Source of the DNA: a virus
Virus record (IMG/VR): IMGVR_UViG_3300022407_006250
Coordinates: 36,786-100,785 of that record
DNA: 64,000 nt
Reading direction: 5' to 3' (one strand)
The translations under genes were made by a program, and so were the position numbers. Shown here one piece after another: positions 1 through 64,000 of this stretch; positions within the stretch are counted from its first letter, which is position 1, and each line of letters begins with the position of its first letter. The notes under the pieces were generated by a model. That model made no database searches. It saw nothing but the letters and a program-made list of their open reading frames with translations, and had not been told where the DNA came from.

Positions 1-522
1 GAAGAACAAATTTTTAGAGAATGGTTTGAACGTAAAGAATTTTCCGTTTATCAACCCACAGCCAATTACGAAGGTGAAGGCGATCATTTGGTAGATAATA
101 AAGGCAGACACTGGATGGGCCATGGATTTAGAACCAGCTTAACCGCAGCAGCGGAAATTCAGACGATTCTCAAAACCATCATCAACCCACTTGAGCTGAT
201 AGACCCTCGTTGGTACCATTTGGATACATGCTTTTGTCCATTACCAAATCACGATGCTGTATTTTGGTATCCCGGTGCATTTGGTCAAGCAAGTCAAAGT
301 AAAATTAGAGCAAGTTTTTCCAACAGTATTGAAATTTCTCTAAGTGATGCCTTGCTATTCTCATGTAATTGCATCTGCATTGGCAACAACTTGTTCATGC
401 CAACCGGATCAACTGTGGCTAACAAACTTCAAACGCTAGGCTACTGTGTCACCGAAGTTGAGTTGAGCGAGTTCTTAAAAGCAGGTGGCGCTGCCAAGTG
501 TTTGGTACTTCATACTAACTAA
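1..522 (+). CDS. Amidinotransferase / dimethylarginine dimethylaminohydrolase-like (pentein superfamily), 5'-truncated by window edge
   Basis: Frame is open from base 1; motifs EGEGD, GHGFRT, YHLDTCF and C-terminal SEFLKAGGAAKC (catalytic Cys). Confidence 0.85.
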   Translation, partial: EEQIFREWFERKEFSVYQPTANYEGEGDHLVDNKGRHWMGHGFRTSLTAAAEIQTILKTIINPLELIDPRWYHLDTCFCPLPNHDAVFWYPGAFGQASQSKIRASFSNSIEISLSDALLFSCNCICIGNNLFMPTGSTVANKLQTLGYCVTEVELSEFLKAGGAAKCLVLHTN

Positions 523-559
523 ATTTTTAATTTCCTTGTAGTCAACTTGAAATAACCAG

Positions 560-588
560 TTGACAAGAAATCGGTTCTATAACATAAT
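560..588 (+). promoter_or_regulatory. Sigma70-type promoter
   Basis: TTGACA-17bp-CATAAT, followed by ATAGCAAC leader and AAGGA RBS before 625. Confidence 0.7.
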
Positions 589-624
589 ACATGTATAGCA
601 ACTTTTAACCCTAAAGGAAATAAA

Positions 625-1719
625 ATGGCAATTGATACACACCGCGTTGAACGTCCACGTGATATTCGAACCCTACTTGAGCGCACTATGAAAGTGGGTC
701 GCCCAGCAATGATCTGGGGGCCGCCCGGAATTGGTAAGAGCGAACTGATTGCGGAGATCGGTCAAGAGCAGAATCGGCCTGTAATTGATATGCGTTTGCT
801 ACTGCTTGATCCCACTGACATCAAAGGCATTCCTTACTTTGATCCAGCAACCAAGACCATGAAGTGGGCACAACCAGCAGACTTGCCTACAGATGATTAT
901 TTTGCCAATGCTATTTTGTTCTTGGATGAAATTAACGCAGCACCGCCAAGTGTGCAGGCTGCTGCATATCAGCTGATTCTCAATCGCCGAGTTGGTGAAT
1001 ATCGCTTGCCTAAGGGTGTATCAATGGTGTGTGCAGGCAACCGCGATAGTGATAAGGGTGTTACTTATCGTATGCCCAGTCCGCTTGCTAATCGACTGAT
1101 CCACTTTGAAATGGGTACTAACTTTGAAGACTGGCAAAAGTGGGCAATTGGCAATCGCATCCATGCTGATGTGGTTGGCTTCTTGTCTTACCACAAGCAA
1201 AAGCTCTTTAACTTTGATCCCAAGAGCCCAGACAAGGCATTTGCTACTCCGCGTTCGTGGGTGTTTGTATCTCAGTTGATTACAGACGACTTGTCAGACT
1301 CCATGAATACTGCACTGGTATGCGGTGCAGTTGGGGAAGGGCTTGCCAGTGAATTTGCACAACACCGTAAGGTTGCAGCACGTATGCCCAAGGCAGATGA
1401 TGTGTTGTTGGGCAAGGAGAAGGCACTGAATGTCAAAGACTTGAGTGCCATGTATTCGCTGACTATTTCCATGTGCTACACACTTCAGGAATGGGTTGGT
1501 AAGGCCAAGGTCAAAGAAGAAGGGTTTGGCATGGAAGAGTGGCACGAATGTGTTGACAACTTCTTTACATTCATGATGGACAACTTCCAAACTGAAATGA
1601 TTGTGCTTGGTGCTAAGACTGCGCTACGCGATTATGCATTGCCGATCAATCATCGTCAGTTGAAGACGTTCAAGACCTTCCATGACAAGTACGGCAAGTA
1701 TATTTTGGAAGATCATTAA
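625..1719 (+). CDS. MoxR-like AAA+ ATPase
   Basis: Walker A WGPPGIGKS, Walker B LFLDE, AGNR sensor I, LANR Arg finger, TPRSW sensor II. Confidence 0.9.
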   Translation: MAIDTHRVERPRDIRTLLERTMKVGRPAMIWGPPGIGKSELIAEIGQEQNRPVIDMRLLLLDPTDIKGIPYFDPATKTMKWAQPADLPTDDYFANAILFLDEINAAPPSVQAAAYQLILNRRVGEYRLPKGVSMVCAGNRDSDKGVTYRMPSPLANRLIHFEMGTNFEDWQKWAIGNRIHADVVGFLSYHKQKLFNFDPKSPDKAFATPRSWVFVSQLITDDLSDSMNTALVCGAVGEGLASEFAQHRKVAARMPKADDVLLGKEKALNVKDLSAMYSLTISMCYTLQEWVGKAKVKEEGFGMEEWHECVDNFFTFMMDNFQTEMIVLGAKTALRDYALPINHRQLKTFKTFHDKYGKYILEDH

Positions 1720-1731
1720 TATAGGAGCCGT

Positions 1732-1974
1732 ATGTCCCGCTATACGTTAAAAAGCTTCTGTGATGACAAGCAAATGGAACGCTTTGATCACAGAAGTAAA
1801 TCAAAACTATTGGGACTTCTTGATCAACCCAAGCACCATGAAGAAAGTGTTGTTGGTGCATGGGGAGATGTTGAAGTAAGGGCAAATAGATTTGAAATCT
1901 TTGATTCTCAAATGACCAAAGTGTTTAATGGCTCTATCACAGACGCTATGATATTTGCAAGGAAATTAAAATGA
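1732..1974 (+). CDS. Hypothetical protein
   Basis: ORF with AGGAG RBS, in operon. Confidence 0.7.
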   Translation: MSRYTLKSFCDDKQMERFDHRSKSKLLGLLDQPKHHEESVVGAWGDVEVRANRFEIFDSQMTKVFNGSITDAMIFARKLK

Positions 1975-2144
1975 TCGAATATAAAATTGTCAGCGGTGGT
2001 AACAAAGATATTGTCGCAATTGAAGTTAACGGTCTGTTAAGTGAAAATTGGAAGTTATATGGATCTTTGTGTATTGCGCCCTCGGGTCAATATGTAAATT
2101 ATGCTCAGGCACTGATTCGGGAATTTGAGATTCGACCAAATTAA
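1971..2144 (+). CDS. Small DUF1737-like protein (57 aa, not in ORF track)
   Basis: MIEYKIVSGGNK...VNGLLSENWKLYGS...YAQAL; ATGA overlap with upstream stop. Confidence 0.55.
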   Translation: MIEYKIVSGGNKDIVAIEVNGLLSENWKLYGSLCIAPSGQYVNYAQALIREFEIRPN

Positions 2145-2253
2145 ATTTTATCCTTCGCGCCTTCAAACGTACGGTATCAGCAGAGCAAAATAATCACTTG
2201 CTCTACTTATTAACTTGTTGTATAATAAATACATGAACAAACAGGAAACAAAG

Positions 2254-3432
2254 ATGAATGATAAAGATGCAGTTCTGGAACAACTGACTAGGGCTCGAAT
2301 TTCTTTACTACTTCAACAACCATTTTGGGGCACACTTGCCACACGTCTTATTCTAAAGGATGCTACAGACGATGCATGGTGTAAAACTGCTGCCACTGAT
2401 GGTCGATATTTTTATTACAATTGTGACTTTATTAAAAAGCTTACCAAGGCCGAAACTATCTTTTTAGTTGCACACGAAGTTGAACATTGTGTTTATGATC
2501 ATATGAGCCGTCGAGGCAGCCGCAAGCCCAAAATGTGGAATGCCGCTGCCGACTTTGTTATCAATTGGGAACTATCCGAAAACAATATTGGCAAAATGCC
2601 AGATCCAAAGACATCTGGTGTGCAGGCATGTTTTGATGCAAAGTATGCAGGCATGTTTGCTGAAGAAGTTTATGAAAATCTTCTCAACGACCCAGATGCT
2701 GTCTATCCCGAATTTGATGTACATCTTGAACCCGGCGACGGCAATGGCGAGCCAATGACCGAAGAAGAACGTAGAGCTCTTTCAGACGAGATTCGTGCTG
2801 CCATTATGCAAGCTGCTAAAGCAGCTGGTGCAGGACATATTCCGGGTGGTGTTCAGCGTATGTTGAAGGATCTTATCGAACCGCAAATGGATTGGCGAGA
2901 AATTCTAAACATGAAATTGCAATCCATGATCAAGAATGACTATACATGGTCACGCTGTTCAAAGAAGGCTCAATCAAATGGATATTATCTGCCGGGCACA
3001 AAAGAAGATGTACGCATTGAAGCTGCTGTTTCTATTGACTGCTCCGGATCCATGTCAGACGAAATGCTGCGAGATTTGTTGAGCGAAGTAAAAGGCATTA
3101 TGTCGCAATTTACTGACTTCAAACTTCGCTTGTGGTGCTTTGATACGGCTGTTTACAATGAAATTGAGCTTACACCCGACACGCTAGATGAAATTGATAA
3201 TTATGAAATAAAAGGTGGCGGTGGCACTGATTTTATGTGTAACTGGAATTACATGAAAGAAAATAGCATTGAGCCTGAGCGATTCATCATGATGACCGAC
3301 GGATATCCGTATGGCAGCTGGGGTGATGAAAATTACTGCGACACACTGTTCTTAATTCACGGAGACACACATCGTAAACTGGTTGCACCGTTTGGTATGA
3401 CCGCATGGTATGAGCCTAGCGATAAAAAATAA
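2254..3432 (+). CDS. DUF2201-type metallopeptidase + VWA domain protein, partner of the MoxR ATPase
   Basis: TAATDG, HEVEH (HEXXH), MIDAS DCSGS, GGGGTDF, TDG; start chosen from AGGA RBS. Confidence 0.88.
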   Translation: MNDKDAVLEQLTRARISLLLQQPFWGTLATRLILKDATDDAWCKTAATDGRYFYYNCDFIKKLTKAETIFLVAHEVEHCVYDHMSRRGSRKPKMWNAAADFVINWELSENNIGKMPDPKTSGVQACFDAKYAGMFAEEVYENLLNDPDAVYPEFDVHLEPGDGNGEPMTEEERRALSDEIRAAIMQAAKAAGAGHIPGGVQRMLKDLIEPQMDWREILNMKLQSMIKNDYTWSRCSKKAQSNGYYLPGTKEDVRIEAAVSIDCSGSMSDEMLRDLLSEVKGIMSQFTDFKLRLWCFDTAVYNEIELTPDTLDEIDNYEIKGGGGTDFMCNWNYMKENSIEPERFIMMTDGYPYGSWGDENYCDTLFLIHGDTHRKLVAPFGMTAWYEPSDKK

Positions 3433-3452
3433 TAATTAAAAAGATACTGTAA

Positions 3453-4037
3453 ATGTCCGATGTACTGGTTCTTAATGCCGACGGAATGCCTCTTTCTCAT
3501 ATCCCTTTATCCGTAGTAACGTGGCAAACTGCTATACGTTTGGTTTTTTTGGAAAAAGTGCGAGTATTGAAGGAATACAACAACTGGTATATTAGATCAC
3601 AGCACTTAGAGATAAAGGTCCCTTCTATTATAATCATGACGGAACAGGTCAAGTGGGGTAAACATTTAAGATATACTAGATCAAATGTTTATCTTAGAGA
3701 CGACTTTACATGTCAGTTGCAATTTACGAATCGCTGTCGAGAAAAAGCAGGCAAAGTAAGAACATCAGAGTTAACCCTAGACCATGTAATACCAAAATCA
3801 CAAGGTGGCAAGACAACATGGGCCAATGTGTGTGCATGTTGTAAGGAATGTAATAGTAAAAAGGGTAATGATCATACTGTTGTGCCAAAGAAAACACCGC
3901 ATAAACCATCTTACTATGAAATTTTATCAAAGCGTAAAAATTTACCAATCCATGTTAGAGACGAAGATTGGAAATTTTACTTAGATTGGCCCGAAGATTT
4001 AATAAATGTAATTCCAAAATCAAAGGAAATTGACTAA
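3453..4037 (+). CDS. HNH endonuclease
   Basis: VLVLNA N-terminus, RDDFTCQ, TLDHVIPKSQGG, W.NV.ACC..CN..KG. Confidence 0.9.
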   Translation: MSDVLVLNADGMPLSHIPLSVVTWQTAIRLVFLEKVRVLKEYNNWYIRSQHLEIKVPSIIIMTEQVKWGKHLRYTRSNVYLRDDFTCQLQFTNRCREKAGKVRTSELTLDHVIPKSQGGKTTWANVCACCKECNSKKGNDHTVVPKKTPHKPSYYEILSKRKNLPIHVRDEDWKFYLDWPEDLINVIPKSKEID

Positions 4038-4227
4038 AGGAGCTGCATTTATATATAATTTTAGTAAGAGTATTTTTAAATACTCTTATTATTATAACTT
4101 TACTTAACTCAATAAAAATTTAAAAAATTGTCCAGGAAAATATCAATATTCTGTACGTTTTTTATTTTTTATGATAAGTAATGTAGGTAGATAATATTTA
4201 ACCAAACCTTAACAAACGGAGATTACA

Positions 4228-4557
4228 ATGGCAAAATCATCAAAGAAGGCTGCTTCAGCAGTTGAAGAAACTCAAGTACCTGCACAAGCAGAAACCGAGA
4301 CCACACAAGAACCAGTTCAGCTAACTATCGCTGATCTACAACTTTTGGCTCGTATTGTTGATCTAGCATCACGTCGCGGTGCTTTCCAGGCTGCTGAACT
4401 TTCACAAGTTGGCGAATCATTCAACAAGCTATCAAGCTTCTTGAACTATGTCGAAAGTGTTCAGAAAAAGGAAGCCGAAGCAGCTGGTGAAACAGCAGCT
4501 GAAGCTGAAGCTGAAGTTGAAACAGAGACAGAAGCTGCTGAAGCTACAGCAGAGTGA
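4228..4557 (+). CDS. Hypothetical acidic protein
   Basis: GGAG RBS, biased codon use, followed by hairpin AAAGGGCGAAAGCCCTTT. Confidence 0.75.
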   Translation: MAKSSKKAASAVEETQVPAQAETETTQEPVQLTIADLQLLARIVDLASRRGAFQAAELSQVGESFNKLSSFLNYVESVQKKEAEAAGETAAEAEAEVETETEAAEATAE

Positions 4558-4596
4558 GCAAGAAAAAGGGCGAAAGCCCTTTAAGGAGAATAATTT

Positions 4597-5349
4597 ATGG
4601 CTATTGAAAATTTAAAAAAACATTCAGGACAACTTGCAAATACAGGAGTTCGCGTCGCTGTAGTTTTTAGAAAACTTCCAAATGACGAAACAAACTGCTT
4701 AATAGTTGAAACGGAAAGACTTCCCGATAGTTATCATGACTACATAATTCAGTGTCTCAACAGCAAAGAATCGGCCGAAACTAATGATTTCTACGAGGTT
4801 TTAAATCGCAGAACATTTCCGGATGGTTCAAATTGCTTGACATCATTGCATCAACGTGGATTTTTAAGAAAGGAACCTGTTACTAACATAGTGATGCTTC
4901 CGCTACCGGGGCAGGCAGTTCCTCTTGCACTTATCAATGCAACAATTGATAAGAAAGTTGATCAATATGTTGCCCAACAAAATGCAGCAAAAACTGCACT
5001 AGAGAACACAGAAGTTCCAGCAGTTCCTGCTATTAGTGTAACAACTGATGATCCAGTGGCAGTTGCAAAAGGGCTTATCTTGCAAGCCGAGTTGCTAGAA
5101 CAAGATGCTCTTGCCAAGAGAGAAGAAGCGTATGGCTTGGCTCCCGATCTAAGGCCCGGAAGAGGCCGTCCGTCTTTACCCGAAGATCTCAAGAACGAAA
5201 AACTTGAAGAGCGAAAGATAAAACGGCGAGAAAGAGATCAGAAAAAAGCAGCCGAATCTAAGATTGCAGCAAAAACAGCAGCATTAGATTCTAAAGTTGC
5301 AGCAAAGATAGAGCGTGATCGAACCCGATTAGAAGAATCTGTTAAATAA
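4597..5349 (+). CDS. Hypothetical protein with GRGRP AT-hook-like motif and basic C-terminus
   Basis: AAGGAG RBS; long ORF followed by terminator. Confidence 0.75.
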   Translation: MAIENLKKHSGQLANTGVRVAVVFRKLPNDETNCLIVETERLPDSYHDYIIQCLNSKESAETNDFYEVLNRRTFPDGSNCLTSLHQRGFLRKEPVTNIVMLPLPGQAVPLALINATIDKKVDQYVAQQNAAKTALENTEVPAVPAISVTTDDPVAVAKGLILQAELLEQDALAKREEAYGLAPDLRPGRGRPSLPEDLKNEKLEERKIKRRERDQKKAAESKIAAKTAALDSKVAAKIERDRTRLEESVK

Positions 5350-5362
5350 TAGTATTTTTCAT

Positions 5363-5388
5363 AAAATAGCCCTTCGGGGCTATTTTTT
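5363..5388 (+). terminator. Rho-independent terminator
   Basis: AAAATAGCCC-TTCG-GGGCTATTTTTT. Confidence 0.85.
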
Positions 5389-5475
5389 AATTGATTAGAG
5401 CTTTTGCCCCTGTTAGTAAAGGGTTAGAATAGTATGAGGTTTGCCGATAAATAATACGTAGTTGGAGATACTCAT

Positions 5476-5808
5476 ATGACAAGAAAAATTACAAGTTTCA
5501 ATCTTGATAAGTCTGTTGGTAAACTTGCCAAAACATCAGTTTTTGATCAAATTGTAAAAGAAATTGATGCGACAGAAATACCAGCCAAGTATGTGGAGCA
5601 GATACTTGTTCAGTATCATGACGGAAATATTGTTGAACTAAACAAAGCAGAAATATCCCAACCCATTCCCCTAAACAAGGATGCATCCTGGGAATCAATG
5701 GAAGACGAATTTAAAAAAATGAAAGATGTAAAAGTCTTTATTAATATTGATGATTTAGAAAAAGATATCAATGTATTGGTAGAAAATATTTTAGGAAATC
5801 ATTGCTAA
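5476..5808 (+). CDS. Hypothetical protein (late-type promoter TAAATA at 5448)
   Basis: ORF with GGAG RBS. Confidence 0.7.
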   Translation: MTRKITSFNLDKSVGKLAKTSVFDQIVKEIDATEIPAKYVEQILVQYHDGNIVELNKAEISQPIPLNKDASWESMEDEFKKMKDVKVFINIDDLEKDINVLVENILGNHC

Positions 5809-5838
5809 TAAGAGTCAGCAGACTTTGACGATAAATAG

Positions 5839-6237
5839 TTGATGCCATTACCAACTGTTACCATTGCATCTATCACAAGCCTGCCTTCAGGTCCTTATAA
5901 CGGATCAAACATAGTGGGTGTTATTATAACCAGCGGTGTTCCAAGTTATTTTAAAATTCAAGGATCAAATCTAGATAGAATCGTATCGGTTAATTGGTAT
6001 CCGCGCAATGCAGCAAGTGTGTTACAAGAATCTAGAAATATCATATTAGTTGATAATACTATAGGAACCTTCATGATTAGAGTCCTAGACAACTATCTAG
6101 ATATAAATGATCGTGGCGGGCATATTAGTTTTAGGCTGGATGATGGCACAACATTACAGGCTCCGGTAAAAACATATGGGCCAATTTCACTCATGCCATT
6201 ATGGGCTGCACCAAGCGCGGGATTAAATACCGGCTAA
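5839..6237 (+). CDS. Hypothetical beta-rich, possibly virion protein
   Basis: TAAATA at 5832 immediately upstream; beta-strand-rich composition. Confidence 0.55.
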   Translation: MMPLPTVTIASITSLPSGPYNGSNIVGVIITSGVPSYFKIQGSNLDRIVSVNWYPRNAASVLQESRNIILVDNTIGTFMIRVLDNYLDINDRGGHISFRLDDGTTLQAPVKTYGPISLMPLWAAPSAGLNTG

Positions 6238-6257
6238 ACTTAACCAAGCACGTTAAT

Positions 6258-7022
6258 ATGAAAAAACTATTGATTGGTATATTTATATCAATACTGTGCT
6301 CAACTGCGCACAGTTATAACACACCTGCACCTAAATATTCATTTAGTGCAAAAAGCTATTTGATAGCTGATATGGATGGACAAATTTTAAAAGAGCAACA
6401 AAGCGAAGTTGTTCGCCCTGTTGCTTCAATAAGTAAATTGATGATTGCATTGATTTCAGTTGACCACGATCTAGAAGAACAACTGCCTATAACCAAACCC
6501 AGAAAGGTACAAAGTAGTATCCCGCCCAGCGTCAAGTATCTTACCAGACGAGAATTATTGACACTTGCACTTGTTAAATCGGATAATCTAGCTGCTCAAA
6601 CTTTATGTGACAATTTGGTAAATTGTGTAGATATCATGAATAGCACAGCACAGGGCCTGGGTATGGAAAATACCTACTATGCAGAGCCCACGGGGCTTGA
6701 TCGTGAAAATGTCAGTACCGCACAAGATTTACTGAAGTTGTTGATGGCAGCTTCTACCAATGAAACTATTAAAGAAATATCCAGCATGAGTTCCGCCAAA
6801 ATTTACACTGATAAAAAAGTAATTAAAATAAACAACACCAACCCACTTACATCAAGGTTTGATGTGACATTATCTAAAACAGGATTCACAGTCCCTGCAG
6901 GAGGTTGTTTGGTCATGATTATAAATTCTCAAGTTGGACAAAGAATACTTATACTGCTTGGTAGTAAAAATGCTCGTACTCGTATACCCGATATGATAAC
7001 ACTGGTCAAGGGAATTCAATAA
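6258..7022 (+). CDS. Peptidase S11 D-Ala-D-Ala carboxy/endopeptidase (PBP5/PBP7-like), exported
   Basis: Signal peptide MKKLLIG..., SxxK (ASISKLM), SxN (SDN), KTG. Confidence 0.9.
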   Translation: MKKLLIGIFISILCSTAHSYNTPAPKYSFSAKSYLIADMDGQILKEQQSEVVRPVASISKLMIALISVDHDLEEQLPITKPRKVQSSIPPSVKYLTRRELLTLALVKSDNLAAQTLCDNLVNCVDIMNSTAQGLGMENTYYAEPTGLDRENVSTAQDLLKLLMAASTNETIKEISSMSSAKIYTDKKVIKINNTNPLTSRFDVTLSKTGFTVPAGGCLVMIINSQVGQRILILLGSKNARTRIPDMITLVKGIQ

Positions 7023-7081
7023 ATCACTTGCTATTTTAATATAATTGTAGTACACTAACTGTACATCAGTACATTAACAGC

Positions 7082-8078
7082 ATGATTTCACTAATTTACA
7101 CCGTTAATCCGGAACAAAAAGATAGCGAACTGGAATGGCTTCGAGATCAAAAAATTTATCCGGGCATTGAAGAATTTTATAGTTATCAAGATAACAAGAT
7201 GCGCGTTAGATTTGGAGTGATTGTTTCACCCGAAGCCGCACTTTCAATTAAACTAAGGCATAGGCTAGATTTGCAAATGGAGTACAGCAAATGAAAATGA
7301 TGTCTATAAAGGCCAATATAGAAGATGTAGATAACATCAGGAAATTGTTGGCTGAACACAATGCGTCTGTTTTTCGAGTAATTGAACTCAGCGAAGGTAC
7401 ACCAGATATGGGAATTCAGGTTGTTCAGTGTCAAATACTTTTTCATATCATGAGTGACGATGCTGAAACTTTTCTCAAATTAAAATTTCCCGCAAATACA
7501 TTTCAATCTGTTAGTGCATGATATATGATGACTGCTACCAGATATTACGTCAGTGTACGAACCGACCTGCTTAAAGAATTTGAGAATTATCTTATTCAAA
7601 ATAAATATGAGTTTAGTTTATTATCCACAAATTTTACACCTAAAAGCACAGTTTTAATGTATGCTATAGATATGGATGATCAAGATGCAGTTAGATTAAA
7701 ACTGACGTTTGATATAACAGGTATACTGGATGAAAAAATTCTATTTCCCAAAGTAAATAAAGGCAATATATGACAAAATACACACTTACATTTGACTATA
7801 AAGAAGAAAATAAATTTCGACAAGTTCTCAGTAGACTTGATACTGCCGAATACGTCATACTTGAAGATGTAAAGTCCGTTGATGAATCAAGTAGGTATTC
7901 CGATAAACAGGTCATAATGGAAATTGATCCCGAAGCTTGCTTGACATTTCGCATGGGCATGAGTAAAGTTATGATTCGTCGTGAAAAAACTGAACAAGAA
8001 CTTGCAGCTGAAAAAGAGCGAGACGAGCGTCATAAAATTCACATCAATGTGACCGTTCCCAAAGACGATTTGGAATAA
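7082..8078 (+). CDS. Four tandem small hypothetical proteins (7082-7294, 7291-7521, 7525-7773, 7770-8078)
   Basis: Overlapping start/stop codons; related late motif (E/D)A..(L/I/F)(K/R)(L/M). Confidence 0.65.
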
Positions 8079-8111
8079 ATACATATGTAAAGATTCATTC
8101 AGGATGGCGCA

Positions 8112-8576
8112 GTGAGATTATCGATATTTTTAATTTTTTTATTATTGGTAACATTTTCAGCATTAACACTATGCAGTGAACCTAAAAAAGTATTGAAGGA
8201 ATTTAAGTGGGTACCACTGACCCAACTTGATACTGCCTCTGAAAAATTATATTACGATCGTAATAATAATATTTCTTTATTATCTACTGATACCAAAGTA
8301 TACAATCTCGGACTTATACTAACTGCTTCTAAAAATCCATTTCCTGTAGAAACCGAAACTGGTCCAATGATGGCTCGAAGTTTGGTTACATATGTGATAA
8401 TAGAGTGTAATTCGGGTAATTTGGTAATGGGTTATAGAATGTTTTACGATGTTGCTATGCCGCCCTCTATAGGAAGACCCCTTTCTATAAAGAAGTACCC
8501 ATCACTTGAAGACAGCACAACACTTGTTGACAAGTCATCCGTGTTGTATGATTCCTTGTGTCCAAAAACCATCTGA
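8112..8576 (+). CDS. Exported hypothetical protein
   Basis: Hydrophobic N-terminal signal; TAAATA upstream. Confidence 0.6.
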   Translation: MRLSIFLIFLLLVTFSALTLCSEPKKVLKEFKWVPLTQLDTASEKLYYDRNNNISLLSTDTKVYNLGLILTASKNPFPVETETGPMMARSLVTYVIIECNSGNLVMGYRMFYDVAMPPSIGRPLSIKKYPSLEDSTTLVDKSSVLYDSLCPKTI

Positions 8577-8721
8577 AAAAAGCAATTTAAAAAGTCAATT
8601 TAAAATTTTTATCTTGGATTTTTAAATAAGAATAAAATTCTTAAATAGAAAAGTAACATTCAATTCCTATTGACAACAGCACTGCATTCAGTTAAAATCT
8701 AATCATTGTAATAAAATCAAG

Positions 8722-9231
8722 ATGAAAACTCTCAAGGACTATATCAACATGCTTACTAATATCATAGATCAGGTAGATGAACCGTACAGTTATATCGACG
8801 AAGATTGGTTCAAAATTGACGGGTTTGAAACCTTCAAGCTGGGTGCCGTTGAGCACTACGAAAAAGCCACACAGGCAGGCAGCATAGACACACTGGAAAG
8901 TAATGGCAAGCCACAACAGTATGAAGCGGGCTGGTATATCGTGACTGGGCCTGCTGGTGAAAAATACAGCATGCCTCCCGAAACTTTTGCCTCACTCAAA
9001 GACGATAATGGTGACGGTACTTGCACACCAAAGAAAATTATCAAAACAGCCAAACTGGCAGATCATAACGGCGTGGTCAATACCAGTTGGGGTGATGCCT
9101 TGTATTATACAGCACAAAATGATTTTATTGTTCGACATGGTGCAAAAGACTATGGTGTTGTTAAGGCACACATTTTCCGTCAAACATATGATACATCAAA
9201 TTTGGTTGACAACATAAAGCCTGCACCTTGA
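8722..9231 (+). CDS. PGDYG-like domain protein
   Basis: Duplicated module, GAKDYGVV..IF..TY. Confidence 0.55.
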   Translation: MKTLKDYINMLTNIIDQVDEPYSYIDEDWFKIDGFETFKLGAVEHYEKATQAGSIDTLESNGKPQQYEAGWYIVTGPAGEKYSMPPETFASLKDDNGDGTCTPKKIIKTAKLADHNGVVNTSWGDALYYTAQNDFIVRHGAKDYGVVKAHIFRQTYDTSNLVDNIKPAP

Positions 9232-9260
9232 AATCCTTTTAACCCGAGAAATCCTTTAAA

Positions 9261-9644
9261 ATGAAACAAGTATTTAAAACCCAAGAAGAAACTGAAAAGT
9301 TTGTTAATTCTTTGTTTGCTGAAGACAAGTATGTTGTTGACATTTACGAGTTGCCAGCCAGTAAGGGTTATGAAGTCCAGTGGATCGAAAAGAAAACCTA
9401 TATGTCCTATAACGGTGATGTATTTCCCGACGAAGTATGGGTCACTGAATCGGGCGATATGAAATTCATTCAAGACCTCGAAACCGAACATGCCAAAAAT
9501 ATCATTCGTATGATAATCAGGGAGCAGCGAAAAGAGCAATTGCTCATGCAGCGACTATCTGAAAAAATTGAGGAAGTAATGAACGAGGAACCAAAATCCG
9601 ACGAGCATAACATCTCGGTTGCTACGCCCTATACATTGCACTAA
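9261..9644 (+). CDS. Hypothetical protein
   Basis: ORF in co-directional block. Confidence 0.65.
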   Translation: MKQVFKTQEETEKFVNSLFAEDKYVVDIYELPASKGYEVQWIEKKTYMSYNGDVFPDEVWVTESGDMKFIQDLETEHAKNIIRMIIREQRKEQLLMQRLSEKIEEVMNEEPKSDEHNISVATPYTLH

Positions 9645-10003
9645 ACTTAAAATACAGCGAGATTTATCACAGTCTTGCTGAATTTGTGTGTCAGTGCCGC
9701 AGATAATCAAAATAACGAAGAAATGCACTTTTTTCCTCTTTGTAATCAACAGGTTACAACACCATTTCTTGAAATTTCACCAAACCCAATACCAAACAAC
9801 ATCAACTGTGTTTTGGCAAAATTAATCAAGTTAATCTTCCAATTGACTTCATTTGTACTTTTTGCTATACTGTAGTTGTTAAGGAGATGTACATGCGGAT
9901 GCTTAAAAAAGTTATTTTTAGCCTACTTGTAAACACGGCAAATGCCTGGCAATGGTCAGCATACATTTATATTCCAATTTGCACCAGTAACTAACAGAAT
10001 TTT

Positions 10004-10080
10004 GCGGCCTTAGCTCAGCTGGATAGAGCAAGCGGCTTCTACCCGCTAGGCCGGGGGTTCGAATCCCTCAGGCCGCACCA
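10004..10080 (+). tRNA. tRNA-Arg(TCT)
   Basis: Cloverleaf GCGGCCT/AGGCCGC, anticodon arm AGCGG-CTTCTAC-CCGCT, TTCGAAT T-loop, encoded CCA. Confidence 0.95.
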
Positions 10081-10103
10081 ATTAACCTAAATGAAAGATT
10101 AAA

Positions 10104-10685
10104 ATGATTCTTCAACATTCGGCCACTACTGATTTTGATCCATCAAACAAAGAGCATAGACAAGCAGTAAAAGATTTCCTAAAGCGCAAGGCTTGGGCAG
10201 ATGCCAAATTTCGATTTACACACGATCCTGTCTATGGTAGTGTTGCCAGTCAAGTACAAGGCAAATTGCTGGATTGGTATCTCGAGCAAGAAGATGCTCG
10301 TACCAAGCGAGTTCAAGTAGTTAAAAATTAAAATATTGGAGTAATCATGTTCAATTTGTTTAAAAAGCAACCCACTGTCGATACGCTCGAGCTGTTTCGG
10401 CAGCTGAACGACTCACCCGAATCTGAAACTAATACCTATAATAAGCTGTCTAAGAATCCTGCTTATCCTACTTACGCAGCGGGTGTACCTGTACCGGAAG
10501 CTGAAAACAATGATGCTGTTTACACAGTCGGTGTCAACCAAGCAGGTGAGACTCAGCTGAGAATTAACAACAACGGATCTGCCAGCATGACACTCACAAT
10601 GAGTCCTCAATCAGTTGCCATGTTGATCAAGCAATTGGCTGTCACCATCGAAGATGAATATGATGTTGATGTTGACAAGATTTAA
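10104..10685 (+). CDS. Two hypothetical proteins (10104-10331, 10347-10685)
   Basis: Co-directional ORFs between tRNAs. Confidence 0.6.
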
Positions 10686-10761
10686 ATAAAACAATTGACT
10701 ACATACAAAGTATACAGTGTATTACATGCATAGGTTAGAAAGATTTAGTTTTAAAATTATC

Positions 10762-10841
10762 GGCTCTGAAGCTTAAGGCCTTGTATAAGCACACGACTCA
10801 TAATCGTAAGATAGCGGGGACGATGCCCGCGGGAGCCACCA
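10762..10841 (+). tRNA. tRNA-Ile2(CAT), atypical
   Basis: ACGA-CTCATAA-TCGT anticodon arm typical of Ile2, GGCTC/GAGCC acceptor, ACCA end; T-loop GACGATG is non-canonical; next to tilS. Confidence 0.8.
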
Positions 10842-10847
10842 GTACCC

Positions 10848-10879
10848 TGCTCGACTACTAAAAAGTAGTCGAGCATTTT
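10848..10879 (+). terminator. Terminator hairpin after tRNA-Ile2
   Basis: TGCTCGACTACT-AAAA-AGTAGTCGAGCA-TTTT. Confidence 0.75.
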
Positions 10880-10917
10880 GGTTAACAGATAACTTACTTT
10901 AAAAGATAATCCTCATC

Positions 10918-11520
10918 ATGCAAGTACTAAAAACCTTACACGATCATGTGGCAGTAGCAGTATCGGGCGGAGTCGATAGTTTAGTGCTGTTGCATTGGTT
11001 AAGCCAGCGAAGACAAGTCACAGCCGTGCACTACCAGCATGATAGTGATTTTGCAGAACAAGAGTACGTGTTTGTGGCTGAGTTTTGCCAAATTCGCGGC
11101 ATCAACCTAATTACACAAACTCAACGACCCACACCACGACCGGGTCTTAGTCAGGAAGAATACTGGCGGCGTGGCCGCTATGAGTTTTTTAAAAGTGTTT
11201 CTCTGCCGGTATGCACTGGTCACACACTGGATGATGCAGTAGAGTGGTATTTGTTTTCTGCTCTTAACGGGCAGGGGCATTACATGGAATATAGCCATGC
11301 TAATGTGGTTAGACCATTTCTTATCACAAGAAAATCCAAACTAGTCGAATACGCCATTTCTAATCATGTTGAATGGTTAGAAGATACTTCAAACAGCAAT
11401 GTTGATTTTGCTGTGAGAAATCGTATTAGGCATGAAATCATGCCAGCCGCACTCAAGGTCAATCCAGGCTTGTATAACATGGTTAGAAAACGAATTGTTA
11501 AAAAGGTAAACAGTGTTTAA
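10918..11520 (+). CDS. tilS: tRNA(Ile)-lysidine synthetase, catalytic domain only
   Basis: PP-loop AVSGGVDS, RYEFF, GHTLDDAVE, RPFL, WLEDTSN, RNRIRH. Confidence 0.88.
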   Translation: MQVLKTLHDHVAVAVSGGVDSLVLLHWLSQRRQVTAVHYQHDSDFAEQEYVFVAEFCQIRGINLITQTQRPTPRPGLSQEEYWRRGRYEFFKSVSLPVCTGHTLDDAVEWYLFSALNGQGHYMEYSHANVVRPFLITRKSKLVEYAISNHVEWLEDTSNSNVDFAVRNRIRHEIMPAALKVNPGLYNMVRKRIVKKVNSV

Positions 11521-11802
11521 CATTAATCAACCCGCTATCCGCCGTTGACAACAAATAAAAATTTTGTTATAATATTAATTATGGTAATTAACAAAGACCA
11601 AAATCTCTCCCAAGAAAGTTCACTTGTATTCAATCTTATCTGTGACAGGATTGAATCTTTGGTAGCCAGTGGGGTAACTGCGGAACGAACAAACGATATA
11701 GTTGTTGACTCCTTAATGTTAGAATACTATTCAAACTATTATCTCAATATTGTCAAAACATCTATTAAAGAACCAAAGTAACTGTTATTGGTCAATGAGT
11801 AA

Positions 11803-12084
11803 ATGTATTACATATTGTTGCACCCACTGCGAAAAGAAGATTTTGACTTCTTAAACTCAACCAGTATTGAACTCAATATCTGCAATACTTTTACAGCAGA
11901 TGCCGATGATAGCGTAGCAGATAGTGGTTGGTGCAACACGGTACCTAGCGCACGCCGGATTGGCACAGATAATATGATAGTATTCATGCCGGCCAATGAT
12001 GAGGAGCATACCTTGCTGTTGTTAAAATTTGGCGATAGATTGATTCCCAGCAATCTACGTAAAACAAATAAACTCACATCTTGA
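11803..12084 (+). CDS. Hypothetical protein
   Basis: ORF; C-terminal LLLKF motif like the 7.1-8.1 kb family. Confidence 0.55.
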   Translation: MYYILLHPLRKEDFDFLNSTSIELNICNTFTADADDSVADSGWCNTVPSARRIGTDNMIVFMPANDEEHTLLLLKFGDRLIPSNLRKTNKLTS

Positions 12085-12091
12085 GCGATCT

Positions 12092-12841
12092 ATGATTCCA
12101 AAAATTATACATCAGACCTTTCCTACCAAACAAATTGCAGTTCCCGTTTTTGAAAACATTACACGATTAAAAAACTCGAACCCGGGATGGGAATATCGAT
12201 TCTATGATGATGCAGCAATAGAAAAGTTTATTGCTGAAAACTACGACGCTACGGTTTTGTCTGCGTACAGCAGTATCAATCCACTCTACGGTGCTGCTAG
12301 GGCCGACTTGTTTAGGTACCTGCTGATGTACAAGGCGGGCGGTGTATACTTGGATATCAAAAGCACTTGCGAACAGCCGTTTGATAATTTTATACGTGAT
12401 AGCGATGAATACATCCTATCACACTGGTCAAGTTTAAACTGTAAAAATGCATTACGTCACCCGTACTGGGGCGCAGGGCATCATCCAGATATTGATCACT
12501 TGATACATGGTGAATTTGTACAGTGGATGATAATTGCCGCACCCGGGCATCCATTCCTAAAAGCCGTGATTGATCAGACATTAAAGAATATTGACGCTTA
12601 TACATCAGCATCAGGGACAGGAAAGGTAGCAGTTTTAAAGCTGACTGGGCCAATCATGTATACATTAACAATTGAAAAATTATTGTCCACTGCACCATAT
12701 CGAATGATTGAATCATATGATGAGGGCATTCGATACAGCATCTTTGACAAAAAGGTATCCCGCGTGCACAAAGATCATTTGACCCTTTTTTCCAATCATT
12801 ACTCAGTACAAACCGCACCCATCGTCTTGACAGCAACGTAA
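12092..12841 (+). CDS. Glycosyltransferase, GT32/OCH1-like
   Basis: MIPKIIHQT, NPGWEY, ADLFRY, GGVYLDI, LTGP. Confidence 0.88.
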   Translation: MIPKIIHQTFPTKQIAVPVFENITRLKNSNPGWEYRFYDDAAIEKFIAENYDATVLSAYSSINPLYGAARADLFRYLLMYKAGGVYLDIKSTCEQPFDNFIRDSDEYILSHWSSLNCKNALRHPYWGAGHHPDIDHLIHGEFVQWMIIAAPGHPFLKAVIDQTLKNIDAYTSASGTGKVAVLKLTGPIMYTLTIEKLLSTAPYRMIESYDEGIRYSIFDKKVSRVHKDHLTLFSNHYSVQTAPIVLTAT

Positions 12842-12962
12842 TTTTGTACTATAATTACCGTACCGTGTGAAGGTGCGCGAGTGCAGGCAATGCCAATAAG
12901 ACCTGCCCCGTTTTTAATCCCGGGAGTGTTTTATGAAATACAATCCAAAACGGAGTTGACAA

Positions 12963-14974
12963 ATGAATCAACGAACCAAAAGACAAAAAATTAATGACCT
13001 CAGAAAAGAACTCATGCAAAAATATGAGTATATGCGTTGTGCCAATTTGATAGAATTTAATCAACGGATAGTATGGCTTAGTGAAGGTATGTTAAAAAAT
13101 CACATAAAAACAGGCGGTCATATAATTAATATGGACGAAATTGAACTGTATCAAGATTTTAAAGAAAAAGAAAAGAATATAAAAAACGGTGTTGATGTAT
13201 GAACTCACTCAAAATTACTCAAATTATAACAGCAACTGATGCTTGGTGTGATCAAAATTTACCAGCCAATTGGTGTGATCAAGTGGATCAATATCTTCCG
13301 GTTTGGAATGAAAAGTTTGCAGAATTAATTGTTCGGGAATGTGCTGATGTGGCCGCTGACGTTGTTGTTGAACGTGAAGGTGTAGAGTTTGGTTTGGTAG
13401 CAGCCTGTTATCAACATTTTGGAATTGAGCAATGATCAAACAGGCCGACAGGCAACAATCAACAGTATGGCATATAGGCACTGCACCCATTGGTGAAGAT
13501 TTAGTAGTTAAACTAACTTGCGGTTCCGTTCTTGTAGATGCTGTTCGTCAGTATGATGGCAGCTGGTGGTGGTGTCCGCCCAGGGCCAAAGGTGTTTTCT
13601 TCAATCAAGAGCAAGTGTTGTGCTGGCACAAGTAAGGATCAAAATGTATAATCATAAAAAAGTAATGCAAGATGCACTAGAGTTTTTAAATTCTATTGAT
13701 AACACACTAACAAACACGCAGTGGCATCGAGCACAAGACGTAAAAGATTCTCTTGAAGAGCTGCTAAAGCAGCCCGATACGGAACAGTTTTGCGATGACA
13801 ACTGTGTTTGGACCGATCACCATCCCGATTGCGATCTTGCAAAGACCGAGACTGACAGTGTGAATAATCATCTCAATGACCTAATGTATCTTTCGGGGCT
13901 TACTGCACAGGGCTCATGGGATGCCATGGATTCTTATGATAAGGAATGCGTTCAACGATTTGCCAAACTAATTATTGACAAATGCCTAGACCAATGTTAC
14001 TATAATGGCATGAATGATGAATTGTATGAGGGTCAGCTAAGGGCTGCGTATTACATAAGAAATCACTTTGGAGTCGACGATGGGGTGTTATAATGTATAA
14101 TGTTGACCTAAAGAAAAAGTTTCAAGATTACTTGCATGATCTAGAAGGGTACTCTTTTCGAATTGAAAGATTTGACGCTGAGTGTGACTCCGGTATTATG
14201 AACAACAAGAGAGTTTTAGAATGGATGGAGGCAGCATTTTTTGCAGGTGCTAACACAATGGCACAAGATACGCTGGACACGCTGGGCGATTACGGCACAT
14301 CACTTGCTGGAATTAATGAAGTTTGTTATACTCGTACGCAGGCATTTGATATTGCTGCGGATAATTTAAAGATGTACTACAATATAGTGCTAAAGGATGA
14401 AGAATGAAACCAACCAAAGTATCAATACAGCAGGTGTTGAGTGATGACATGACCAATCCCTTCTGGAGTTCAATTCTGAACAGTCCCAACTACGCCGGGT
14501 TTGAGCAGGAAATCAACCACATAATTGATCAGAGTCAACAGCATGGTAAACCCTATGCGGATATTGACGCGGACAAACTCAAATGAATGAACGAATCCTA
14601 GAATTGGCCAAACAAGCGGGTCTCAAGAAAGAACACGGTGCTGATCGTGAGTATATGGGTGACTTTGATTGGCGTGAGTTTGCTGAGTTGATTGTGAAAG
14701 AATGTGTTGTGGTTGCCGATCATTCAAATGTAACTGGTAAAAGTATTATTGGTGAACGGATTCGAGAACATTTCGGAGTCAAATAATGATCTATTGTAAA
14801 GACTGTAAATACTTTGATCAATATCGCTGGCCGCCAAATGAGTGGATGGGTGTCTGCGAGCTTGTTCTTCCGCCGTGGGTACCTATATCGGAAACTAATA
14901 GTCGCTGTGTAAGTGACGACGACGGGTGCAGTTTAGGCGCGCCCCGTGTACCAATATTGTTATCTCCTATTTAA
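12963..14974 (+). CDS. Run of short overlapping hypothetical genes (12963, 13199, 13432, 13646, 14093, 14404, 14583, 14786)
   Basis: ATGA/TAATG coupling; three carry the FAELIV.EC...HFG module. Confidence 0.65.
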
Positions 14975-15020
14975 ACAGATATTCTTGACTTTGTAATGTG
15001 CGGCCTGTTATAATAATAGA

Positions 15021-15851
15021 ATGTTGACTACGCCTCTCAAAATTTCGCTGTGTTCAGACCTCCATCTAGAGTTTGACTATCAAGAACTTCCGGGTGGAGA
15101 AGTATTGATCCTTGCTGGTGATATTGCCGAAGCTCGCAGCATCCGAAAGGATCATCACAGCACCAAACTCGTTCAAGATACCCCGAACACTGTCTATCGT
15201 TGTTCAGAGTTCTTCAAATGGGAATGTGCCAAGTATGAAAAAGTGTTTTATGTTTTAGGAAATCACGAATTTTATCACGGCCGGTTTGATAAGACGTACA
15301 ATGAACTCAAAGCATTGATGCCGGCCAATGTCACTGTGCTGGAGGACCAGGTTGAGGAATATCGTGGTGTCATGTTTATGGGCAGTACCTTGTGGACTGA
15401 TCTAAACAAGAATGACAATCTAACAGCATTTCATCTCAAACAATGTATGAATGATTATAAAGTCATTCAAAACCATTATGTGACTAGAGATGTTTATCAC
15501 AAGCTAATTCCGGAGCATACTGCAGGTGTACACCGCAAAACTCGTCAATACTTTGAATTCATACTCCGGGAACATCGGCACAAACCATTTGTAGTAATCA
15601 CACATCATGCACCCACTTATGAGAGCATTAGCAAAAAATACAAGTATGATTACTTGATGAATGGTGGTTATGCTAGCGATCTCAGTGACTTAATTTTAGA
15701 TAACGAAAATATCAAATTTTGGGTCCATGGGCACATCCATGATGCGGTTGATTATATGGTAGGTTCAACAAGGGTGTTATCTAATCCTCGAGGTTATTCG
15801 GGGCACGAAGATATGACAAAATTTAATCCAGCTTTTACATTTGAGGTATAA
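15021..15851 (+). CDS. Calcineurin-like metallophosphoesterase
   Basis: SDLHLE, LAGD, GNHE, THHAP, HGHIH, NPRGY. Confidence 0.9.
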   Translation: MLTTPLKISLCSDLHLEFDYQELPGGEVLILAGDIAEARSIRKDHHSTKLVQDTPNTVYRCSEFFKWECAKYEKVFYVLGNHEFYHGRFDKTYNELKALMPANVTVLEDQVEEYRGVMFMGSTLWTDLNKNDNLTAFHLKQCMNDYKVIQNHYVTRDVYHKLIPEHTAGVHRKTRQYFEFILREHRHKPFVVITHHAPTYESISKKYKYDYLMNGGYASDLSDLILDNENIKFWVHGHIHDAVDYMVGSTRVLSNPRGYSGHEDMTKFNPAFTFEV

Positions 15852-16659
15852 TTATGACAAATGCAGAACTGGTTGAAAATTTAAAAATTGCTAGCGAGCA
15901 ATACAAAGACGATGTTCCTCTATCAATTTTATTGGCTACGGCAGCTGACAAAATTGAAAATATAATTATTGATCTTGACGACGAAGTATATCAGTGAAGT
16001 ATTGTAATTATTGGACTAGGAAAGATAAACATGATTGAAATGCGATGGCTTGTCAAGCGTAATATAACTACACAGACAGGCAATATTGATAATAGCAAGA
16101 GAGTATTGCAATATCGCGAGCAATACCATTTATCCGAACGTGTGGACTCACAATTATACAGGGTGTCGGCATGGAGCGACTGGAAAGATGTGCCCGAGTA
16201 TATGGAGGAAACTGAATATGAATAGTAAAATTTCTGCGGATAAGATTGACTATGTTGACGAATACGACACAATTAAATACGGCACATTGAATACTTCCAC
16301 AACTATAGAAAATTGCGCCTATTGTCTTGACGAAGCCTTGCATTGCTGTTATAATTACTTGTGTTCGGGCTGTGGTACACGACTATTAGATCGTGTCAAT
16401 GAATTCAAGAATAAAGAAGTCTAGCATGAAAAAATTAAGAACTGTTCCGGCCCACAAGACTGTGGCAGATGGATTTTGTAGCATGTGCGAGCAACCAGTG
16501 CTAACTGATCCCAGTTTTCAATATTGCGATGATGAATGTAGAATGTTTGCATTTCGATATTATTTCGATCTTAAAGATAAGAGCGAAGATAATCACAACA
16601 ATGACTGGGTGCCCAATAGTATCCCGGATGATATTTAACTCACGTACTCAAAAGCAAAA

Positions 16660-16962
16660 ATGGCTTATCCAACTCTAGTGGCTACAGTATTTGATCGCCG
16701 CGGTCGAGTTTTGAGTTCAGGAACTAATTTTCCTAAAAAAACTCATCCTGTCCAGGCCGCTCATGCACTTCGGGCCGGGCTACCTGATAAACTTTTCCTA
16801 CATGCTGAAATTTCAGCTCTGGTCAAGATTCGAAACGGCATTCCTTTTAAGATTAAAATTGAACGTTATGGCAAGGATGGTCGACCATTGCTGGCCAAAC
16901 CATGTCCAATTTGCCAATTGGCTATTATGGAAGCTGGCATTAAACACGTGGAGCATACATGA
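16660..16962 (+). CDS. Cytidine/dCMP deaminase-like zinc protein
   Basis: HAE and PCxxC (KPCPIC). Confidence 0.8.
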   Translation: MAYPTLVATVFDRRGRVLSSGTNFPKKTHPVQAAHALRAGLPDKLFLHAEISALVKIRNGIPFKIKIERYGKDGRPLLAKPCPICQLAIMEAGIKHVEHT

Positions 16963-17587
16963 ACATGGCAGACCTAGAACAGGCAGCACGTCTTGCACGA
17001 TATGCACTAGATTGGATTCGGGATGATATTGTGAATGAAAGCGATTATGATCTTGTAGACAATGCTATCCAGTCTCTTGATGCTGCACTTGATGGCAACA
17101 AAACGGAGTTTAACAATGTTGAATGAAAATGCACTTAGGATTCTCAATCAAGCATGTGAATTTGCCTATATGAATTGTGATAGAGATGTGACCCCGGGTG
17201 TATGGGATAGTCTCTTTGCTGGTAAATTTTTTGAGTTAACTGTGCGAGAGTGTATGAGCATTGCTGACCTACCACTCAGCCCTTGTGGCAATTGGAAGCA
17301 CCTGACATCGTCTGAAGTTATTGCTGCACATTTCGGAGTTGACAAATGAACGAACATATTCGAGCAGCATTTGAAGAAATTACTGCTCCCAGTTTTGGTC
17401 ACGAGGTAAGTTACCCTAGAAAAAAGAATGGTAAATACGAAGACGACACAATTGAAGATCATTGGCAAACCTTTCAGGAAGGCTGGGAGGCCGGCGTTGA
17501 GTATTTAAAGAATAAACACAATCCAAAATACAGTGATATTATCAGCGATGGCGGATTTGATCCAAGGTGAAATGCCGAAGAAAAACT

Positions 17588-18382
17588 ATGACAAAAATTT
17601 TAAATGATAAAGACTGGAAGAGTCTACAACAACAATTTCAATCAAGTAAACCATTCAATCATGTAGTAATCGATGATTTTTTTACACATGATACACTAAA
17701 TGCACTAATTACTGAATTTCCTGCATACAACTCCGATGTTTGGAACGCCTATTACAACAATGCAATTGAAAATAAAAAAGCCTGTAACAGCTGGGATAAG
17801 TTTCCGGATACCACTTACTCTGTTTTTTATTACCTTTGCAGTGATGTGTTCAAAGACATTGTTTCAGATATTACCGGTAATAATGAAATACAAGCAGATT
17901 TTGGATTGCACGGAGGTGGGTGGCATGCCCATGCTACCAACGGTAAACTAAACATACATCTTGATTACAGCATACACCCCAAACTACAACTTGAGCGGCA
18001 TTACAATCTTATTGTGTATCTTACACCAGATTGGCTTCCCGAATGGAATGGTGGTTTGGAATTGTGGAGTCACGATGAAGCGACAGGCTGTGCAAAAGAT
18101 CAAGAAGTTTTGATTGAAAATAAATTTAATCGTGCTGTGCTATTTGATACGACACAAAATTCCTGGCATGGCCTTCCGGGAAATCTTTCTTGTCCACAGG
18201 GTATTGAGAGACATAGTTTAGCAGTTTATTATGTTACTGAGCCTGCTCCCAACGCTGACCAGCGTGGTAAGGCATTGTTTGTACCGTACGGAGAACAGGC
18301 CAATGATCCTGCGGTGTTAGAATTAATTCAAAAACGTAGCCAGATATCAACTGCCAAACAAGTATATAGAGATCAAACATGA
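17588..18382 (+). CDS. 2OG-Fe(II) oxygenase
   Basis: PFNHVVIDDF, HGGG, HLD (HxD), GGLELW, FNRAVLF, SWHG, R.S. Confidence 0.88.
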   Translation: MTKILNDKDWKSLQQQFQSSKPFNHVVIDDFFTHDTLNALITEFPAYNSDVWNAYYNNAIENKKACNSWDKFPDTTYSVFYYLCSDVFKDIVSDITGNNEIQADFGLHGGGWHAHATNGKLNIHLDYSIHPKLQLERHYNLIVYLTPDWLPEWNGGLELWSHDEATGCAKDQEVLIENKFNRAVLFDTTQNSWHGLPGNLSCPQGIERHSLAVYYVTEPAPNADQRGKALFVPYGEQANDPAVLELIQKRSQISTAKQVYRDQT

Positions 18383-19805
18383 ATGAAATTAAGGTTCTTT
18401 GTAAAGATTGCAAGTATTTTAAGGAAGGCAAGACCTCTAGTTCCGATCTTTGCGTTCATCCATCATCCGAACTTGAAACATGCCCGGTATATGGTACCGT
18501 CAGCTTTCATACTGCAATTGCCATGAGAACAGCTCTTTCAAAATGCCGCAGTACAGGTAAATATTTTGAACCAAAGACATCCTGGTTTAATAAACTATTC
18601 GGGAGAACATTATGCAAGATAAGAAAACTTTTGAATTGACGCAAGATCAAATCAACGTTATAATTATACAAGATCTTAAAGAGCAATTGATCTTGGAAGC
18701 GTCTTTGAGATTACATCATGATCAATCAGAATTTTTTGATTCATATTCGTTTGTATTAAAACAATACATGACTGAACGCGAATATAAAGCCTTTATCAAA
18801 CAACTTAAATAAATCATGAATATTCACTCGCAAAAGAAACATTGCTTTGGTGCTGAGACCCTGGACGAAGTAGCTGAAACAGTAATTGCGATTCTTAATA
18901 AAAAATCAAATAATTGTGTTTTGGGATTTTCCTGGGACCTAAAGCGAGAAGAAAAAATAAATAACAGTCACTCTGCACCATTGAGTGGTGTTATCAATTG
19001 GTCAAGGCGTGATCCACATGCACCCGCTGGTTATCCGGGTTGGCAAGGCAGAGTTTGGGTCCGTTATAAGGTTGAACCTAGATATTCCGGTTGGGAAACT
19101 TTTGCTGGTACTCGAACACACGTAGGGACTGGCGGATTTGGATCTTATGCAGGGCCTTGGGCAGCAGTAGGCCAAAAAAGATACGATATGCATGTTCGTA
19201 AAAAATCTGCAAACATACCAAAAATTTGTTACTATTCGTGGGATTATCGTATTTTTGAATCTGATTGGCCTGAGCTTGCATTAAATTATCAAAGAGAGAA
19301 AATGTGGCAACGACTGGGTGGGCCACCCAGTTTGTTAAAATCGCACCGTTACCTCTTTGAAGATGCTGCTACCAAAAAGCAAGATGATGTTTTTCTCAAA
19401 ACTGAGATTGAATGTTTGACTGTTTAAAAAGATATAAGGGGAAATTAAATGACAGATGATTTAGACGAAGATGGACATCCTACCGACGCTGCACTAGCAA
19501 AAATTGAATCTTTCTCATATAAGGATGATTATAATGACCTAATGCAATATATTAAGAGTATGTGGTGGATGCCTTCATTTGGATGGAGGCAGAGTGAGCC
19601 TGTTGTAGATTTTTATACGCCTCTCAGTGGCAAAATGTCTAAAAGAACCAAAACTCGATATACTCTTTCTACCGGTGGATGGAGCGGTAACGAAAGTATC
19701 ATGCATAGTTTACAGCAAAATAAATTGTTTTGGTCCACGTGTTGGGTAAGCAGTTGCCGCGGCGGACATTACGAATTAGAAATTGTAAATGTAATAATTA
19801 TGTAA
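18379..19805 (+). CDS. Hypothetical proteins (18379-18639, 18612-18812, 18816-19427, 19449-19805)
   Basis: Tightly packed co-directional ORFs. Confidence 0.6.
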
Positions 19806-19840
19806 TTTTTAAAAAACCATAGAACGGTAAATACTAGAGC

Positions 19841-20626
19841 ATGAAAGCAACTAATAATTATCGTAGTATATTTATTTCAGATTGTCACCTAGGCTCGCGT
19901 GATTGCAAGGCCGAATCACTTATTAATTTTCTTAAAAATAATTCCTGTGATACACTTTATTTGGTAGGTGATATCATAGATGGCTGGAAAATTACACAGA
20001 ACAAGTGGAAGTGGAAACAGAGTCATACCAATGTAATTCAACGAATACTTGGTCATGCTAAAAAAGGTACCAGAGTGGTATATGTGGCAGGAAATCATGA
20101 TGAATTTTTACGTCCAATGATACCTTACAGTGTTACTTTTGGATTGATAGAAATTCATAATCAAATTGAACATATGGGTGCCGATGGTAGACGATATCTT
20201 GTTACACACGGAGATTTATTTGATGGCATTACACGAATAGCACCCTGGATCAGTTTCCTCGGGGATAAGGCCTATGATTTTGTACTGTCACTCAATAATA
20301 AGTTCAATTGGGTACGTCGTCGATTTGGATTTGGCTACTGGTCTCTAAGTAGATATCTCAAAGGTCGTATAAAAAAAGCTGTAGATTTTATATTTCAATT
20401 TGAAAAAAATCTAGCCGGCTATTGTAAGAAACGCGGTTTTGATGGTGTGATTTGTGGTCATATACACTCGGCCGAAATAAAACTAATAGACGGTGTTACC
20501 TACATGAATGATGGTGACTGGGTGGAAAGTTGCACAGCCCTTGTGGAGCATTACAACGGGCATTGGGAAATAGTAACCTGGACAATCGAAGAAGATGAAA
20601 AAAAAGATATTAATAATAACAGATAA
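19841..20626 (+). CDS. LpxH/PlcP-like metallophosphoesterase (probable phospholipase C)
   Basis: ISDCHLG, LVGDIIDGW, GNHDE, HGD, CGHIH, NDGDWVES; TAAATA at 19828. Confidence 0.82.
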   Translation: MKATNNYRSIFISDCHLGSRDCKAESLINFLKNNSCDTLYLVGDIIDGWKITQNKWKWKQSHTNVIQRILGHAKKGTRVVYVAGNHDEFLRPMIPYSVTFGLIEIHNQIEHMGADGRRYLVTHGDLFDGITRIAPWISFLGDKAYDFVLSLNNKFNWVRRRFGFGYWSLSRYLKGRIKKAVDFIFQFEKNLAGYCKKRGFDGVICGHIHSAEIKLIDGVTYMNDGDWVESCTALVEHYNGHWEIVTWTIEEDEKKDINNNR

Positions 20627-21590
20627 TCTTAAAAATCAAATTAATGGTGTCGTCACAACGTTCAAAAATATCGAGATACACGCAAGTGATGACGGGTACG
20701 ATATTGTTTATATTGATCCCGGGCAGTTCCCTTATATTAATGCTCCTGGTTATCCTGAAGTTAAACTCAGTTGGCCACGCGGCATTGGCAAGAAGATTGA
20801 AGCGGTGGGGGCTGATCACATACATATTGCTACGGAGGGGCCTATTGGCCTTGCTGCGCGTATTTGGCTAGACCGTCGCGGTCTTGAGTATAATACTTCT
20901 TATCATACCAAGTTTCCTGAGTTCTTAAAAAAGATTTATAAGGTGCCCATGTGGGCAACTTACTGGTATGTGAGATGGTTCCACAAGCATAGTGGTCGTG
21001 TGCTAACCACCACAGACACAATGGTTGACGATCTTAAAGCGCATGGCTTTAAAGGAGATATTATTCCGTGGACTCGCGGTGTAGATCGAGACATATTTCA
21101 AAGTGACCTACGTGGAACCACTGTGGCTGGTCGCCCCATATTGCTCAGTGTAGGTCGAATTAGTAAAGAAAAAGGGCTCGATGACTTTTGTAATTTGAAC
21201 TATCCCGGAGCCACCAAAATTGTAGTTGGAGATGGACCGTACTTGAATGATTTAAAAAAGCGATATCCAGATATTGTTTTTACTGGAGCTAAGACGGGTA
21301 CAAATCTAGCAAGATACTTTGCACAAGCAGACGTATTTGTTTTTACCAGCCGAAACGATACATTCGGTGTAGTAATTATTGAAGCACTGGCAGTGGGAAC
21401 ACCGGTAGCTGCATATCCTGTTCCCGGTCCGTTAGATATTATTACCCAAGGCGTAACCGGATATCTAGATCAGGACTTGATCCAAGCTATCAATCAATGT
21501 TTGTTGTTGGACAGACAACAAGTAGAAGAACATAGCCAGGAATGGAGTTGGGGCAACTGCTGGAATATCTTTAAAGAAAATCTTATATAA
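20595..21590 (+). CDS. GT4 family glycosyltransferase (Agt-like)
   Basis: Q.NGVV.T, HIATEGPIG, VGRISKEK, DTFGVVIIEALA.G.PV. Confidence 0.88.
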   Translation: MKKKILIITDNLKNQINGVVTTFKNIEIHASDDGYDIVYIDPGQFPYINAPGYPEVKLSWPRGIGKKIEAVGADHIHIATEGPIGLAARIWLDRRGLEYNTSYHTKFPEFLKKIYKVPMWATYWYVRWFHKHSGRVLTTTDTMVDDLKAHGFKGDIIPWTRGVDRDIFQSDLRGTTVAGRPILLSVGRISKEKGLDDFCNLNYPGATKIVVGDGPYLNDLKKRYPDIVFTGAKTGTNLARYFAQADVFVFTSRNDTFGVVIIEALAVGTPVAAYPVPGPLDIITQGVTGYLDQDLIQAINQCLLLDRQQVEEHSQEWSWGNCWNIFKENLI

Positions 21591-21662
21591 TATTTTGCAT
21601 TAATCACTTGACTCTTGATTACGGCTCTAATATAATTTATTCTATAAGTATTGGAGCAGTCA

Positions 21663-22145
21663 ATGATTAACTGTATTGTTGCAGTAGAAAAAAATCAAGG
21701 CATAGGATTTGAGGGTTCCATGCCTTGGCCTCATCTCAAACACGACATGAAATGGTTCAAGCAATTGTCCATGGGCCATATTATCATTATGGGCTCAACT
21801 ACATGGCTTGGATTGGGGCGATCACTGCCCGGGCGTGTTAACATTGTGCTTTCCAAAAATCACAGTTGTGCAGGTGCAGATCATGTATTTTTTGATACAG
21901 AGACTGCACTTGATTTTTGTGAAATTGAATATCCAGATCTAGAAATTTTTATTATTGGCGGGCAAGCAATTTACGAACAGTACATGGGCATAATTGACAC
22001 ATTCTATGTTACAGAAATTGATGCCGATTACGAATGTGATAAATTTTTCAATCTAGATTATGTTCGTAAAAATTGTCGCAAGACTGTGGTGCATGAAACA
22101 CACATGGACACAGTCAACTACAAGATGGTCGAATATTCCTACTAA
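21663..22145 (+). CDS. folA: Dihydrofolate reductase
   Basis: IVAV..N.GIG, MPWP, IMG..TW, LPGR.NIVLS, FIIGG..IY. Confidence 0.92.
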   Translation: MINCIVAVEKNQGIGFEGSMPWPHLKHDMKWFKQLSMGHIIIMGSTTWLGLGRSLPGRVNIVLSKNHSCAGADHVFFDTETALDFCEIEYPDLEIFIIGGQAIYEQYMGIIDTFYVTEIDADYECDKFFNLDYVRKNCRKTVVHETHMDTVNYKMVEYSY

Positions 22146-22151
22146 AATCAA

Positions 22152-22859
22152 ATGAAAAAAATTTACTACGAAAAAGTTGGGCGGCGGTATGTGCCTGTTG
22201 CCGAGTATAATAGTGATTTTATGGATAGCTATAAAAAAGGTACACACCTAATACACAGTTACCCCGGTGGAACCAGTCGTCGATTTAACATTGAACCTGC
22301 ATTTGCTCCCATGATTGCCGCGGGTATATATGCAGAAGATGCCATAACTTCAGCTATGGCCAAAGCCAGCAGTCTGCGACCTCAAAAAACACCTATCACA
22401 GAACGCCAAAAAAAGGCATGGAATAATTTTTCCAAAGAAATGGGTGAAGAAATGTCAACTTTATATGGCACATCTGTTCGTGATTGTGCGGAAGCAGGTG
22501 TAAAAGCCATGCAACAAGAAGTAGAAAAAACCATGAAGCATCCCGCGGTTCAAGCCGCTTACGAAGAATTCATGTTGGTTTACAAACTATGTCACGAAGG
22601 CGGTGTCAAGTAGTTGACTATGCTTGGACATGGTGTTATAATATCTGTATTGGAGAAATTGATGGATGATGAACTAAAAATTGCGGTTCGAGAACTTTTT
22701 GAAAAGTACCTAAACCATGCCGAAGAATCCGATTCCGGTCGCTTGTACAAGCCGGTTCAAATTTCTTGTTCAAGAGCCTTGATGACTGAACCACTAAATA
22801 TTCTAATAGAAAAAATTAGAAAACTATCAGGTGCTGCACATGCACCACGAACATTTTAG
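22152..22859 (+). CDS. Two hypothetical proteins (22152-22613, about 22662-22859)
   Basis: Co-directional ORFs. Confidence 0.6.
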
Positions 22860-22866
22860 GTGTAAA

Positions 22867-23385
22867 ATGAACATTGTGGAACGTGCTAAAGAATTTGCCA
22901 TGGCTGCACATAATTCAGCCCAGCAGGTAAGAAAGTATACCAACGAACCATATTGGGTGCATCCGGCTGAGGTCGCTGCCATTGTGGCCACTGTGCCACA
23001 TACAGATGAGATGTTGGCTGCTGCGTGGCTTCACGATACAGTGGAAGATACAGCCATTACTAACCAAGACATTGCTCGAGAGTTTGGCGAAGAAGTTGCT
23101 AAACTTGTGGGGTGGCTTACTGATGTTTCTCAACCCGGGGACGGTAATAGATCTCACAGAAAACAATTGGATCGGGAACATATCGCAAATGCACCTGCTG
23201 AGGTGCACACAATTAAATTGGCCGACTTGATTAGCAATACCAAAAGTATTGTGGAACATGATCCCGAGTTTGCAAAAGTTTACCTTGAAGAAAAACGATT
23301 GCTACTTGAGGTCCTGGTCAAAGGCAACTTGTCGCTGCGTATCTCTGCAAGAAGTCAAATTAGTGAACGGGAATTTTTATTCTAA
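22867..23385 (+). CDS. Stand-alone RelA/SpoT-type HD hydrolase (small alarmone hydrolase / Mesh1-like)
   Basis: AH..Q.RK...PY..HP, AAWLHDTVEDT, IKLADLISN. Confidence 0.85.
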   Translation: MNIVERAKEFAMAAHNSAQQVRKYTNEPYWVHPAEVAAIVATVPHTDEMLAAAWLHDTVEDTAITNQDIAREFGEEVAKLVGWLTDVSQPGDGNRSHRKQLDREHIANAPAEVHTIKLADLISNTKSIVEHDPEFAKVYLEEKRLLLEVLVKGNLSLRISARSQISEREFLF

Positions 23386-23828
23386 TGGATGACCACGATA
23401 TTGCAATTGTTTGTAATCGCATACGGACACCCGATGGCACAGTCATCATAAGTCGCCACGGTCACGACTATGTACGCTATCAAGATGCAAATGGATTTGA
23501 ATATTCTGTAGACGGTGGCACAAATTATCTTCGTCGTGGATGGTCGCCCGGTGCACCACCTGCAGAAGAAATTAGCGTATACTCAAATAATATCCACGAA
23601 GAAATTAGGGGAGCATTTGCCTGGGGCACTCGAGGTCGTGACGGTGATCAACCACTTGCTTGGATAACACTTGATCAAATGAGCACCGAACATATCACAG
23701 CCGTTTTGGAAACTCAGAATCAAATCAGCAAACAGGTTCGTAAAATTTTTGAGGATGAAATCAAATTCCGAAAACTAATTCAAGTTAATAAACAAATTCA
23801 AAAAATTTATAAAAATACAACAGAATGA
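23385..23828 (+). CDS. Hypothetical phage protein
   Basis: ORF with SRHGHDY / VDGG motifs, coupled to neighbours. Confidence 0.65.
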   Translation: MDDHDIAIVCNRIRTPDGTVIISRHGHDYVRYQDANGFEYSVDGGTNYLRRGWSPGAPPAEEISVYSNNIHEEIRGAFAWGTRGRDGDQPLAWITLDQMSTEHITAVLETQNQISKQVRKIFEDEIKFRKLIQVNKQIQKIYKNTTE

Positions 23829-24331
23829 AAAAACTTGTTATCGATGATGCGCTGTTTCGATCCTTGATGTCAGACATTTGCAGGCAAATCTCGTTGTCTG
23901 GCTGGCAGCCCGATTATGTGGTTGGTATTACCCGAGGCGGCCTGTTGGCTGCTACAATGATTAGCCATTACTTTGAAATTCCCATGCATACACTAAATGT
24001 AAGTATGCGAGATGGGGTTGGAAGAGAAAGTAATGTTCAAATGGCCAATGAAGCATTTGGTCATAATTGTCTAGCTAAAAATATTCTCATCGTAGATGAC
24101 ATCAACGACTCCGGTGCTACTCTAAACTGGATCATGCATGACTGGCACAGTAACTGTCATCTAGGAGAAAGCCAATGGGAAAATATTTGGGGCAACAATG
24201 TTCGTTTTGCTGTGGTTGTTGATAACCTAGCCAGCAGGTGCAGCATGGGAATGAACTTTGTGGGTATAGAAATTAACAAGGATGAGGAAAATGTTTGGGT
24301 TCATTTTCCTTACGAAGAATGGTGGAAATAA
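23825..24331 (+). CDS. Type I phosphoribosyltransferase
   Basis: VVGITRGG, PRPP loop LIVDDINDSGATL. Confidence 0.88.
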   Translation: MKKLVIDDALFRSLMSDICRQISLSGWQPDYVVGITRGGLLAATMISHYFEIPMHTLNVSMRDGVGRESNVQMANEAFGHNCLAKNILIVDDINDSGATLNWIMHDWHSNCHLGESQWENIWGNNVRFAVVVDNLASRCSMGMNFVGIEINKDEENVWVHFPYEEWWK

Positions 24332-25249
24332 TGGAAAATCGAGTAATACGAGATGGATGTGTTGCGGTACTGTACTCGCCGGGTTTTGGCGCAGGCTGGA
24401 GTACCTGGGTACATACCGAGGGGTCTGATATTAAATGCATGTATGATCCCGAAGTGGTACAATGGGTTCTGGATGGAAAACCAAAAAATCACTTTGATGA
24501 TAACTACTTTAAAGTCAAATACGATGGATATTTTTATACCGGCGGTTTGTTGCAACTAGAAATAGCCTGGATCCCGCTAGGACAAAAATTTATTATTAGA
24601 GAATATGATGGATCGGAAGATATTGAAACTGTTGACAGCATCGACTGGTATATAGCATAGGAAAAAAGATCATGACTGTGTGGCACGCGACGGATATTAC
24701 ATCTACACCCGAGATTGTTTTAGCCAATTGGAAAATTTACGAAGTATGTTCCGAGTTGTGGCCAAAAAAGACCCTGCACTTTGTGGGTTATAATGTAACC
24801 GAGCGAGAAGGTCGCGTGTCCAGTGCAATAGAGGAATTTGACTCACGCACCATGTGTGGACGCACCGGTAGTGGAAGGGTCTATAAACTGCAGGGCTCGC
24901 GTGGTTCAGATTCTGATTCATCATATGTATTTGCCAGATGGTGTAATTTGAATAAAATTACCGAACTATCAGAGTTCAAGATTGATCAAATAGCATGAAT
25001 CCCAGTTCAATCAAAACTTGGTTTCGTCGAAATGGTTTTGAGCCGCACGGCGTTCCAGGCAACTGGCGCGATGCTATGAAGTACGGCGTATTTAAACGTA
25101 AAGACAGGCTGTATCGTGTGAGACAGAATCAAGGTGTATGGGTCATTGACGTTTCCGAACCATTGTGCCAATTTGATCGCTGGGCAAACTCACGTGAAGT
25201 GGATGGTGCAAGTTTAGAAACATTCACCAAATCATTCTCGACCAAATGA
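24331..25249 (+). CDS. Three hypothetical proteins (24331-24660, 24672-24998, 24995-25249)
   Basis: Coupled ORFs. Confidence 0.6.
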
Positions 25250-25333
25250 TGATAGCTGGAAAATGTGTTTCAGAAGAAATATGTTGACATCTTGCAAAAG
25301 ATACAGTAACATACATTGAGTTAGAAAATTATT

Positions 25334-25417
25334 GCCCCGGTGGCGAAATGGTATACGCAAGAGACTTAAAATCTCTCGTCGAGAGGCATGCCGGTTCGAG
25401 TCCGGCCCGGGGCACCA
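25334..25417 (+). tRNA. tRNA-Leu(TAA)
   Basis: GCCCCGG/CCGGGGC acceptor, AGAGA-CTTAAAA-TCTCT, long variable arm, CCA. Confidence 0.95.
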
Positions 25418-25626
25418 TATTGAAGCATATTGGTGTAAGATGGAGTCGCTCTCCCATTATTCAGTAGCACTGATAAAATCTAGTATATTTCAATATGGTG
25501 TACGAAAGTCACTATATTAAAACGCATTCAACGGCAAACAGGATACCTAGCAACTGGACGCAGGGGCTATCCAAATAGTAGGGCACTACAGCCGAAAGCT
25601 AGGAAAAGAGTGTGTTTCAATATGGT
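25413..25626 (+). ncRNA. Two tandem long-stem structured elements with related closing helices
   Basis: 25413-25433 pairs with 25480-25500; 25511-25529 pairs with 25608-25626; both 3' arms end in TTTCAATATGGT. Confidence 0.55.
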
Positions 25627-25636
25627 AATGAAGTCT

Positions 25637-25721
25637 GGAGAAGAAGCATCAATGGTGATGCAGTGGACTGTAAATCCGCCACCCTCGGGTATGACTGGTT
25701 CGATCCCAGTATTCTCCACCA
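25637..25721 (+). tRNA. tRNA-Tyr(GTA)
   Basis: GGAGAA/TTCTCC acceptor, GTGGA-CTGTAAA-TCCGC, long variable arm, CCA. Confidence 0.92.
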
Positions 25722-25731
25722 AACAATCTAT

Positions 25732-25806
25732 CGCGGGGAGGGTCTGGTCACCAGCGAGGTCTCATAAGCCTTTGCCATCCTTGGTTCAAATCCAGGTCCC
25801 GCAACC
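25732..25806 (+). tRNA. tRNA-Met(CAT), initiator-like
   Basis: CGCGGGG start with C1:A72 mismatch, CTCATAA loop, TTCAAAT T-loop; reduced D-arm. Confidence 0.8.
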
Positions 25807-25937
25807 CAATTATAAACAGTCATGGTGTAATGTAAGGGAAACATACGAGAAGTCCGAGAGTCGCAAGATGTTAGGCAACCCATGCTCAAATGGTTGGTTT
25901 GATTCCAACCCACCAGTTTTAAATAAAAAGGATTTAA

Positions 25938-26144
25938 ATGAACTCTCAGTATCGTGAACGAGCTGTGGCCATGCTACAGCAAATTAAAACTTTTCCTGCT
26001 GGATCAGGCATTAAACACATAAAGACCGGGCGGGTGTATACAGTAGACCATGTGCATATCCAAGATTATAATTTATTGATTCATACAGCTGACAAACAGG
26101 TTTTTCAAGCAAAGAAATATACTGTATTAAAGAATATTAAGTAA
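25938..26144 (+). CDS. Hypothetical protein
   Basis: AAGGA RBS, 68 aa. Confidence 0.6.
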   Translation: MNSQYRERAVAMLQQIKTFPAGSGIKHIKTGRVYTVDHVHIQDYNLLIHTADKQVFQAKKYTVLKNIK

Positions 26145-26165
26145 TAAATACTAAATACATCGAGT

Positions 26166-26260
26166 ACATAACTGATGAGCCTGGAAGGGCGAAACGATAT
26201 TGGAACTTGTAGAGTCGTTCGGGAACCGTAAAGGGGACTCTCGTTCCAATCGTATTATGT
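26166..26260 (+). ncRNA. Type I hammerhead ribozyme
   Basis: Stem [13 protein letters not shown], core CTGATGA, stem II GCCT-GGAA-GGGC, GAAA, stem III CGAT..TGGAAC/GTTCCA-ATCG, cleavage triplet GTA (26252-26254). Confidence 0.88.
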
Positions 26261-26467
26261 TAAATATATTGCAATAAGGTGACTATCCAAAGAACTTAAA
26301 AATAAAACCAAATATATTGTTAAAGGGTGTAAAGCCCTTGTCACTTTCTATTATGCGTAATAGAAATACTCTTATAAGTCTAAAAAATGTTAGATGAATA
26401 ATTGCATGTTTATCATGCAATGGAGATTGATACTCTTATATATGGTGTCAACAATGTGAAAACAATG

Positions 26468-26493
26468 AAGCCCACCATGGTGGGCTTTCTCTT
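26468..26493 (+). terminator. Probable terminator
   Basis: AAGCCCAC-CATG-GTGGGCTT followed by TCTCTT. Confidence 0.7.
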
Positions 26494-26506
26494 TGGAAGT
26501 TTTTTA

Positions 26507-26980
26507 TTGACACAGTCGGAACATGACGTTATACTGAAGGCTAAGTTAAACACAAAGGAGCACAGCATGAAAGTTTTTGTATACTTTAATCTTCATAAGA
26601 AAGTTTTTAGTGTTCGCGCAATGGAAGGCGAAAACAAAGGCCGTGTGATTGCTCACACCACAACTGTTGAACTGCGCGATGCTGTGTTCAAAGTATCCCA
26701 GGCAGGGCGTGAACGAGTGCTCAAAGAAAAGCGTAAAAATGTACACGCTGGTGTACAAGGGCAATGGGTTGCATGGTCGGGCGACAATGTGGATGACCTT
26801 GATGCTGTCACATATAACCCCTACAAGTATAGCAGCTTTGTTACTGTTGCTGACCAAACACCGGTTCGAACTGCTGCTCGTGCTGTGTTGAACAATCGCA
26901 AAATACAAGCTCAACTCACAAATTAATTGACACAGTTGGAACATGATGTTATACTAAGGGCTAAGTTAAACACAAAGGAA
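26507..26980 (+). repeat. Duplicated ~54-bp promoter + leader + RBS cassette (26507-26560 and 26927-26980)
   Basis: TTGACACAGTYGGAACATGAYGTTATACT..GGCTAAGTTAAACACAAAGGA in both copies. Confidence 0.9.
26567..26926 (+). CDS. Hypothetical phage protein (start corrected to MKVFVYFNLHK)
   Basis: Promoter and AAGGAG directly upstream of 26567. Confidence 0.75.
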   Translation: MKVFVYFNLHKKVFSVRAMEGENKGRVIAHTTTVELRDAVFKVSQAGRERVLKEKRKNVHAGVQGQWVAWSGDNVDDLDAVTYNPYKYSSFVTVADQTPVRTAARAVLNNRKIQAQLTN

Positions 26981-26984
26981 CAAA

Positions 26985-27692
26985 ATGTCTTCGTTCAAAC
27001 TGTTAAGCACTGGTAATCCAAAAACGCTCAAAGGTCAAAAGCAAGGTTACATCACGTTTATCTTGCACCTTGCTCCTGCTGATCTTAGCGGGTTTGAAGT
27101 GTGCCCAAAGCGTACTGCAGGTTGCACCAGCGGATGCCTTAACCGGGCAGGACACGGTGGCATGTTCAAGCGCGGCGAAACAACCAATCGAGTACAGCAG
27201 GCACGCATCCGCAAGACTGTGCAATTTTTTACCAATCGTGATCAATTCATGACAGACTTGTTTGACGACATTGTTCGTGCTGTCCGGTATGCAAGAAAGA
27301 AAGGTTTTATCCCGGTGTTCCGCCTGAATGGTACAAGTGACCTCAGCTGGGAGAAGTATGCTGTGCAAGGCTACAACAACATCTTTGAAGCTTTTTCTGC
27401 TATACAGTTCTATGACTATACCAAGGTACTTGGACGTAAAGTGGCTCACTTGAATAACTATCACCTGACTTTTAGCCGTGCTGAAAATAACAACAAGGAT
27501 GTTGAACGAGCACTGGAGGCCGGTATGAATGTTGCAGCCGTTTACGATGTTATTCCAGAAGGCATGTTTTCAGCGGACGACAACGATTTGCGATTCCTTG
27601 ATCCTCAGGTTGGTGTGATCGGTCTTAAGGCAAAAGGTCCTGCCAAGAAAGATTACAGCGGGTTTGTAATTCGTCTCCGGCAAGCTGCTTAA
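26985..27692 (+). CDS. GP88-like phage protein (Cys cluster)
   Basis: VCP...GC...CL, RLNGTSD, FYDYTK, NYHLTFS, DLRFLD. Confidence 0.65.
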   Translation: MSSFKLLSTGNPKTLKGQKQGYITFILHLAPADLSGFEVCPKRTAGCTSGCLNRAGHGGMFKRGETTNRVQQARIRKTVQFFTNRDQFMTDLFDDIVRAVRYARKKGFIPVFRLNGTSDLSWEKYAVQGYNNIFEAFSAIQFYDYTKVLGRKVAHLNNYHLTFSRAENNNKDVERALEAGMNVAAVYDVIPEGMFSADDNDLRFLDPQVGVIGLKAKGPAKKDYSGFVIRLRQAA

Positions 27693-27755
27693 ATAAATGG
27701 TTGACACTTGAAGTCATCCGCTGTATAATACACGTAACAACCAAGGATTTACAAA

Positions 27756-28233
27756 ATGGCATCCCTGAAAAAAGCTATTGCAGCCAAATGTAAGGATTGC
27801 ATTTATGATCAGGCAATTCCGGGATCGTGGCTTACTCAGGTAGAAGCATGTACCAGCGTAAATTCTTGTGCTTTGTGGCCGGTACGGCCGCTAACTATTG
27901 CATCAATTAATCAGCAACGCAAGAACAATGCCGCATCCACTGCGGTAGCGGTTGAGGATGATGCAGAAGACGAACTGGTAGAAGTTTAATATGTCTTTAC
28001 TTGGTAAACAAATTCAACTAAAAGGTCTTTCTCAAATGGGAAAGAATCGTGTGAGAGATCACGGCGACCGCTGGACCGTGTTGGCCGAAACAGATCGAGT
28101 TCTGTTTTCTCCAAATAATCCAGGTCCCTGGTTATTTGTTTGCCCGGTAGGACTTGGACAGAATAATAAAGCCAGTCGTTGGGTCCGAGCTCACAACGAT
28201 CAAGACTTTATTGTAATAGAATTGGATGGTTGA
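27756..28233 (+). CDS. Two hypothetical proteins (27756-27989, 27991-28233)
   Basis: Own sigma70 promoter and RBS. Confidence 0.65.
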
Positions 28234-28323
28234 CTTCATCCTGTAATTTTCTTATACTCGGATTATGGTGAACGGAATAAGCCCGACACCAAGACACTTA
28301 AACACACACAAGGAGTATCTAAA

Positions 28324-28713
28324 ATGACTGAAATTAATATTAGCACCGACTCTATTATCTCCAAGGCTATTTCCAAGAAAGATCAAGCATCTGCTATTTT
28401 CCAATCCATGCTGGATCAAAAGCTGCAAGGTCGTTATAGTTCAAACAAAGAATTTCGATCAGCAGTTTTGTCATCTTTTCAATCTAGCATGGGCGTAAGC
28501 ATTGCGTCTGCCAGTACCATGTACAATGCAGTTAAGAAAGCTTCGGAAGCCGATGGTGTTGTTGTGCTGGGCCGCGATCCAAAGAAGGTCAAGACTTCAG
28601 CTGGTAACGGTCGTCGTGGTCGTCCAGCTGGCAGCAAAAATCGAGCCAAGCCTGTGGCTGTACCTGCCGATGTTATTGTTGAAGAGCAAATCTTTGACGA
28701 TGTTACTGCGTAA
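28324..28713 (+). CDS. Putative DNA-binding protein (paralogue of 46014 and 60404)
   Basis: FR..V....G.S.ASA.T.YN motif and RRGRPAG AT-hook-like tail. Confidence 0.55.
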   Translation: MTEINISTDSIISKAISKKDQASAIFQSMLDQKLQGRYSSNKEFRSAVLSSFQSSMGVSIASASTMYNAVKKASEADGVVVLGRDPKKVKTSAGNGRRGRPAGSKNRAKPVAVPADVIVEEQIFDDVTA

Positions 28714-28729
28714 AAACAAACAGCAACAA

Positions 28730-28752
28730 GAAAGGGCACTAGGTGCCCTTTC
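28730..28752. terminator. Bidirectional terminator between convergent blocks
   Basis: GAAAGGGCAC-TAG-GTGCCCTTTC; related copy at about 29605-29630. Confidence 0.7.
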
Positions 28753-28771
28753 TCGATTCCACTATTAGTTT

Positions 28772-29533
28772 TTAGTTAGTTGGGAATGGTGCTGTGGGTA
28801 CTGCAAAATTGGCAGTGTAACGAGCTACTCCCTTGGTGATTCTAAGTTGCTGCAAGTTGCCCGGGAAATAGTTATAGAATTTAGGAGCATCGCCTTGCTG
28901 TAAAGATGCCACTCTCATAGCATTACCGCCACCATTTACTGGAGCTGTATATGCTCCAGTACTAACAGCAGCCCCGTTAACGTAAATTGTTACAGTATTA
29001 GACGCTTTAACCACAGCAAAATAAGTCCAGGCATTTTTATTAATTGCGGTACTTGCTATTTGATAACTCTCGACACCACCCGAAAATGTGTTAAACACCA
29101 GTCCAGTACCGGTAGTAGATGCGTCACCAAAGATAAAAAGTTGCCATGCAGTATCAAGGCCTGCATCAGGCCAACAGCCCATAATAGTAGCATCACGCCT
29201 GCCGCCTGGATTAACAGCAGCATCCCCTGTTAGATAAAACCAACCTTCCATGGTAAAATTGTCGGTTCCAAAATTAAAATCAGCGTCGGGTGATATAGAT
29301 AGATAGCTAGATCCATTGGCGCTTGCTGAACTGGTACCCACTTGATAAACTGCACCGCTAACTGTTACGCCGCTGTTTGATACTGTTTTACCGGTGGCAT
29401 CGGTAATGCTGCTGGGAAGAGCAGTTTCTAGCAAGAAACTTACATCGCTCCAGTACGGATCGCCACCTGGGGCTGATCCGCTGGTGCTGGCAGATGCATT
29501 AGACATGGTTAGATTAGAAAGATTAACTGACAT
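28772..29533 (-). CDS. LamG/concanavalin A-like lectin-domain protein (tail/virion adhesin-like)
   Basis: DPYWSDV.FLL, FTMEGW, W.Y.AVV, IYVNG, LRITKGVARYTANF. Confidence 0.8.
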   Translation of the reverse strand: MSVNLSNLTMSNASASTSGSAPGGDPYWSDVSFLLETALPSSITDATGKTVSNSGVTVSGAVYQVGTSSASANGSSYLSISPDADFNFGTDNFTMEGWFYLTGDAAVNPGGRRDATIMGCWPDAGLDTAWQLFIFGDASTTGTGLVFNTFSGGVESYQIASTAINKNAWTYFAVVKASNTVTIYVNGAAVSTGAYTAPVNGGGNAMRVASLQQGDAPKFYNYFPGNLQQLRITKGVARYTANFAVPTAPFPTN

Positions 29534-29649
29534 AAGATTATTCCTTTAGGTTAGAGATTAACTGGGATCATGATATTTATCTAGTATAGGTATACAATCA
29601 AAAAGAAAGGGTACTTTAAAGTGCTCTTTCTACATTCCTCTATTAAAGT

Positions 29650-30372
29650 TTAATTAGTTGGGAAAGGCTGTGTTGAAGGAGTGAAGTCAGCTGTATAGCG
29701 AGCTACTCCCTTAGTGATACGTACCTGTTGTATGTATCCATTAAAGCCAAATCCAGAAATACCGCTGCCGCCGGCGCTGCCTATTATTGTTGGATTAGCT
29801 CCCTGATACATAGTGGCTTCAGTACCAGAATATCCTTGTACCCCATTTATGAACATTTTGAGTGTATTACCTGTTTTGCTCACGGCTATGTTTGTCCATG
29901 TGTTTAATGGTATGGTATTAGAAGTTGTGCGCACAACACCACCGCGCCCAGAGGACTGAAAGTATATAAAACCCAAGGCGGCGTTGCCTCCAGCACGAAG
30001 TTGGAATGTTTGCCCTCCACTAAAAAGATCGTCTTGATTTATTATTTGTTGATCCCCTTGAGTTGAAGTGCAATAGATCCAGGCTTCCATGGTAAAATCT
30101 CCTCCAACAAATTGGAGATCAGTACTGGTTGGCATGTCTAGATAGGCACTGCCGTTAAAAGTTGCTGAACTAGTACCAACTTGATACTGAGCACCAGTGA
30201 CTGTTACACTTTGATTTGTTATGGTGTTTAAGCCAGTAGCATCTGTGATGCTGCTTGGGAGTGCAGTTTCCATCAAGAGAACAACATTGTCCCAATATGG
30301 GTCGGTGGCAGCAGCTGAACTGGAGCCAGCGGATACTCGTGACATGGTTAGATTAGAAAGTGCAACTGACAT
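29650..30372 (-). CDS. LamG-like lectin-domain protein, tandem paralogue
   Basis: Same N- and C-terminal motifs; near-identical ~80-bp promoter/start segment (30341-30421 vs 29502-29582). Confidence 0.8.
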   Translation of the reverse strand: MSVALSNLTMSRVSAGSSSAAATDPYWDNVVLLMETALPSSITDATGLNTITNQSVTVTGAQYQVGTSSATFNGSAYLDMPTSTDLQFVGGDFTMEAWIYCTSTQGDQQIINQDDLFSGGQTFQLRAGGNAALGFIYFQSSGRGGVVRTTSNTIPLNTWTNIAVSKTGNTLKMFINGVQGYSGTEATMYQGANPTIIGSAGGSGISGFGFNGYIQQVRITKGVARYTADFTPSTQPFPTN

Positions 30373-30498
30373 AAGATTATTCCTTTAGGTTAGAGATTAA
30401 CTGGGATTATGATATTTATCTGATTTAGGACAGTATCAATAACAAACATGCGTTTTTAAATTTGCAATAAATAAACAAGGTTAACTAAGTGTATAATT

Positions 30499-32361
30499 AT
30501 GACAACAAAAATCAAATCGGAAATATTTCAAATTTACTTTACACCCGAGATCTTAACTCAATGCGATCCTGCATTTACACCACTTGATAATACAGCCAAT
30601 CCCTATCCTGATATTCGGGAATGGTATATTTTTGAGCGTGAGCATGAGCGGCTAATGGCCACTGATTTAACTCATTGGGGATTTTTTAGCTGGAGATTTG
30701 GTGCAAAATCAAACCTATCCGGGCAGCAGGTGTATGATTTTATTGATGCCAATCCCGGACATGATGTTTATTTCTTTAATCCATTTCCGGGACTGGATGC
30801 CATATTCCCCAATCTTTGGGAGCAAAGTGTCTGCTGTAACATGCCGTTAGGCGAAGTAACAAACAAGTTTTTGCAACATGTCGGGTATAAAAATATCAAT
30901 GTAGATGTACTATTTTTAGATTATAATTATACATGTTCGTGCAGTTTTGTGGTTGCGTCAAGAGCATTCTGGACTAGATACTTGCAATTTTCCAGTCATA
31001 TATTTCGACTTGCCGAAGTGGACGAAGACTTTAGACAAAAAATGTTTGTTGAACCCAGCGGGTATGCACAACAGCCCGGCCTGTGTAGATTTTCTTTTGT
31101 AAACGAGCGACTGTTGTTTACGTTTGCTTATTTAGAAAGATTTTCTACTTGTGCTTATCGATACAACGAAACTACAATAAAGCCTGCATACTTGCCCATG
31201 TGGTCAGAAATAACAAAATTGGTTGACCTAAAACATCAAGTATTTGAAAAACAAGATCGAGAACTGCTGAATGAGTGGGATCAGCAGAGACACTCGTTTA
31301 TAAAACGCCACCCGGAGATATTTACCCTATCATGAACATAGTAGTCATAACATCAGCACTCCACACCGGTCACGGTGTATTTAACACGCAACAACGTATC
31401 AATCAAACTGTGGATACTGTTTGGAGTGTCAAACGAGCCATGCCCAATTCCGTAACCATCCTGGCTGACATGAGCACCGAACAGATTCACACAGATCAAT
31501 CCGGTGAATTGGCAGGACTACGCCGAATGGTGGATTTTTGGATCGATAATTCCCGTGATCCAGTAATACAAGAATATCATCGTACCTTAAAAAACGAGCA
31601 CATAGCAAAAAATGTCATGGAAGCACAAGGCCTGATAAGAACATTTAACACCATGTTGACCTCCGGTGATATACAACAACATGTTCGACGAGCCACAAGA
31701 ATTTTTAAACTCAGTGGCCGATATACAATTACCCCTGAATTTGATTTGAAACAGCACAACAATGATGCGGCTCAAATGTGTTGGGTATTTGCAAAAGGTA
31801 CGCCTGTACAAACAGCGCAACAGCACCTGGGTAGCCAATATCAATTACAAACACGGCTGTGGAGTTTTGACTCCAAGCTGTTGCCAGCCACTGCTAATCT
31901 GTATCAGAAGGTTCAGCGCCAAATGGTTGACTGTCTCAATCAAGGGCTTTATGTAGACAGCGAACACATGATGGGGCATCTTGTGCCGCCTGATCAGCTG
32001 ATACAATTATCGCGTATGGGCGTTGCCGGAACTATTGCACCCACGGGACATGCAGTGAGCGATTGATGCTATGAGCGTGTTTGATACCTTGCGCTATCCT
32101 GTTACGGACATTTATCGACCCGAGGAGCTGGCAGCAATTCCTCACGAAATAAAAGAAAGCTGGGCCAGGGAATGCCTGCGTTTTGTGAGATATGATCCTG
32201 TTCCCACAAAATTTCCTCAATCAACCGACTGGGCTGATTTTATCAGGGACGCCATTGACTGGTATTCCGTTAGCCAGTGTCCAGTACAGAGTGATACCAT
32301 GAATCGCTTTATCAAGGGCTATTTTACTAATAAATTACGCGAAAAAATTGCCAGCCATTAA
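30499..32361 (+). CDS. Three hypothetical proteins (30499-31335, 31332-32066, 32071-32361); first two possibly glycosyltransferase-related
   Basis: Coupled ORFs; IFQIYF and FKLSGRY motifs; function is inference. Confidence 0.55.
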
Positions 32362-32363
32362 AA

Positions 32364-32396
32364 AAGTAGTGCTGACATCGACTATCAGCACTACTT
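32364..32396. terminator. Hairpin between convergent genes
   Basis: AAGTAGTGCTGA...TCAGCACTACTT. Confidence 0.7.
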
Positions 32397-32434
32397 GACA
32401 AATATCGCAAAAATTAGTTAATTTTTACTGTTGC

Positions 32435-34756
32435 TCAGTTAAGATTATTATAGAACTCAATTTTGATCCAGCCTGTACCACCTGCACCGCCATTGGCAGC
32501 AGTTGCATTGTTATCTCCGTCACCACGGGCAGCTCCACCGCCACCACCTCCTGCACCAGTACCACCTGCTGCACCGTTTGTGGACCCGTACTGTATGCCT
32601 TGGCCACCGGCACCACCGTCACCAAGCACGCTTGAGCCACCGGCACCACCGTCTACTGTGCTATTATTAGATGTGGATCCGGCACTACCATCAGTTGCAC
32701 CGCCTGCACCTCCGCTTTGACTGCTTTGTGGCATAATCTGACCATAACCGCCGCCTTGTCCACCTGCTGCACTAACAGATATTGCTCCTAGTGTAAATGT
32801 AGTAGCACTACCACCGGTTCCGGCACCGGGCAATATGTATGGGTTGTTTGCGGTTGAACCTGCGCCACCTGCGCCACCTGCGCCCACAAAGGCCGAGCAA
32901 GCGGTATTTGGAGCAATGTTAGTGTAAGTGGTCACTGACAATGTACCAGCGCCGCCACCACCGCCTGAGCTTTGTGGATTTCTGTTGGGTGCATCAGATG
33001 CTGCTGCGCCACCGCCGCCACCACCGCCACCTAGTGCGGTAACTCTCATGGTAAGACCAGTTTCACCAGCCAGCAATGGCGGTGTGGTTATATTGTGTGT
33101 TCCGGCAGTGGTAAACGCATATGTTACTGGAACCGGTCCTGGAGCAACCGGTGTATAACTGCTGCCTGCATACAGTGCAGAATTGGTTATTCTAAAGTTG
33201 TCCAAGAATACAGGTGCACCGAAATTATACATGTATCCACCGCGGCCAAATACCAGTGCGTTAATATACCAAGGAGTAGCCGTTACGTCAGCGGCATTGC
33301 CGTTATATACTCGTGTGCCGTCAACATAAATTTTCACTGTGTTGGCAGTTTTATTGACCACAATTGCAAATTTAGTCCAGGTACTCCACCCTGCCAAATT
33401 GGCTGTGGTATAGACAGCTCCTTGGCCTATATCAACTGTTAAAGTTTGTCCACTTAACGTAAGGTACATTTCCGACGATGTGCCCCTATTGAGCATGAGA
33501 ACTATACATTCGCCTTGGTTTTGATATTCCGCATTCCATAAACTGAATTCAACGGTCCAGTCAATTGATGCAACGTTGGGTAATGAAGCAACAGCGACTG
33601 CCATTTCCTGACTTTGAAGGCTCAGCGAGTAACTGCCACTTTCGGCCCTGTCATTGGATGTATAAACACCTTCCTCAGGAGTAGCGCCGTCGATGCGGTA
33701 GCAAGCCGGAGCGTTGGCCATTAGATATGCTCCATCATTCTTTGCCGAATTTAGCATGGTTGTGCTATTAAAAGTTTCAAATAAAAACTGCGACTGTGTG
33801 ATAGGCCCTTGACCACATCTGCCCCATACCGGATAATGATTCGATGTTAATGCACTGTTGTCGGCAAACTGTGAAGGGGGTGTAGGTATATTGGTCACAC
33901 ACCACGTACTTAAATCTTGATCAAATACTGTGGCATTGTGGAACATACCATTCATACCGGTTACACTACCGACATCCCATGAACCAATGTCCCGATCAAA
34001 GGCTACTGCATTTTCAAACATATAACCCATATTGGTTACACTGCCAACGTTCCACGAACCGATTGGCTGATTGAACGCGCTTGCACCATTAAACATAATA
34101 CTCATATCAGTAACACTACTTGTGTTCCAGCTGCCGATATTTTGGTTAAACGCTGCTGCATCTCTAAACATGTAACTCATATTGGTTACAGAGACGGTAT
34201 TCCAGCTACCAATAGATTGATTGAAACTTGATGCTCCTTCAAACATACGGCTCATGTTAGTGACAGCGGAAGTGTTCCACCCGCTTATGTTACCATTAAA
34301 TGCCGCAGCACCATAGAAAAGATTGTTCATGGACGTTACAGCATTTATAAATGTGGCCGGTACATAAGTTAAGTATTGTGACTGCAAGTATATTTCGGCT
34401 ATTCCCATGGAATTGTCCCAGCTGTCAACTCCGATAAGTGCGCTGGCACCGCCATCGGGTGTGGGGTTAATACCCGTCATGGTTCCGGAAATTGTTACAG
34501 TATATGTGCCTTCTTCCGCGTATTGATGTGATATGCCCCCGTTACTGATAAAACTTTCAACAGTCCCATCCCCCCAGTTGACAACAACATCAACTGCACC
34601 ACCATTATAATCGCCGAGGTGAATATTTACAGGATTATTACCGTTAAGAGAAGTATTATATTTTGCAATAAACGAACCCCCGGCAGGCGGTGCCGGGGGT
34701 GCACCTACACCTATTATTACATTTTGTGAACTAACGCCGCTGATAATTACTGACAT
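32435..34756 (-). CDS. Multidomain adhesin-like protein: PKD-like + DUF285 (BspA-like 25-aa repeats) + LamG-like + Gly-rich C-terminus
   Basis: NWGDG, repeats FNQ.IGSW(N/D)...VT.M..MF, GGGGGGG tracts. Confidence 0.8.
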
Positions 34757-34817
34757 AACAAGCCCCTTTAATCTGATATATTTATTAAAATACCCAGCTC
34801 AATAAAATATATTACAT

Positions 34818-35051
34818 TCAGGTGAGTTTATAGAATTTTATACCAACCCAGCCGGCTCCGCCTATTCCGCCATTGGCAGCAGTTGCATTGTTATCCCCGT
34901 CGCCCCATTCAATAGTGGTAGCCGTAGCTCCCACAAAATCTACGTTAACAGTGTTGCTAATTGCTAGATCGTAGTCAATCAACCACGCTTCTGCTGGAGG
35001 CGGCGAGGCGGCAGCGCCGCTGTTCCAAGAAGACCCAGCGGCGAACGTCAT
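34818..35051 (-). pseudogene. Internally deleted adhesin remnant
   Basis: PKD-like start fused at GDG to a copy of the last ~28 codons of 32435-34756. Confidence 0.6.
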
Positions 35052-35056
35052 GGTGG

Positions 35057-36202
35057 TCAGACTCCCCAGACTGGGAAGTAGGCAGGAGTTAGGACGCCAC
35101 CAGTGTTGAAGTCAGTAGGCAGCGTTGGGATAAGTGTGACATCCCATGAGCTGATGTTTTGATCGAACACCGTTGCGTTTTGAAACATACTGTCCATATT
35201 CTCAACAGCAGAGGTATCCCAGGCACTGATGTTTTGATTGAACGCGGTAGCACCAAAAAACATACCAGTCATGCTGGTTGCAGAACTGGTATCCCATGCG
35301 CCGATAGGCTGGTTAAACGCTGATGCGTTACGGAACACAGCGGCCATATTCATAACAGCAGAGGTATCCCAGGTACTGATGTTTTGATTGAACGCGGTAG
35401 CACCAAAAAACATACCAGCCATGCTAGTTGCAGAACTGGTATCCCAGGTACTGATGTTTTGATTGAACGCGGCAGCACCAAAAAATATACCACCCATGAC
35501 GGTTACAGAACTGGTATCCCAGGTACTGATGTTTTGATTGAACGCTGTTGCGTTCTGGAACATGCCACCCATGTTGGTTACAGAACTGATATCCCAGGCA
35601 CTGATGTTTTGATTGAACACTGTTGCGTTCTGGAACATGCCACCCATGTTGGTTACAGAACTGGTATCCCAGGCACTGATGTTTTGATTGAACGCGGTAG
35701 CACCAGAAAACATGAGGTTCATGTCGGTAACACGACTCACATCCCAGCCTGTGATATTGCCGTTGAATATACTAGCAGAGTAGAACATCTCGGCGGTGTT
35801 TGTTATTGTGGTAGGGAAAGTAGCAGGTACATAAGTTAAATTGGGAGATCCTAAATATACCCGAGTCAGTCCCATGGAGCTGTCCCAGCTATCAACTCCT
35901 ATGAGTGAGTAATCTGCTGCGTACACGCCACTCATAGTTCCGGAAATTGTTACGGTATATGTACCGCCTTCCGAATATGCATGAGATACAATATCATTGA
36001 CGGTAAAGGTTTCAACAACCGCATCTCCCCAGTCAACTGTGACATCAACTGCACCACCCGAAGAGTCGCCAAGACGAATCGTTACAGGGCTGTTGTTAAC
36101 GAGCGTGGTATCGTATGTGGCCACAAACAAACCGCCGGCAGGCGGTGTAGCTGTTCCTATTACTACATTTTGTGAACTAACTCCGCTGATAATTACTGTC
36201 AT
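35057..36202 (-). CDS. PKD-like + DUF285 repeat protein
   Basis: About eight 75-bp repeats FNQNIS.WDTS; N-terminus paralogous to the 34756 gene. Confidence 0.82.
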   Translation of the reverse strand: MTVIISGVSSQNVVIGTATPPAGGLFVATYDTTLVNNSPVTIRLGDSSGGAVDVTVDWGDAVVETFTVNDIVSHAYSEGGTYTVTISGTMSGVYAADYSLIGVDSWDSSMGLTRVYLGSPNLTYVPATFPTTITNTAEMFYSASIFNGNITGWDVSRVTDMNLMFSGATAFNQNISAWDTSSVTNMGGMFQNATVFNQNISAWDISSVTNMGGMFQNATAFNQNISTWDTSSVTVMGGIFFGAAAFNQNISTWDTSSATSMAGMFFGATAFNQNISTWDTSAVMNMAAVFRNASAFNQPIGAWDTSSATSMTGMFFGATAFNQNISAWDTSAVENMDSMFQNATVFDQNISSWDVTLIPTLPTDFNTGGVLTPAYFPVWGV

Positions 36203-36278
36203 GTCATTCTCCTTTAAATTGTGGTATATCTATTTACCAAATTTATCAAATTACCCAGCTCAATAAGATATATTATAT

Positions 36279-36332
36279 TTAAGCCTGATATCTAACAAAT
36301 CCGGCTGGCGGTGACGACTGTTGTGTGGCCGT
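36279..36332 (-). pseudogene. Orphan 3' end of a 37125-38444 paralogue
   Basis: Encodes TATQQSSPPAGFVRYQA* with no start, vs TATQQSSPPAGFVRYQS*. Confidence 0.7.
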
Positions 36333-36410
36333 TCATGATTTACTCTCACGCTGTGTGAGCACTCCCGTGCACACCTGCTATTTATCACCCATTTTGACAA
36401 ATATTGGACT

Positions 36411-37094
36411 TTAACTGGCAGTCACGCTATATGTTACATCTTTTATGGCTATCTCATATACACCAGCACTACTGCCACCAATTGATAACGAACCTCCAAA
36501 CCTTGTTGAACTTGCTGTGCGAACTACTGAGCCATTCACTATCCATTCTAGTGTACCGTCTGGATACCAGGCAATTGTTAGCGTGACATCACCGGAAGGG
36601 AAAGAACCATTAAATTCCGTAACATTGACACCCGAGTTTAGTGCAATACCGGTTAGAATTTGTACAGCACTGTTGGTAACATAGGCATAGAATATGATAT
36701 GACTTCCGTAGGTGTCCCACGACATAATATTGCAGGCATCGGAGCTACCAAAGGTGACTCCGGTTAAATTGACCACAGCACTGAAATATACCGTTTGTGT
36801 TGGATACAAATTAGGATTTAATTTTGAATCGATTGACCCATAGGTGAGACTGGGTTGATTAGACAATGCGTTACTTCCAAGGCTATAAAATACAGCATGT
36901 GTGTTGGTATAAGTAATAGTTGTGGGTGTTGGTGTACTAACAACAGCAGTTAAAGGATTGGCAGCAATGTCTAGTGAGCCAGTTGAGCTGATCAACGGCG
37001 CATAAAATACAGCATTTGGTGGCACTGGAACCGGAACTACTCCACCATTAATTCTCAATCCGTGCAGTGAAACTCCCTTAATAAATACAGACAT
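36411..37094 (-). CDS. Beta-rich lectin-like virion/tail protein
   Basis: Shares FAPL, SKLNP.LYP and W.P.G...W.V.G motifs with 37125-38444. Confidence 0.65.
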   Translation of the reverse strand: MSVFIKGVSLHGLRINGGVVPVPVPPNAVFYAPLISSTGSLDIAANPLTAVVSTPTPTTITYTNTHAVFYSLGSNALSNQPSLTYGSIDSKLNPNLYPTQTVYFSAVVNLTGVTFGSSDACNIMSWDTYGSHIIFYAYVTNSAVQILTGIALNSGVNVTEFNGSFPSGDVTLTIAWYPDGTLEWIVNGSVVRTASSTRFGGSLSIGGSSAGVYEIAIKDVTYSVTAS

Positions 37095-37124
37095 ACTGAC
37101 TCCTTTTATGCAAACTCAACAACT

Positions 37125-38444
37125 TCAAGACTGGTATCTGACAAATCCCGCGGGCGGTGACGACTGTTGTGTGGCAGTATCAGGGTACATGGTCCATGAC
37201 CAAGGACCAGTGATGGCACCTGCTGCAGGGCAGGCATAGTTGCTGACCACAAAGTAAAAGGGTCCTGCACCCGAAACCACACCGTCGGGGTTGGCGCCAC
37301 CAGCCGGATTGCTGCCAATCCATAAGCCGTTTATGCTGAACCAAGTTTCACTGGTGTCGGCGTCAAATGCAACACCAATTCTGTCGCCAAGCGCGAATTG
37401 GTATGCTAGATTGGCTTGACTGTAGTCGCCGTTCACAGTGACACCTGCACCCGGCAAGCCGCAGCCACCATCGGGCAAGATGCCACTGAATATATTTACG
37501 CCCTTTTGGTAAAATTCGCTGATAGGATATGACTGCACGCCAAATGCCTTGTAAACATCAGTGCTGACTCCCGACTGGCCTGTGCATTCAAACTCACAGT
37601 ACACTCGACCCGCGAGCGGGATTGACGTGGCGTTTCGCACACTGTTAGCAGTAACAGTTTGACAGTTGTTAGTGAACACAGCACCGGCAAAGTTGCCGCC
37701 TGGATTGGTCCAAGCATATGGCACTGTGACTGTGCCATAATCATAACTCACATTACGAATTTCATAAGTGTATACACCTGCAGATCCGGCGCCATAATAA
37801 CCTGTTGCCTGTGTTTGAGTACCCATCCAGCCGGAGATTCTTGAAAATCCCACTGTGATGCGACGAACCTCTCCATCCACTCTCCACAACACTTGGCCTT
37901 CAGGTGTCCACTCTATGGAATAATTATGGAAGCCAGCACCAACGGGACCCAGTGTGACGGGATTGTATTGAGCGCCGTTGCCCAGGCTGGCACTGCTCCA
38001 AAGCTGTAGTCCCTGAGCTGTGGTATAAAAGCCAAACGTCATGGTGCCACCAAAATAGGTCATTTGTAGGAAATAGGTTATGTCACTGCTGCCGTCTCCT
38101 GTGACATTCTCCACACCTGTGGCCGCAACATCAGCAGAAAGAAATATGCTGGCATCAGGATATAGGCCGGGATTCAGTTTTGACGTGTTGTAGGGCACAG
38201 GCCATGTGATTGACGGCCAGCTTGCGGCAGTGATGTTGGCAGTATCAATCACTGCGCTGTTGGCAGTATAAGTTATAGTGGTGTCCGCAGGCACTATCAC
38301 CTGTGGTGAAATCTCGGGAGGTATAATGTCATTGGCTGTGTTAGTGCTATTTAGGGGTGCAAAAAGAGCCGGTATACGAATGGGGCCACCCGAGGCTGAA
38401 ACTGATATTGCCTTTAAAACTGCACCGGTAATTGTGATAGGCAT
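37125..38444 (-). CDS. Two-domain lectin-like / SPRY-like virion protein
   Basis: C-terminal YCEF...GDRIGVAFD...WFSING...PPAGF; TAAATA at 38478-38483. Confidence 0.65.
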   Translation of the reverse strand: MPITITGAVLKAISVSASGGPIRIPALFAPLNSTNTANDIIPPEISPQVIVPADTTITYTANSAVIDTANITAASWPSITWPVPYNTSKLNPGLYPDASIFLSADVAATGVENVTGDGSSDITYFLQMTYFGGTMTFGFYTTAQGLQLWSSASLGNGAQYNPVTLGPVGAGFHNYSIEWTPEGQVLWRVDGEVRRITVGFSRISGWMGTQTQATGYYGAGSAGVYTYEIRNVSYDYGTVTVPYAWTNPGGNFAGAVFTNNCQTVTANSVRNATSIPLAGRVYCEFECTGQSGVSTDVYKAFGVQSYPISEFYQKGVNIFSGILPDGGCGLPGAGVTVNGDYSQANLAYQFALGDRIGVAFDADTSETWFSINGLWIGSNPAGGANPDGVVSGAGPFYFVVSNYACPAAGAITGPWSWTMYPDTATQQSSPPAGFVRYQS

Positions 38445-38599
38445 GGTGTTTTCCTGATATAAAATAAATTGATCTTGTATTTATCCACACAGTGAACAGA
38501 TCACTGAACTGGATCTGTATAGTGTTTTCAAATGCAAATTCCAAATAGCAATTCAAAATCACAATCTGAGATAAAAATCTGAGATTTTTATTTCAAAAC

Positions 38600-38677
38600 A
38601 AAAAAGTTGCACAAAAAAGTTGCACAAAAAAGCCACACAAAAAAGCCACACAAAAAAGCCACACAAAAAAGCCACTT
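38600..38677. repeat. 13-bp tandem repeat x6 (AAAAAAGTTGCAC / AAAAAAGCCACAC)
   Basis: Read directly. Confidence 0.9.
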
Positions 38678-38797
38678 GTACAACAATCTTGAAAATAATT
38701 TACCGGTAGATGTTTCACACACGCAATCAATACTGCGATCAATCACGAATTGCACTCGAAAAGAACAAGAACATGCTGTGAACACTCTTGAAGAAGA

Positions 38798-38875
38798 ATA
38801 TGTATACACATATACATGTATACACCAATATACAAATACATATACACATATACACATATACACATACATACATAT
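38798..38875. repeat. Alternating purine-pyrimidine (TACACATA-type) low-complexity tract
   Basis: Read directly. Confidence 0.8.
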
Positions 38876-39190
38876 GAACCGATCTACAACGACTACTACA
38901 CCGGTCCGGAATAGAACCGGGCTTGATTCTGGCCAGTGCGACTGGTTATCAAGTACGGTGCGGGTGAAGGCTGATTGATTGTTGTAGTACAACTTGTATA
39001 ACTTGTAGGAGAAAGCATGAACACACAGTGAGTGATACACAATCCTGCACAAACTTACACTTTATTGCACTTTTTATGGACGTGATGGAAACCGATGTTT
39101 TTGCATGATCCTCTCTCGGTTCTAGAAAGAATCCAAAAAAGAAACGGTCGAGGTTTTCGAAGAATTTCACACCGTGGATTTCTATTATCG

Positions 39191-39377
39191 AGTATCCAGT
39201 ATCCAGTATCGAGTATCCAGTATCGAGTATCCAGTATCGAGTATCCAGTATCGAGTATCCAGTATCGAGTATCCAGTATCGAGTATCCAGTATCGGTTTT
39301 CTATTATCCAGTATCAAATATCGAGTATCTGGTATGGTTTTCTATTATCCAGTATCAAATATCGAGTATCTGGTATG
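39191..39377. repeat. Heptamer array AGTATC(C/G) x15 (39191-39295) followed by two identical 41-bp units (39296-39377)
   Basis: Read directly. Confidence 0.95.
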
Positions 39378-41219
39378 GTTTTCGAGTATCGACCTCGCAC
39401 AGTGGGCAACTTGTAACAGTTGTAACTGGATGTAAAAAATTTCAGAAATCGCTTGACAAGGTGGCCCAAAATGGTTCAATCAGAATGACAGAGTGGCAGT
39501 AGCCTCACAGGGTCACCTGTACTGAAAATTTATCTGCAGTGGCCTCACGCGAGGCTGTGTGGAGCACTATCTCGCACACAGGGTTGAACACTGCTCATGT
39601 GATCCTGCGAGGCCATGTGCGGTGGAATCCTGAAAAAAATTTTCAAAAATTCATTGACACGGGCCGTGATCTACACTACAATGATCACATACTGAAACAA
39701 ACAGGAGCAGCAATGGCCAATCTAGATCACATGGCGTTTCTCACGCAAGCACAGGACTTTGCAAGTGCATGGGGAGATGATGCTTGGTTTCATCAAGTGT
39801 ATACTGGTGCACGTGAACATCATGGTGTGCTTGAGTCAGCTGAGTGTGCCTTGCGTGCACAGGATCTGTTGCGTGACTTCATGTTCACTTATTACCCAGA
39901 TCGACTCGTTAGCGGGATTGGTTGACAGACCGAATCACAGTGCTATAATTGCCGCATGAACATGAAACTACACACGGATTCACAAAGGCGTGCTATGACG
40001 CCCGCAATTCGAAAGTTGGCTCAAGACACCGATGCTTGGTGTGAGCAGAATCACATTGACTCAAGTGGTTGGGGCGGAGCAGCCTGGGAAGCAGAATTTG
40101 CCAACCGGATTGTTCTTGCTTGTGCTGAAATTTGCCTGGAAGCCAACGATCACAAAAATATTCTAACACACTTTGGAGTTCAAGCATGACGACCCTAATC
40201 GTAAAATTTGCCCACGAAGCTGGAATCAAAAGCACCTGGGAACAGGCAGTAAGCCCTGCAGAACTGAAATTTGCAGAACTGATCATAGCACAATGTTGTG
40301 CCATAGTGGCGCTAGACAGTGACCGGCCGGCTCAGCAGGTTGTGCGTGAAATCAAGAACTGCTTTGAGGTCTGTGGTTGACCAGGCATGATCCCGATGTT
40401 ACTATACCGTTATTGTGTTTACACCAATTGGGAGACCTTGATGAACTACATTCACAGCCAAGCTATTACCCAGAACTTTTCAGACAGTGAACTGATTGCA
40501 TACCATACAGGCTATCAAGCAGGCTTTGACTACGGGGTGTTGGATGATGATTATGACAACGACAGCACTCTGCGAGCTGCTTACTGTACAGGCTATGATG
40601 CAGGTGTGTTGGCGTTTTGGGCGGAAATGGATGAAGGCAGCTCGCCGGATTAAGGGTTCAACATGAACCATTGGGATCATTTACCAAATTCTCTGGCCAT
40701 CAACAGCATAGTGGATTCCACCTTGCGTCACACCACTCATTGGGGTCGAGTGCTGCACCCCACGACCACCGTGATGAAGAACTGTCAACAGGTGTGGCAA
40801 CAACGCGGTATTCGCAGCGAGGGATGGTATAATTTTGCCGACTCATGCCGCTTGGTGGAGCAGGTGGGTGGGCCCATCCAGGAGTGGCATGAAATCTATA
40901 ATATGTGCGTCTTTAAACGACTGAAAAGACCCTGCTTTTGGGGTGGGATAGCACCCGGCAAAGCCGGTGAGGCGGCTGTTCGTCGCTGGCAAGTGGCCAA
41001 GTATCCACTCTTGGCCCTGGTGTTGAATGATGATATCGAGCGATATCTCACCATGACCATCAGTGAGCTTAAATTGTGGAGCAACTTGAGTCGAGATTTT
41101 AATTCCACATCACTGCTGCCGGCTGCTTACATGGAATATGTTGTCAACCGGCGATAAAAAGATGTTGACAGCAGCCCGCAGCCTGCTACAATACACACAT
41201 AGCAACCGCGAAAGAGTTC

Positions 41220-41585
41220 ATGAATACCTACATGACCCCAGATCATCCAGAGGCATTTCTTGACTGGCCCACACACGCCAGCCGTAGTGACCTAACTCAA
41301 CTGTGCCCACGCTGTCAGGGGCATGGTGGCTGGAATCTCTTGCTTGATCAGTATCGATTGCCCTTCACAGCCGGCGGTGAACGCTATGCCGACACAGCCG
41401 AGAATCGTCACTTGTTCTGTCACTTCCGTGCCATGTGCGATCACTGTACGGGTTGGGGCTGGATTCCAGAATCTGAAACCTGCCCGGGTCATGAGTGGCT
41501 ATATGTAGCAAACGTGGGTCGTTGTTTGAATCAGTATCAGTGCCGTCACTGTTCGCGTGTACAACAAGTTGATTCAAGTGATTGA
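41220..41585 (+). CDS. Cys-rich zinc-finger protein (paralogue of 42266-42550)
   Basis: CxxCxGxG twice, GRCL...C.HC...DSSD. Confidence 0.65.
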   Translation: MNTYMTPDHPEAFLDWPTHASRSDLTQLCPRCQGHGGWNLLLDQYRLPFTAGGERYADTAENRHLFCHFRAMCDHCTGWGWIPESETCPGHEWLYVANVGRCLNQYQCRHCSRVQQVDSSD

Positions 41586-42265
41586 TGTACACATTCTACA
41601 TTGACATTCCACCGGATCGATACTGTGATCCGGTGTTGAAGCTGATTGAGTTTCAAATGAGTTTTGTGTGCAATCACTTGTCCGGCATCAGTCGCGGCGC
41701 TGTATTTCGGGTCGAATGTGACAGTGAGGCGTCAGCTGTGGCATTCTTGTTGCGGAGTGGATTTGGTACCGTTGGTTCAGAACAGATTGCTGCGAGGCAG
41801 ACACGTGCCAGTGGTGTTGAACAGATTGTGCCCTTGACTCTGCAGACTGAAGTGGGTCAATTCAGCAATTACAGTTTTGCAGACTGGCCTCTTAGACAAG
41901 ATCATGCGCGCCACACTTGACTTGTGCGTGGGATCCTGTTATAGTATGCACTTAGACACTCCCGGGTGTCTTTAACTTAAAGGAACCTGTTATGAAAAAT
42001 GCTATCATTGCTGTTCTTGTTATCTTTCTAGCCATTGTGGGTGTTGCCTGGGGCTATGGCTATCTGGATGCAGCTCAATCAGCCGAGACTGTGGTCAATC
42101 CAATCGAAGTTGGTCCAGTGCTTACCGAGCCAGCATCAGCGCCAACATCGGCAGCTGATATAGTACATTTACTGCAACAACGCAGTGCAACTTTGTCAAA
42201 ATGTTGTTGACAACTCCCACAACCCTGCTATAATCTACACATTGCAACACACTGTGGGAGAAGAT

Positions 42266-42550
42266 ATGCTAACTTGTACTGTATGCGCAGGCTCTGGTCG
42301 TGTTCCGGTAGTGCCAGAACTTGAGCGTCATAAGCGGTATATTTCGGGCTATGATCCAGTCACTGACACACTTGGCTGCTCCAATTGTGGTGGCCAATAC
42401 CAGTGGCCCAAGCCCACAGGCCTAGTCAAGGCCAATCGGCTGGGAGAGCCCTGCGTGCATCAATACACAGGCCGCACCATAGGCCGCTGCTTGCATGAGA
42501 ATGTTTGCCTTCATTGTGGTGACTATCATCAAATTGATTCGGGCGATTGA
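42266..42550 (+). CDS. Cys-rich zinc-finger protein
   Basis: CTVCAGSG, CSNCGG, GRCL...C.HC...DSGD. Confidence 0.65.
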   Translation: MLTCTVCAGSGRVPVVPELERHKRYISGYDPVTDTLGCSNCGGQYQWPKPTGLVKANRLGEPCVHQYTGRTIGRCLHENVCLHCGDYHQIDSGD

Positions 42551-42775
42551 ATGAACAAGCATCCGGTGTTGCAGTGGTCAGCCACTGCCGTGACCCTGAT
42601 TGGGGCCATACTGACTGCTGCTGCACTGGATCCATGGAATGTGTACTGTGCCAATCTCGGTAGCATACTGTGGTTGATCTGGGCTGTACGCATGAGAAGT
42701 CACAGCCTAATGGCAGTGAATGCCGGACTCATGCTGATCTATTGTGGCGGCATCATACGTAGTATTGTTTTTTAA
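42551..42775 (+). CDS. Small membrane protein (about 3 TM)
   Basis: Hydrophobic segments. Confidence 0.65.
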   Translation: MNKHPVLQWSATAVTLIGAILTAAALDPWNVYCANLGSILWLIWAVRMRSHSLMAVNAGLMLIYCGGIIRSIVF

Positions 42776-43621
42776 AGATAAAACAACATGAGCACAAACA
42801 TTCGCATCCATGCACACCGCATGATCCAGGTCGTCAAGACTGGTGCCCTAGACACACAGAGCACTGAGTTTGATGCCTGGCAGACTCCCACTACGGACAC
42901 CTGGCACATCATGAATGCCACTGATACAGCGGCCCGCCTGCAGGCCTATCGTGACTGGGTCATGAGTGTCTGCGAGGATCAGCAGGAAGACGTCTACGCC
43001 GAGGATGATCTCTTCCAAGAGGGAGAGCCTGTAGGATTCAACATGGTCAACCACGGGCGTGATCACATTGCTTGGCTGGATGAGTGGCTGCAGCTCTTGG
43101 AGCAGACTGGCTGGGAAGTTGCAGTGGATGCATGGTAAAAAATAATGGTTGACTTGGATGCAAGTCACAGTTATAGTACACACATTGCAACAACGCGGAG
43201 ACGCAAAAATGAAGTTTGAACACGCAGCAGATCATGCGGGTGGCACTTGCTTGCAAGGTCAAATTGTGACCACTTACCAAAAACTTGTGCATCGCTTTGG
43301 TGAGCCCACATGTGAAGGGGATGCCTACAAGGTGCAGGCTGAATGGTGCTTGCGTTTTGAAGATGGTACAGTTGCCACTATCTACGACTGGAAAGAAGGC
43401 GATGCCTACTGCGGCCCAGGTCAAGGCCGGCCAGCTCAAGAAGTAACTGATTGGCACATTGGTGGCTATAACAAACGTGCAGTAGATCGTGTACGTGAAT
43501 TTCTTGTACTGGGCCGCTAAATTTAGTTGACCAAATAGACCAAATAGTTGTTGACAAGTTTGGTCCAATCGCTTATATTACTACTACTGCAACAACGCAG
43601 TGAAACACAAAGGATCTAAAA

Positions 43622-44758
43622 GTGAGCATTCAAATTAGCATTACCAAAGGTTTTTATCGTGGCAAGCCAGTTGCCGGTACCTTTCCCTTGATCAAGCCCT
43701 TCCAAGAAGGTGCACGCGGTGGCTTTGTTACCATTCGTAATCCTGCTGCTGCAGATGGTATGCCGCCTGTTCAGCGTGTAAGCGTTGAGCAAGGTGACTT
43801 TACCTTGCTGGATGCGGCCGGTGCAGAACTTGAGTCACATGTGACCATTGCCACTGACTCGGGCACTATTGAAGTTGGTACCAACTACGAGCAGGCGTTT
43901 GTTGCAGCCGAAACTGAAGATGCTGCCATGGAGCGCATTGCTGAAACGTTCCTTATGCTGGACAAGATTGTGGATGCTTGTGCACGCAATGTTGTGCGTG
44001 GACTTGTTGTCAGCGGCCCTCCTGGCATTGGCAAGAGCTTTGGTGTTGAAAAGCAGCTGGAAGCTGCCAACATGTTCCGCAAGCTGCAGGGCAAGGATCC
44101 CAAGTATGAAGTTATTTCGGGTGGCGTTAGCTCTATTGGCCTGTATCAGAAACTGTATTACAACCGTTCGCCTGAGCAAGTACTTGTGTTTGATGACTGC
44201 GATGGCATCTTGTTTGATGAAGAAAGCCTTAACTTGCTTAAAGCTGCACTCAACTCAGGCGACAAGCGTCGTATCTGCTGGAACAAAGAAAGCCGTACCT
44301 TGGCTGTTGAAGACATTCCAGAACAGTTTGACTTTGAAGCCAGCATCATCTTTTTGAGCAATATTGACTTTGAGCGCACTATCAACAAAGGCTCGCGTGT
44401 TGCAGCACACTTGGAAGCTATCATGAGCCGCTGCCACTACTTGGATTTGGAGATTGGTAGCCTACGTGACAAGCTGCTGCGCATTCGTCAAATTGTGCGT
44501 GATGGCATGCTTACTCCGTACAATTTCACTGCAGAACAAGAGTCTGCTGTACTTGACTTTATTGTTGACAATGCTGAATACCTGCGTGAAGTAAGCTTGC
44601 GCATGGTCAAGAAGGTGGCAGACTTTGTGAAAGCTGATCCAGCAGGTTGGCTTGAAATGGCCGAAGCCACTTGCTTGCAGCGCGAAGCCAAGTTCAAGCG
44701 CCTGTTGGCCAAGCGTTCAGAAGCAGCACGTCGCGGGCTTGTGCTTGCTGACGCGTAA
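43622..44758 (+). CDS. P-loop AAA-type ATPase
   Basis: GPPGIGKS, VLVFDDCD, SRC Arg finger; own promoter and downstream hairpin at 44767-44796. Confidence 0.85.
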   Translation: MSIQISITKGFYRGKPVAGTFPLIKPFQEGARGGFVTIRNPAAADGMPPVQRVSVEQGDFTLLDAAGAELESHVTIATDSGTIEVGTNYEQAFVAAETEDAAMERIAETFLMLDKIVDACARNVVRGLVVSGPPGIGKSFGVEKQLEAANMFRKLQGKDPKYEVISGGVSSIGLYQKLYYNRSPEQVLVFDDCDGILFDEESLNLLKAALNSGDKRRICWNKESRTLAVEDIPEQFDFEASIIFLSNIDFERTINKGSRVAAHLEAIMSRCHYLDLEIGSLRDKLLRIRQIVRDGMLTPYNFTAEQESAVLDFIVDNAEYLREVSLRMVKKVADFVKADPAGWLEMAEATCLQREAKFKRLLAKRSEAARRGLVLADA

Positions 44759-44855
44759 GAGTTGAAGATAGTGACAGCACCATTGCTGTCACTATCCGTT
44801 TGACAATATGACTGATTGGTCATATACTTGTGACACTTAACTAAGGAGACCTTAA

Positions 44856-45101
44856 ATGGCTTTTACTCAACTTCGTACCACCCAAGTGGAATTTCTGGAA
44901 CAGTATCTTCGTGGCACCAACCGTGAACTTTCGAGTGCACAAGCAGCCGCAACCTTTGGCATCAAGAATCTTCGTGCACGTATGACGGACTTCCGCCAAA
45001 TTGGCCTTCGCGTTCGCAAGAGCAAGAACACTGTTGGCCGCACAGTTTACTCTGTGAGCCGTCGTGACATGTTTGGCGACCAAGGCAAGATCTTCGCCTA
45101 A
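44856..45101 (+). CDS. Small winged-HTH-like protein
   Basis: LSSAQA...FGIKNLRARM..R..G pattern; AAGGAG RBS. Confidence 0.6.
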   Translation: MAFTQLRTTQVEFLEQYLRGTNRELSSAQAAATFGIKNLRARMTDFRQIGLRVRKSKNTVGRTVYSVSRRDMFGDQGKIFA

Positions 45102-45126
45102 TACGGTGTCCCCGTGCTAAAGAAAG

Positions 45127-45155
45127 AAGCCCAGCACAGACTGGGCTTTCTTTTT
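45127..45155 (+). terminator. Rho-independent terminator
   Basis: AAGCCCAG-CACAGA-CTGGGCTT-TCTTTTT. Confidence 0.8.
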
Positions 45156-46013
45156 GACAAATAGTTGTTGACAAGCTTCCTACGTGTTCATATAATGAAC
45201 ACATCGCAACAAGGAGTAGACTGTGAAAACAATGTATGATTTTTTGGATGGCATCAATGAATCTATTCGCTTTCGTACACAAGAAATGGAACAGGTTGAA
45301 CCGGCCGAACTGGGGCTAGATCAGCGCAGCGCACGTCATATATGGGTCAGCGATGAGTGCATTATTGTTCGTGCAGGTGATGATCGCAATCTGCAGTACT
45401 ACGGCGGATTTGAATACGTAGACAAAGAGTACCGTGTTGCTATCGGCGATTATGTAATTTACCTTGCCGATGACAATCGTGTATCAGACTGCATTGAACA
45501 GTTCAGCGATGCCCCGGAAGAAGAGTGGACTCCAGACAATGCAGACTTTTGCGATCCGGGCTCACGTCATCACTATTAACAAATAACAGTTGACACCGCA
45601 CCCAAGTGGTGTTAATATACAAACACTGCGATACAGCAGCAACTGAAACAGAAAGACACAAATGATTGATCTTAACAAACAAGCAGACCGTGTATCAGTA
45701 ATGTTGGAAATTATTGACGCAATGAAAAACCCCAACAAGCCCGGTACCATTACTGCTGCAGAGCTGGAAACCTTTGTTTCAAACGATGTTGATCGTCGCA
45801 ATCGCTATGCACCATGCATGGCCGAAGGTGTGCCGTTCCATACCACTATTGCTGCTGCACATTATGTGGCACATGTTCGCCCGGATCTTTGGGTCGATAC
45901 TGAAGCAGCCCGCCGCATGGATGCTCATGCTGTGATGGAAAACATTCGCAATCGTGTTCGCCGTTGGTGCACGGCCGATGATGTTGTTGGCTACTACTGG
46001 ATCTAAGGAGCAC

Positions 46014-46514
46014 ATGATGGATATCAAGTCGCGTGCAATTGAAATCTATAACAGCCACATTGAACTGGCTACCGCCAACGGACGACTGTTTCGCAAGACA
46101 GTTATGCAACAGCTGATGGCTGAGACTGGATGTTCAGAGCCTGCTGCTGCAACACACTACAACACTGCCAAGAAGGTCTCGCCAGTCGAAGGCCTGGGCC
46201 GTGCTTGTGTATCCAAGGGTGTTCGTAAAATCACAATGGGCAAGGGCAAGCCCACAGTTGTGATCCCGGATGCAGAGTGCTACAGTGTGCTGGAACTTGT
46301 ACCACACAACGAAGGATTTGTTGTTGGTCGCTGCCGCAGCTTTGATCTGCAAGGTGATGCAAGCGAAATGTTTGATGAACGCTGTGAAGGTTGGCCTGAA
46401 TCTCACTGGGTCATGATTCAGGGTCTTGGTCCAAACAGCGGCGATACATTTCGCCTGGAGCCAGAAGAACAAGTAATCAAGCGTTATGATTCGGTAGACA
46501 CTGTGGCTGCTTGA
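46014..46514 (+). CDS. Putative DNA-binding protein (paralogue of 28324 and 60404)
   Basis: FRKTVM...GCSEPAAATHYN...VEGLGR. Confidence 0.55.
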   Translation: MMDIKSRAIEIYNSHIELATANGRLFRKTVMQQLMAETGCSEPAAATHYNTAKKVSPVEGLGRACVSKGVRKITMGKGKPTVVIPDAECYSVLELVPHNEGFVVGRCRSFDLQGDASEMFDERCEGWPESHWVMIQGLGPNSGDTFRLEPEEQVIKRYDSVDTVAA

Positions 46515-49500
46515 TGCTACAATAGCTTTACTGGTTAGGGGTTTGCCAGATCTCAAACCCCGCGTGTTATAGGATGTATTATGGAATCGCGTTTGTTTAT
46601 TCGCCAGGCTACTGCAATGATTCAGAAGCTGGAAAGCCTTACTTCACTTGATTTTACCCGCGAAGAACAAGATCAACTGTACAATGAATGCCAGAAAGAT
46701 TTTAACTTTCTGTTTCAGGGCTTGCAAAATCCCACCCTGCCCACTGCAGGCAAACTGCTCGAAGCAGGCATTGCTGCTGGTTTGACAGTTGATCAACGCC
46801 TGATCAACAAGCTGAACCAGGCAGAGTCGCTGTGGAACTAGCCAACACAACAGGCACCTGGGATCATGTCCTGAGTGCGCTGGCCATAGTTTATATAATT
46901 TTGCAGTCGCTGTTCTTTGTATGGTTGTTTCGTAAAATTATTGGCGGTATTTTCATACTTGTGTTTGAACGAGAAAAAATTTATGAAATAATGGCCTATG
47001 CAGGGGACAAAAAAACTCCGCTGCTGGTAAAACCATTTGCATTTATTTTGTGGCTTGTGTTGATAATTGCAAGTTTTATTCTTTCAGTAATTTTTAGTAT
47101 ATTTCTACTTAATGCTCTTGGCAATCTTTTTAAGCGTTAAGGTCTGTGTTACACTATCCGGGGAGGGACAACTGTGAAACAAAATCCCTCCCTAGATAGA
47201 CTTATTATTCGTGCTAGACACAGTAGCAAAATAAGAAAACTAATACACAGAACTTGCGGGTTACAAAAATTGCCCAATAGATGGCTATCAATAAAAACAA
47301 CAAAGAAGTTTTCCAAACAGTTTTATAAAAAATTATCCCAACAACAAAAATTACCTTAGAGTTTGCCGAGTGGATAAAAATTTAAAACAACAGGTACTCT
47401 CACTGGCACGCGCAGTTCGTTCCTGGGCAGAGTCGCGAGATGACGCCCAGAAACATCCTTCTGTGGATCTCAATGGTTGGTGTGCAATTGCCTCGGGCAA
47501 GCTATCACGTGAGCTTGCAAAGAATGAAATTGCTCATGAGATACATGTACAAAGCAGCGATTACGGCTGTCACGTTTATGTTGTTGTTGATGATCATGTG
47601 GTGGATGTTACTGCAACACAGTTTCCAGATTTCAGAAATACACCTGTGCTAATCATGCACTGTCGTGAAGCAGAGTGCTACAGCTACTACAATGCTGCTG
47701 CAACCTTTACCAATGTTGAGCAACTTATAAAGTATCAACGCAAACAAAATTGGTCAACCAATCAAATTGCCTACAGCAAGTAACTGGTTTAAATTTCTGA
47801 CCTGGATTTTTAAACCAAATTTGGAAAATAAAATGTCAAACCTGGTTTGCCTTTTTTGCGCAAAATACATAGCATAAATACGCACACATAACATACATAT
47901 GCTACTCACACGCGCATACATAGAGAAAGCAATGCAGCTTGATGTGAACGACATCCAGTGTGCTCTCATGGTCACCGAGTTCTACGAAGATGCGGCATAT
48001 TTGTCTGATGTGAGTTTTGTAGGCATGAATGAGATGAGTCAGTTTGTTTATAAGGCAACATGGCTCTACACTACACCCGAGGCTGCTGCACCACAGAACA
48101 TATACATTTCAGTGAGATACAGTCCCAACACGTATGGCATTGATTTTTACGCAGACTATTGACTGAGTGCAGGTTGCTGCTATACTATGTACAACTAGAC
48201 AACACAACAAGGATCAACATGTTGAACTTTAACATTGCTCAACGCATGCCGCAAACCATGTCTGATGTGTGGCGTGATCTGGAACGCAAGCAAGCACTAC
48301 GCAGTCTGGTTGAACCGGACGGAACAGAATTTGTTGTAGCACGACAGAGTGATGGAGTTGTGATTGGAACATTTGGAAGTATAACAGATGCGGCGGCTGT
48401 GATCAAACGCGCACATGCCTCAAAGAAAGCCTCCCTGACACTGGCCTGAGCCACCTCGCATCGCCGCTCAACCCATCGTGTGCCCTGACCGCGAGAAGAG
48501 TCAGCCTCGCTGGCTGAAGTTGCATTAATCACGCCATGATGTGAGACTGCGTGCCTGCAGCCCAAGACTCCAAAATATTTGCCGTATTTGCAAAAATACA
48601 ACACACAAAACATTTTGCGATGCTATACTAGCAGCATTGCAACACGTAGGAGATCAAACATGCCAGCTATGACACAAGATGAATTTGTCAAATACGCCCG
48701 CGATGCACTTAGCGGTGACGCGCTGGAGGGGCTCTACGACGTTATTGCAGAGCACAATGGCGAAGTGTCTGCGTTTGGCGATAGCTGGCCGGGTGCACTA
48801 TATAATATTCGTGCGCAAATTGCAGAGGTACAATCTATCGAGCGTCAGCTGGCACGCATCGAAAAGCGCGAGCCCTGCGACTTTGGCTTTCGTGTGCTGA
48901 GCCCGCGTTAAGCTTGACACCAAGGAAACAACATGACTGGTTGGCCACCTGGATTGATGCAAGACGATCATGCTGGTCTCAGCCGCTGGCTGGCCACTCG
49001 TCTGGATGCAGGATATATTTTACGAGTCAGGCTTGACACCCTGTCTATGCCTGCTATACTACTGACATTGCAACACACAAAGGAAACATGATGACTGAAG
49101 CTGAAGCGGGTGTTCTTCTTGCTGTGGAAGCTGCCAAGGCAGCTGCCTATCGTGCCACACAAGACTTCTTGTCTGTAAATGGTGACCGTGATTGCTGCGG
49201 GTTTGCATGGGTCACAGTGTATACAGATGGCCGCAGCAAAGTGGGTCGCAGCCTCATGAAGGCCGGGTTCCAAAAGGTGTATGGCCAGCAGGGACTGCAG
49301 ATGTGGAACCCATCGGGACACCGTACGCAGGCCTTGACTGCCAAGGAAGTGGGTGCTGATGCAGCGGCGCGGGTGTTGCGCGAGCGACTGGGCGTGGAAG
49401 CTTACTCCAACAGCCGCATGGATTAATAGTACTGCGGCATTGACTGTAGCACCAACAGGTGCTATAGTACTGACATTGCAACAAGGAGCTGGTACAATGA

Positions 49501-50437
49501 AAGTTGTGTATAATGCTTTGTTAGGTGGTTGGTACATTGTGCGTGGAGCACACCAAACGCCCATCGGTGGTCGCTTTGACAGCAAGGAAGCGGCACTGGC
49601 ACACTTGCGCCGTCGTAACCCTTTCTACTTCTAAGAAAGCAGCAACATGAGCTGGAATCGCGAAGGCCAACATGTGGCTGGCATTTATTTGAATGCCTAC
49701 GTCATAAAAGGTATGGTGACTGAAAGTCGTGTAAAGTACGGCGGCAGCGTGCAGCATACAGTGTCGCTGGACACTCCCATGACGCTGTTTGGCATCAGTG
49801 ACAGAACTGTTCTTCTACTTGACGAAAAAGACTTGTTTGCAAAATAGCAGATGACTAAAAATGCTGCTGATGCATGTAGCTTAAGGTGTACTAAGTTGTT
49901 GATTTATAAAACCGCAAAACGCCAAATTTTGCCCAAAAATTTTTACTTTGCCACTATTGCACAGACTTCGTGATTTTGGGAAATTATGCGTCTTTGATCA
50001 AAAAAGATGTTGACAAAACATTTAGTGCTGCTATAATGAACACATCGCAACACACAAGGGACTGTATGATTAGCACTCTTAAAGACTTTATTCTTGCTGT
50101 AGAAAAACAAGGCATTGGCAATGCTTACACCTTGTTTGAATTTGACACGTCAGAGGCAGTACGCAATTTGATCTATACCTTGTCTGACCCTGAAGCTGAA
50201 GAGCCTTTTCGATCTGCCATGTTTAACATTGGATTTCTTAATTATTAAGGAGCGCATGATGACACGCAAGTTTACAAACCGTTTGTTGGAACTTATGGAT
50301 GAAGGCGTCATTGATGCTGCAGATGTTGTCTTGGCTTGTGTCAAGTACATGAGCGAAGACGAAGTCAAAGATATGTGCGAACACAACTGCTTTGACGAAT
50401 TTATGTTTGATGAAGAAACTAAAGAGGAGAATGCATA

Positions 50438-50887
50438 ATGGGACTGGACATGTACCTCAAAGGCAAGCGTTATTTGCACGATTATTCGTCATTTGACTGC
50501 CCTACTAGGCGTGCAGTTAATGATGCCTTTACAGGCACTCCACTGCACGGCAAGATCAATGAAGTCAGTGCCGAAATTGCATATTGGCGCAAGGCCAATG
50601 CAATCCACAATTGGTTTGTAACCAATTGTCAAGGCGGGCGCGACGAATGTCAGCTTTCGTATGTGTCTCACGAAAATTTGACCACGCTGCGTGATCTTTG
50701 CCGTGAGGTGTTGGCAAGCAAGTGTGCAGAAAAGTTGCCGCCCACTAGCGGATTCTTTTTTGGCAGCACTGACGTTGACGATGGGTACTTTGGGGACTTG
50801 CAATACACAGCCGATACACTCAGTGAAATTGTTGACAATCCGGGTACCTACAAAGACTGGGATTTCTTTTACCAAGCCAGCTGGTGA
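50438..50887 (+). CDS. Conserved phage hypothetical protein
   Basis: MGLDMY, YWRKANAIHNWF, GFFFGS, YQASW. Confidence 0.7.
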   Translation: MGLDMYLKGKRYLHDYSSFDCPTRRAVNDAFTGTPLHGKINEVSAEIAYWRKANAIHNWFVTNCQGGRDECQLSYVSHENLTTLRDLCREVLASKCAEKLPPTSGFFFGSTDVDDGYFGDLQYTADTLSEIVDNPGTYKDWDFFYQASW

Positions 50888-51115
50888 TTGCCTGTGCAAC
50901 CTCTCAAACTTTTCTTTGCGATTGGGTTAATTATCTACATCGCAATAGGTGCTTGGGCGGCATGCACAGGCCTCAAGATCAACATCCTGGTTTCAATTGT
51001 AGGTAGCACGATTTGCGTGGCCGGAATTAAAATGAGCGACCATGTGTAAAAACAGTTGACTCAAGAGTGTTTCCTGCTATACTAGCAGCATTGTAACGCA
51101 ACAAGGAGAACTAAC

Positions 51116-51715
51116 ATGCCAAATTGGTGTTCGAATCGCTTGACACTGACTCACACGGATCCCGCAATGCTTGATCGTGCAGTCATTGCATTTGCTCTAG
51201 GCCGTTTCTTGGAAGAGTTTATTCCAGTTCCACAAGAACTCCGCGATACTCAAGCCAGTCCTGGCACTAGTGAAGAAAGCCTGGTAGCACAACGCAACGC
51301 CAACGTAGAGAAGTATGGCTATCCAGACTGGTGGATGTTCTGTGTGAATGAATGGGGCACCAAGTGGGATGTTGGTGGTGAAAACGAATACGTGGAGCGA
51401 ATAGAATCTGACTTGGCGGAGTTTACGTTTGACAGCGCATGGAGCCCACCGCTTCGTTCATATGAACGATTGACTGAGCTGGGATTTGATGTCGAAGCCT
51501 ACTACTGGGAACCGGGCATGACTTTTGCTGGTGCATACACTTCAGCAGAGGGCAATGACTACTGGGAATACGGTGACATGACCCCAGATGAAATTCGCGA
51601 AGAGATGCCTGAAATTGACGAACGCTTCTGCATCAGCGACGCCCTGGAAGAATGGGCAGTAGAAGAAAATCAAGAGATTGAACTCAATGGCGGTATTGAC
51701 TCTATCAACGAATAA
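51116..51715 (+). CDS. DUF1281 / Api92 (YubB)-like ferredoxin-fold protein
   Basis: MPNWC.N, WGTKW, FDSAWSPP, EPG..F.G. Confidence 0.75.
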   Translation: MPNWCSNRLTLTHTDPAMLDRAVIAFALGRFLEEFIPVPQELRDTQASPGTSEESLVAQRNANVEKYGYPDWWMFCVNEWGTKWDVGGENEYVERIESDLAEFTFDSAWSPPLRSYERLTELGFDVEAYYWEPGMTFAGAYTSAEGNDYWEYGDMTPDEIREEMPEIDERFCISDALEEWAVEENQEIELNGGIDSINE

Positions 51716-52122
51716 GACAAATAGTTGTTGACACAGTCCGCAACGCTGCTATACTAGCAGCATTGTAACGCAAACGGGAGAGCAAGATGAGCAGCAACTA
51801 TCCTAACATGAGCTACTGTGCATTTGAAAATACCACACTGGCCATGCGTCAGCTGTTGAACATGATGCGTGAAGTGGACAGCCTGCAGGAACTGGACTTG
51901 TCGCATGAAGAATTGCGTGCGTTTCGCGAACTGCAACTCCTGTGTGAAGAGTTTGCAGAAGGTGCGGAAGCACTGGAAGGCGAAGAGCAACAAGACTACG
52001 GTGACAACGTGGATGAAGCTCAGGAGTGGCATGATTTTGATCCTGACTGTTAATTGCCACATATCAGTGTAAACACTGAGTCATAGTGGTAAATACTGAT
52101 ACACTAATAAAGGAGTATCAGT

Positions 52123-52191
52123 ATGATCGCATTATATTTTCTCATTATGTTTATATTTTACATGGCTGTTCTTATATTTATAGAAGACTAG
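52123..52191 (+). CDS. 22-aa hydrophobic peptide MIALYFLIMFIFYMAVLIFIED
   Basis: AAGGAG RBS, TAAATA promoter at 52090; not in ORF track. Confidence 0.5.
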   Translation: MIALYFLIMFIFYMAVLIFIED

Positions 52192-52231
52192 ATCCTGATC
52201 GGTAAATAAGTTTTTTAAAGGATCGGTTAAG

Positions 52232-52789
52232 ATGAAAAAACTTTTAACAATGTTAGCCCTGGCTATGCTTGGTTCAGCTGCATCAGCAGGTGGCAATCTT
52301 ACAGTATGTGACGGTGAATACGCACTGTGCGCAGCCAGCACTTGCAAGCCTACAGGGAAGACAATTACAGGTAACAATGGAGTGGCATATCCAGAAGTGG
52401 AATGCCGTTGCCCCATACTCAAAGGCAATGCCATTGCTGACACCTCAGCTGGTAACATGAAAGGCAGTTGTACTGCCACTGATGACAAACATGTTTGGAG
52501 TCTGTTTGCACCCAAGGTTTTCTATCCACAGGAAGCCAGCAACTTTAGCCACAAGCCAAAGGACATGCGGGCAGTGGTGCAAAAGTGTGATGCCAGCCTA
52601 AACCTGGGTGCCAAGTCTAGCAACTGCTTTAGTTGGAATTGCGTCAAGGGCGAGAATGGTATAGCAGTTTGTGCTTGCCCTACAGGTCAGGTACCTGCAG
52701 CAACAACATTCCTTACAGAAGCTGGACAGGGTGATCCGTCAGCTTGCTCTCAGTATCCAGTAAGTTTACCAATACAAGCCCGGGACTAG
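52232..52789 (+). CDS. Exported Cys-rich protein
   Basis: Signal peptide, 12 Cys; TAAATA at 52203; terminator 52814-52843. Confidence 0.75.
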   Translation: MKKLLTMLALAMLGSAASAGGNLTVCDGEYALCAASTCKPTGKTITGNNGVAYPEVECRCPILKGNAIADTSAGNMKGSCTATDDKHVWSLFAPKVFYPQEASNFSHKPKDMRAVVQKCDASLNLGAKSSNCFSWNCVKGENGIAVCACPTGQVPAATTFLTEAGQGDPSACSQYPVSLPIQARD

Positions 52790-54679
52790 TCAAGAGGCCA
52801 AGTCTACATCTTGAATACGCAGGCATTGCTTGCGTATTTTTTTGACTGATCTTTCACAATTGAGCTTGACACTGCCCTAACATCTGCTATACTACACACA
52901 TGACAACAGCAACTGAAGAGGACTTGAACATGCCACACTACGATATGTTTAGCGATGCCGGTGATGCAGCAGTACACCAGCTGGTGGAGACTGCACAGCG
53001 TCTCGCCTGGACTTGGCCTGAAGTACTATTCCAGCTCGAGGCACTGCGCCGTCGGCCCGGTTGTGAAGAAGCAACGGATACAGCAGTTCGCGAATCTGTT
53101 TTTAACGCACTGCGTTTTTACGAAAAAGACGTTGACTTCTACGCTTAAGACACTATACTAACAACTGTGCAACACACTGGAGTTACCATGTCCAAAGTAG
53201 TCAAAGTTGAAGCAAAGGTAGATCTTTACATCACAGTGCCCGATGATGCGACTGATAATGATGTCTATAGTTTCCTTGTAGAAAACATCAGCTATCGTGA
53301 TGCGTTCCTGGGTGTAAGTGATGACACCATGCGTGTGACTGAAGTCATGTGCTTGACTGAAAAGATCTTTGCAGTAGAAGGAGAATAGCACATGGCAAAA
53401 TTTCAAGTGACAGCCACGCTGACCGTAGAAGCTGATGATGACTCGGAGGCTTGGTCGGTAACTGATGCAGCCTTGGCCAATTTGGTTTGGCGGGGTGCTA
53501 TCGAGAAAGTTGAAGTGGGTGAAGTCAAAGAGCTAGAAGCTAAATAATGCCAAACGTGGTTTGGCGGTGCCGTATAGCCCCTACAAGCGTGAGAACATAC
53601 GAGCGTGTGGCTCACGCCTTAGTACGCTATAACCCGCACCCGCGCCCCTTCTGCAAGTTCTCGAACGGGCGACTGCTGATTGGTACAGATACGCTGCATC
53701 GTACGAGGGCTAGTCGACTCTGGCGCCAGTTCTGGCGCATGAAGCGGCGCGTGCTAAAAAATATCTAGGCTTGCAGGATCAGGTGTGCTATACTAGCAGC
53801 ATTGCAACACAGAGGGAGACACAATGAGCATCCTGGACATTATGGAATCCATCACACCCTCCGACTTGATGGAAGTGACCCGGTATAGACCCTACAAGGT
53901 AACTGCTGACATAGGCTGCAATCGAGTGGGTGACAAGTTTGTTATCTTTGACATGGCGTCAAACGACTATCACACCTTGTCTGTGAAATGCAGCACACCC
54001 GAGCGTCTGCTGGAGCACTTCAAGGGTTTCATTGAAAATCGTCTAGCAGCAAAATAAGTTGTTGACAGTTCATTTAGTGCTGCTATAATGACTGCATTGC
54101 AACACACAGGAGTAGAAGATGTCTTATGTACTCTTACACCGCGCACAAGGCGGTCGTCCAGAACCACTCAAGACCTATAGCACACGCAAAGGCGCTGTGA
54201 TTGGCATGCGTGCTTCAAACCGTAATGCAGGATGGCATCGTTACAGCCTATGCAGCACAAGCTGGGCCGAAATGGAATGGTGCAGCAACAGCAACAAGGT
54301 GTATGATTACGCACCTTACATCATCATGCACGAAAAAAATTATCAAATAAAGTACCCTGCTCTTGCACAGGTGTTCGTTTAAGATGCTATACTAGCAGCA
54401 TTGCAACACACAGGAGAACATGATGAATGATCTGCAACAAGCAATCAAAATGATTCACAACAAATCAGCGGAACTGGGCCTGGACTTTTTGTCAACGGCT
54501 GAATGGCTGCAAGCTCATCGTGAAGAAATGTCCGCGGTAGAGTGCCGGTTGTTCCGTGTGTTCATGACTGAGGGCCAAAAGATGTTTGCCGTGGTCTAAA
54601 TAAAACACAAGGGCCGCTTGACAAACCGGTTCCTTCCACTGCATAATACATACATCGCAACAACATACTGGAACACAAA

Positions 54680-55456
54680 ATGCAACTCCAGCAAACTCAA
54701 GTCCGCGCCAAGTGTAATGAAACGTTTGCTAAAGCAAAGACTCTGTGGCCAGATATGAACTTTGACAATGTTGGCATTCGTTTCGACCTAAAGGGTCGTG
54801 CAGCGGGAATGGCTTGCCGTCGAGCAAACGCCTACCATATGCGTTTCAATGCTGAAATGATGACACGCGATGCTTTTGATCATGTGCTCAATAACACTGT
54901 GCCGCATGAAATTGCACACATTGTGTGCATGATGAATCCCCGGCTGGGACGCAATCATGATGCAGGTTGGACTCGCGTGTGCCGCTTGTTGGGCGGTAAT
55001 GGTGAACGTTGCCACAGTGAGGATGTGGTGTATGGTAAAGGCAATACTTACGAATATGTCACAGATCGTGGGCATCGTGTGCGTGTGTCAGGTGCTATCC
55101 ACCAAAAAATTCAACGCGGCGTGGTATATGCATGGAAGCAAGGTAAAGGCAAGGTTGGTATGGAGTCTGCCTACAATCTGGTTGGTGTAAGCGGACGCTC
55201 AATTGTTGCAGCTGAAAAGAAACCCGCTGCGCCTGCAGCAGCAATGGTACAGTCTCAAGTGGCCCCGGTAATGTCAGCTGCACACACAGGCGAAAGCAAG
55301 GCTGCAATCAGCCGTCGTATCATGTTGTCGGGGCACAGTGCAGGACACGGCTACGAAACAATTGTTTCAGCCATGATGCTGGCTTGTGGCTATGATCGTC
55401 AACTGGCACGTGCGACCTTCAAGGCAAATGCGGCCCGTGTGGGTATCCCGGCATAA
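54680..55456 (+). CDS. SprT-like zinc metalloprotease
   Basis: GRAAG.A, TVPHEIAH, H...W, RCH. Confidence 0.85.
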   Translation: MQLQQTQVRAKCNETFAKAKTLWPDMNFDNVGIRFDLKGRAAGMACRRANAYHMRFNAEMMTRDAFDHVLNNTVPHEIAHIVCMMNPRLGRNHDAGWTRVCRLLGGNGERCHSEDVVYGKGNTYEYVTDRGHRVRVSGAIHQKIQRGVVYAWKQGKGKVGMESAYNLVGVSGRSIVAAEKKPAAPAAAMVQSQVAPVMSAAHTGESKAAISRRIMLSGHSAGHGYETIVSAMMLACGYDRQLARATFKANAARVGIPA

Positions 55457-56170
55457 AAGCGTTGACAGCAGGCTCCTGTTGTGGCATAATAGACTTATCG
55501 CAACCAGGGGTCAGCCATGGGATACACCACATTCACCCGTAATGAAAACTATGGACCTCGGCCAGGCCTAGAGGGTCCGTTCACTTACCCAAACGGGCGT
55601 GTGGTGTACTATGACCCACGCGAAGGGCAGTACTGGGATCCACGCACAGACTTTTACCTGTCACATGAAGAAGCAGGCGACTTGCAGGCTTGCATTTTTA
55701 AAGCACTTAAGGGTTGACATCGCGTCGCAATCCACTACAATACATTCATACACAGCAGGAGCAACAGATGTCAAAAGAAGACAAAGAAGCACGCGAAGCA
55801 CGCTCACGGGATCATGCCCTACAAGAGGATGCACGGCGTCAGGCGCTGGCGGACACCTACCCACAGCGACTTATGACTGCGCTGGCTCGAGCACAACGGG
55901 TCAATACCATTGTGGAGGTTGATGCTGCTGAGATGAGTTTCAAGGTCATATTCCGCGATTCGGGTGCTGTACGTGATGTTCCTTATGCTTATGATCCGGT
56001 TCTTTGGTCTGAAGATCTACTGCATCGCTTGGAGCTTGAGTGCGTCGAGGCCGAGTTTGAACATGAAGAACGTCGCCGCGTGGCCGCCTTACGTCAAAGT
56101 GCGCTGGCCAAACTGACTCCGGAAGAGCAACGGGTACTGGGATTGTGGGATTGATATACAGGAGATCCGG

Positions 56171-56362
56171 ATGGCCAAGTATACTGTAATAATCAAAGAA
56201 GTTCACATCACGCAAGTTGAGGTAGAAGCAACCTCGCTGGGTGAAGCACGGCACATGGCAGAGGATCTGTTAGAGTCTGGTGAGGCGGGCGAGTCGAAAT
56301 ACAGTCACACCATTCCATCATTTGAATGGCCTGTATTGCTTGAAGGCTGTAATGTTCGCTAG
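56171..56362 (+). CDS. DpnD/PcfM-like small protein
   Basis: Y.V.I.E....VEVEA.S..EA pattern. Confidence 0.45.
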   Translation: MAKYTVIIKEVHITQVEVEATSLGEARHMAEDLLESGEAGESKYSHTIPSFEWPVLLEGCNVR

Positions 56363-57218
56363 ATTCGCTTGACAGTGTTCCAAACCCTGCTATAATCACT
56401 GCATAGCAACGCAACACTAGGGGCACAAGATGAGCAACGAATTCCGCAGCTGGGATGATTTGAGCGACTTAGAGCGTGCAGATTGCACCTTTTCAGATAT
56501 GTACAAGGATGCTCACGGCGTTCGCCCACATGGCATCAGTACCCAAGGCTGGACCTTGGAAGACTTTGGTCGTGAGTTTGACCGCTTGCAACTGATCATT
56601 GAACGTGAAGAGCAGGACCGAATCCTGCGTGAAAACCAGGCTATTATTCACTTTGAGCGTCGCTTGCAGGAGCTGGGCAAGTTGGGTGCAGTAGACCGTG
56701 CAGATGCCATCCGTTGGTGCTTGATAAGTGACCAGGCACAGGACCTGGAGCACCTGGCCTGGCTTAATGAATTACCTTGGAACTATTTCCCAAAGCAGGC
56801 TTGACGAACTAAGTGATTCTGCTATAATCACTGCATAGCAACACAACAGGAGAACTAGATGACACGAGTACAAATCCTCTTGGCACCATCCCGTATATTG
56901 GGTGAATTTTACTTTCGCAGTCCCGATACTGTGTCCTTGATTCGCGAGTTTCATCATGAATATCAAGTGGCTGGTGAATTTGCCACTGACCGCACAGGGC
57001 AGGATGCAGCCGAAGAAGCATTTGATCTCACAAACAATCCCGGCCGCGATCAAGAGCGTGAAGAGAAATATGGTCGTGGTCGCAGCGTTAGTGTTGGCGA
57101 CATTGTTCGTGTGGGCACCGATGAATGGGTGTGCATGAGCACTGGTTGGAAATTGTTGGAACTTGCTTGACAATCGGGTTCCAACACCAGCATAATCGCA
57201 ACTTACTAGGGAAACAAA

Positions 57219-58499
57219 ATGAACACACGTAAATTTCACAAATTGTCACTACTTGTAGTTTCACTGATTGCTGCTGGACTTACTGGCTGTGGCGGTGGTG
57301 ATTCAGCTGATACCAGTGTTACTGCATCGGCTGACAATGGCGGTGAAGTGGTTCGTATGAGCCGCATAGTTGACACCAGCAAGAAAGGTGTTAATGCCGC
57401 TTGGGTTGGCTCAGGTGTTGGTAAAACGGTTAGCCCAAGTGATATGCGTGCACACTACAAAATGCCAGCAGACCTTGACGGCACTGGACAAACGATTGCA
57501 ATCGTTACCGCGCCAAGCACTGGCGATCCGGCTGCAGACTTGAATTACTTCAGCAATTATTATAAATTGCCGCAATGCAACGCTGCCAATCCTTGCTTTA
57601 GTCGCATCAACTTGATGAGCAATCCCGCACGCAAGATCAGTGCTGGTGCGGATTGGGCCATGGAAGTTGCACTTGATGTGCAGTGGGCACACGCGGTGGC
57701 CCCGGGCGCCAAGATTGTGCTGGTTACTGCCAACACCCATGGACTATTTGACATGATGAATGCAGTAAAGGTTGCTAGCAAGATTCCAGGAGTTACCACA
57801 GTTTCAATGAGCTGGGGTGGTCGTGATCAGCCCCTGACCACTGCCAAGACACTTGATGCCATTTTTGCTGCTGCGCCAGGTGTGGCTTTCTTTGCTGCCA
57901 CAGGCGATTGGGGCAATCAAGGCACCAATCAAACTTACCCATCCACCAGTCCATATGTAACTGCGGTTGGTGGCACCAGTGTGCAGCGTGCAGGTACACC
58001 CACTGATCCGCTGAATGAAGTCACATGGCGTTTGGGTGGTGGTGGAGCAAGCCAATATGTGTCTATGCCGCTGTATCAAACCCAGTACTTGACTGGCAGC
58101 AATGTTTTGGCACTCAGCAATGGCAAGCGCACTGTTCCTGACGTGGCCTACAACGCTGATCCGGCGTGGAGCCCAGTTGGCATCCGTGTTAACGGAACAT
58201 GGCGTGCAGTAGGTGGTACCAGCGCAGGTGCTCCTCAGTGGGCAGGTATTGCAGCGCTCCTGGCACAGAACATGGCCCGTCGCGGACAACCGTTTAGCAC
58301 TTATGTACGCGGTGCAGGCGGCTTCAATGCCTTGCTCTACCAGACCAAACTGTATACGTCGTTTACGGATATCACTACTGGTTCAAATGCACAAGGTGCA
58401 GTTCGTAATAACTGTGCCCTGTGCTCAGCAGGCACTGGATACGATGCGGCAACTGGACTTGGTGTGCCAAACGTAGAAAACCTGGTCAAGTTCTTTTAA
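57219..58499 (+). CDS. S53 (sedolisin/kumamolisin-like) serine peptidase, lipoprotein
   Basis: Lipobox LTGC, EVALD, SMSWG, TGD, AVGGT, PDVA, GGTSAGAP, GYDAATGLG. Confidence 0.88.
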   Translation: MNTRKFHKLSLLVVSLIAAGLTGCGGGDSADTSVTASADNGGEVVRMSRIVDTSKKGVNAAWVGSGVGKTVSPSDMRAHYKMPADLDGTGQTIAIVTAPSTGDPAADLNYFSNYYKLPQCNAANPCFSRINLMSNPARKISAGADWAMEVALDVQWAHAVAPGAKIVLVTANTHGLFDMMNAVKVASKIPGVTTVSMSWGGRDQPLTTAKTLDAIFAAAPGVAFFAATGDWGNQGTNQTYPSTSPYVTAVGGTSVQRAGTPTDPLNEVTWRLGGGGASQYVSMPLYQTQYLTGSNVLALSNGKRTVPDVAYNADPAWSPVGIRVNGTWRAVGGTSAGAPQWAGIAALLAQNMARRGQPFSTYVRGAGGFNALLYQTKLYTSFTDITTGSNAQGAVRNNCALCSAGTGYDAATGLGVPNVENLVKFF

Positions 58500-58628
58500 G
58501 CAGGGCAAGGGGGTTGGGTGCGGTATATGCCCAACCCCCACATGCTACTCAGTAAGTGATCTGCGATAAATAAGGTGTGTAGTACATGATGTGCTACACA
58601 CCTTTTCTTATGACCGGCAGGGTATGAT

Positions 58629-58781
58629 ATGAAATCATTTTTCGTCAGCATGATATTTTACGGAACCCTTATAGGCCAAATTGGCGCTGCATTACTTGTT
58701 GTTGGCATTTTAATACTTGTGGTATACGGCTGCAGACACATGGACACACAGGATGATGAGCCCGTTGACGGCGAGCACTGA
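58629..58781 (+). CDS. 50-aa membrane protein (not in ORF track)
   Basis: One long hydrophobic segment; TAAATA at 58567. Confidence 0.45.
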
Positions 58782-58785
58782 AACC

Positions 58786-59109
58786 ATGGCTGTCACTCTC
58801 ACTGAAGCCGCAGCACGGCACGTCACCCGCTACATCGGCAAGCGTGGCAAGGGCGTGGGCGTGCGTCTGGGCGTTCGCACCACCGGCTGTTCGGGCCTGG
58901 CCTACAAGCTCGAGTACGCCGACGACGTGGCACCCGAGGACACGGTGTTCGAAGACCATGGCGTGAAAGTGCTGGTCGATCCCAAGAGCCTGCCCTACAT
59001 CGACGGCACCGAACTCGACTTCGTGCGCGAAGGGCTCAACGAGGGCTTCAAGTTCCACAACCCGCGTGAAAAAGACCGCTGCGGCTGCGGCGAATCATTC
59101 CGGGTCTAA
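58786..59109 (+). CDS. iscA: A-type Fe-S cluster carrier IscA
   Basis: [36 protein letters not shown]; GC-rich codons. Confidence 0.95.
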
Positions 59110-59305
59110 CGCCCCAACACGCTTAAATAATTAACGAGTAAGACTACACGCCAAGTGCTTCTAAATTCTGAGTTTTGAATTTCAAGGTTAGATTTTTATT
59201 TCAGATTTCTATTTCAGGATTCAATTCCAAAATCCCAATCTTAGATAAAGATCTCGCTATGATTTCTGAGACTGATCGGCACTTTTTGCGAGAATTTTTA
59301 GTCAT

Positions 59306-59338
59306 AAAAAAATGCAACTGGTGCCAGTTGCATTTTTG
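59306..59338. terminator. Bidirectional terminator
   Basis: AAAAAATGCAACTGG-TG-CCAGTTGCATTTTT. Confidence 0.8.
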
Positions 59339-59351
59339 TTTTGCGTAGTGT

Positions 59352-59741
59352 TTAAAGCATTGCAGCACGCACTTCGTCTGCTATGGTATATGCGTCGTAA
59401 CTGGCACGTTCTACGTCTTGCATACCCCACTCGCTGGTAGCAACATTGCGTGCTGCGTTTGCGCTAAACCCTGCTGCAACAAGTTTATCTTGTAGCGTGC
59501 CGGTGTACGCATCATGCCAGTAAAACATACCCATTGTATCAACAGTTTGCTCGTAACTGTCTGCATTTGGTGTGCTGTACGCAACTCCTAAATCGCTGTC
59601 GCTGTACCAGTCATCTTCAGCTTCAGCTGCAACAAACATGGTAATGCTGTTGATAAACACACCCATAAATGTTTCATCAATGGGCACATTGAGCAGAAAG
59701 CCCTGATCGACAGGGCTAACAAAGTCTTTGATGTTTGGCAT
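59352..59741 (-). CDS. Hypothetical protein
   Basis: Minus-strand promoter (TTGCAG-16-TATAAT) and GGAG RBS. Confidence 0.7.
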   Translation of the reverse strand: MPNIKDFVSPVDQGFLLNVPIDETFMGVFINSITMFVAAEAEDDWYSDSDLGVAYSTPNADSYEQTVDTMGMFYWHDAYTGTLQDKLVAAGFSANAARNVATSEWGMQDVERASYDAYTIADEVRAAML

Positions 59742-59999
59742 ATGAGCTCCGTATTGCTGCTGTGTTGCAGTACACGTATTATAGCATGTCTGGGTGTAAC
59801 TGCAACCCTTGTTACAAGTTGTTACAAGTTCTCGCCCTCTGGGTCAACTCAGCTGGTGTATACATGCGAGGCAGACTGATCTCGTACCGTTTGCACGCAA
59901 CTGCCACCCCACATGCGAGAAGGGCTATATTCTCACACCACTTGCACGCAACTGGGCAACAGGTATGAGAACAGTAGCATCCCTGCCCCACTGCCCTCA

Positions 60000-60404
60000 T
60001 CACACCCAGTACAGTTTGGCCTTCTTCTGTGCCACTGCCTTCTGTACCATGCAGCGTGCATCTTCAAACGACAGGCCTTCAGCAATTGTAGCACCGTTTG
60101 AGCAACGCTTGACAGCGAATTCTGTCTGCACCACTTCCACGAACTCGCGTGCTACTGCCTTAGGCTTGCGACCACCCTTTTTGTCATCTGGACGTCCCAG
60201 TCCCTCAACCAGCTCTGGGCTTGCTTCGCGGCACTTTTGGAAACTGTGATTGTAGTGTGTAGCGGCGCTGGTAACAGGGATGCCAAACTCTTCCACAATG
60301 TGGCTCATCACTGCTGCACGGAACGCGGTGTTACCCATTGCCGCACGCTGTGGCAGCAGTTCCATGAACTTGAAGTTGCAAGTAGCGCGAATTCCTTTGT
60401 CCAT
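60000..60404 (-). CDS. Putative DNA-binding protein (paralogue of 28324 and 46014)
   Basis: FRAAVM...GIPVTSAATHYN...VEGLGRP..KKGGRKPK; own promoter and AGGAG. Confidence 0.6.
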   Translation of the reverse strand: MDKGIRATCNFKFMELLPQRAAMGNTAFRAAVMSHIVEEFGIPVTSAATHYNHSFQKCREASPELVEGLGRPDDKKGGRKPKAVAREFVEVVQTEFAVKRCSNGATIAEGLSFEDARCMVQKAVAQKKAKLYWV

Positions 60405-60760
60405 TTCGTTTCTCCTTTGTGTGTTGCGATACGTGTATTATGCATTCACTAGAAATGTTGTCAACGTGTTTTTGGCACTGTTACACTTTGTTACATCTGG
60501 TACTTCTCGCTTGATCGCATGAGCACTGCATGAGTTTGCCTGCGAGACTCTGGACCTTCTCACAAGATCACAAGTGCAGTCTGCAGATCTATCAGTGAGG
60601 CCAGTAGAGATAGACACCGCTTGAACCTTGCTTGATTGTATGAGCAGTGCATGAGTTTGCCTGCGAGACTTTAGACCAAGAACTTGTAACAATGTGTAAC
60701 AGCGGTTGCTTTGAAAACTAGTTGTGTTATAGTTACTGCACTGAACACAAGGAGAAGCAC

Positions 60761-60973
60761 ATGAACACTGAACAACTGGAACAACTGTTTGCAGACATTG
60801 CAGCACAAGAACTCAACATTGACACGCTGAAGACACAAAGTTCAGGCCAGGACTTCCACGAAGTTGCAGTATGGTGTGTACGAAATGCACTTGCAGCAGC
60901 GTACACAGCGGGCAATGCACGCGGACGCCTAGAACAAAGCGCGCAAACACGCCGCCGTGCAGATCAAGGTTGA
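60761..60973 (+). CDS. DUF6900-like small protein
   Basis: IA...L.I.TL.T..S..DFHEVAVW....AL.AAY.AG. Confidence 0.55.
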   Translation: MNTEQLEQLFADIAAQELNIDTLKTQSSGQDFHEVAVWCVRNALAAAYTAGNARGRLEQSAQTRRRADQG

Positions 60974-62957
60974 CGGCACTTCTCTCAAATGCTATAGTAA
61001 CCGGTAAACAAGGAGAGAGGTATGAACACAGCATTTTATGTTTTGGGACTTGCTGCCGTAATCGTTTTTGCACCACTTGCTTCTATTTGGGCATTCAACA
61101 CACTTTTTCCTATTCTAGCAATTCCCTACACATTCGAAACCTGGCTTGCAACCTGCTTGCTAGGCATGTTTGTTCGCGGTATCAAAACAGAATCAAAATG
61201 AATCAAGAACTTGAATTGGTGAAAGAATTGGTCAAGTTGCGGATAGGTGTTGCTCGTGCAGCACAGGCAATAGGCATTGCGGATATTGACAGCCCCTTCC
61301 CAGTGGAGGGCTTGGCCTACGAGCAATTGTGGGACCTTGCCCACAACCGGCAGCGTGGATGGAATCGCTTGTGCGAATTGATTGCTGACGAAGCACAGCG
61401 GCTTCAACAATACCGGGACTTCACATGATCACTTTGGCAATTATCGCTTACCTGGTGCTGCTGATCATGGTGTTGGCATTTAGCCCGGCCATCGCAATTG
61501 TGGCTTACATTGTACTGCTGGCGCTCGTCGTGATGTTTAACCATGCTGCGTCTGTGCTCAGTGAGCATGAGGAGTAAAAAATGAAGACAGTGCCTGCTGT
61601 TCGACATCCACTCAGTCCGCTGGCCCAGGATTTCCTTGCCGGCCTTCCCGCCGGTATGATGACTTTTACCGAGAGCAATTTTCCACACATCGTGGAAAAA
61701 TTCCAACGCGCATGGGGTCGTGCTCAACGCATGAAGAATCTAAAAGAAGAACTGGTGTTTGAAAAGCGCCTGAACCGACAGGGCTTTCCTTTTGAAGTTG
61801 TCAATGAGATATTTGCTGTGTTTGAGTATTATGAACAGCACATGACACTGCCGCCACGAGTCTGCATGTGGGGCGACACTGAGTACTAAACGGTTGACAT
61901 TCACTGGCCACAAGCATACAATAGCAACAACAACTAGGGAAACAACATGTACAAAAGCACACTTTACATTCGCGTGGTACCACAAGATCGGGATCGTGAC
62001 TATGTACTGCTGGCCAGTTTTGATCCTGCAGTGGTTCAGCGCACAGCAGCCGAATACAGCACTCTTACAAGCCCCACACGCGCATCACTTGATGCAGCAG
62101 TTGCACGCCTGGAACAACGCTACAACGCAGAAATCAAGGATGTTACTACTCCTGCTATTGTGAAGCAACTGGCACGCTTGTTTGGGGAAGTAGTGCCCAC
62201 TGCCAGCAAGAAGAAGTCTGCACCCGAACCTCAAACCGCAGAAGACGCTCCGCTCTAACGGGAAACAGTCATGCTGAGACTGATTGGTGCCTGCACCTTA
62301 ATCTATCTACTGTTTCACTGGGGCATACTTACTACCCTAGTTCACTTGTTGATTGCAGCTCTCATAGTGATATTAATGGTATAAAGTCAAAGGGGGGTGA
62401 GGTTGATGGGGTGTCCCGTCAGCACGCACACTGGGCCGAGACAGACTGTGCACTCACCCCCTCGTGGTATCCCGGGATCAGCCACACAATCCCACAAGAT
62501 TGAATCAATCTTGTTGACACAACTACCAGTTGTGTTATACTTGCTACACAGCAACACACAGGAGTCACGCATGATTGAAATAGTTCAAGCAGCACTTCAA
62601 GGACTTTTTATAATTGCAACCCCCATCCTTGCAGCCGCTGCTGTTGGTAATTTTTTGAACTAGCCTGCGCTAGAGAGTCTGTCCGTATGAAACAACATTT
62701 CCGTTATCAAGTGGTTGCAGCCGTATCTTCCCTTACGGATGCCGATGTAGACAGTCGTGGATGGCAAATTTTAGCCCAATCCAACTGCTTTCGCACAGCA
62801 CGTCGCGAGTGTATCGAATGGGCTGCGTACGATGATATCTTGGTTCAAGTTGTCAAACAGGCACAAGTCGAGTTCTCATGCGACGGCTACCTGGAAGCAA
62901 CTGAACGCTATCCAAGAACATGTGATGCAGTCTAACAAACAACTAGCACGCTATTTA

Positions 62958-62988
62958 AAACACGCAAGTAAAATTGCGTGTTTTTTTT
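62958..62988 (+). terminator. Rho-independent terminator
   Basis: AAACACGCAA-GTAAAA-TTGCGTGTTTTTTTT. Confidence 0.8.
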
Positions 62989-63222
62989 ATTGTGTGTAAA
63001 GTCTCACAACTTGCTCAACAATTTTAATTTATACAAGTAGTCCCGTGAGGCTCAGTCAACAACACTGACAGCACTCAAGCCTCGCCATACACAATTAAAC
63101 GTGCGCCAGCGGCTCTGTGAGAAGCACCAGATGTAACAAATGTAACAGCACTTGTGCTTTTTGCGCTGTGTGTTATATTACTACTACTGCAACACGCAGT
63201 GCAACTAACGCAAAGGCACAGT

Positions 63223-63831
63223 ATGCACACATTTACAGTACAACAAGCACAAGCAGCTCTCGCAGCACAGCAAAACAACGCCGAGTTCACGGTGCAGCAA
63301 ATACGCGACTTGCTGGGTAACGCAAGTGTTACTTTTGCTAATGTTGTTTTTGCGACACAACAGCAAAATGCTGCTGCATACAAAAGCGTAGTTATCAACA
63401 AAGTAACTAACGCAAACGTAATACTTTGCAGCAATATACACGCACACACCAGCGTATATGCCAATCGAGTAAAGCGCAGTGCTGCACAGTTTGATACTAA
63501 TAATCGCGACGCAATTGATACGTTTGTTGTCAGTGATGCAAGTTATACACATACTGACTGCTACAGTATTGTGCAAAACAAACGTGTAGCAACTAAGTTT
63601 TATTTGTACGCTATTTTTAATACGGCACAAACAGTATTGCTGCATAATAATAATGTAGTTACCGCACAGTATGCACAACAGTTTTTAACGCCTAGCGCAC
63701 TTGCAGCGCAACATGCTCGAGCGACCTATAATAAAATCAATAACATAACGCATGATGTAGTTGTACGCACTATTGCTATTAGTAACTTGGTCGGTATTCG
63801 TGCACATAAACAAATACTTGCACTTGCATAA
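63223..63831 (+). CDS. Hypothetical protein with extreme composition (almost no G, P, E, W)
   Basis: Promoter and AAAGG upstream, hairpin at 63847-63869 downstream. Confidence 0.7.
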   Translation: MHTFTVQQAQAALAAQQNNAEFTVQQIRDLLGNASVTFANVVFATQQQNAAAYKSVVINKVTNANVILCSNIHAHTSVYANRVKRSAAQFDTNNRDAIDTFVVSDASYTHTDCYSIVQNKRVATKFYLYAIFNTAQTVLLHNNNVVTAQYAQQFLTPSALAAQHARATYNKINNITHDVVVRTIAISNLVGIRAHKQILALA

Positions 63832-64000
63832 TAGTTAATAGTACGGCAGCGCAGTTACAACTGCGCTGCAAACACTGTTGTCGTGCTGTTTGCTACGCAA
63901 TTTTTTATTTTTGTGTGAGGCAGTGCAAAAATAATTTCTCGCACAATTCCCAGTCAGCATATAACACACAAAAAAGGGGTGCCGCGAGAGGGCGTGGGCA

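What the first reader, a model, noticed from the sequence alone, without database searches (positions are those of the whole stretch)
26145..26493. Late promoter, hammerhead ribozyme and ORF-free multi-hairpin RNA ending in a terminator
Seen: TAAATA boxes at 26145 and 26152; a complete type I hammerhead (26166-26260) with an unusually long, branched stem III; predicted cleavage after 26254. About 235 nt follow with no credible ORF but serial hairpins: GTGAC/GTCAC (26279/26340), AAGGG/CCCTT (26323-26339), TTTCTATTA/TAATAGAAA (26345-26366), ATTGCATG/CATGCAAT (26401-26421), TTGATAC/GTGTCAA (26427-26451), then a terminator. Inference: self-cleavage makes the defined 5'-OH end of a stand-alone structured ncRNA and/or trims the upstream tRNA-operon transcript. 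Phage hammerheads are known; I do not recognise the downstream RNA.
Basis: partly seen in the sequence, partly recalled or inferred. Interest (0 to 1): 0.75.

Follow-up and report, generated by a model that had tools for sequence, protein, structure and literature searches.

The report
Hammerhead-released noncoding RNA in phage
An uncultured giant phage carries a genuine, evolutionarily conserved self-cutting hammerhead ribozyme. The ribozyme should cut free a roughly 240-base gene-free RNA that ends at a terminator, and the same ribozyme-plus-RNA unit recurs in a few other uncultured phages, but its job is unknown.

Summary
A complete type I hammerhead lies at 26166-26260, with predicted cleavage after A26254. 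It is the only such motif in the 100.8-kb record. 300 shuffled genomes gave 0.01 loose matches each and no strict match.

Rfam misses the ribozyme because stem III carries a 58-nt insert. Five further lineages in IMG/VR phage contigs carry a similar insert. Four keep all of its features: a UUGU (or UUGA)/C internal loop, a second helix and an invariant GUUCGGGA. L385 keeps UUGUAG but not the octamer. On the five-lineage alignment (window plus those four), 97.9% of cells pair and 15 of 30 pairs show compensatory changes.

In these five lineages the ribozyme is followed by an ORF-free 233-405 nt RNA, a terminator or terminator-like hairpin, and a TTGAC-type promoter. L385 has a terminator, but its promoter was not checked. 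A core of about 135 nt in the window's downstream RNA is homologous to the relative L270 (z 8.9).

The relatives also have a roughly 300-nt 5' domain that the window lacks. The ATAAATA box matches a genome-wide, orientation-biased promoter-like motif, but it is untested.

Function is unknown, and no RNA data could be obtained. Earlier notes of this scan describe similar hammerhead-containing phage ncRNAs on other DNA.

The parts
26144..26157 (+). Two promoter-like boxes: AATAAATA ending at 26150, and CTAAATA at 26151-26157. This is a candidate T4-late-type promoter about 16 nt upstream of stem I.
   Evidence: Sequence. In windows of 80 nt upstream of ORFs, ATAAATA occurs 19 times in sense and 3 times in antisense; shuffles give 5.5 +/- 2.1. 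The sense sites lie mostly 22-47 nt before start codons, and 13 of 19 are preceded by G. The box here is preceded by A. It has not been tested as a promoter.
26166..26260 (+). Type I hammerhead ribozyme. Stem I is 26166-71 with 26255-60. CUGAUGA is 26172-78. Stem II with its GGAA loop is 26179-90. GAAA is 26191-94. Stem III is 26195-26252. The cleavage triplet is G26252-U26253-A26254, with the cut predicted after 26254.
   Evidence: The custom covariance model R1 scores it at 96.5 bits. Covariation: 97.9% of cells paired and 15 of 30 pairs compensatory.
26195..26252 (+). Extended stem III. Helix IIIa is 26195-26206 with 26243-26252, with an AU bulge. The internal loop is UUGU 26207-10 opposite C26242. 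Helix IIIb is 26211-16 with 26236-41. The invariant octamer GUUCGGGA is 26217-24. The variable hairpin IIIc is 26225-35.
   Evidence: The same layout, with UUGU (UUGA in L270)/C, GUUCGGGA and CUCG kept and the helices covarying, is found in L230, L270, L318 and L348.
26255..26495 (+). Predicted 3' cleavage product: an ORF-free RNA of about 240 nt with a 5'-OH, ending at the terminator.
   Evidence: The core 26276-26408 aligns collinearly with the 3' domain of L270 (z 8.9, 0 of 300 shuffles).
26276..26292 (+). Box A: a Shine-Dalgarno-like conserved element, AAGGUGACUAUCCAAAG. Relatives have AAGGAGAUAUAUYCAAAG.
   Evidence: Alignments.
26323..26366 (+). Conserved core. Hairpin B is 26323-26339. 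The anchor UCACUU is 26341-26346. Hairpin C is 26345-26366.
   Evidence: In all five lineages a GGG/CCC hairpin, 3 nt, YCRCUU and a hairpin starting at offset +4 occur in that order, with compensatory changes. A profile built only from relatives has its single hit in the whole record at 26325-26357.
26401..26451 (+). Two window-specific hairpins (26401-08/26414-21 and 26427-33/26445-51). The second has one G-U pair that would be an A-C mismatch on the minus strand.
   Evidence: They were not found at matching positions in relatives.
26468..26495 (+). Intrinsic terminator: an 8-bp G+C-rich stem with a 4-nt loop, followed by a U-rich tail.
   Evidence: A terminator lies at the matching place in L270, L318, L348 and L385, and an imperfect one read by eye in L230.
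26507..26535 (+). Sigma-70-type promoter (TTGACA, 17 nt, TATACT) of the next gene, a Phage_L5_gp82 family protein at 26567-26926. It marks the end of the RNA unit.
25938..26144 (+). Upstream 68-codon ORF with an AAGGA ribosome-binding site. Its stop codon lies 21 nt before stem I. If there is read-through from the tRNA cluster (25334-25808), its mRNA would end with the ribozyme.
   Evidence: It has no Pfam family and no relative in IMG/VR. No plus-strand terminator lies between 25284 and 26468.

Best explanation
This is a small stand-alone RNA gene unit of the phage.

Transcription arrives either by read-through from the tRNA cluster and the 68-codon ORF, or from the ATAAATA box at 26144-26150. 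It then passes through a type I hammerhead. The ribozyme folds co-transcriptionally and cuts after A26254.

Because the ribozyme is type I, nearly all of it stays on the upstream fragment, which ends in a 2',3'-cyclic phosphate. This includes the conserved stem-III insert. The downstream fragment starts at U26255 with a 5'-OH, carries only six ribozyme nucleotides, and runs about 240 nt to the intrinsic terminator at 26468-26495.

The ribozyme therefore acts as an insulator. Whatever promoter fires, the downstream non-coding RNA has the same ends and is separated from the tRNA/mRNA transcript.

The unit is a reduced member of a small, unnamed family of hammerhead-containing non-coding RNAs in uncultured phages. 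Full-size members have a 5' domain, the hammerhead and a 3' domain. The window has only the last two.

Shown: the motif, its conservation and covariation, the shared architecture, and partial homology of the 3' RNA.

Inferred: cleavage in vivo, the transcription start, and that the released RNA, rather than the cut itself, is the functional product.
For: - The hammerhead core and helices are complete, and it is unique in the record. The minimum-free-energy fold equals the hammerhead fold.
- Homologues exist in L230 (same sequence in L236 and L291), L270, L318 (same in L317 and L319) and L348. They keep the same stem-III insert while the helices change. 97.9% of cells pair, 15 of 30 pairs have changes on both sides, 0 of 500 shuffles reach this, and slid controls pair at about 40%.
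- The whole hammerhead segment aligns to L230 and L270 at 70-72% identity (E 1e-9), while the flanks do not.
- In all five lineages the hammerhead is followed by 233-405 nt without a conserved ORF, then a terminator, then TTGAC-17-TATAAT within about 20 nt. L230's terminator is imperfect and was read by eye.
- The 3' core is homologous to L270 (z 8.9). The only hit of a relatives-only profile in 201,570 searched bases falls at 26325-26357, on the right strand.
- Hairpins B and C flank a YCRCUU anchor in every lineage and show compensatory changes.
- The plus-strand fold is 7.6 kcal/mol more stable than the minus-strand fold.
- Perreault et al. 2011 (PMC3088659) document hammerheads in phage and prophage transcripts and propose transcript processing as their role.
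Against:
- Rfam hammerhead models do not reach their thresholds.
- A full-length 3'-domain profile built from relatives does not find the window. The core-profile hit alone has E 0.57. Homology of the 3' RNA rests mainly on one pairwise comparison.
- Three of the five hairpins are not conserved.
- Folding z-scores are the same on both strands.
- The covariation alignment was fitted to the model and has only five distinct sequences.
- No loop-loop or pseudoknot contact between stems I and II could be identified, so fast cleavage at cellular Mg2+ is assumed rather than shown.
- The window lacks the conserved 5' domain of the relatives, so it could be a decaying remnant.
Confidence: 0.6

Rival explanations
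1. The ribozyme is only a transcript-processing or 3'-end-forming device for the upstream tRNA/ORF transcript. The cut leaves the upstream RNA capped by a very stable, conserved stem-III structure and a cyclic phosphate. The 240 nt downstream are a spacer that is degraded and has no function of its own.
For: - The type I layout keeps the whole ribozyme on the upstream product.
- The most strongly conserved non-core element, GUUCGGGA with its helices, lies in the ribozyme and not in the downstream RNA.
- The 3' region is poorly conserved overall.
- No terminator separates the tRNA cluster from the ribozyme.
- Perreault et al. proposed operon processing for phage hammerheads.
Against: - The downstream region keeps a collinear core with L270 and ordered elements in all lineages.
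- Its own terminator follows in all six lineages examined.
- In relatives the upstream partner is a non-coding 5' domain, not a tRNA or mRNA. A generic 'mRNA 3'-end' role therefore does not explain the family.
Confidence: 0.2
2. The ribozyme plus RNA is a remnant or passenger of a mobile cassette that moves between phage genomes, possibly helped by homing endonucleases or by the repeated promoter units. The window's copy is a decaying fragment that lost its 5' domain and no longer functions.
For: - The unit sits between unrelated genes in different phages.
- Only the hammerhead segment is alignable to the window by BLAST.
- The window lacks the 5' domain and has the shortest 3' domain.
- In L387 an HNH-like ORF interrupts the hammerhead core.
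- 54-bp promoter-RBS repeats flank the next gene.
Against: - The window's hammerhead core is intact at every conserved position, and its helices are fully paired through compensatory changes. Decay would not leave this pattern.
- The terminator and the core hairpins are intact.
- Close relatives (98%, 92% and 85% identical neighbouring proteins) keep at least the last roughly 150 nt, as their read-through ORFs show.
Confidence: 0.12
3. The hairpin-rich, A+T-rich stretch at 26255-26500 is a DNA-level element, such as a protein-binding site, an origin or a recombination site. The hammerhead beside it is unrelated to it.
For: - The hairpins are near-perfect palindromes, and both strands fold equally well against shuffles.
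- Two 10-11-nt direct repeats lie in the stretch: AAATATATTG at 26262 and 26310, and ATACTCTTATA at 26366 and 26430.
Against: - The orientation relative to the hammerhead and the terminator is fixed in every lineage.
- The conserved hairpins change by compensatory substitutions rather than keeping their sequence.
- The plus strand is more stable by 7.6 kcal/mol thanks to G-U pairs.
- No copy of these repeats occurs elsewhere in the record.
Confidence: 0.05

Closest known systems
Type I hammerhead ribozymes of phages and prophages (Rfam RF00163, clan CL00010; Perreault et al. 2011, PMC3088659)
   Same: The catalytic core (CUGAUGA, GAAA, GUA cleavage triplet), three helices with stem I open, a 6-bp stem I and a 4-bp stem II capped by a GNRA loop. 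My model R1 also matched about 100 ordinary type I hammerheads in IMG/VR phage loci, up to 11 per 14 kb. The intergenic position in a phage transcript is also shared.
   Different: Stem III carries a 58-nt insert that is conserved in sequence and structure: a UUGU/C internal loop, helix IIIb, an invariant GUUCGGGA and hairpin IIIc. This insert keeps it below every Rfam threshold. Among all hammerheads recovered, only the lineages linked to this non-coding RNA have it. L385 has a variant that keeps UUGUAG but not the octamer.
Hammerhead-containing large non-coding RNAs of uncultured phages noted earlier in this scan (e1-5919408, e1-3298893, e1-5374331), and the full-size relatives found here (L230, L270, L318, L348, L385)
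   Same: An ORF-free unit with a built-in type I hammerhead and a terminator, and no Rfam family. The window shares the hammerhead subtype and a 3' core with the loci found here.
   Different: The window lacks the roughly 300-nt 5' domain, which has conserved loops UCCCACCCAAGAAG and UGGAAGG. It has the shortest 3' domain. It is preceded by tRNA genes and a small ORF, and no sigma-70-type promoter of its own was evident. I could not link the earlier notes to these loci by sequence.
Engineered ribozyme insulators such as RiboJ (a satellite-RNA hammerhead placed at the 5' end of a transcript; from my own knowledge)
   Same: It works the same way. Self-cleavage removes promoter-dependent upstream sequence, so the downstream RNA always has the same 5'-OH end.
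   Different: This one is natural, is type I rather than type III, and is followed by a non-coding RNA instead of an mRNA. This is an analogy of mechanism only, not a family relationship.
Stable RNAs of unknown function in the phage T4 tRNA cluster (species 1 and 2, rnaC and rnaD; from my own knowledge)
   Same: Small non-coding RNAs of unknown function encoded next to, and probably co-transcribed with, phage tRNA genes.
   Different: The T4 RNAs are matured by host RNases, not by a ribozyme.
Large ornate phage-associated RNAs GOLLD and ROOL (Rfam; Weinberg et al. 2017, PMC5737381)
   Same: Structured non-coding RNAs in phage genomes, which from my own knowledge often lie near tRNA genes.
   Different: No match to these or any other Rfam family, even at permissive E-values, in the window or in relatives. 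To my knowledge those RNAs have no hammerhead.

Membership tests
Hammerhead ribozyme, type I | Conserved core: C3-U4-G5-A6-N7-G8-A9, G12-A13-A14, and A15.1 paired with U16.1 | tested here: met
   CUGAUGA is at 26172-78 and GAAA at 26191-94, with A26194 opposite U26253. These positions are invariant in all five lineages.
Hammerhead ribozyme, type I | Cleavage triplet NUH (H is not G), with N paired in stem III | tested here: met
   The triplet is G26252-U26253-A26254, and G26252 pairs with C26195. GUA is kept in all five lineages; L385 has AUA.
Hammerhead ribozyme, type I | Three helices around the core, with stems II and III closed, stem I open, and no mispair next to the core | tested here: met
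   The descriptor match has stem lengths 6, 4 and 4+. The minimum-free-energy structure agrees. The pairs adjacent to the core are G-C, A-U and C-G.
Hammerhead ribozyme, type I | Helices supported by covariation in homologues | tested here: met
   97.9% of cells paired, 15 of 30 pairs compensatory, 0 of 500 shuffles reach this, and slid controls pair at 34-42%. Caveats: only five sequences, and the alignment was fitted to the model.
Hammerhead ribozyme, type I | Score at or above the Rfam gathering threshold (RF00163 34 bits; RF00008 48.5 bits) | tested here: not met
   There is no hit at gathering. RF00008 gives a partial 17.3 bits. RF00163 does not report the locus at all. The relative L348 scores 21.4 bits. 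The likely cause is the long stem-III insert, which the 45-position model does not allow for. This was not tested.
Hammerhead ribozyme, type I | Tertiary contact between stems I and II (loop-loop or pseudoknot) needed for fast cleavage at low Mg2+ | tested here: inconclusive
   I found no complement to the GGAA loop in the flanks of stem I by inspection. A GNRA-to-minor-groove contact with the conserved stem I is possible but cannot be tested with these tools.
Hammerhead ribozyme, type I | Self-cleavage activity | not testable with these tools
   This needs an in vitro transcription assay or end-specific RNA-seq.
Hammerhead-linked phage ncRNA family found here (unnamed) | Hammerhead whose stem III has the UUGU/C loop, helix IIIb, GUUCGGGA and hairpin IIIc | tested here: met
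Hammerhead-linked phage ncRNA family found here (unnamed) | 3' domain with box A, hairpin B, the YCRCUU anchor and hairpin C, followed by a terminator and then a sigma-70-type promoter | tested here: met
   Architecture, order of elements, homology to L270, and the core-profile hit. The similarity is weak: it is not significant against L230 or L318, and a full-length profile finds nothing.
Hammerhead-linked phage ncRNA family found here (unnamed) | Conserved 5' domain (hairpin loops UCCCACCCAAGAAG and UGGAAGG, UGCGGGCA, a T-arm-like hairpin) | tested here: not met
   It is absent from the window and from the whole 100.8-kb record. The record is estimated to be only 28% complete.
T4-type late promoter | A TATAAATA-like box that recurs upstream of genes in sense orientation | tested here: inconclusive
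   The box is AATAAATA, a 7 of 8 match to the T4 consensus. The genome's own motif is GATAAATA: 19 sense against 3 antisense, 22-47 nt before starts. No transcription start is known, and I did not search for a late sigma factor.
Intrinsic (Rho-independent) terminator | G+C-rich hairpin followed by a U tract | tested here: met
   The stem at 26468-87 has 8 bp, 5 of them G-C, with 5 U in the next 8 nt. The palindrome could also act on the minus strand.
Known large or phage-associated ncRNA families in Rfam (GOLLD, ROOL, HEARO, freshwater motifs and others) | A match to the family covariance model | tested here: not met
   There is no match at E up to 10 in the window region, and none in relatives.

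The most novel reading that the evidence does not exclude
The window carries the minimal form of a previously undescribed class of modular phage non-coding RNAs built around a specialised hammerhead.

The invariant GUUCGGGA bulge and the UUGU/C loop in stem III would form a docking site for a protein or for another RNA domain. Self-cleavage would then produce two working parts. One is a ribozyme-capped upstream RNA ending in a cyclic phosphate. The other is a 5'-OH RNA that escapes 5'-end-dependent decay and accumulates during infection as a regulatory or decoy RNA.
Probability: 0.3. Interest if true: 0.78.

Novelty: new variant of a known kind. Interest (0 to 1): 0.6.

Why it matters
Hammerheads have been catalogued in phages for 15 years, but their roles there are still largely unknown.

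Here the ribozyme is physically and evolutionarily tied to a defined, ORF-free, terminator-ended RNA. It also carries a conserved structured insert that the ordinary phage hammerheads recovered here lack. This gives a concrete, testable unit with a predicted cut site, predicted product ends and a candidate docking motif. That unit can be used to ask what self-cleaving ribozymes do for DNA phages.

The case also shows that Rfam hammerhead models miss members with large stem-III inserts, so such ribozymes are probably undercounted.

Tried and rejected
**Searches that did not reach the target**
- Rfam at gathering and at permissive thresholds gave no hammerhead call and no family for the downstream RNA.
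- Neighbouring proteins were used to reach relatives. The GP88-like protein gave 33 loci. The gp82-like protein gave 80 viral and 80 metagenome loci. None shares synteny or the non-coding region.
- An exact 24-mer of the ribozyme has no match in IMG/VR.
- The 68-aa ORF has no relative in IMG/VR.
- GenBank phages have no match to the window unit or to the full RNA of L270.
- The genome contigs pattern scan gave 21 hits, and none is a hammerhead by model R1.
- Five complete large phage records (170-385 kb) have no R1 match at E 0.01 or better.

The ENA and Logan contigs encoding P0001, P0002 and P0011 could not be read. Only their read-through ORFs gave a glimpse of the last roughly 150 nt.

**Analyses that failed or were uninformative**
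- MAFFT alignments of the 3' domain are not consistent with the structure. RNAalifold found only hairpin B and the terminator.
- An energy-based control for anchored hairpins did not discriminate.

**Ideas considered and dropped**
- A group I intron reading of the relatives' AAAUUGCGGG motif: no Rfam support.
- Conserved mini-ORFs after the Shine-Dalgarno-like box: the frames and start codons are not conserved.
- Pairing of the YCRCUU anchor with the 5'-domain loop: mismatches in L318 and L385.
- Pairing of GUUCGGGA with the 3' strand of hairpin B: not kept in the window.
- A T-loop or K-turn reading of the stem-III motifs: they do not fit the consensus.

Full report
**Setting.** The window is bases 36786-100785 of a 100,785-bp IMG/VR virus record that CheckV rates as 28% complete, so it is probably a fragment of a very large phage. 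The finding lies in a plus-strand region. That region holds tRNA genes (Leu 25334-25417, a Tyr-like tRNA 25637-25718, a CAT-anticodon tRNA 25731-25808). It also holds a 68-codon ORF (25938-26144) and, downstream, genes of the mycobacteriophage L5 gp82 and GP88 families, each with its own TTGACA-type promoter.

**The observation.**
- Stem I: ACAUAA 26166-71 pairs with UUAUGU 26255-60.
- Core: CUGAUGA at 26172-78 and GAAA at 26191-94.
- Stem II: GCCU-GGAA-GGGC at 26179-90.
- Stem III: a 58-nt structure at 26195-26252.
- Cleavage triplet: G-U-A ending at 26254.

A descriptor that requires the core, the three helices and the type I topology finds exactly this one site in the whole record. In 300 Markov shuffles of the record it found 0.01 loose matches per genome and no match as good as the real one. 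The minimum-free-energy fold of 26160-26266 reproduces the three-way junction.

Rfam does not call it. Nothing passes at gathering. RF00008 gives a partial 17.3 bits, and RF00163 gives nothing at this place. The short Rfam models probably cannot absorb the stem-III insert.

**Relatives.** Searches through neighbouring proteins did not reach syntenic relatives. A pattern scan of IMG/VR for a hammerhead with a 4-bp stem II and a GNRA loop returned 119 loci, in which my descriptor found 151 type I hammerheads. Several contigs carry 8-11 of them within 14 kb. This is the situation Perreault et al. described for prophages (PMC3088659).

Among these loci, L230 (identical in L236 and L291) and L270 carry an 87-nt hammerhead whose stem III is plainly homologous to the window's. 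Two more specific scans added L318 (identical in L317 and L319) and L348. BLAST aligns the whole hammerhead segment of L230 and L270 to window 26166-26262 at 70-72% identity (E 1e-9), and nothing else in the flanks.

**The stem-III insert and covariation.** All five lineages share one layout:
- helix IIIa, 8-10 bp of free sequence;
- an internal loop, UUGU (or UUGA) opposite a single C;
- helix IIIb, 6 bp;
- the invariant octamer GUUCGGGA;
- a variable hairpin IIIc.

I built covariance model R1 from three sequences with this structure and used it to align all five. On that alignment 97.9% of cells form standard pairs. 15 of 30 pairs have changes on both sides, including 8 of the 10 pairs in helix IIIa. 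No shuffle out of 500 reaches any of the five measures, and sliding the partners by 1-3 columns drops pairing to 34-42%. The core nucleotides never change.

There are two caveats: only five sequences, and an alignment fitted to the model. Even so, this shows that the hammerhead is a conserved, selected structure and that the 'unusually long, branched stem III' is a defining feature of a subfamily.

**The downstream RNA.** In all five lineages the hammerhead is followed by 233-405 nt without a conserved ORF, then an intrinsic terminator, then a TTGAC-17-TATAAT promoter within about 20 nt. L230's terminator is imperfect: the scan did not call it, and I read it from the alignment.

The window's version is the shortest. 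Its similarity to the relatives is weak but real.
- Window 26276-26408 aligns collinearly with the 3' domain of L270 (score 65 against 28 +/- 4 for dinucleotide shuffles, z 8.9, 0 of 300 shuffles). The comparison with L348 gives z 2.4. L230 and L318 are not significant.
- The relatives are clearly homologous to one another (z 4-9.5) and to L385.
- A profile of the core built from relatives only has a single hit in the 201,570 bases of the record (both strands). That hit is at window 26325-26357, on the plus strand. E is 0.57, but the location is the predicted one.
- A profile of the full-length 3' domain finds nothing.

The shared elements come in the same order in every lineage: a Shine-Dalgarno-like box (AAGGUGACUAUCCAAAG at 26276), a GGG/CCC hairpin (26323-39), 3 nt, the anchor YCRCUU (26341-46), and a hairpin that starts at offset +4 of the anchor (26345-66). 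That last hairpin shows compensatory differences at four offsets.

Folding energy does not decide the strand (z -4.3 and -4.4), although the plus strand is 7.6 kcal/mol more stable.

**What the window lacks.** The relatives have a conserved, clearly structured 5' domain of about 300 nt upstream of the hammerhead. It contains hairpins with covarying stems and conserved loops UCCCACCCAAGAAG and UGGAAGG, a GNRA hairpin and a T-arm-like hairpin. In L348 a TTGACA-17-TATAAT promoter stands at its start.

This domain is absent from the window and from the whole record. Three further loci bear on how the parts combine.
- L385 comes from a complete 369-kb phage. It has the 5' domain, a variant hammerhead (UUGUAG kept, GUUCGGGA not) and the 3' domain.
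- L386 has the 5' domain but no hammerhead within about 1.2 kb.
- In L387 an ORF with an HNH-like motif interrupts the hammerhead core.

The family is therefore modular, and the window holds the hammerhead plus 3' domain only.

**The promoter.** ATAAATA occurs 19 times in sense and 3 times in antisense orientation in the 80 nt upstream of ORFs (shuffles give 5.5 +/- 2.1). It clusters 22-47 nt before start codons and is preceded by G in 13 of 19 cases. The box at 26144-50 is AATAAATA. A T4-late-type promoter is therefore plausible, but no start site is known. Read-through from the tRNA cluster is equally possible, because no plus-strand terminator lies between 25284 and 26468.

**Mechanism.** I read the unit as a ribozyme-insulated RNA gene. 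Whatever transcript enters, the hammerhead cuts after A26254. The upstream RNA keeps the ribozyme with its conserved insert and a 2',3'-cyclic phosphate. The downstream RNA of about 240 nt starts with a 5'-OH at U26255 and ends at the terminator.

The motif, its covariation and the shared architecture are shown. Cleavage in vivo, the transcript ends and a function for the released RNA are inferred.

The main rival is that only the cut matters and the downstream RNA is a spacer. I rate that at about 0.2, because the downstream core, its terminator and its order of elements are kept across lineages whose flanking genes differ.

**Comparison with known systems, and novelty.** The ribozyme meets every sequence and structure criterion of a type I hammerhead but fails the Rfam score test. 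The associated RNA matches no Rfam family and no GenBank phage. Three literature searches found nothing on it.

Earlier notes of this scan describe hammerhead-containing non-coding RNAs of about 0.3-0.9 kb in other uncultured phages. These are probably the same kind of thing, but I could not link them by sequence.

I class the finding as a new variant of a known kind: a known ribozyme class with a conserved new insert, tied to an undescribed RNA.

**Limits.** No RNA data were available. The closest relatives could not be fetched. There are only five or six lineages, and the 3' homology rests on weak similarity.

Noticed in passing
window 25820-25915: Between the CAT-anticodon tRNA and the 68-codon ORF lies a tRNA-like stretch. 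It ends in a T-arm-like hairpin (GGUUGG-UUUGAUU-CCAACC) followed by CACCA. Neither ARAGORN nor Rfam calls it.
   Followed up: no
window 25637-25718 and 25731-25808: The two tRNA finders disagree. Rfam calls 25637-25718 (anticodon GUA, 35.4 bits) and ARAGORN does not. ARAGORN calls tRNA-Met(CAT) at 25731-25808 and Rfam does not, even at E up to 10.
   Followed up: no
whole record (window and the 36.8 kb before it): GATAAATA is a strong, orientation-biased motif 22-47 nt upstream of many start codons: 19 in sense against 3 in antisense. It probably marks the phage's own late-type promoter class.
   Followed up: partly
window 26506-26559 and 26926-26979: Two 54-bp promoter-plus-RBS units, 92.6% identical, bracket the gp82-family gene.
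   Followed up: no
window 26402-26926: Public gene calls in close relatives (168- and 174-aa proteins such as P0001 and P0126) extend the 119-aa gp82-family ORF upstream through the terminator and the sigma-70-type promoter. This is almost certainly an annotation artefact.
   Followed up: partly
window 26262-26271 / 26310-26319 and 26366-26376 / 26430-26440: There are two short direct repeats inside the predicted 3' RNA: AAATATATTG and ATACTCTTATA. Neither occurs elsewhere in the record as a repeat family.
   Followed up: partly
L387:11673-12162: In this relative the hammerhead core is interrupted after CGA by an ORF with an ERHHIIP motif. It has a weak Pfam match to the HNH/EndoVII-superfamily family AHH (E 0.002, below the cut-off). 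The contig ends before the other half of the ribozyme could be seen.
   Followed up: partly
L230:3071-3370, L270:7654-7953, L318:12359-12658(-), L348:1413-1712(-), L385, L386, L387: A conserved, structured 5' domain of about 300 nt precedes the hammerhead in relatives. It has covarying hairpins with conserved loops UCCCACCCAAGAAG and UGGAAGG and a T-arm-like hairpin. It matches no Rfam family, and in L386 it occurs without a hammerhead nearby.
   Followed up: partly
L235, L263, L302, L279, L309, L240, L254, L255, L301: These IMG/VR phage contigs carry 5-11 type I hammerheads within about 14 kb. All have a 6-bp stem I and a 4-bp stem II, and many copies within a contig share the same stem I sequence.
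   Followed up: no
L348:1060-1256(-): The hairpin B, anchor, hairpin C module of the 3' domain appears twice in tandem in this relative.
   Followed up: no
L063:1672-1718, L130:908-954, L131:2672-2718; L101:3436-3484, L149:466-514: Unrelated type II and type I hammerheads lie within 0.1-1.3 kb of gp82-family genes in other phage contigs.
   Followed up: no

Follow-up and report, generated by a model that had tools for sequence, protein, structure and literature searches.

A two-armed inverted element recurring between the early genes of an uncultured jumbo phage and its relatives

Described elements of comparable design

The operators of phage phi29 protein p4 (CTTTTT-N15-AAAATG), several of which lie beside early promoters, are bound by a small phage dimer that bends DNA and builds a multi-site complex. 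Wrapped sites of the SPO1 TF1, IHF and HU type span approximately 35-40 bp, with a middle that is little read, and those of TF1 neighbor early promoters in a phage whose DNA is modified. In the stretch of viral DNA analyzed here (64,000 nt, hereafter the window), part of a 100.8-kb record amounting to about 28% of a jumbo phage genome of roughly 370 kb, we found an element made of CTCGCA, about 30 variable bases and TGCGAG, which recurs between early genes, often in tandem. It shares with p4 sites the short inverted arms, the non-specific DNA between them and the presence of several copies beside early promoters. However, its arm sequence is different, its spacer measures 28-31 or 37-41 bp as opposed to 15 bp, and p4 sites are not known to form tandem arrays of 50-58-bp period; no p4 homologue was found. 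The similarity to TF1, IHF and HU sites lies in the size (approximately 37-41 bp) and in what may be weak flexible steps about 9-10 bp apart around the center, whereas these proteins are not known to read conserved symmetric outer arms of such kind. A phage-encoded binder of this type was discarded, as no match to the HU/IHF family (Bac_DNA_binding, PF00216) was obtained among the phage genes of four records (G000-G003), including a complete one of 369 kb; HU or IHF of the host may still play this part. Inspection of a few units by eye revealed no IHF consensus.

The PeSLs of T4-like phages are promoter/stem-loop cassettes that carry a true terminator stem-loop with conserved sequence (PMC4122927, PMC2839356). 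Like them, the present element is a repeated, composite non-coding module, associated with early promoters next to terminators and marking cassette boundaries; unlike them, it conserves only its two arms, has a variable and unpaired interior and forms phased arrays. The units are not stem-loops, and a PeSL cassette was rejected despite the promoter/terminator association. The TGCGA arm resembles a CRP-family half-site and the element is two-fold symmetric, as are CRP/FNR-type sites (TGTGA-N6-TCACA). An initial reading of the sequence alone had nonetheless judged spacing and polarity to be foreign to CRP, and rightly so: the arrangement is everted (TCGCA...TGCGA, N28-31), and the junctions of tandem units yield TGCGA-N12-20-TCGCA rather than N6, which eliminates a CRP/FNR-type operator. 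CRISPR and type III toxin-antitoxin RNA repeats come to mind because of the period of about 50-58 bp, the variable inserts of about 30 nt and the narrow length classes. They differ from the present arrays, where no repeat is conserved between inserts, units often stand alone and both strands read alike; neither cas nor toxN genes were seen. A CRISPR array was dismissed, since linkers differ in sequence and length (10-28 bp), the 5-8-bp arms alone are shared and there is no direct repeat of at least 23 bp. Literature searches found no description of this two-armed element.

Recurrence, spacing and conservation of the element

The whole 100.8-kb record was scanned for YCTCRY-N-RYGAGR. Spacers of 28, 29, 30 and 31 nt gave 1, 1, 3 and 8 matches, respectively, while every other spacer between 10 and 80 gave none or one, except for 79, which gave three. 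All 13 matches in the N28-31 peak fall inside window positions 39570-63121. The sequence-only reading had listed 12 units and confined them to the early region; the coordinates and ends of all 12 were verified, including the preceding pyrimidine, the following purine and the degenerate CTTGC arm of unit 60627, and the 13 of 13 strict matches at 39.5-63.1 kb, with units rare elsewhere in the genome, bear out the confinement. Pairing of degenerate half-sites follows the same divide (34 of 70 for the early region, 2 of 87 for the remaining genome). The recurrence of the motif is real and far beyond chance. The tandem arrangements reported at 48.5, 59.9 and 60.6 kb were also found, with periods of 51 bp, 50 and 51 bp, and 53 and 68 bp, respectively. 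The scan added two units to the list, 47399 and 50667, both within ORFs and perhaps corresponding to the one or two matches expected by chance, as well as three units with long spacers. The units are as follows (window coordinates; no strand assigned).

39503..39554: long-class unit, N40, ending on the right in the zero-spacer palindrome CCTCACGCGAGG; the long class also occurs in relatives
39571..39611: single unit, N31; followed some 35 bp downstream by the -35 of a TTGACA-N17-TACAAT promoter that has an A-tract
47399..47439: pattern match, N31; lies within conserved ORF 47370-47783 and could be due to chance
48455..48545: two tandem units, N31 and N30 (pattern scan); between gene 48159-48449 and the extended -10 promoter TGCTATACT of gene 48660-48911
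50667..50707: pattern match, N31; lies within ORF 50438-50887 and could be due to chance
59253..59292: single unit, N30; 16 bp before the bidirectional intrinsic terminator 59308-59337; an AT-rich stretch adjoins it
59831..59969: three tandem units, N30, N29 and N28 (pattern scan); between the stop of gene 60000-60404 (minus strand) on one side and, on the other, the promoter of gene 59352-59741 (minus strand) with its TGTAACA boxes
60506..60667: three units, N31 each; between divergent promoters
62361..62401: weak unit, N31, whose interior is AT-rich and whose right arm shares bases with a ribosome-binding site; perhaps a fortuitous match
63002..63050: long-class unit, N37; follows terminator 62957-62984
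63081..63121: unit, N31; 10 bp before the CCAGATGTAACA-AATGTAACA boxes and promoter of gene 63154-63831
63937..63989: long-class unit, N41; end of the record

The designation of this region as early is supported by the way promoter-type signals partition along the record: the NTAAATA-plus-ATG sites (n = 11) all lie within its first 60 kb, and sigma70-like matches as well as the GCAACA...GGAG leader concentrate in its last 24.8 kb. Rfam (at gathering thresholds) and ARAGORN returned three tRNA matches, all at 10-26 kb, and nothing in the early region. Among isolate phages no nucleotide match was obtained, and a marker protein family counts 579 metagenomic relatives and no relative in any sequenced isolate.

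The motif is also present between early genes of dozens of distant uncultured relatives, its arms being kept as the initial reading would require. A relaxed pattern was applied to about 270 kb of such sequences, with the reversed sequence as control. The main spacer peak, N26-32, comprised 3, 6, 15, 16, 34, 44 and 5 matches (mode 31), N33-36 gave zero, and a minor peak appeared at N37-41 (4, 6, 6, 1 and 1); other spacers were near zero and the control was flat (0-3). Many of these matches fall inside ORFs, as defined by a crude call that over-predicts them, so that the coding/intergenic tally in relatives is uninformative. A compositional artifact could be argued from the two of 13 strict matches lying in ORFs and from the overlap of unit 62361 with a ribosome-binding site, and these few are perhaps fortuitous; the spacer histograms of this genome and of independent relatives, when compared with other spacers and with reversed sequence, refute chance for the set as a whole and make it a negligible prospect.

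In a close relative (L009), arm changes preserve the purine or pyrimidine, while interiors diverge like other non-coding DNA (88%), one of them with a 1-bp indel. The CTTGC arm of the third unit in the 60506..60667 array, decayed in the window, is intact in L009; unit 60506 and its linker (about 53 bp) are missing there, one whole unit having been gained or lost. The latter event, the position of units at transcription-unit boundaries and the fact that homology between L011 and L018 breaks within unit-bearing non-coding stretches could indicate that the units serve as recombination sites or hot-spots by which a plastic early region reshuffles its promoter and gene cassettes, either dedicated recombinase sites or an analogue of T4-like PeSLs, which are composite terminator/promoter motifs flanking variable genes (PMC4122927). 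We consider this quite unlikely. Homologous recombination would need more than the five to eight bases that are conserved, no recombinase is linked to the units, and the breakpoints may merely reflect fast non-coding turnover. Moreover, arrays with quantized linkers and strict conservation of the element among phages with protein identities of only 45-55% argue for a bound factor and against passive repeats.

Arms, interiors and pairing

Both arms extend equally, to G-Y-CTC-R-Y-A and T-R-Y-GAG-R-C, with T or A immediately inside and C or G immediately outside. The invariant pairable core is limited to CTCG/CGAG. The fifth arm position is G:G or C:C in 37 of 134 units, a flanking position is C:A in 37 of 134 (about 28%), and Watson-Crick counts past the core scarcely exceed those with shuffled partners, the slight excess being at positions 4-6 and flank -2 (P 0.01-0.05). 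Folding of 170 units against interior shuffles produced no signal (mean z -0.2); the 12 window units, whose interiors had been described as different and non-self-pairing, likewise fold like shuffles. Because CTCG/CGAG alone is invariant, the next positions show no covariation and folding of the interiors does not surpass that of shuffles, a hairpin is unlikely; no T-run follows the units, which fit neither a structured RNA hairpin nor an intrinsic terminator.

These results weaken the suggestion that the units form a small-RNA array with 6-bp closing stems, since about 28% of them are unpairable at the fifth or flanking position and the interior shows no folding signal. The array itself was retained as an alternative because in some relatives (L005 and L011) units lie between promoter and terminator with no ORF, in the order sigma70-type promoter, conserved short hairpin, several units, intrinsic terminator. 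Such transcribed arrays would present short handles around a variable insert of 28-31 or 38-39 nt, to be processed or bound as guide, antisense or decoy RNAs. The narrow classes of insert length and the location of a unit about 15-25 nt before a terminator in six loci would suit this arrangement. Beyond the poor pairing (only 4 bp always pairable) and the unremarkable folding energies, the arguments against it are that the element is strand-symmetric and without orientation relative to transcription, that the 60506-60667 array lies between divergent promoters, an untranscribed context, that the interiors match the rest of the 100-kb record no more than by chance, that Rfam and ARAGORN find nothing in the early region, and that the sequence between units is not a conserved repeat. 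On balance RNA-level modules appear unlikely. That the arrays are dedicated non-coding transcription units whose minimal-handle RNAs are loaded on a protein, giving jumbo phages a guide system that is repeat-poor and CRISPR-like or acts as a decoy, is a long shot.

Interiors drift like neutral DNA, with weak mirror-symmetric signals near the center. Position 6 is A in 46%, and weak preferences appear for T at 14-15, for A/G at 17-18 and for C at 21. TTGA and TCAA pile up at offsets 13-14 and at the mirrored 23-24, and a weak symmetric T..A(G) signal occurs at offsets 14-18 from either unit end. Linkers between tandem units are quantized (10-13, 16-18 or 26-28 bp). Interpretations of the interior by eye as sigma32, sigmaE or IHF-consensus sequences, as a promoter within the unit or as a tRNA arm were dropped because the positions were inconsistent.

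Placement beside transcription signals and candidate binding proteins

The units precede early promoters of sigma70 type and also adjoin terminators. Many have tandem TGTAACA boxes as neighbors, at a distance of 3-4, 10, 20-21 or 28 bp. Boxes and genes relevant to this arrangement are listed below.

59810..59826, minus strand: tandem TGTAACA boxes repeating every 10 bp; they separate the unit array from the promoter of gene 59352-59741
60479-60495 (minus), 60685-60701 (plus) and 63132-63147 (plus): TGTAACA-like box pairs, similar to the 59810..59826 pair
60000..60404, minus strand: 134-aa gene P0001, bracketed by both arrays; candidate binder only
44856..45101, plus strand: gene for an 81-aa winged-helix protein (Pfam HTH_39); second candidate binder

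The units have the hallmarks of a generic spaced inverted-repeat operator, namely two-fold symmetric arms at a fixed distance, conserved in relatives while the spacer drifts. The initial proposal of operators for a protein spanning or wrapping about 3.5 helical turns is, in part, upheld: a binding site fits the evidence best because of the symmetric 8-bp arms, the lack of covariation beyond CTCG/CGAG, the sharp spacer peak with its second class, the quantized linkers and the presence of units in the gap between divergent promoters. We thus favor, with an even chance of being correct, the interpretation that the units are putative sites of a symmetric DNA-bending or -wrapping protein that organizes or regulates early transcription units; binding, bending and regulatory role are what we infer from sequence and placement. 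The candidate binder, dimeric or tetrameric, two-fold symmetric and probably phage-encoded, would read the outer arms GYCTCRYA and TRYGAGRC. As the arm centers are about 36 bp apart, or roughly 3.5 helical turns, the arms would lie on opposite faces of straight DNA. The approximately 28 bp between them would be bent or wrapped and not read, which would explain the freedom of the interiors apart from the mirror signals about 5 bp either side of the center. Units stacked at fixed linkers might build a larger nucleoprotein array. From the placement of arrays upstream of early promoters, beside TGTAACA boxes and next to terminators, such arrays could regulate or insulate early transcription units, for example through early shut-off, activation or blocking of read-through. 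The results neither favor nor disfavor the shielding or translocation of first-entering DNA that the initial reading had also named.

Some data do not sit easily with a protein site. The long class is offset from the main class by about 8 bp, not a full helical turn, and therefore simple rotational phasing fails to account for it. Certain units, located between cistrons or within a 3' UTR, are evidently transcribed, and the layout in L005 and L011 would suit an RNA product too. The slight Watson-Crick excess, the many relaxed matches within (over-predicted) ORFs of relatives and the lack of an HU/IHF gene in the four records also count against it. Another possibility, that the units are initiator or architectural sites of a replication origin or decoys titrating a host DNA-binding protein, draws on the long non-coding arrays with promoters and AT-rich stretches in relatives, on the AT-rich DNA next to unit 59253, and on GATC, which is enriched 3.4-fold in interiors (TTGATC is present in 23 units versus 2.9 expected). 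However, the units are dispersed across 24 kb at many promoters rather than gathered at one locus, and we know of no host-factor consensus that the motif matches; we regard this explanation as very improbable.

If bound by a protein, the element would be the principal cis-acting regulatory site in the early region of a large clade of uncultured jumbo phages. It would offer a precise handle on how these phages organize or shut down early transcription driven by the host polymerase, and a ready bait for the factor in DNA pull-downs. Its geometry, in which 3.5 turns separate the arms, lengths fall into a second discrete class and arrays are phased, is unusual among bacterial operators and may point to a new DNA-wrapping regulator.

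The search for the binder of the proposed sites yielded candidates only: the flanked 134-aa family and the small winged-helix protein. P0001 is predicted to comprise a helical N-domain, an AT-hook-like basic linker and a small alpha/beta C-domain. It has no Pfam, PHROG or PDB sequence match and none among the proteins of isolate phages; its AlphaFold model, when used in structure searches, retrieved only weak helical and winged-helix or L7/L12-like matches. Weak fold matches and the occurrence of the family in loci without units (L010, L037-L040) speak against P0001 and, with it, against the protein-site interpretation. A different arm with the same geometry was sought in unit-less relatives, giving only a promoter/ribosome-binding-site coincidence in L010. 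The conserved 'SAATHYNH' helix of P0001 is invariant whatever the arm variant; this, and the presence of the family in unit-less loci, renders the arm-variant comparison uninformative. The 81-aa HTH_39 protein is 67% identical in the 369-kb relative.

Spacing, distribution and conservation of the units

The window is the terminal 64 kb of a 100,785-bp virus record. CheckV puts the completeness of this record at 28%, which makes it a fragment of a roughly 370-kb jumbo phage; the record end at which the early region lies is thus not a physical genome end. The early region is distinct in its transcription class. Sites of the T4 late type (NTAAATA plus ATG) occur in the first 60 kb of the record only and are absent from the early region, whereas sigma70-like matches and a GCAACA...GGAG leader (11 of its 14 occurrences in the record) are concentrated in the last 24.8 kb. 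Early transcripts at window 39.2-64 kb (for example at 60405-60436, 59742-59790 and 48630-48659) have GCAACA(C) in common, downstream of the -10 and ahead of the ribosome-binding site. Early-region genes with matches to known proteins or families include:

43622-44758, 43% identical to a protein of the PA5oct group of jumbo phages, annotated as 'thioredoxin' in some of that group's records
54680-55456, SprT-like family
57219-58499, subtilase S8 family
58717-59109, Fe-S cluster biosynthesis family (PF01521)
60761-60973, DUF6900 family

The twelve units listed by the sequence-only reading, each with a pyrimidine before and a purine after, are all present in the sequence with the coordinates and ends claimed. 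The list was not complete, since matches at 47399 and 50667 had been missed; both lie within ORFs and are possibly chance matches, of which one or two are expected. A whole-record scan for YCTCRY-N-RYGAGR bore out the proposed spacer peak, with one match at N28, one at N29, three at N30 and eight at N31. Every other spacer length from 10 to 80 gave 0-1 matches, except N79 with three. All 13 strict N28-31 matches fall at window 39570-63121. The last 24.8 kb has 2.5 times the half-site density of the rest of the record, and 34 of its 70 half-sites are paired versus 2 of 87 elsewhere. Units with longer spacers are also found:

39503, N40, intergenic
63002, N37, intergenic
63937, N41, intergenic

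The right end of the unit at 39503 is the palindrome CCTCACGCGAGG (window 39543-39554), in which two arms abut with a spacer of zero.

Relatives were retrieved with P0001, a 134-aa protein (60000-60404, minus strand) encoded between two unit arrays, as the query. This marker has 579 metagenomic relatives and no match among sequenced isolates. The motif is indeed kept in related phages: in four viral-contig loci with P0001 homologues 44-53% identical, N27-31 units cluster near the homologue. Another 32 metagenome loci (182 kb) yielded 10 matches at N28, 11 at N29, 20 at N30, 28 at N31 and three at N32, other spacers being almost empty. When loci were pooled (about 270 kb, near-duplicates removed, arm pattern slightly relaxed), the main peak comprised 123 matches at N26-32 with a mode of 31, followed by none at N33-36 and a second peak of 18 at N37-41; the reversed-sequence control was flat. 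Of the relatives, one is a complete record of 369 kb bearing terminal repeats; the units in it cluster around the record ends. The unit is a real, widespread element.

Arms, interiors and folding

The arm consensus is 8 bp long, G-Y-CTC-R-Y-A mirrored by T-R-Y-GAG-R-C, with an equal extension on both sides; in some relatives its fifth base is G. No column beyond the arms is strongly conserved, and the signals there are weak and mirror-symmetric: A at position 6 (46%), T at 14-15, A/G at 17-18 and C at 21, with TTGA or TCAA at offsets 13-14 and, mirrored, at 23-24. GATC is 3.4-fold enriched inside units while matching expectation across the genome (374 observed, 373 expected); TTGATC would be expected in 2.9 units and is present in 23. 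Tandem units are separated by linkers of three length classes (10-13, 16-18 and 26-28 bp), in which words resembling TTAGAC/GTCTAA recur. The long class (N37-41) is offset by about 8 bp, which is not a full helical turn.

Comparison with a locus 90% identical to the window (L009) shows that arms are retained, an ACGAG to GTGAG change keeping the purine/pyrimidine pattern, and that the decayed CTTGC arm of the window has an intact counterpart. Interiors are 88% identical, like other non-coding DNA, with a 1-bp indel in one of them. A whole unit plus linker (about 53 bp) is present in the window and missing from this relative.

A hairpin is unlikely, invariant pairing being limited to CTCG/CGAG. 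Among 134 non-redundant units, 37 have an unpairable G:G or C:C at the fifth arm position and 37 have C:A as the flanking pair; Watson-Crick pairs are hardly more frequent than when partners are shuffled. Folding energy showed no gain over shuffled interiors (mean z -0.2), and all twelve window units fold like shuffles, in agreement with the view that interiors do not self-pair. Scans with Rfam (gathering thresholds) and for tRNAs gave no match in the early region.

Promoters, boxes and terminators

Sequence reading and a consensus scan place units upstream of sigma70-type promoters. At four of these, the unit is separated from the -35 by two TGTAACA boxes of 10-bp period. The order units, CAGATGTAACA-N3-TGTAACA, promoter is kept in many relatives, with unit-to-box gaps of 3-4, 10, 20-21 or 28 bp. 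Tandem boxes are located as follows:

Window 39412-39435, 59810-59826, 60479-60495, 60685-60701 and 63132-63147
Relative loci L005, L007, L009, L011, L016, L027 and L035

These boxes, often preceded by CAGA, lie directly upstream of the early-promoter -35 and are kept across distant relatives. Their arrangement as direct repeats, one turn of the helix apart, suggests a site of the activator or response-regulator type.

With promoters diverging on either side of it, the 60506-60667 array is crossed by no known transcript. Units 48455 and 59831 are inter-cistronic, and 59253, like five cases in relatives, lies 15-25 bp ahead of an intrinsic terminator. L005 and L011 contain kilobase-long non-coding stretches with at least eight units of both length classes, interspersed promoters and a terminator at the end; some arrays resemble transcription units dedicated to non-coding RNA. 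After promoters inside these arrays (L005:6616-6650 and 7085-7135; L011:2505-2540 and 2985-3025) stands a short conserved segment, GGAGGGGAAGCTCTGAC..., with no nearby start codon; a non-coding RNA may begin with this segment.

Two tandem promoters precede P0001 homologues in several relatives (L005:10640-10700, L007:13860-13915, L015, L016, L027, L031, L035) and are absent upstream of the window's copy. The first leads to a possibly leaderless ORF of 15-17 codons (ATGGA.ACA...); at its end, this ORF overlaps both a TGTTACAC box and the -35 element belonging to the second promoter.

A proposed protein-read site and candidate binders

The unit fits a DNA site read at both ends by a symmetric protein, the intervening DNA being bent or wrapped. 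Favoring this reading are the two-fold symmetry without base-pair covariation, the sharp spacer rule with discrete linker classes, the occurrence of units in the gap between divergent promoters, and the strict retention of arms while interiors drift. Arm centers are about 36 bp (about 3.5 turns) apart and would thus lie on opposite faces of straight DNA. A putative symmetric binder would contact both arm ends, bending or wrapping the DNA between them; from placement alone, we infer that units could regulate or insulate early transcription units. Neither the ~8-bp offset of the long class nor the arrays resembling non-coding transcription units fit the protein-site reading neatly. We rate the element a putative cis-regulatory, protein-binding repeat of phages.

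No description of it was found in the searchable literature. Among the closest analogues are the phi29 p4 operators, which are spaced inverted repeats, and the wrapped sites of SPO1 TF1, of roughly 37 bp. The promoter/terminator cassettes of T4-like phages (PeSL) are also near (PMC4122927). From all three the unit is set apart by its arm sequence, its spacing, the absence of a stem and its array structure.

No phage HU/IHF gene was present in four records checked, including the complete 369-kb one. An 81-aa winged-helix protein (44856-45101) is a second candidate binder beside the P0001 family. The model of P0001 predicts an N-domain of three helices and a small C-domain, with an invariant AT-hook-like linker (GLGR...KKGGRKPK). 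Fold matches of the family are weak, searches of Pfam, PHROG, PDB and isolate phages gave no match, and the family is also found in loci without units. The window carries three paralogues:

60000-60404, minus strand, P0001
45954-46514, plus strand
28324-28713, plus strand

Common to them are FRK..VM...ASAATHYN...EGLGR and a basic AT-hook-like linker.
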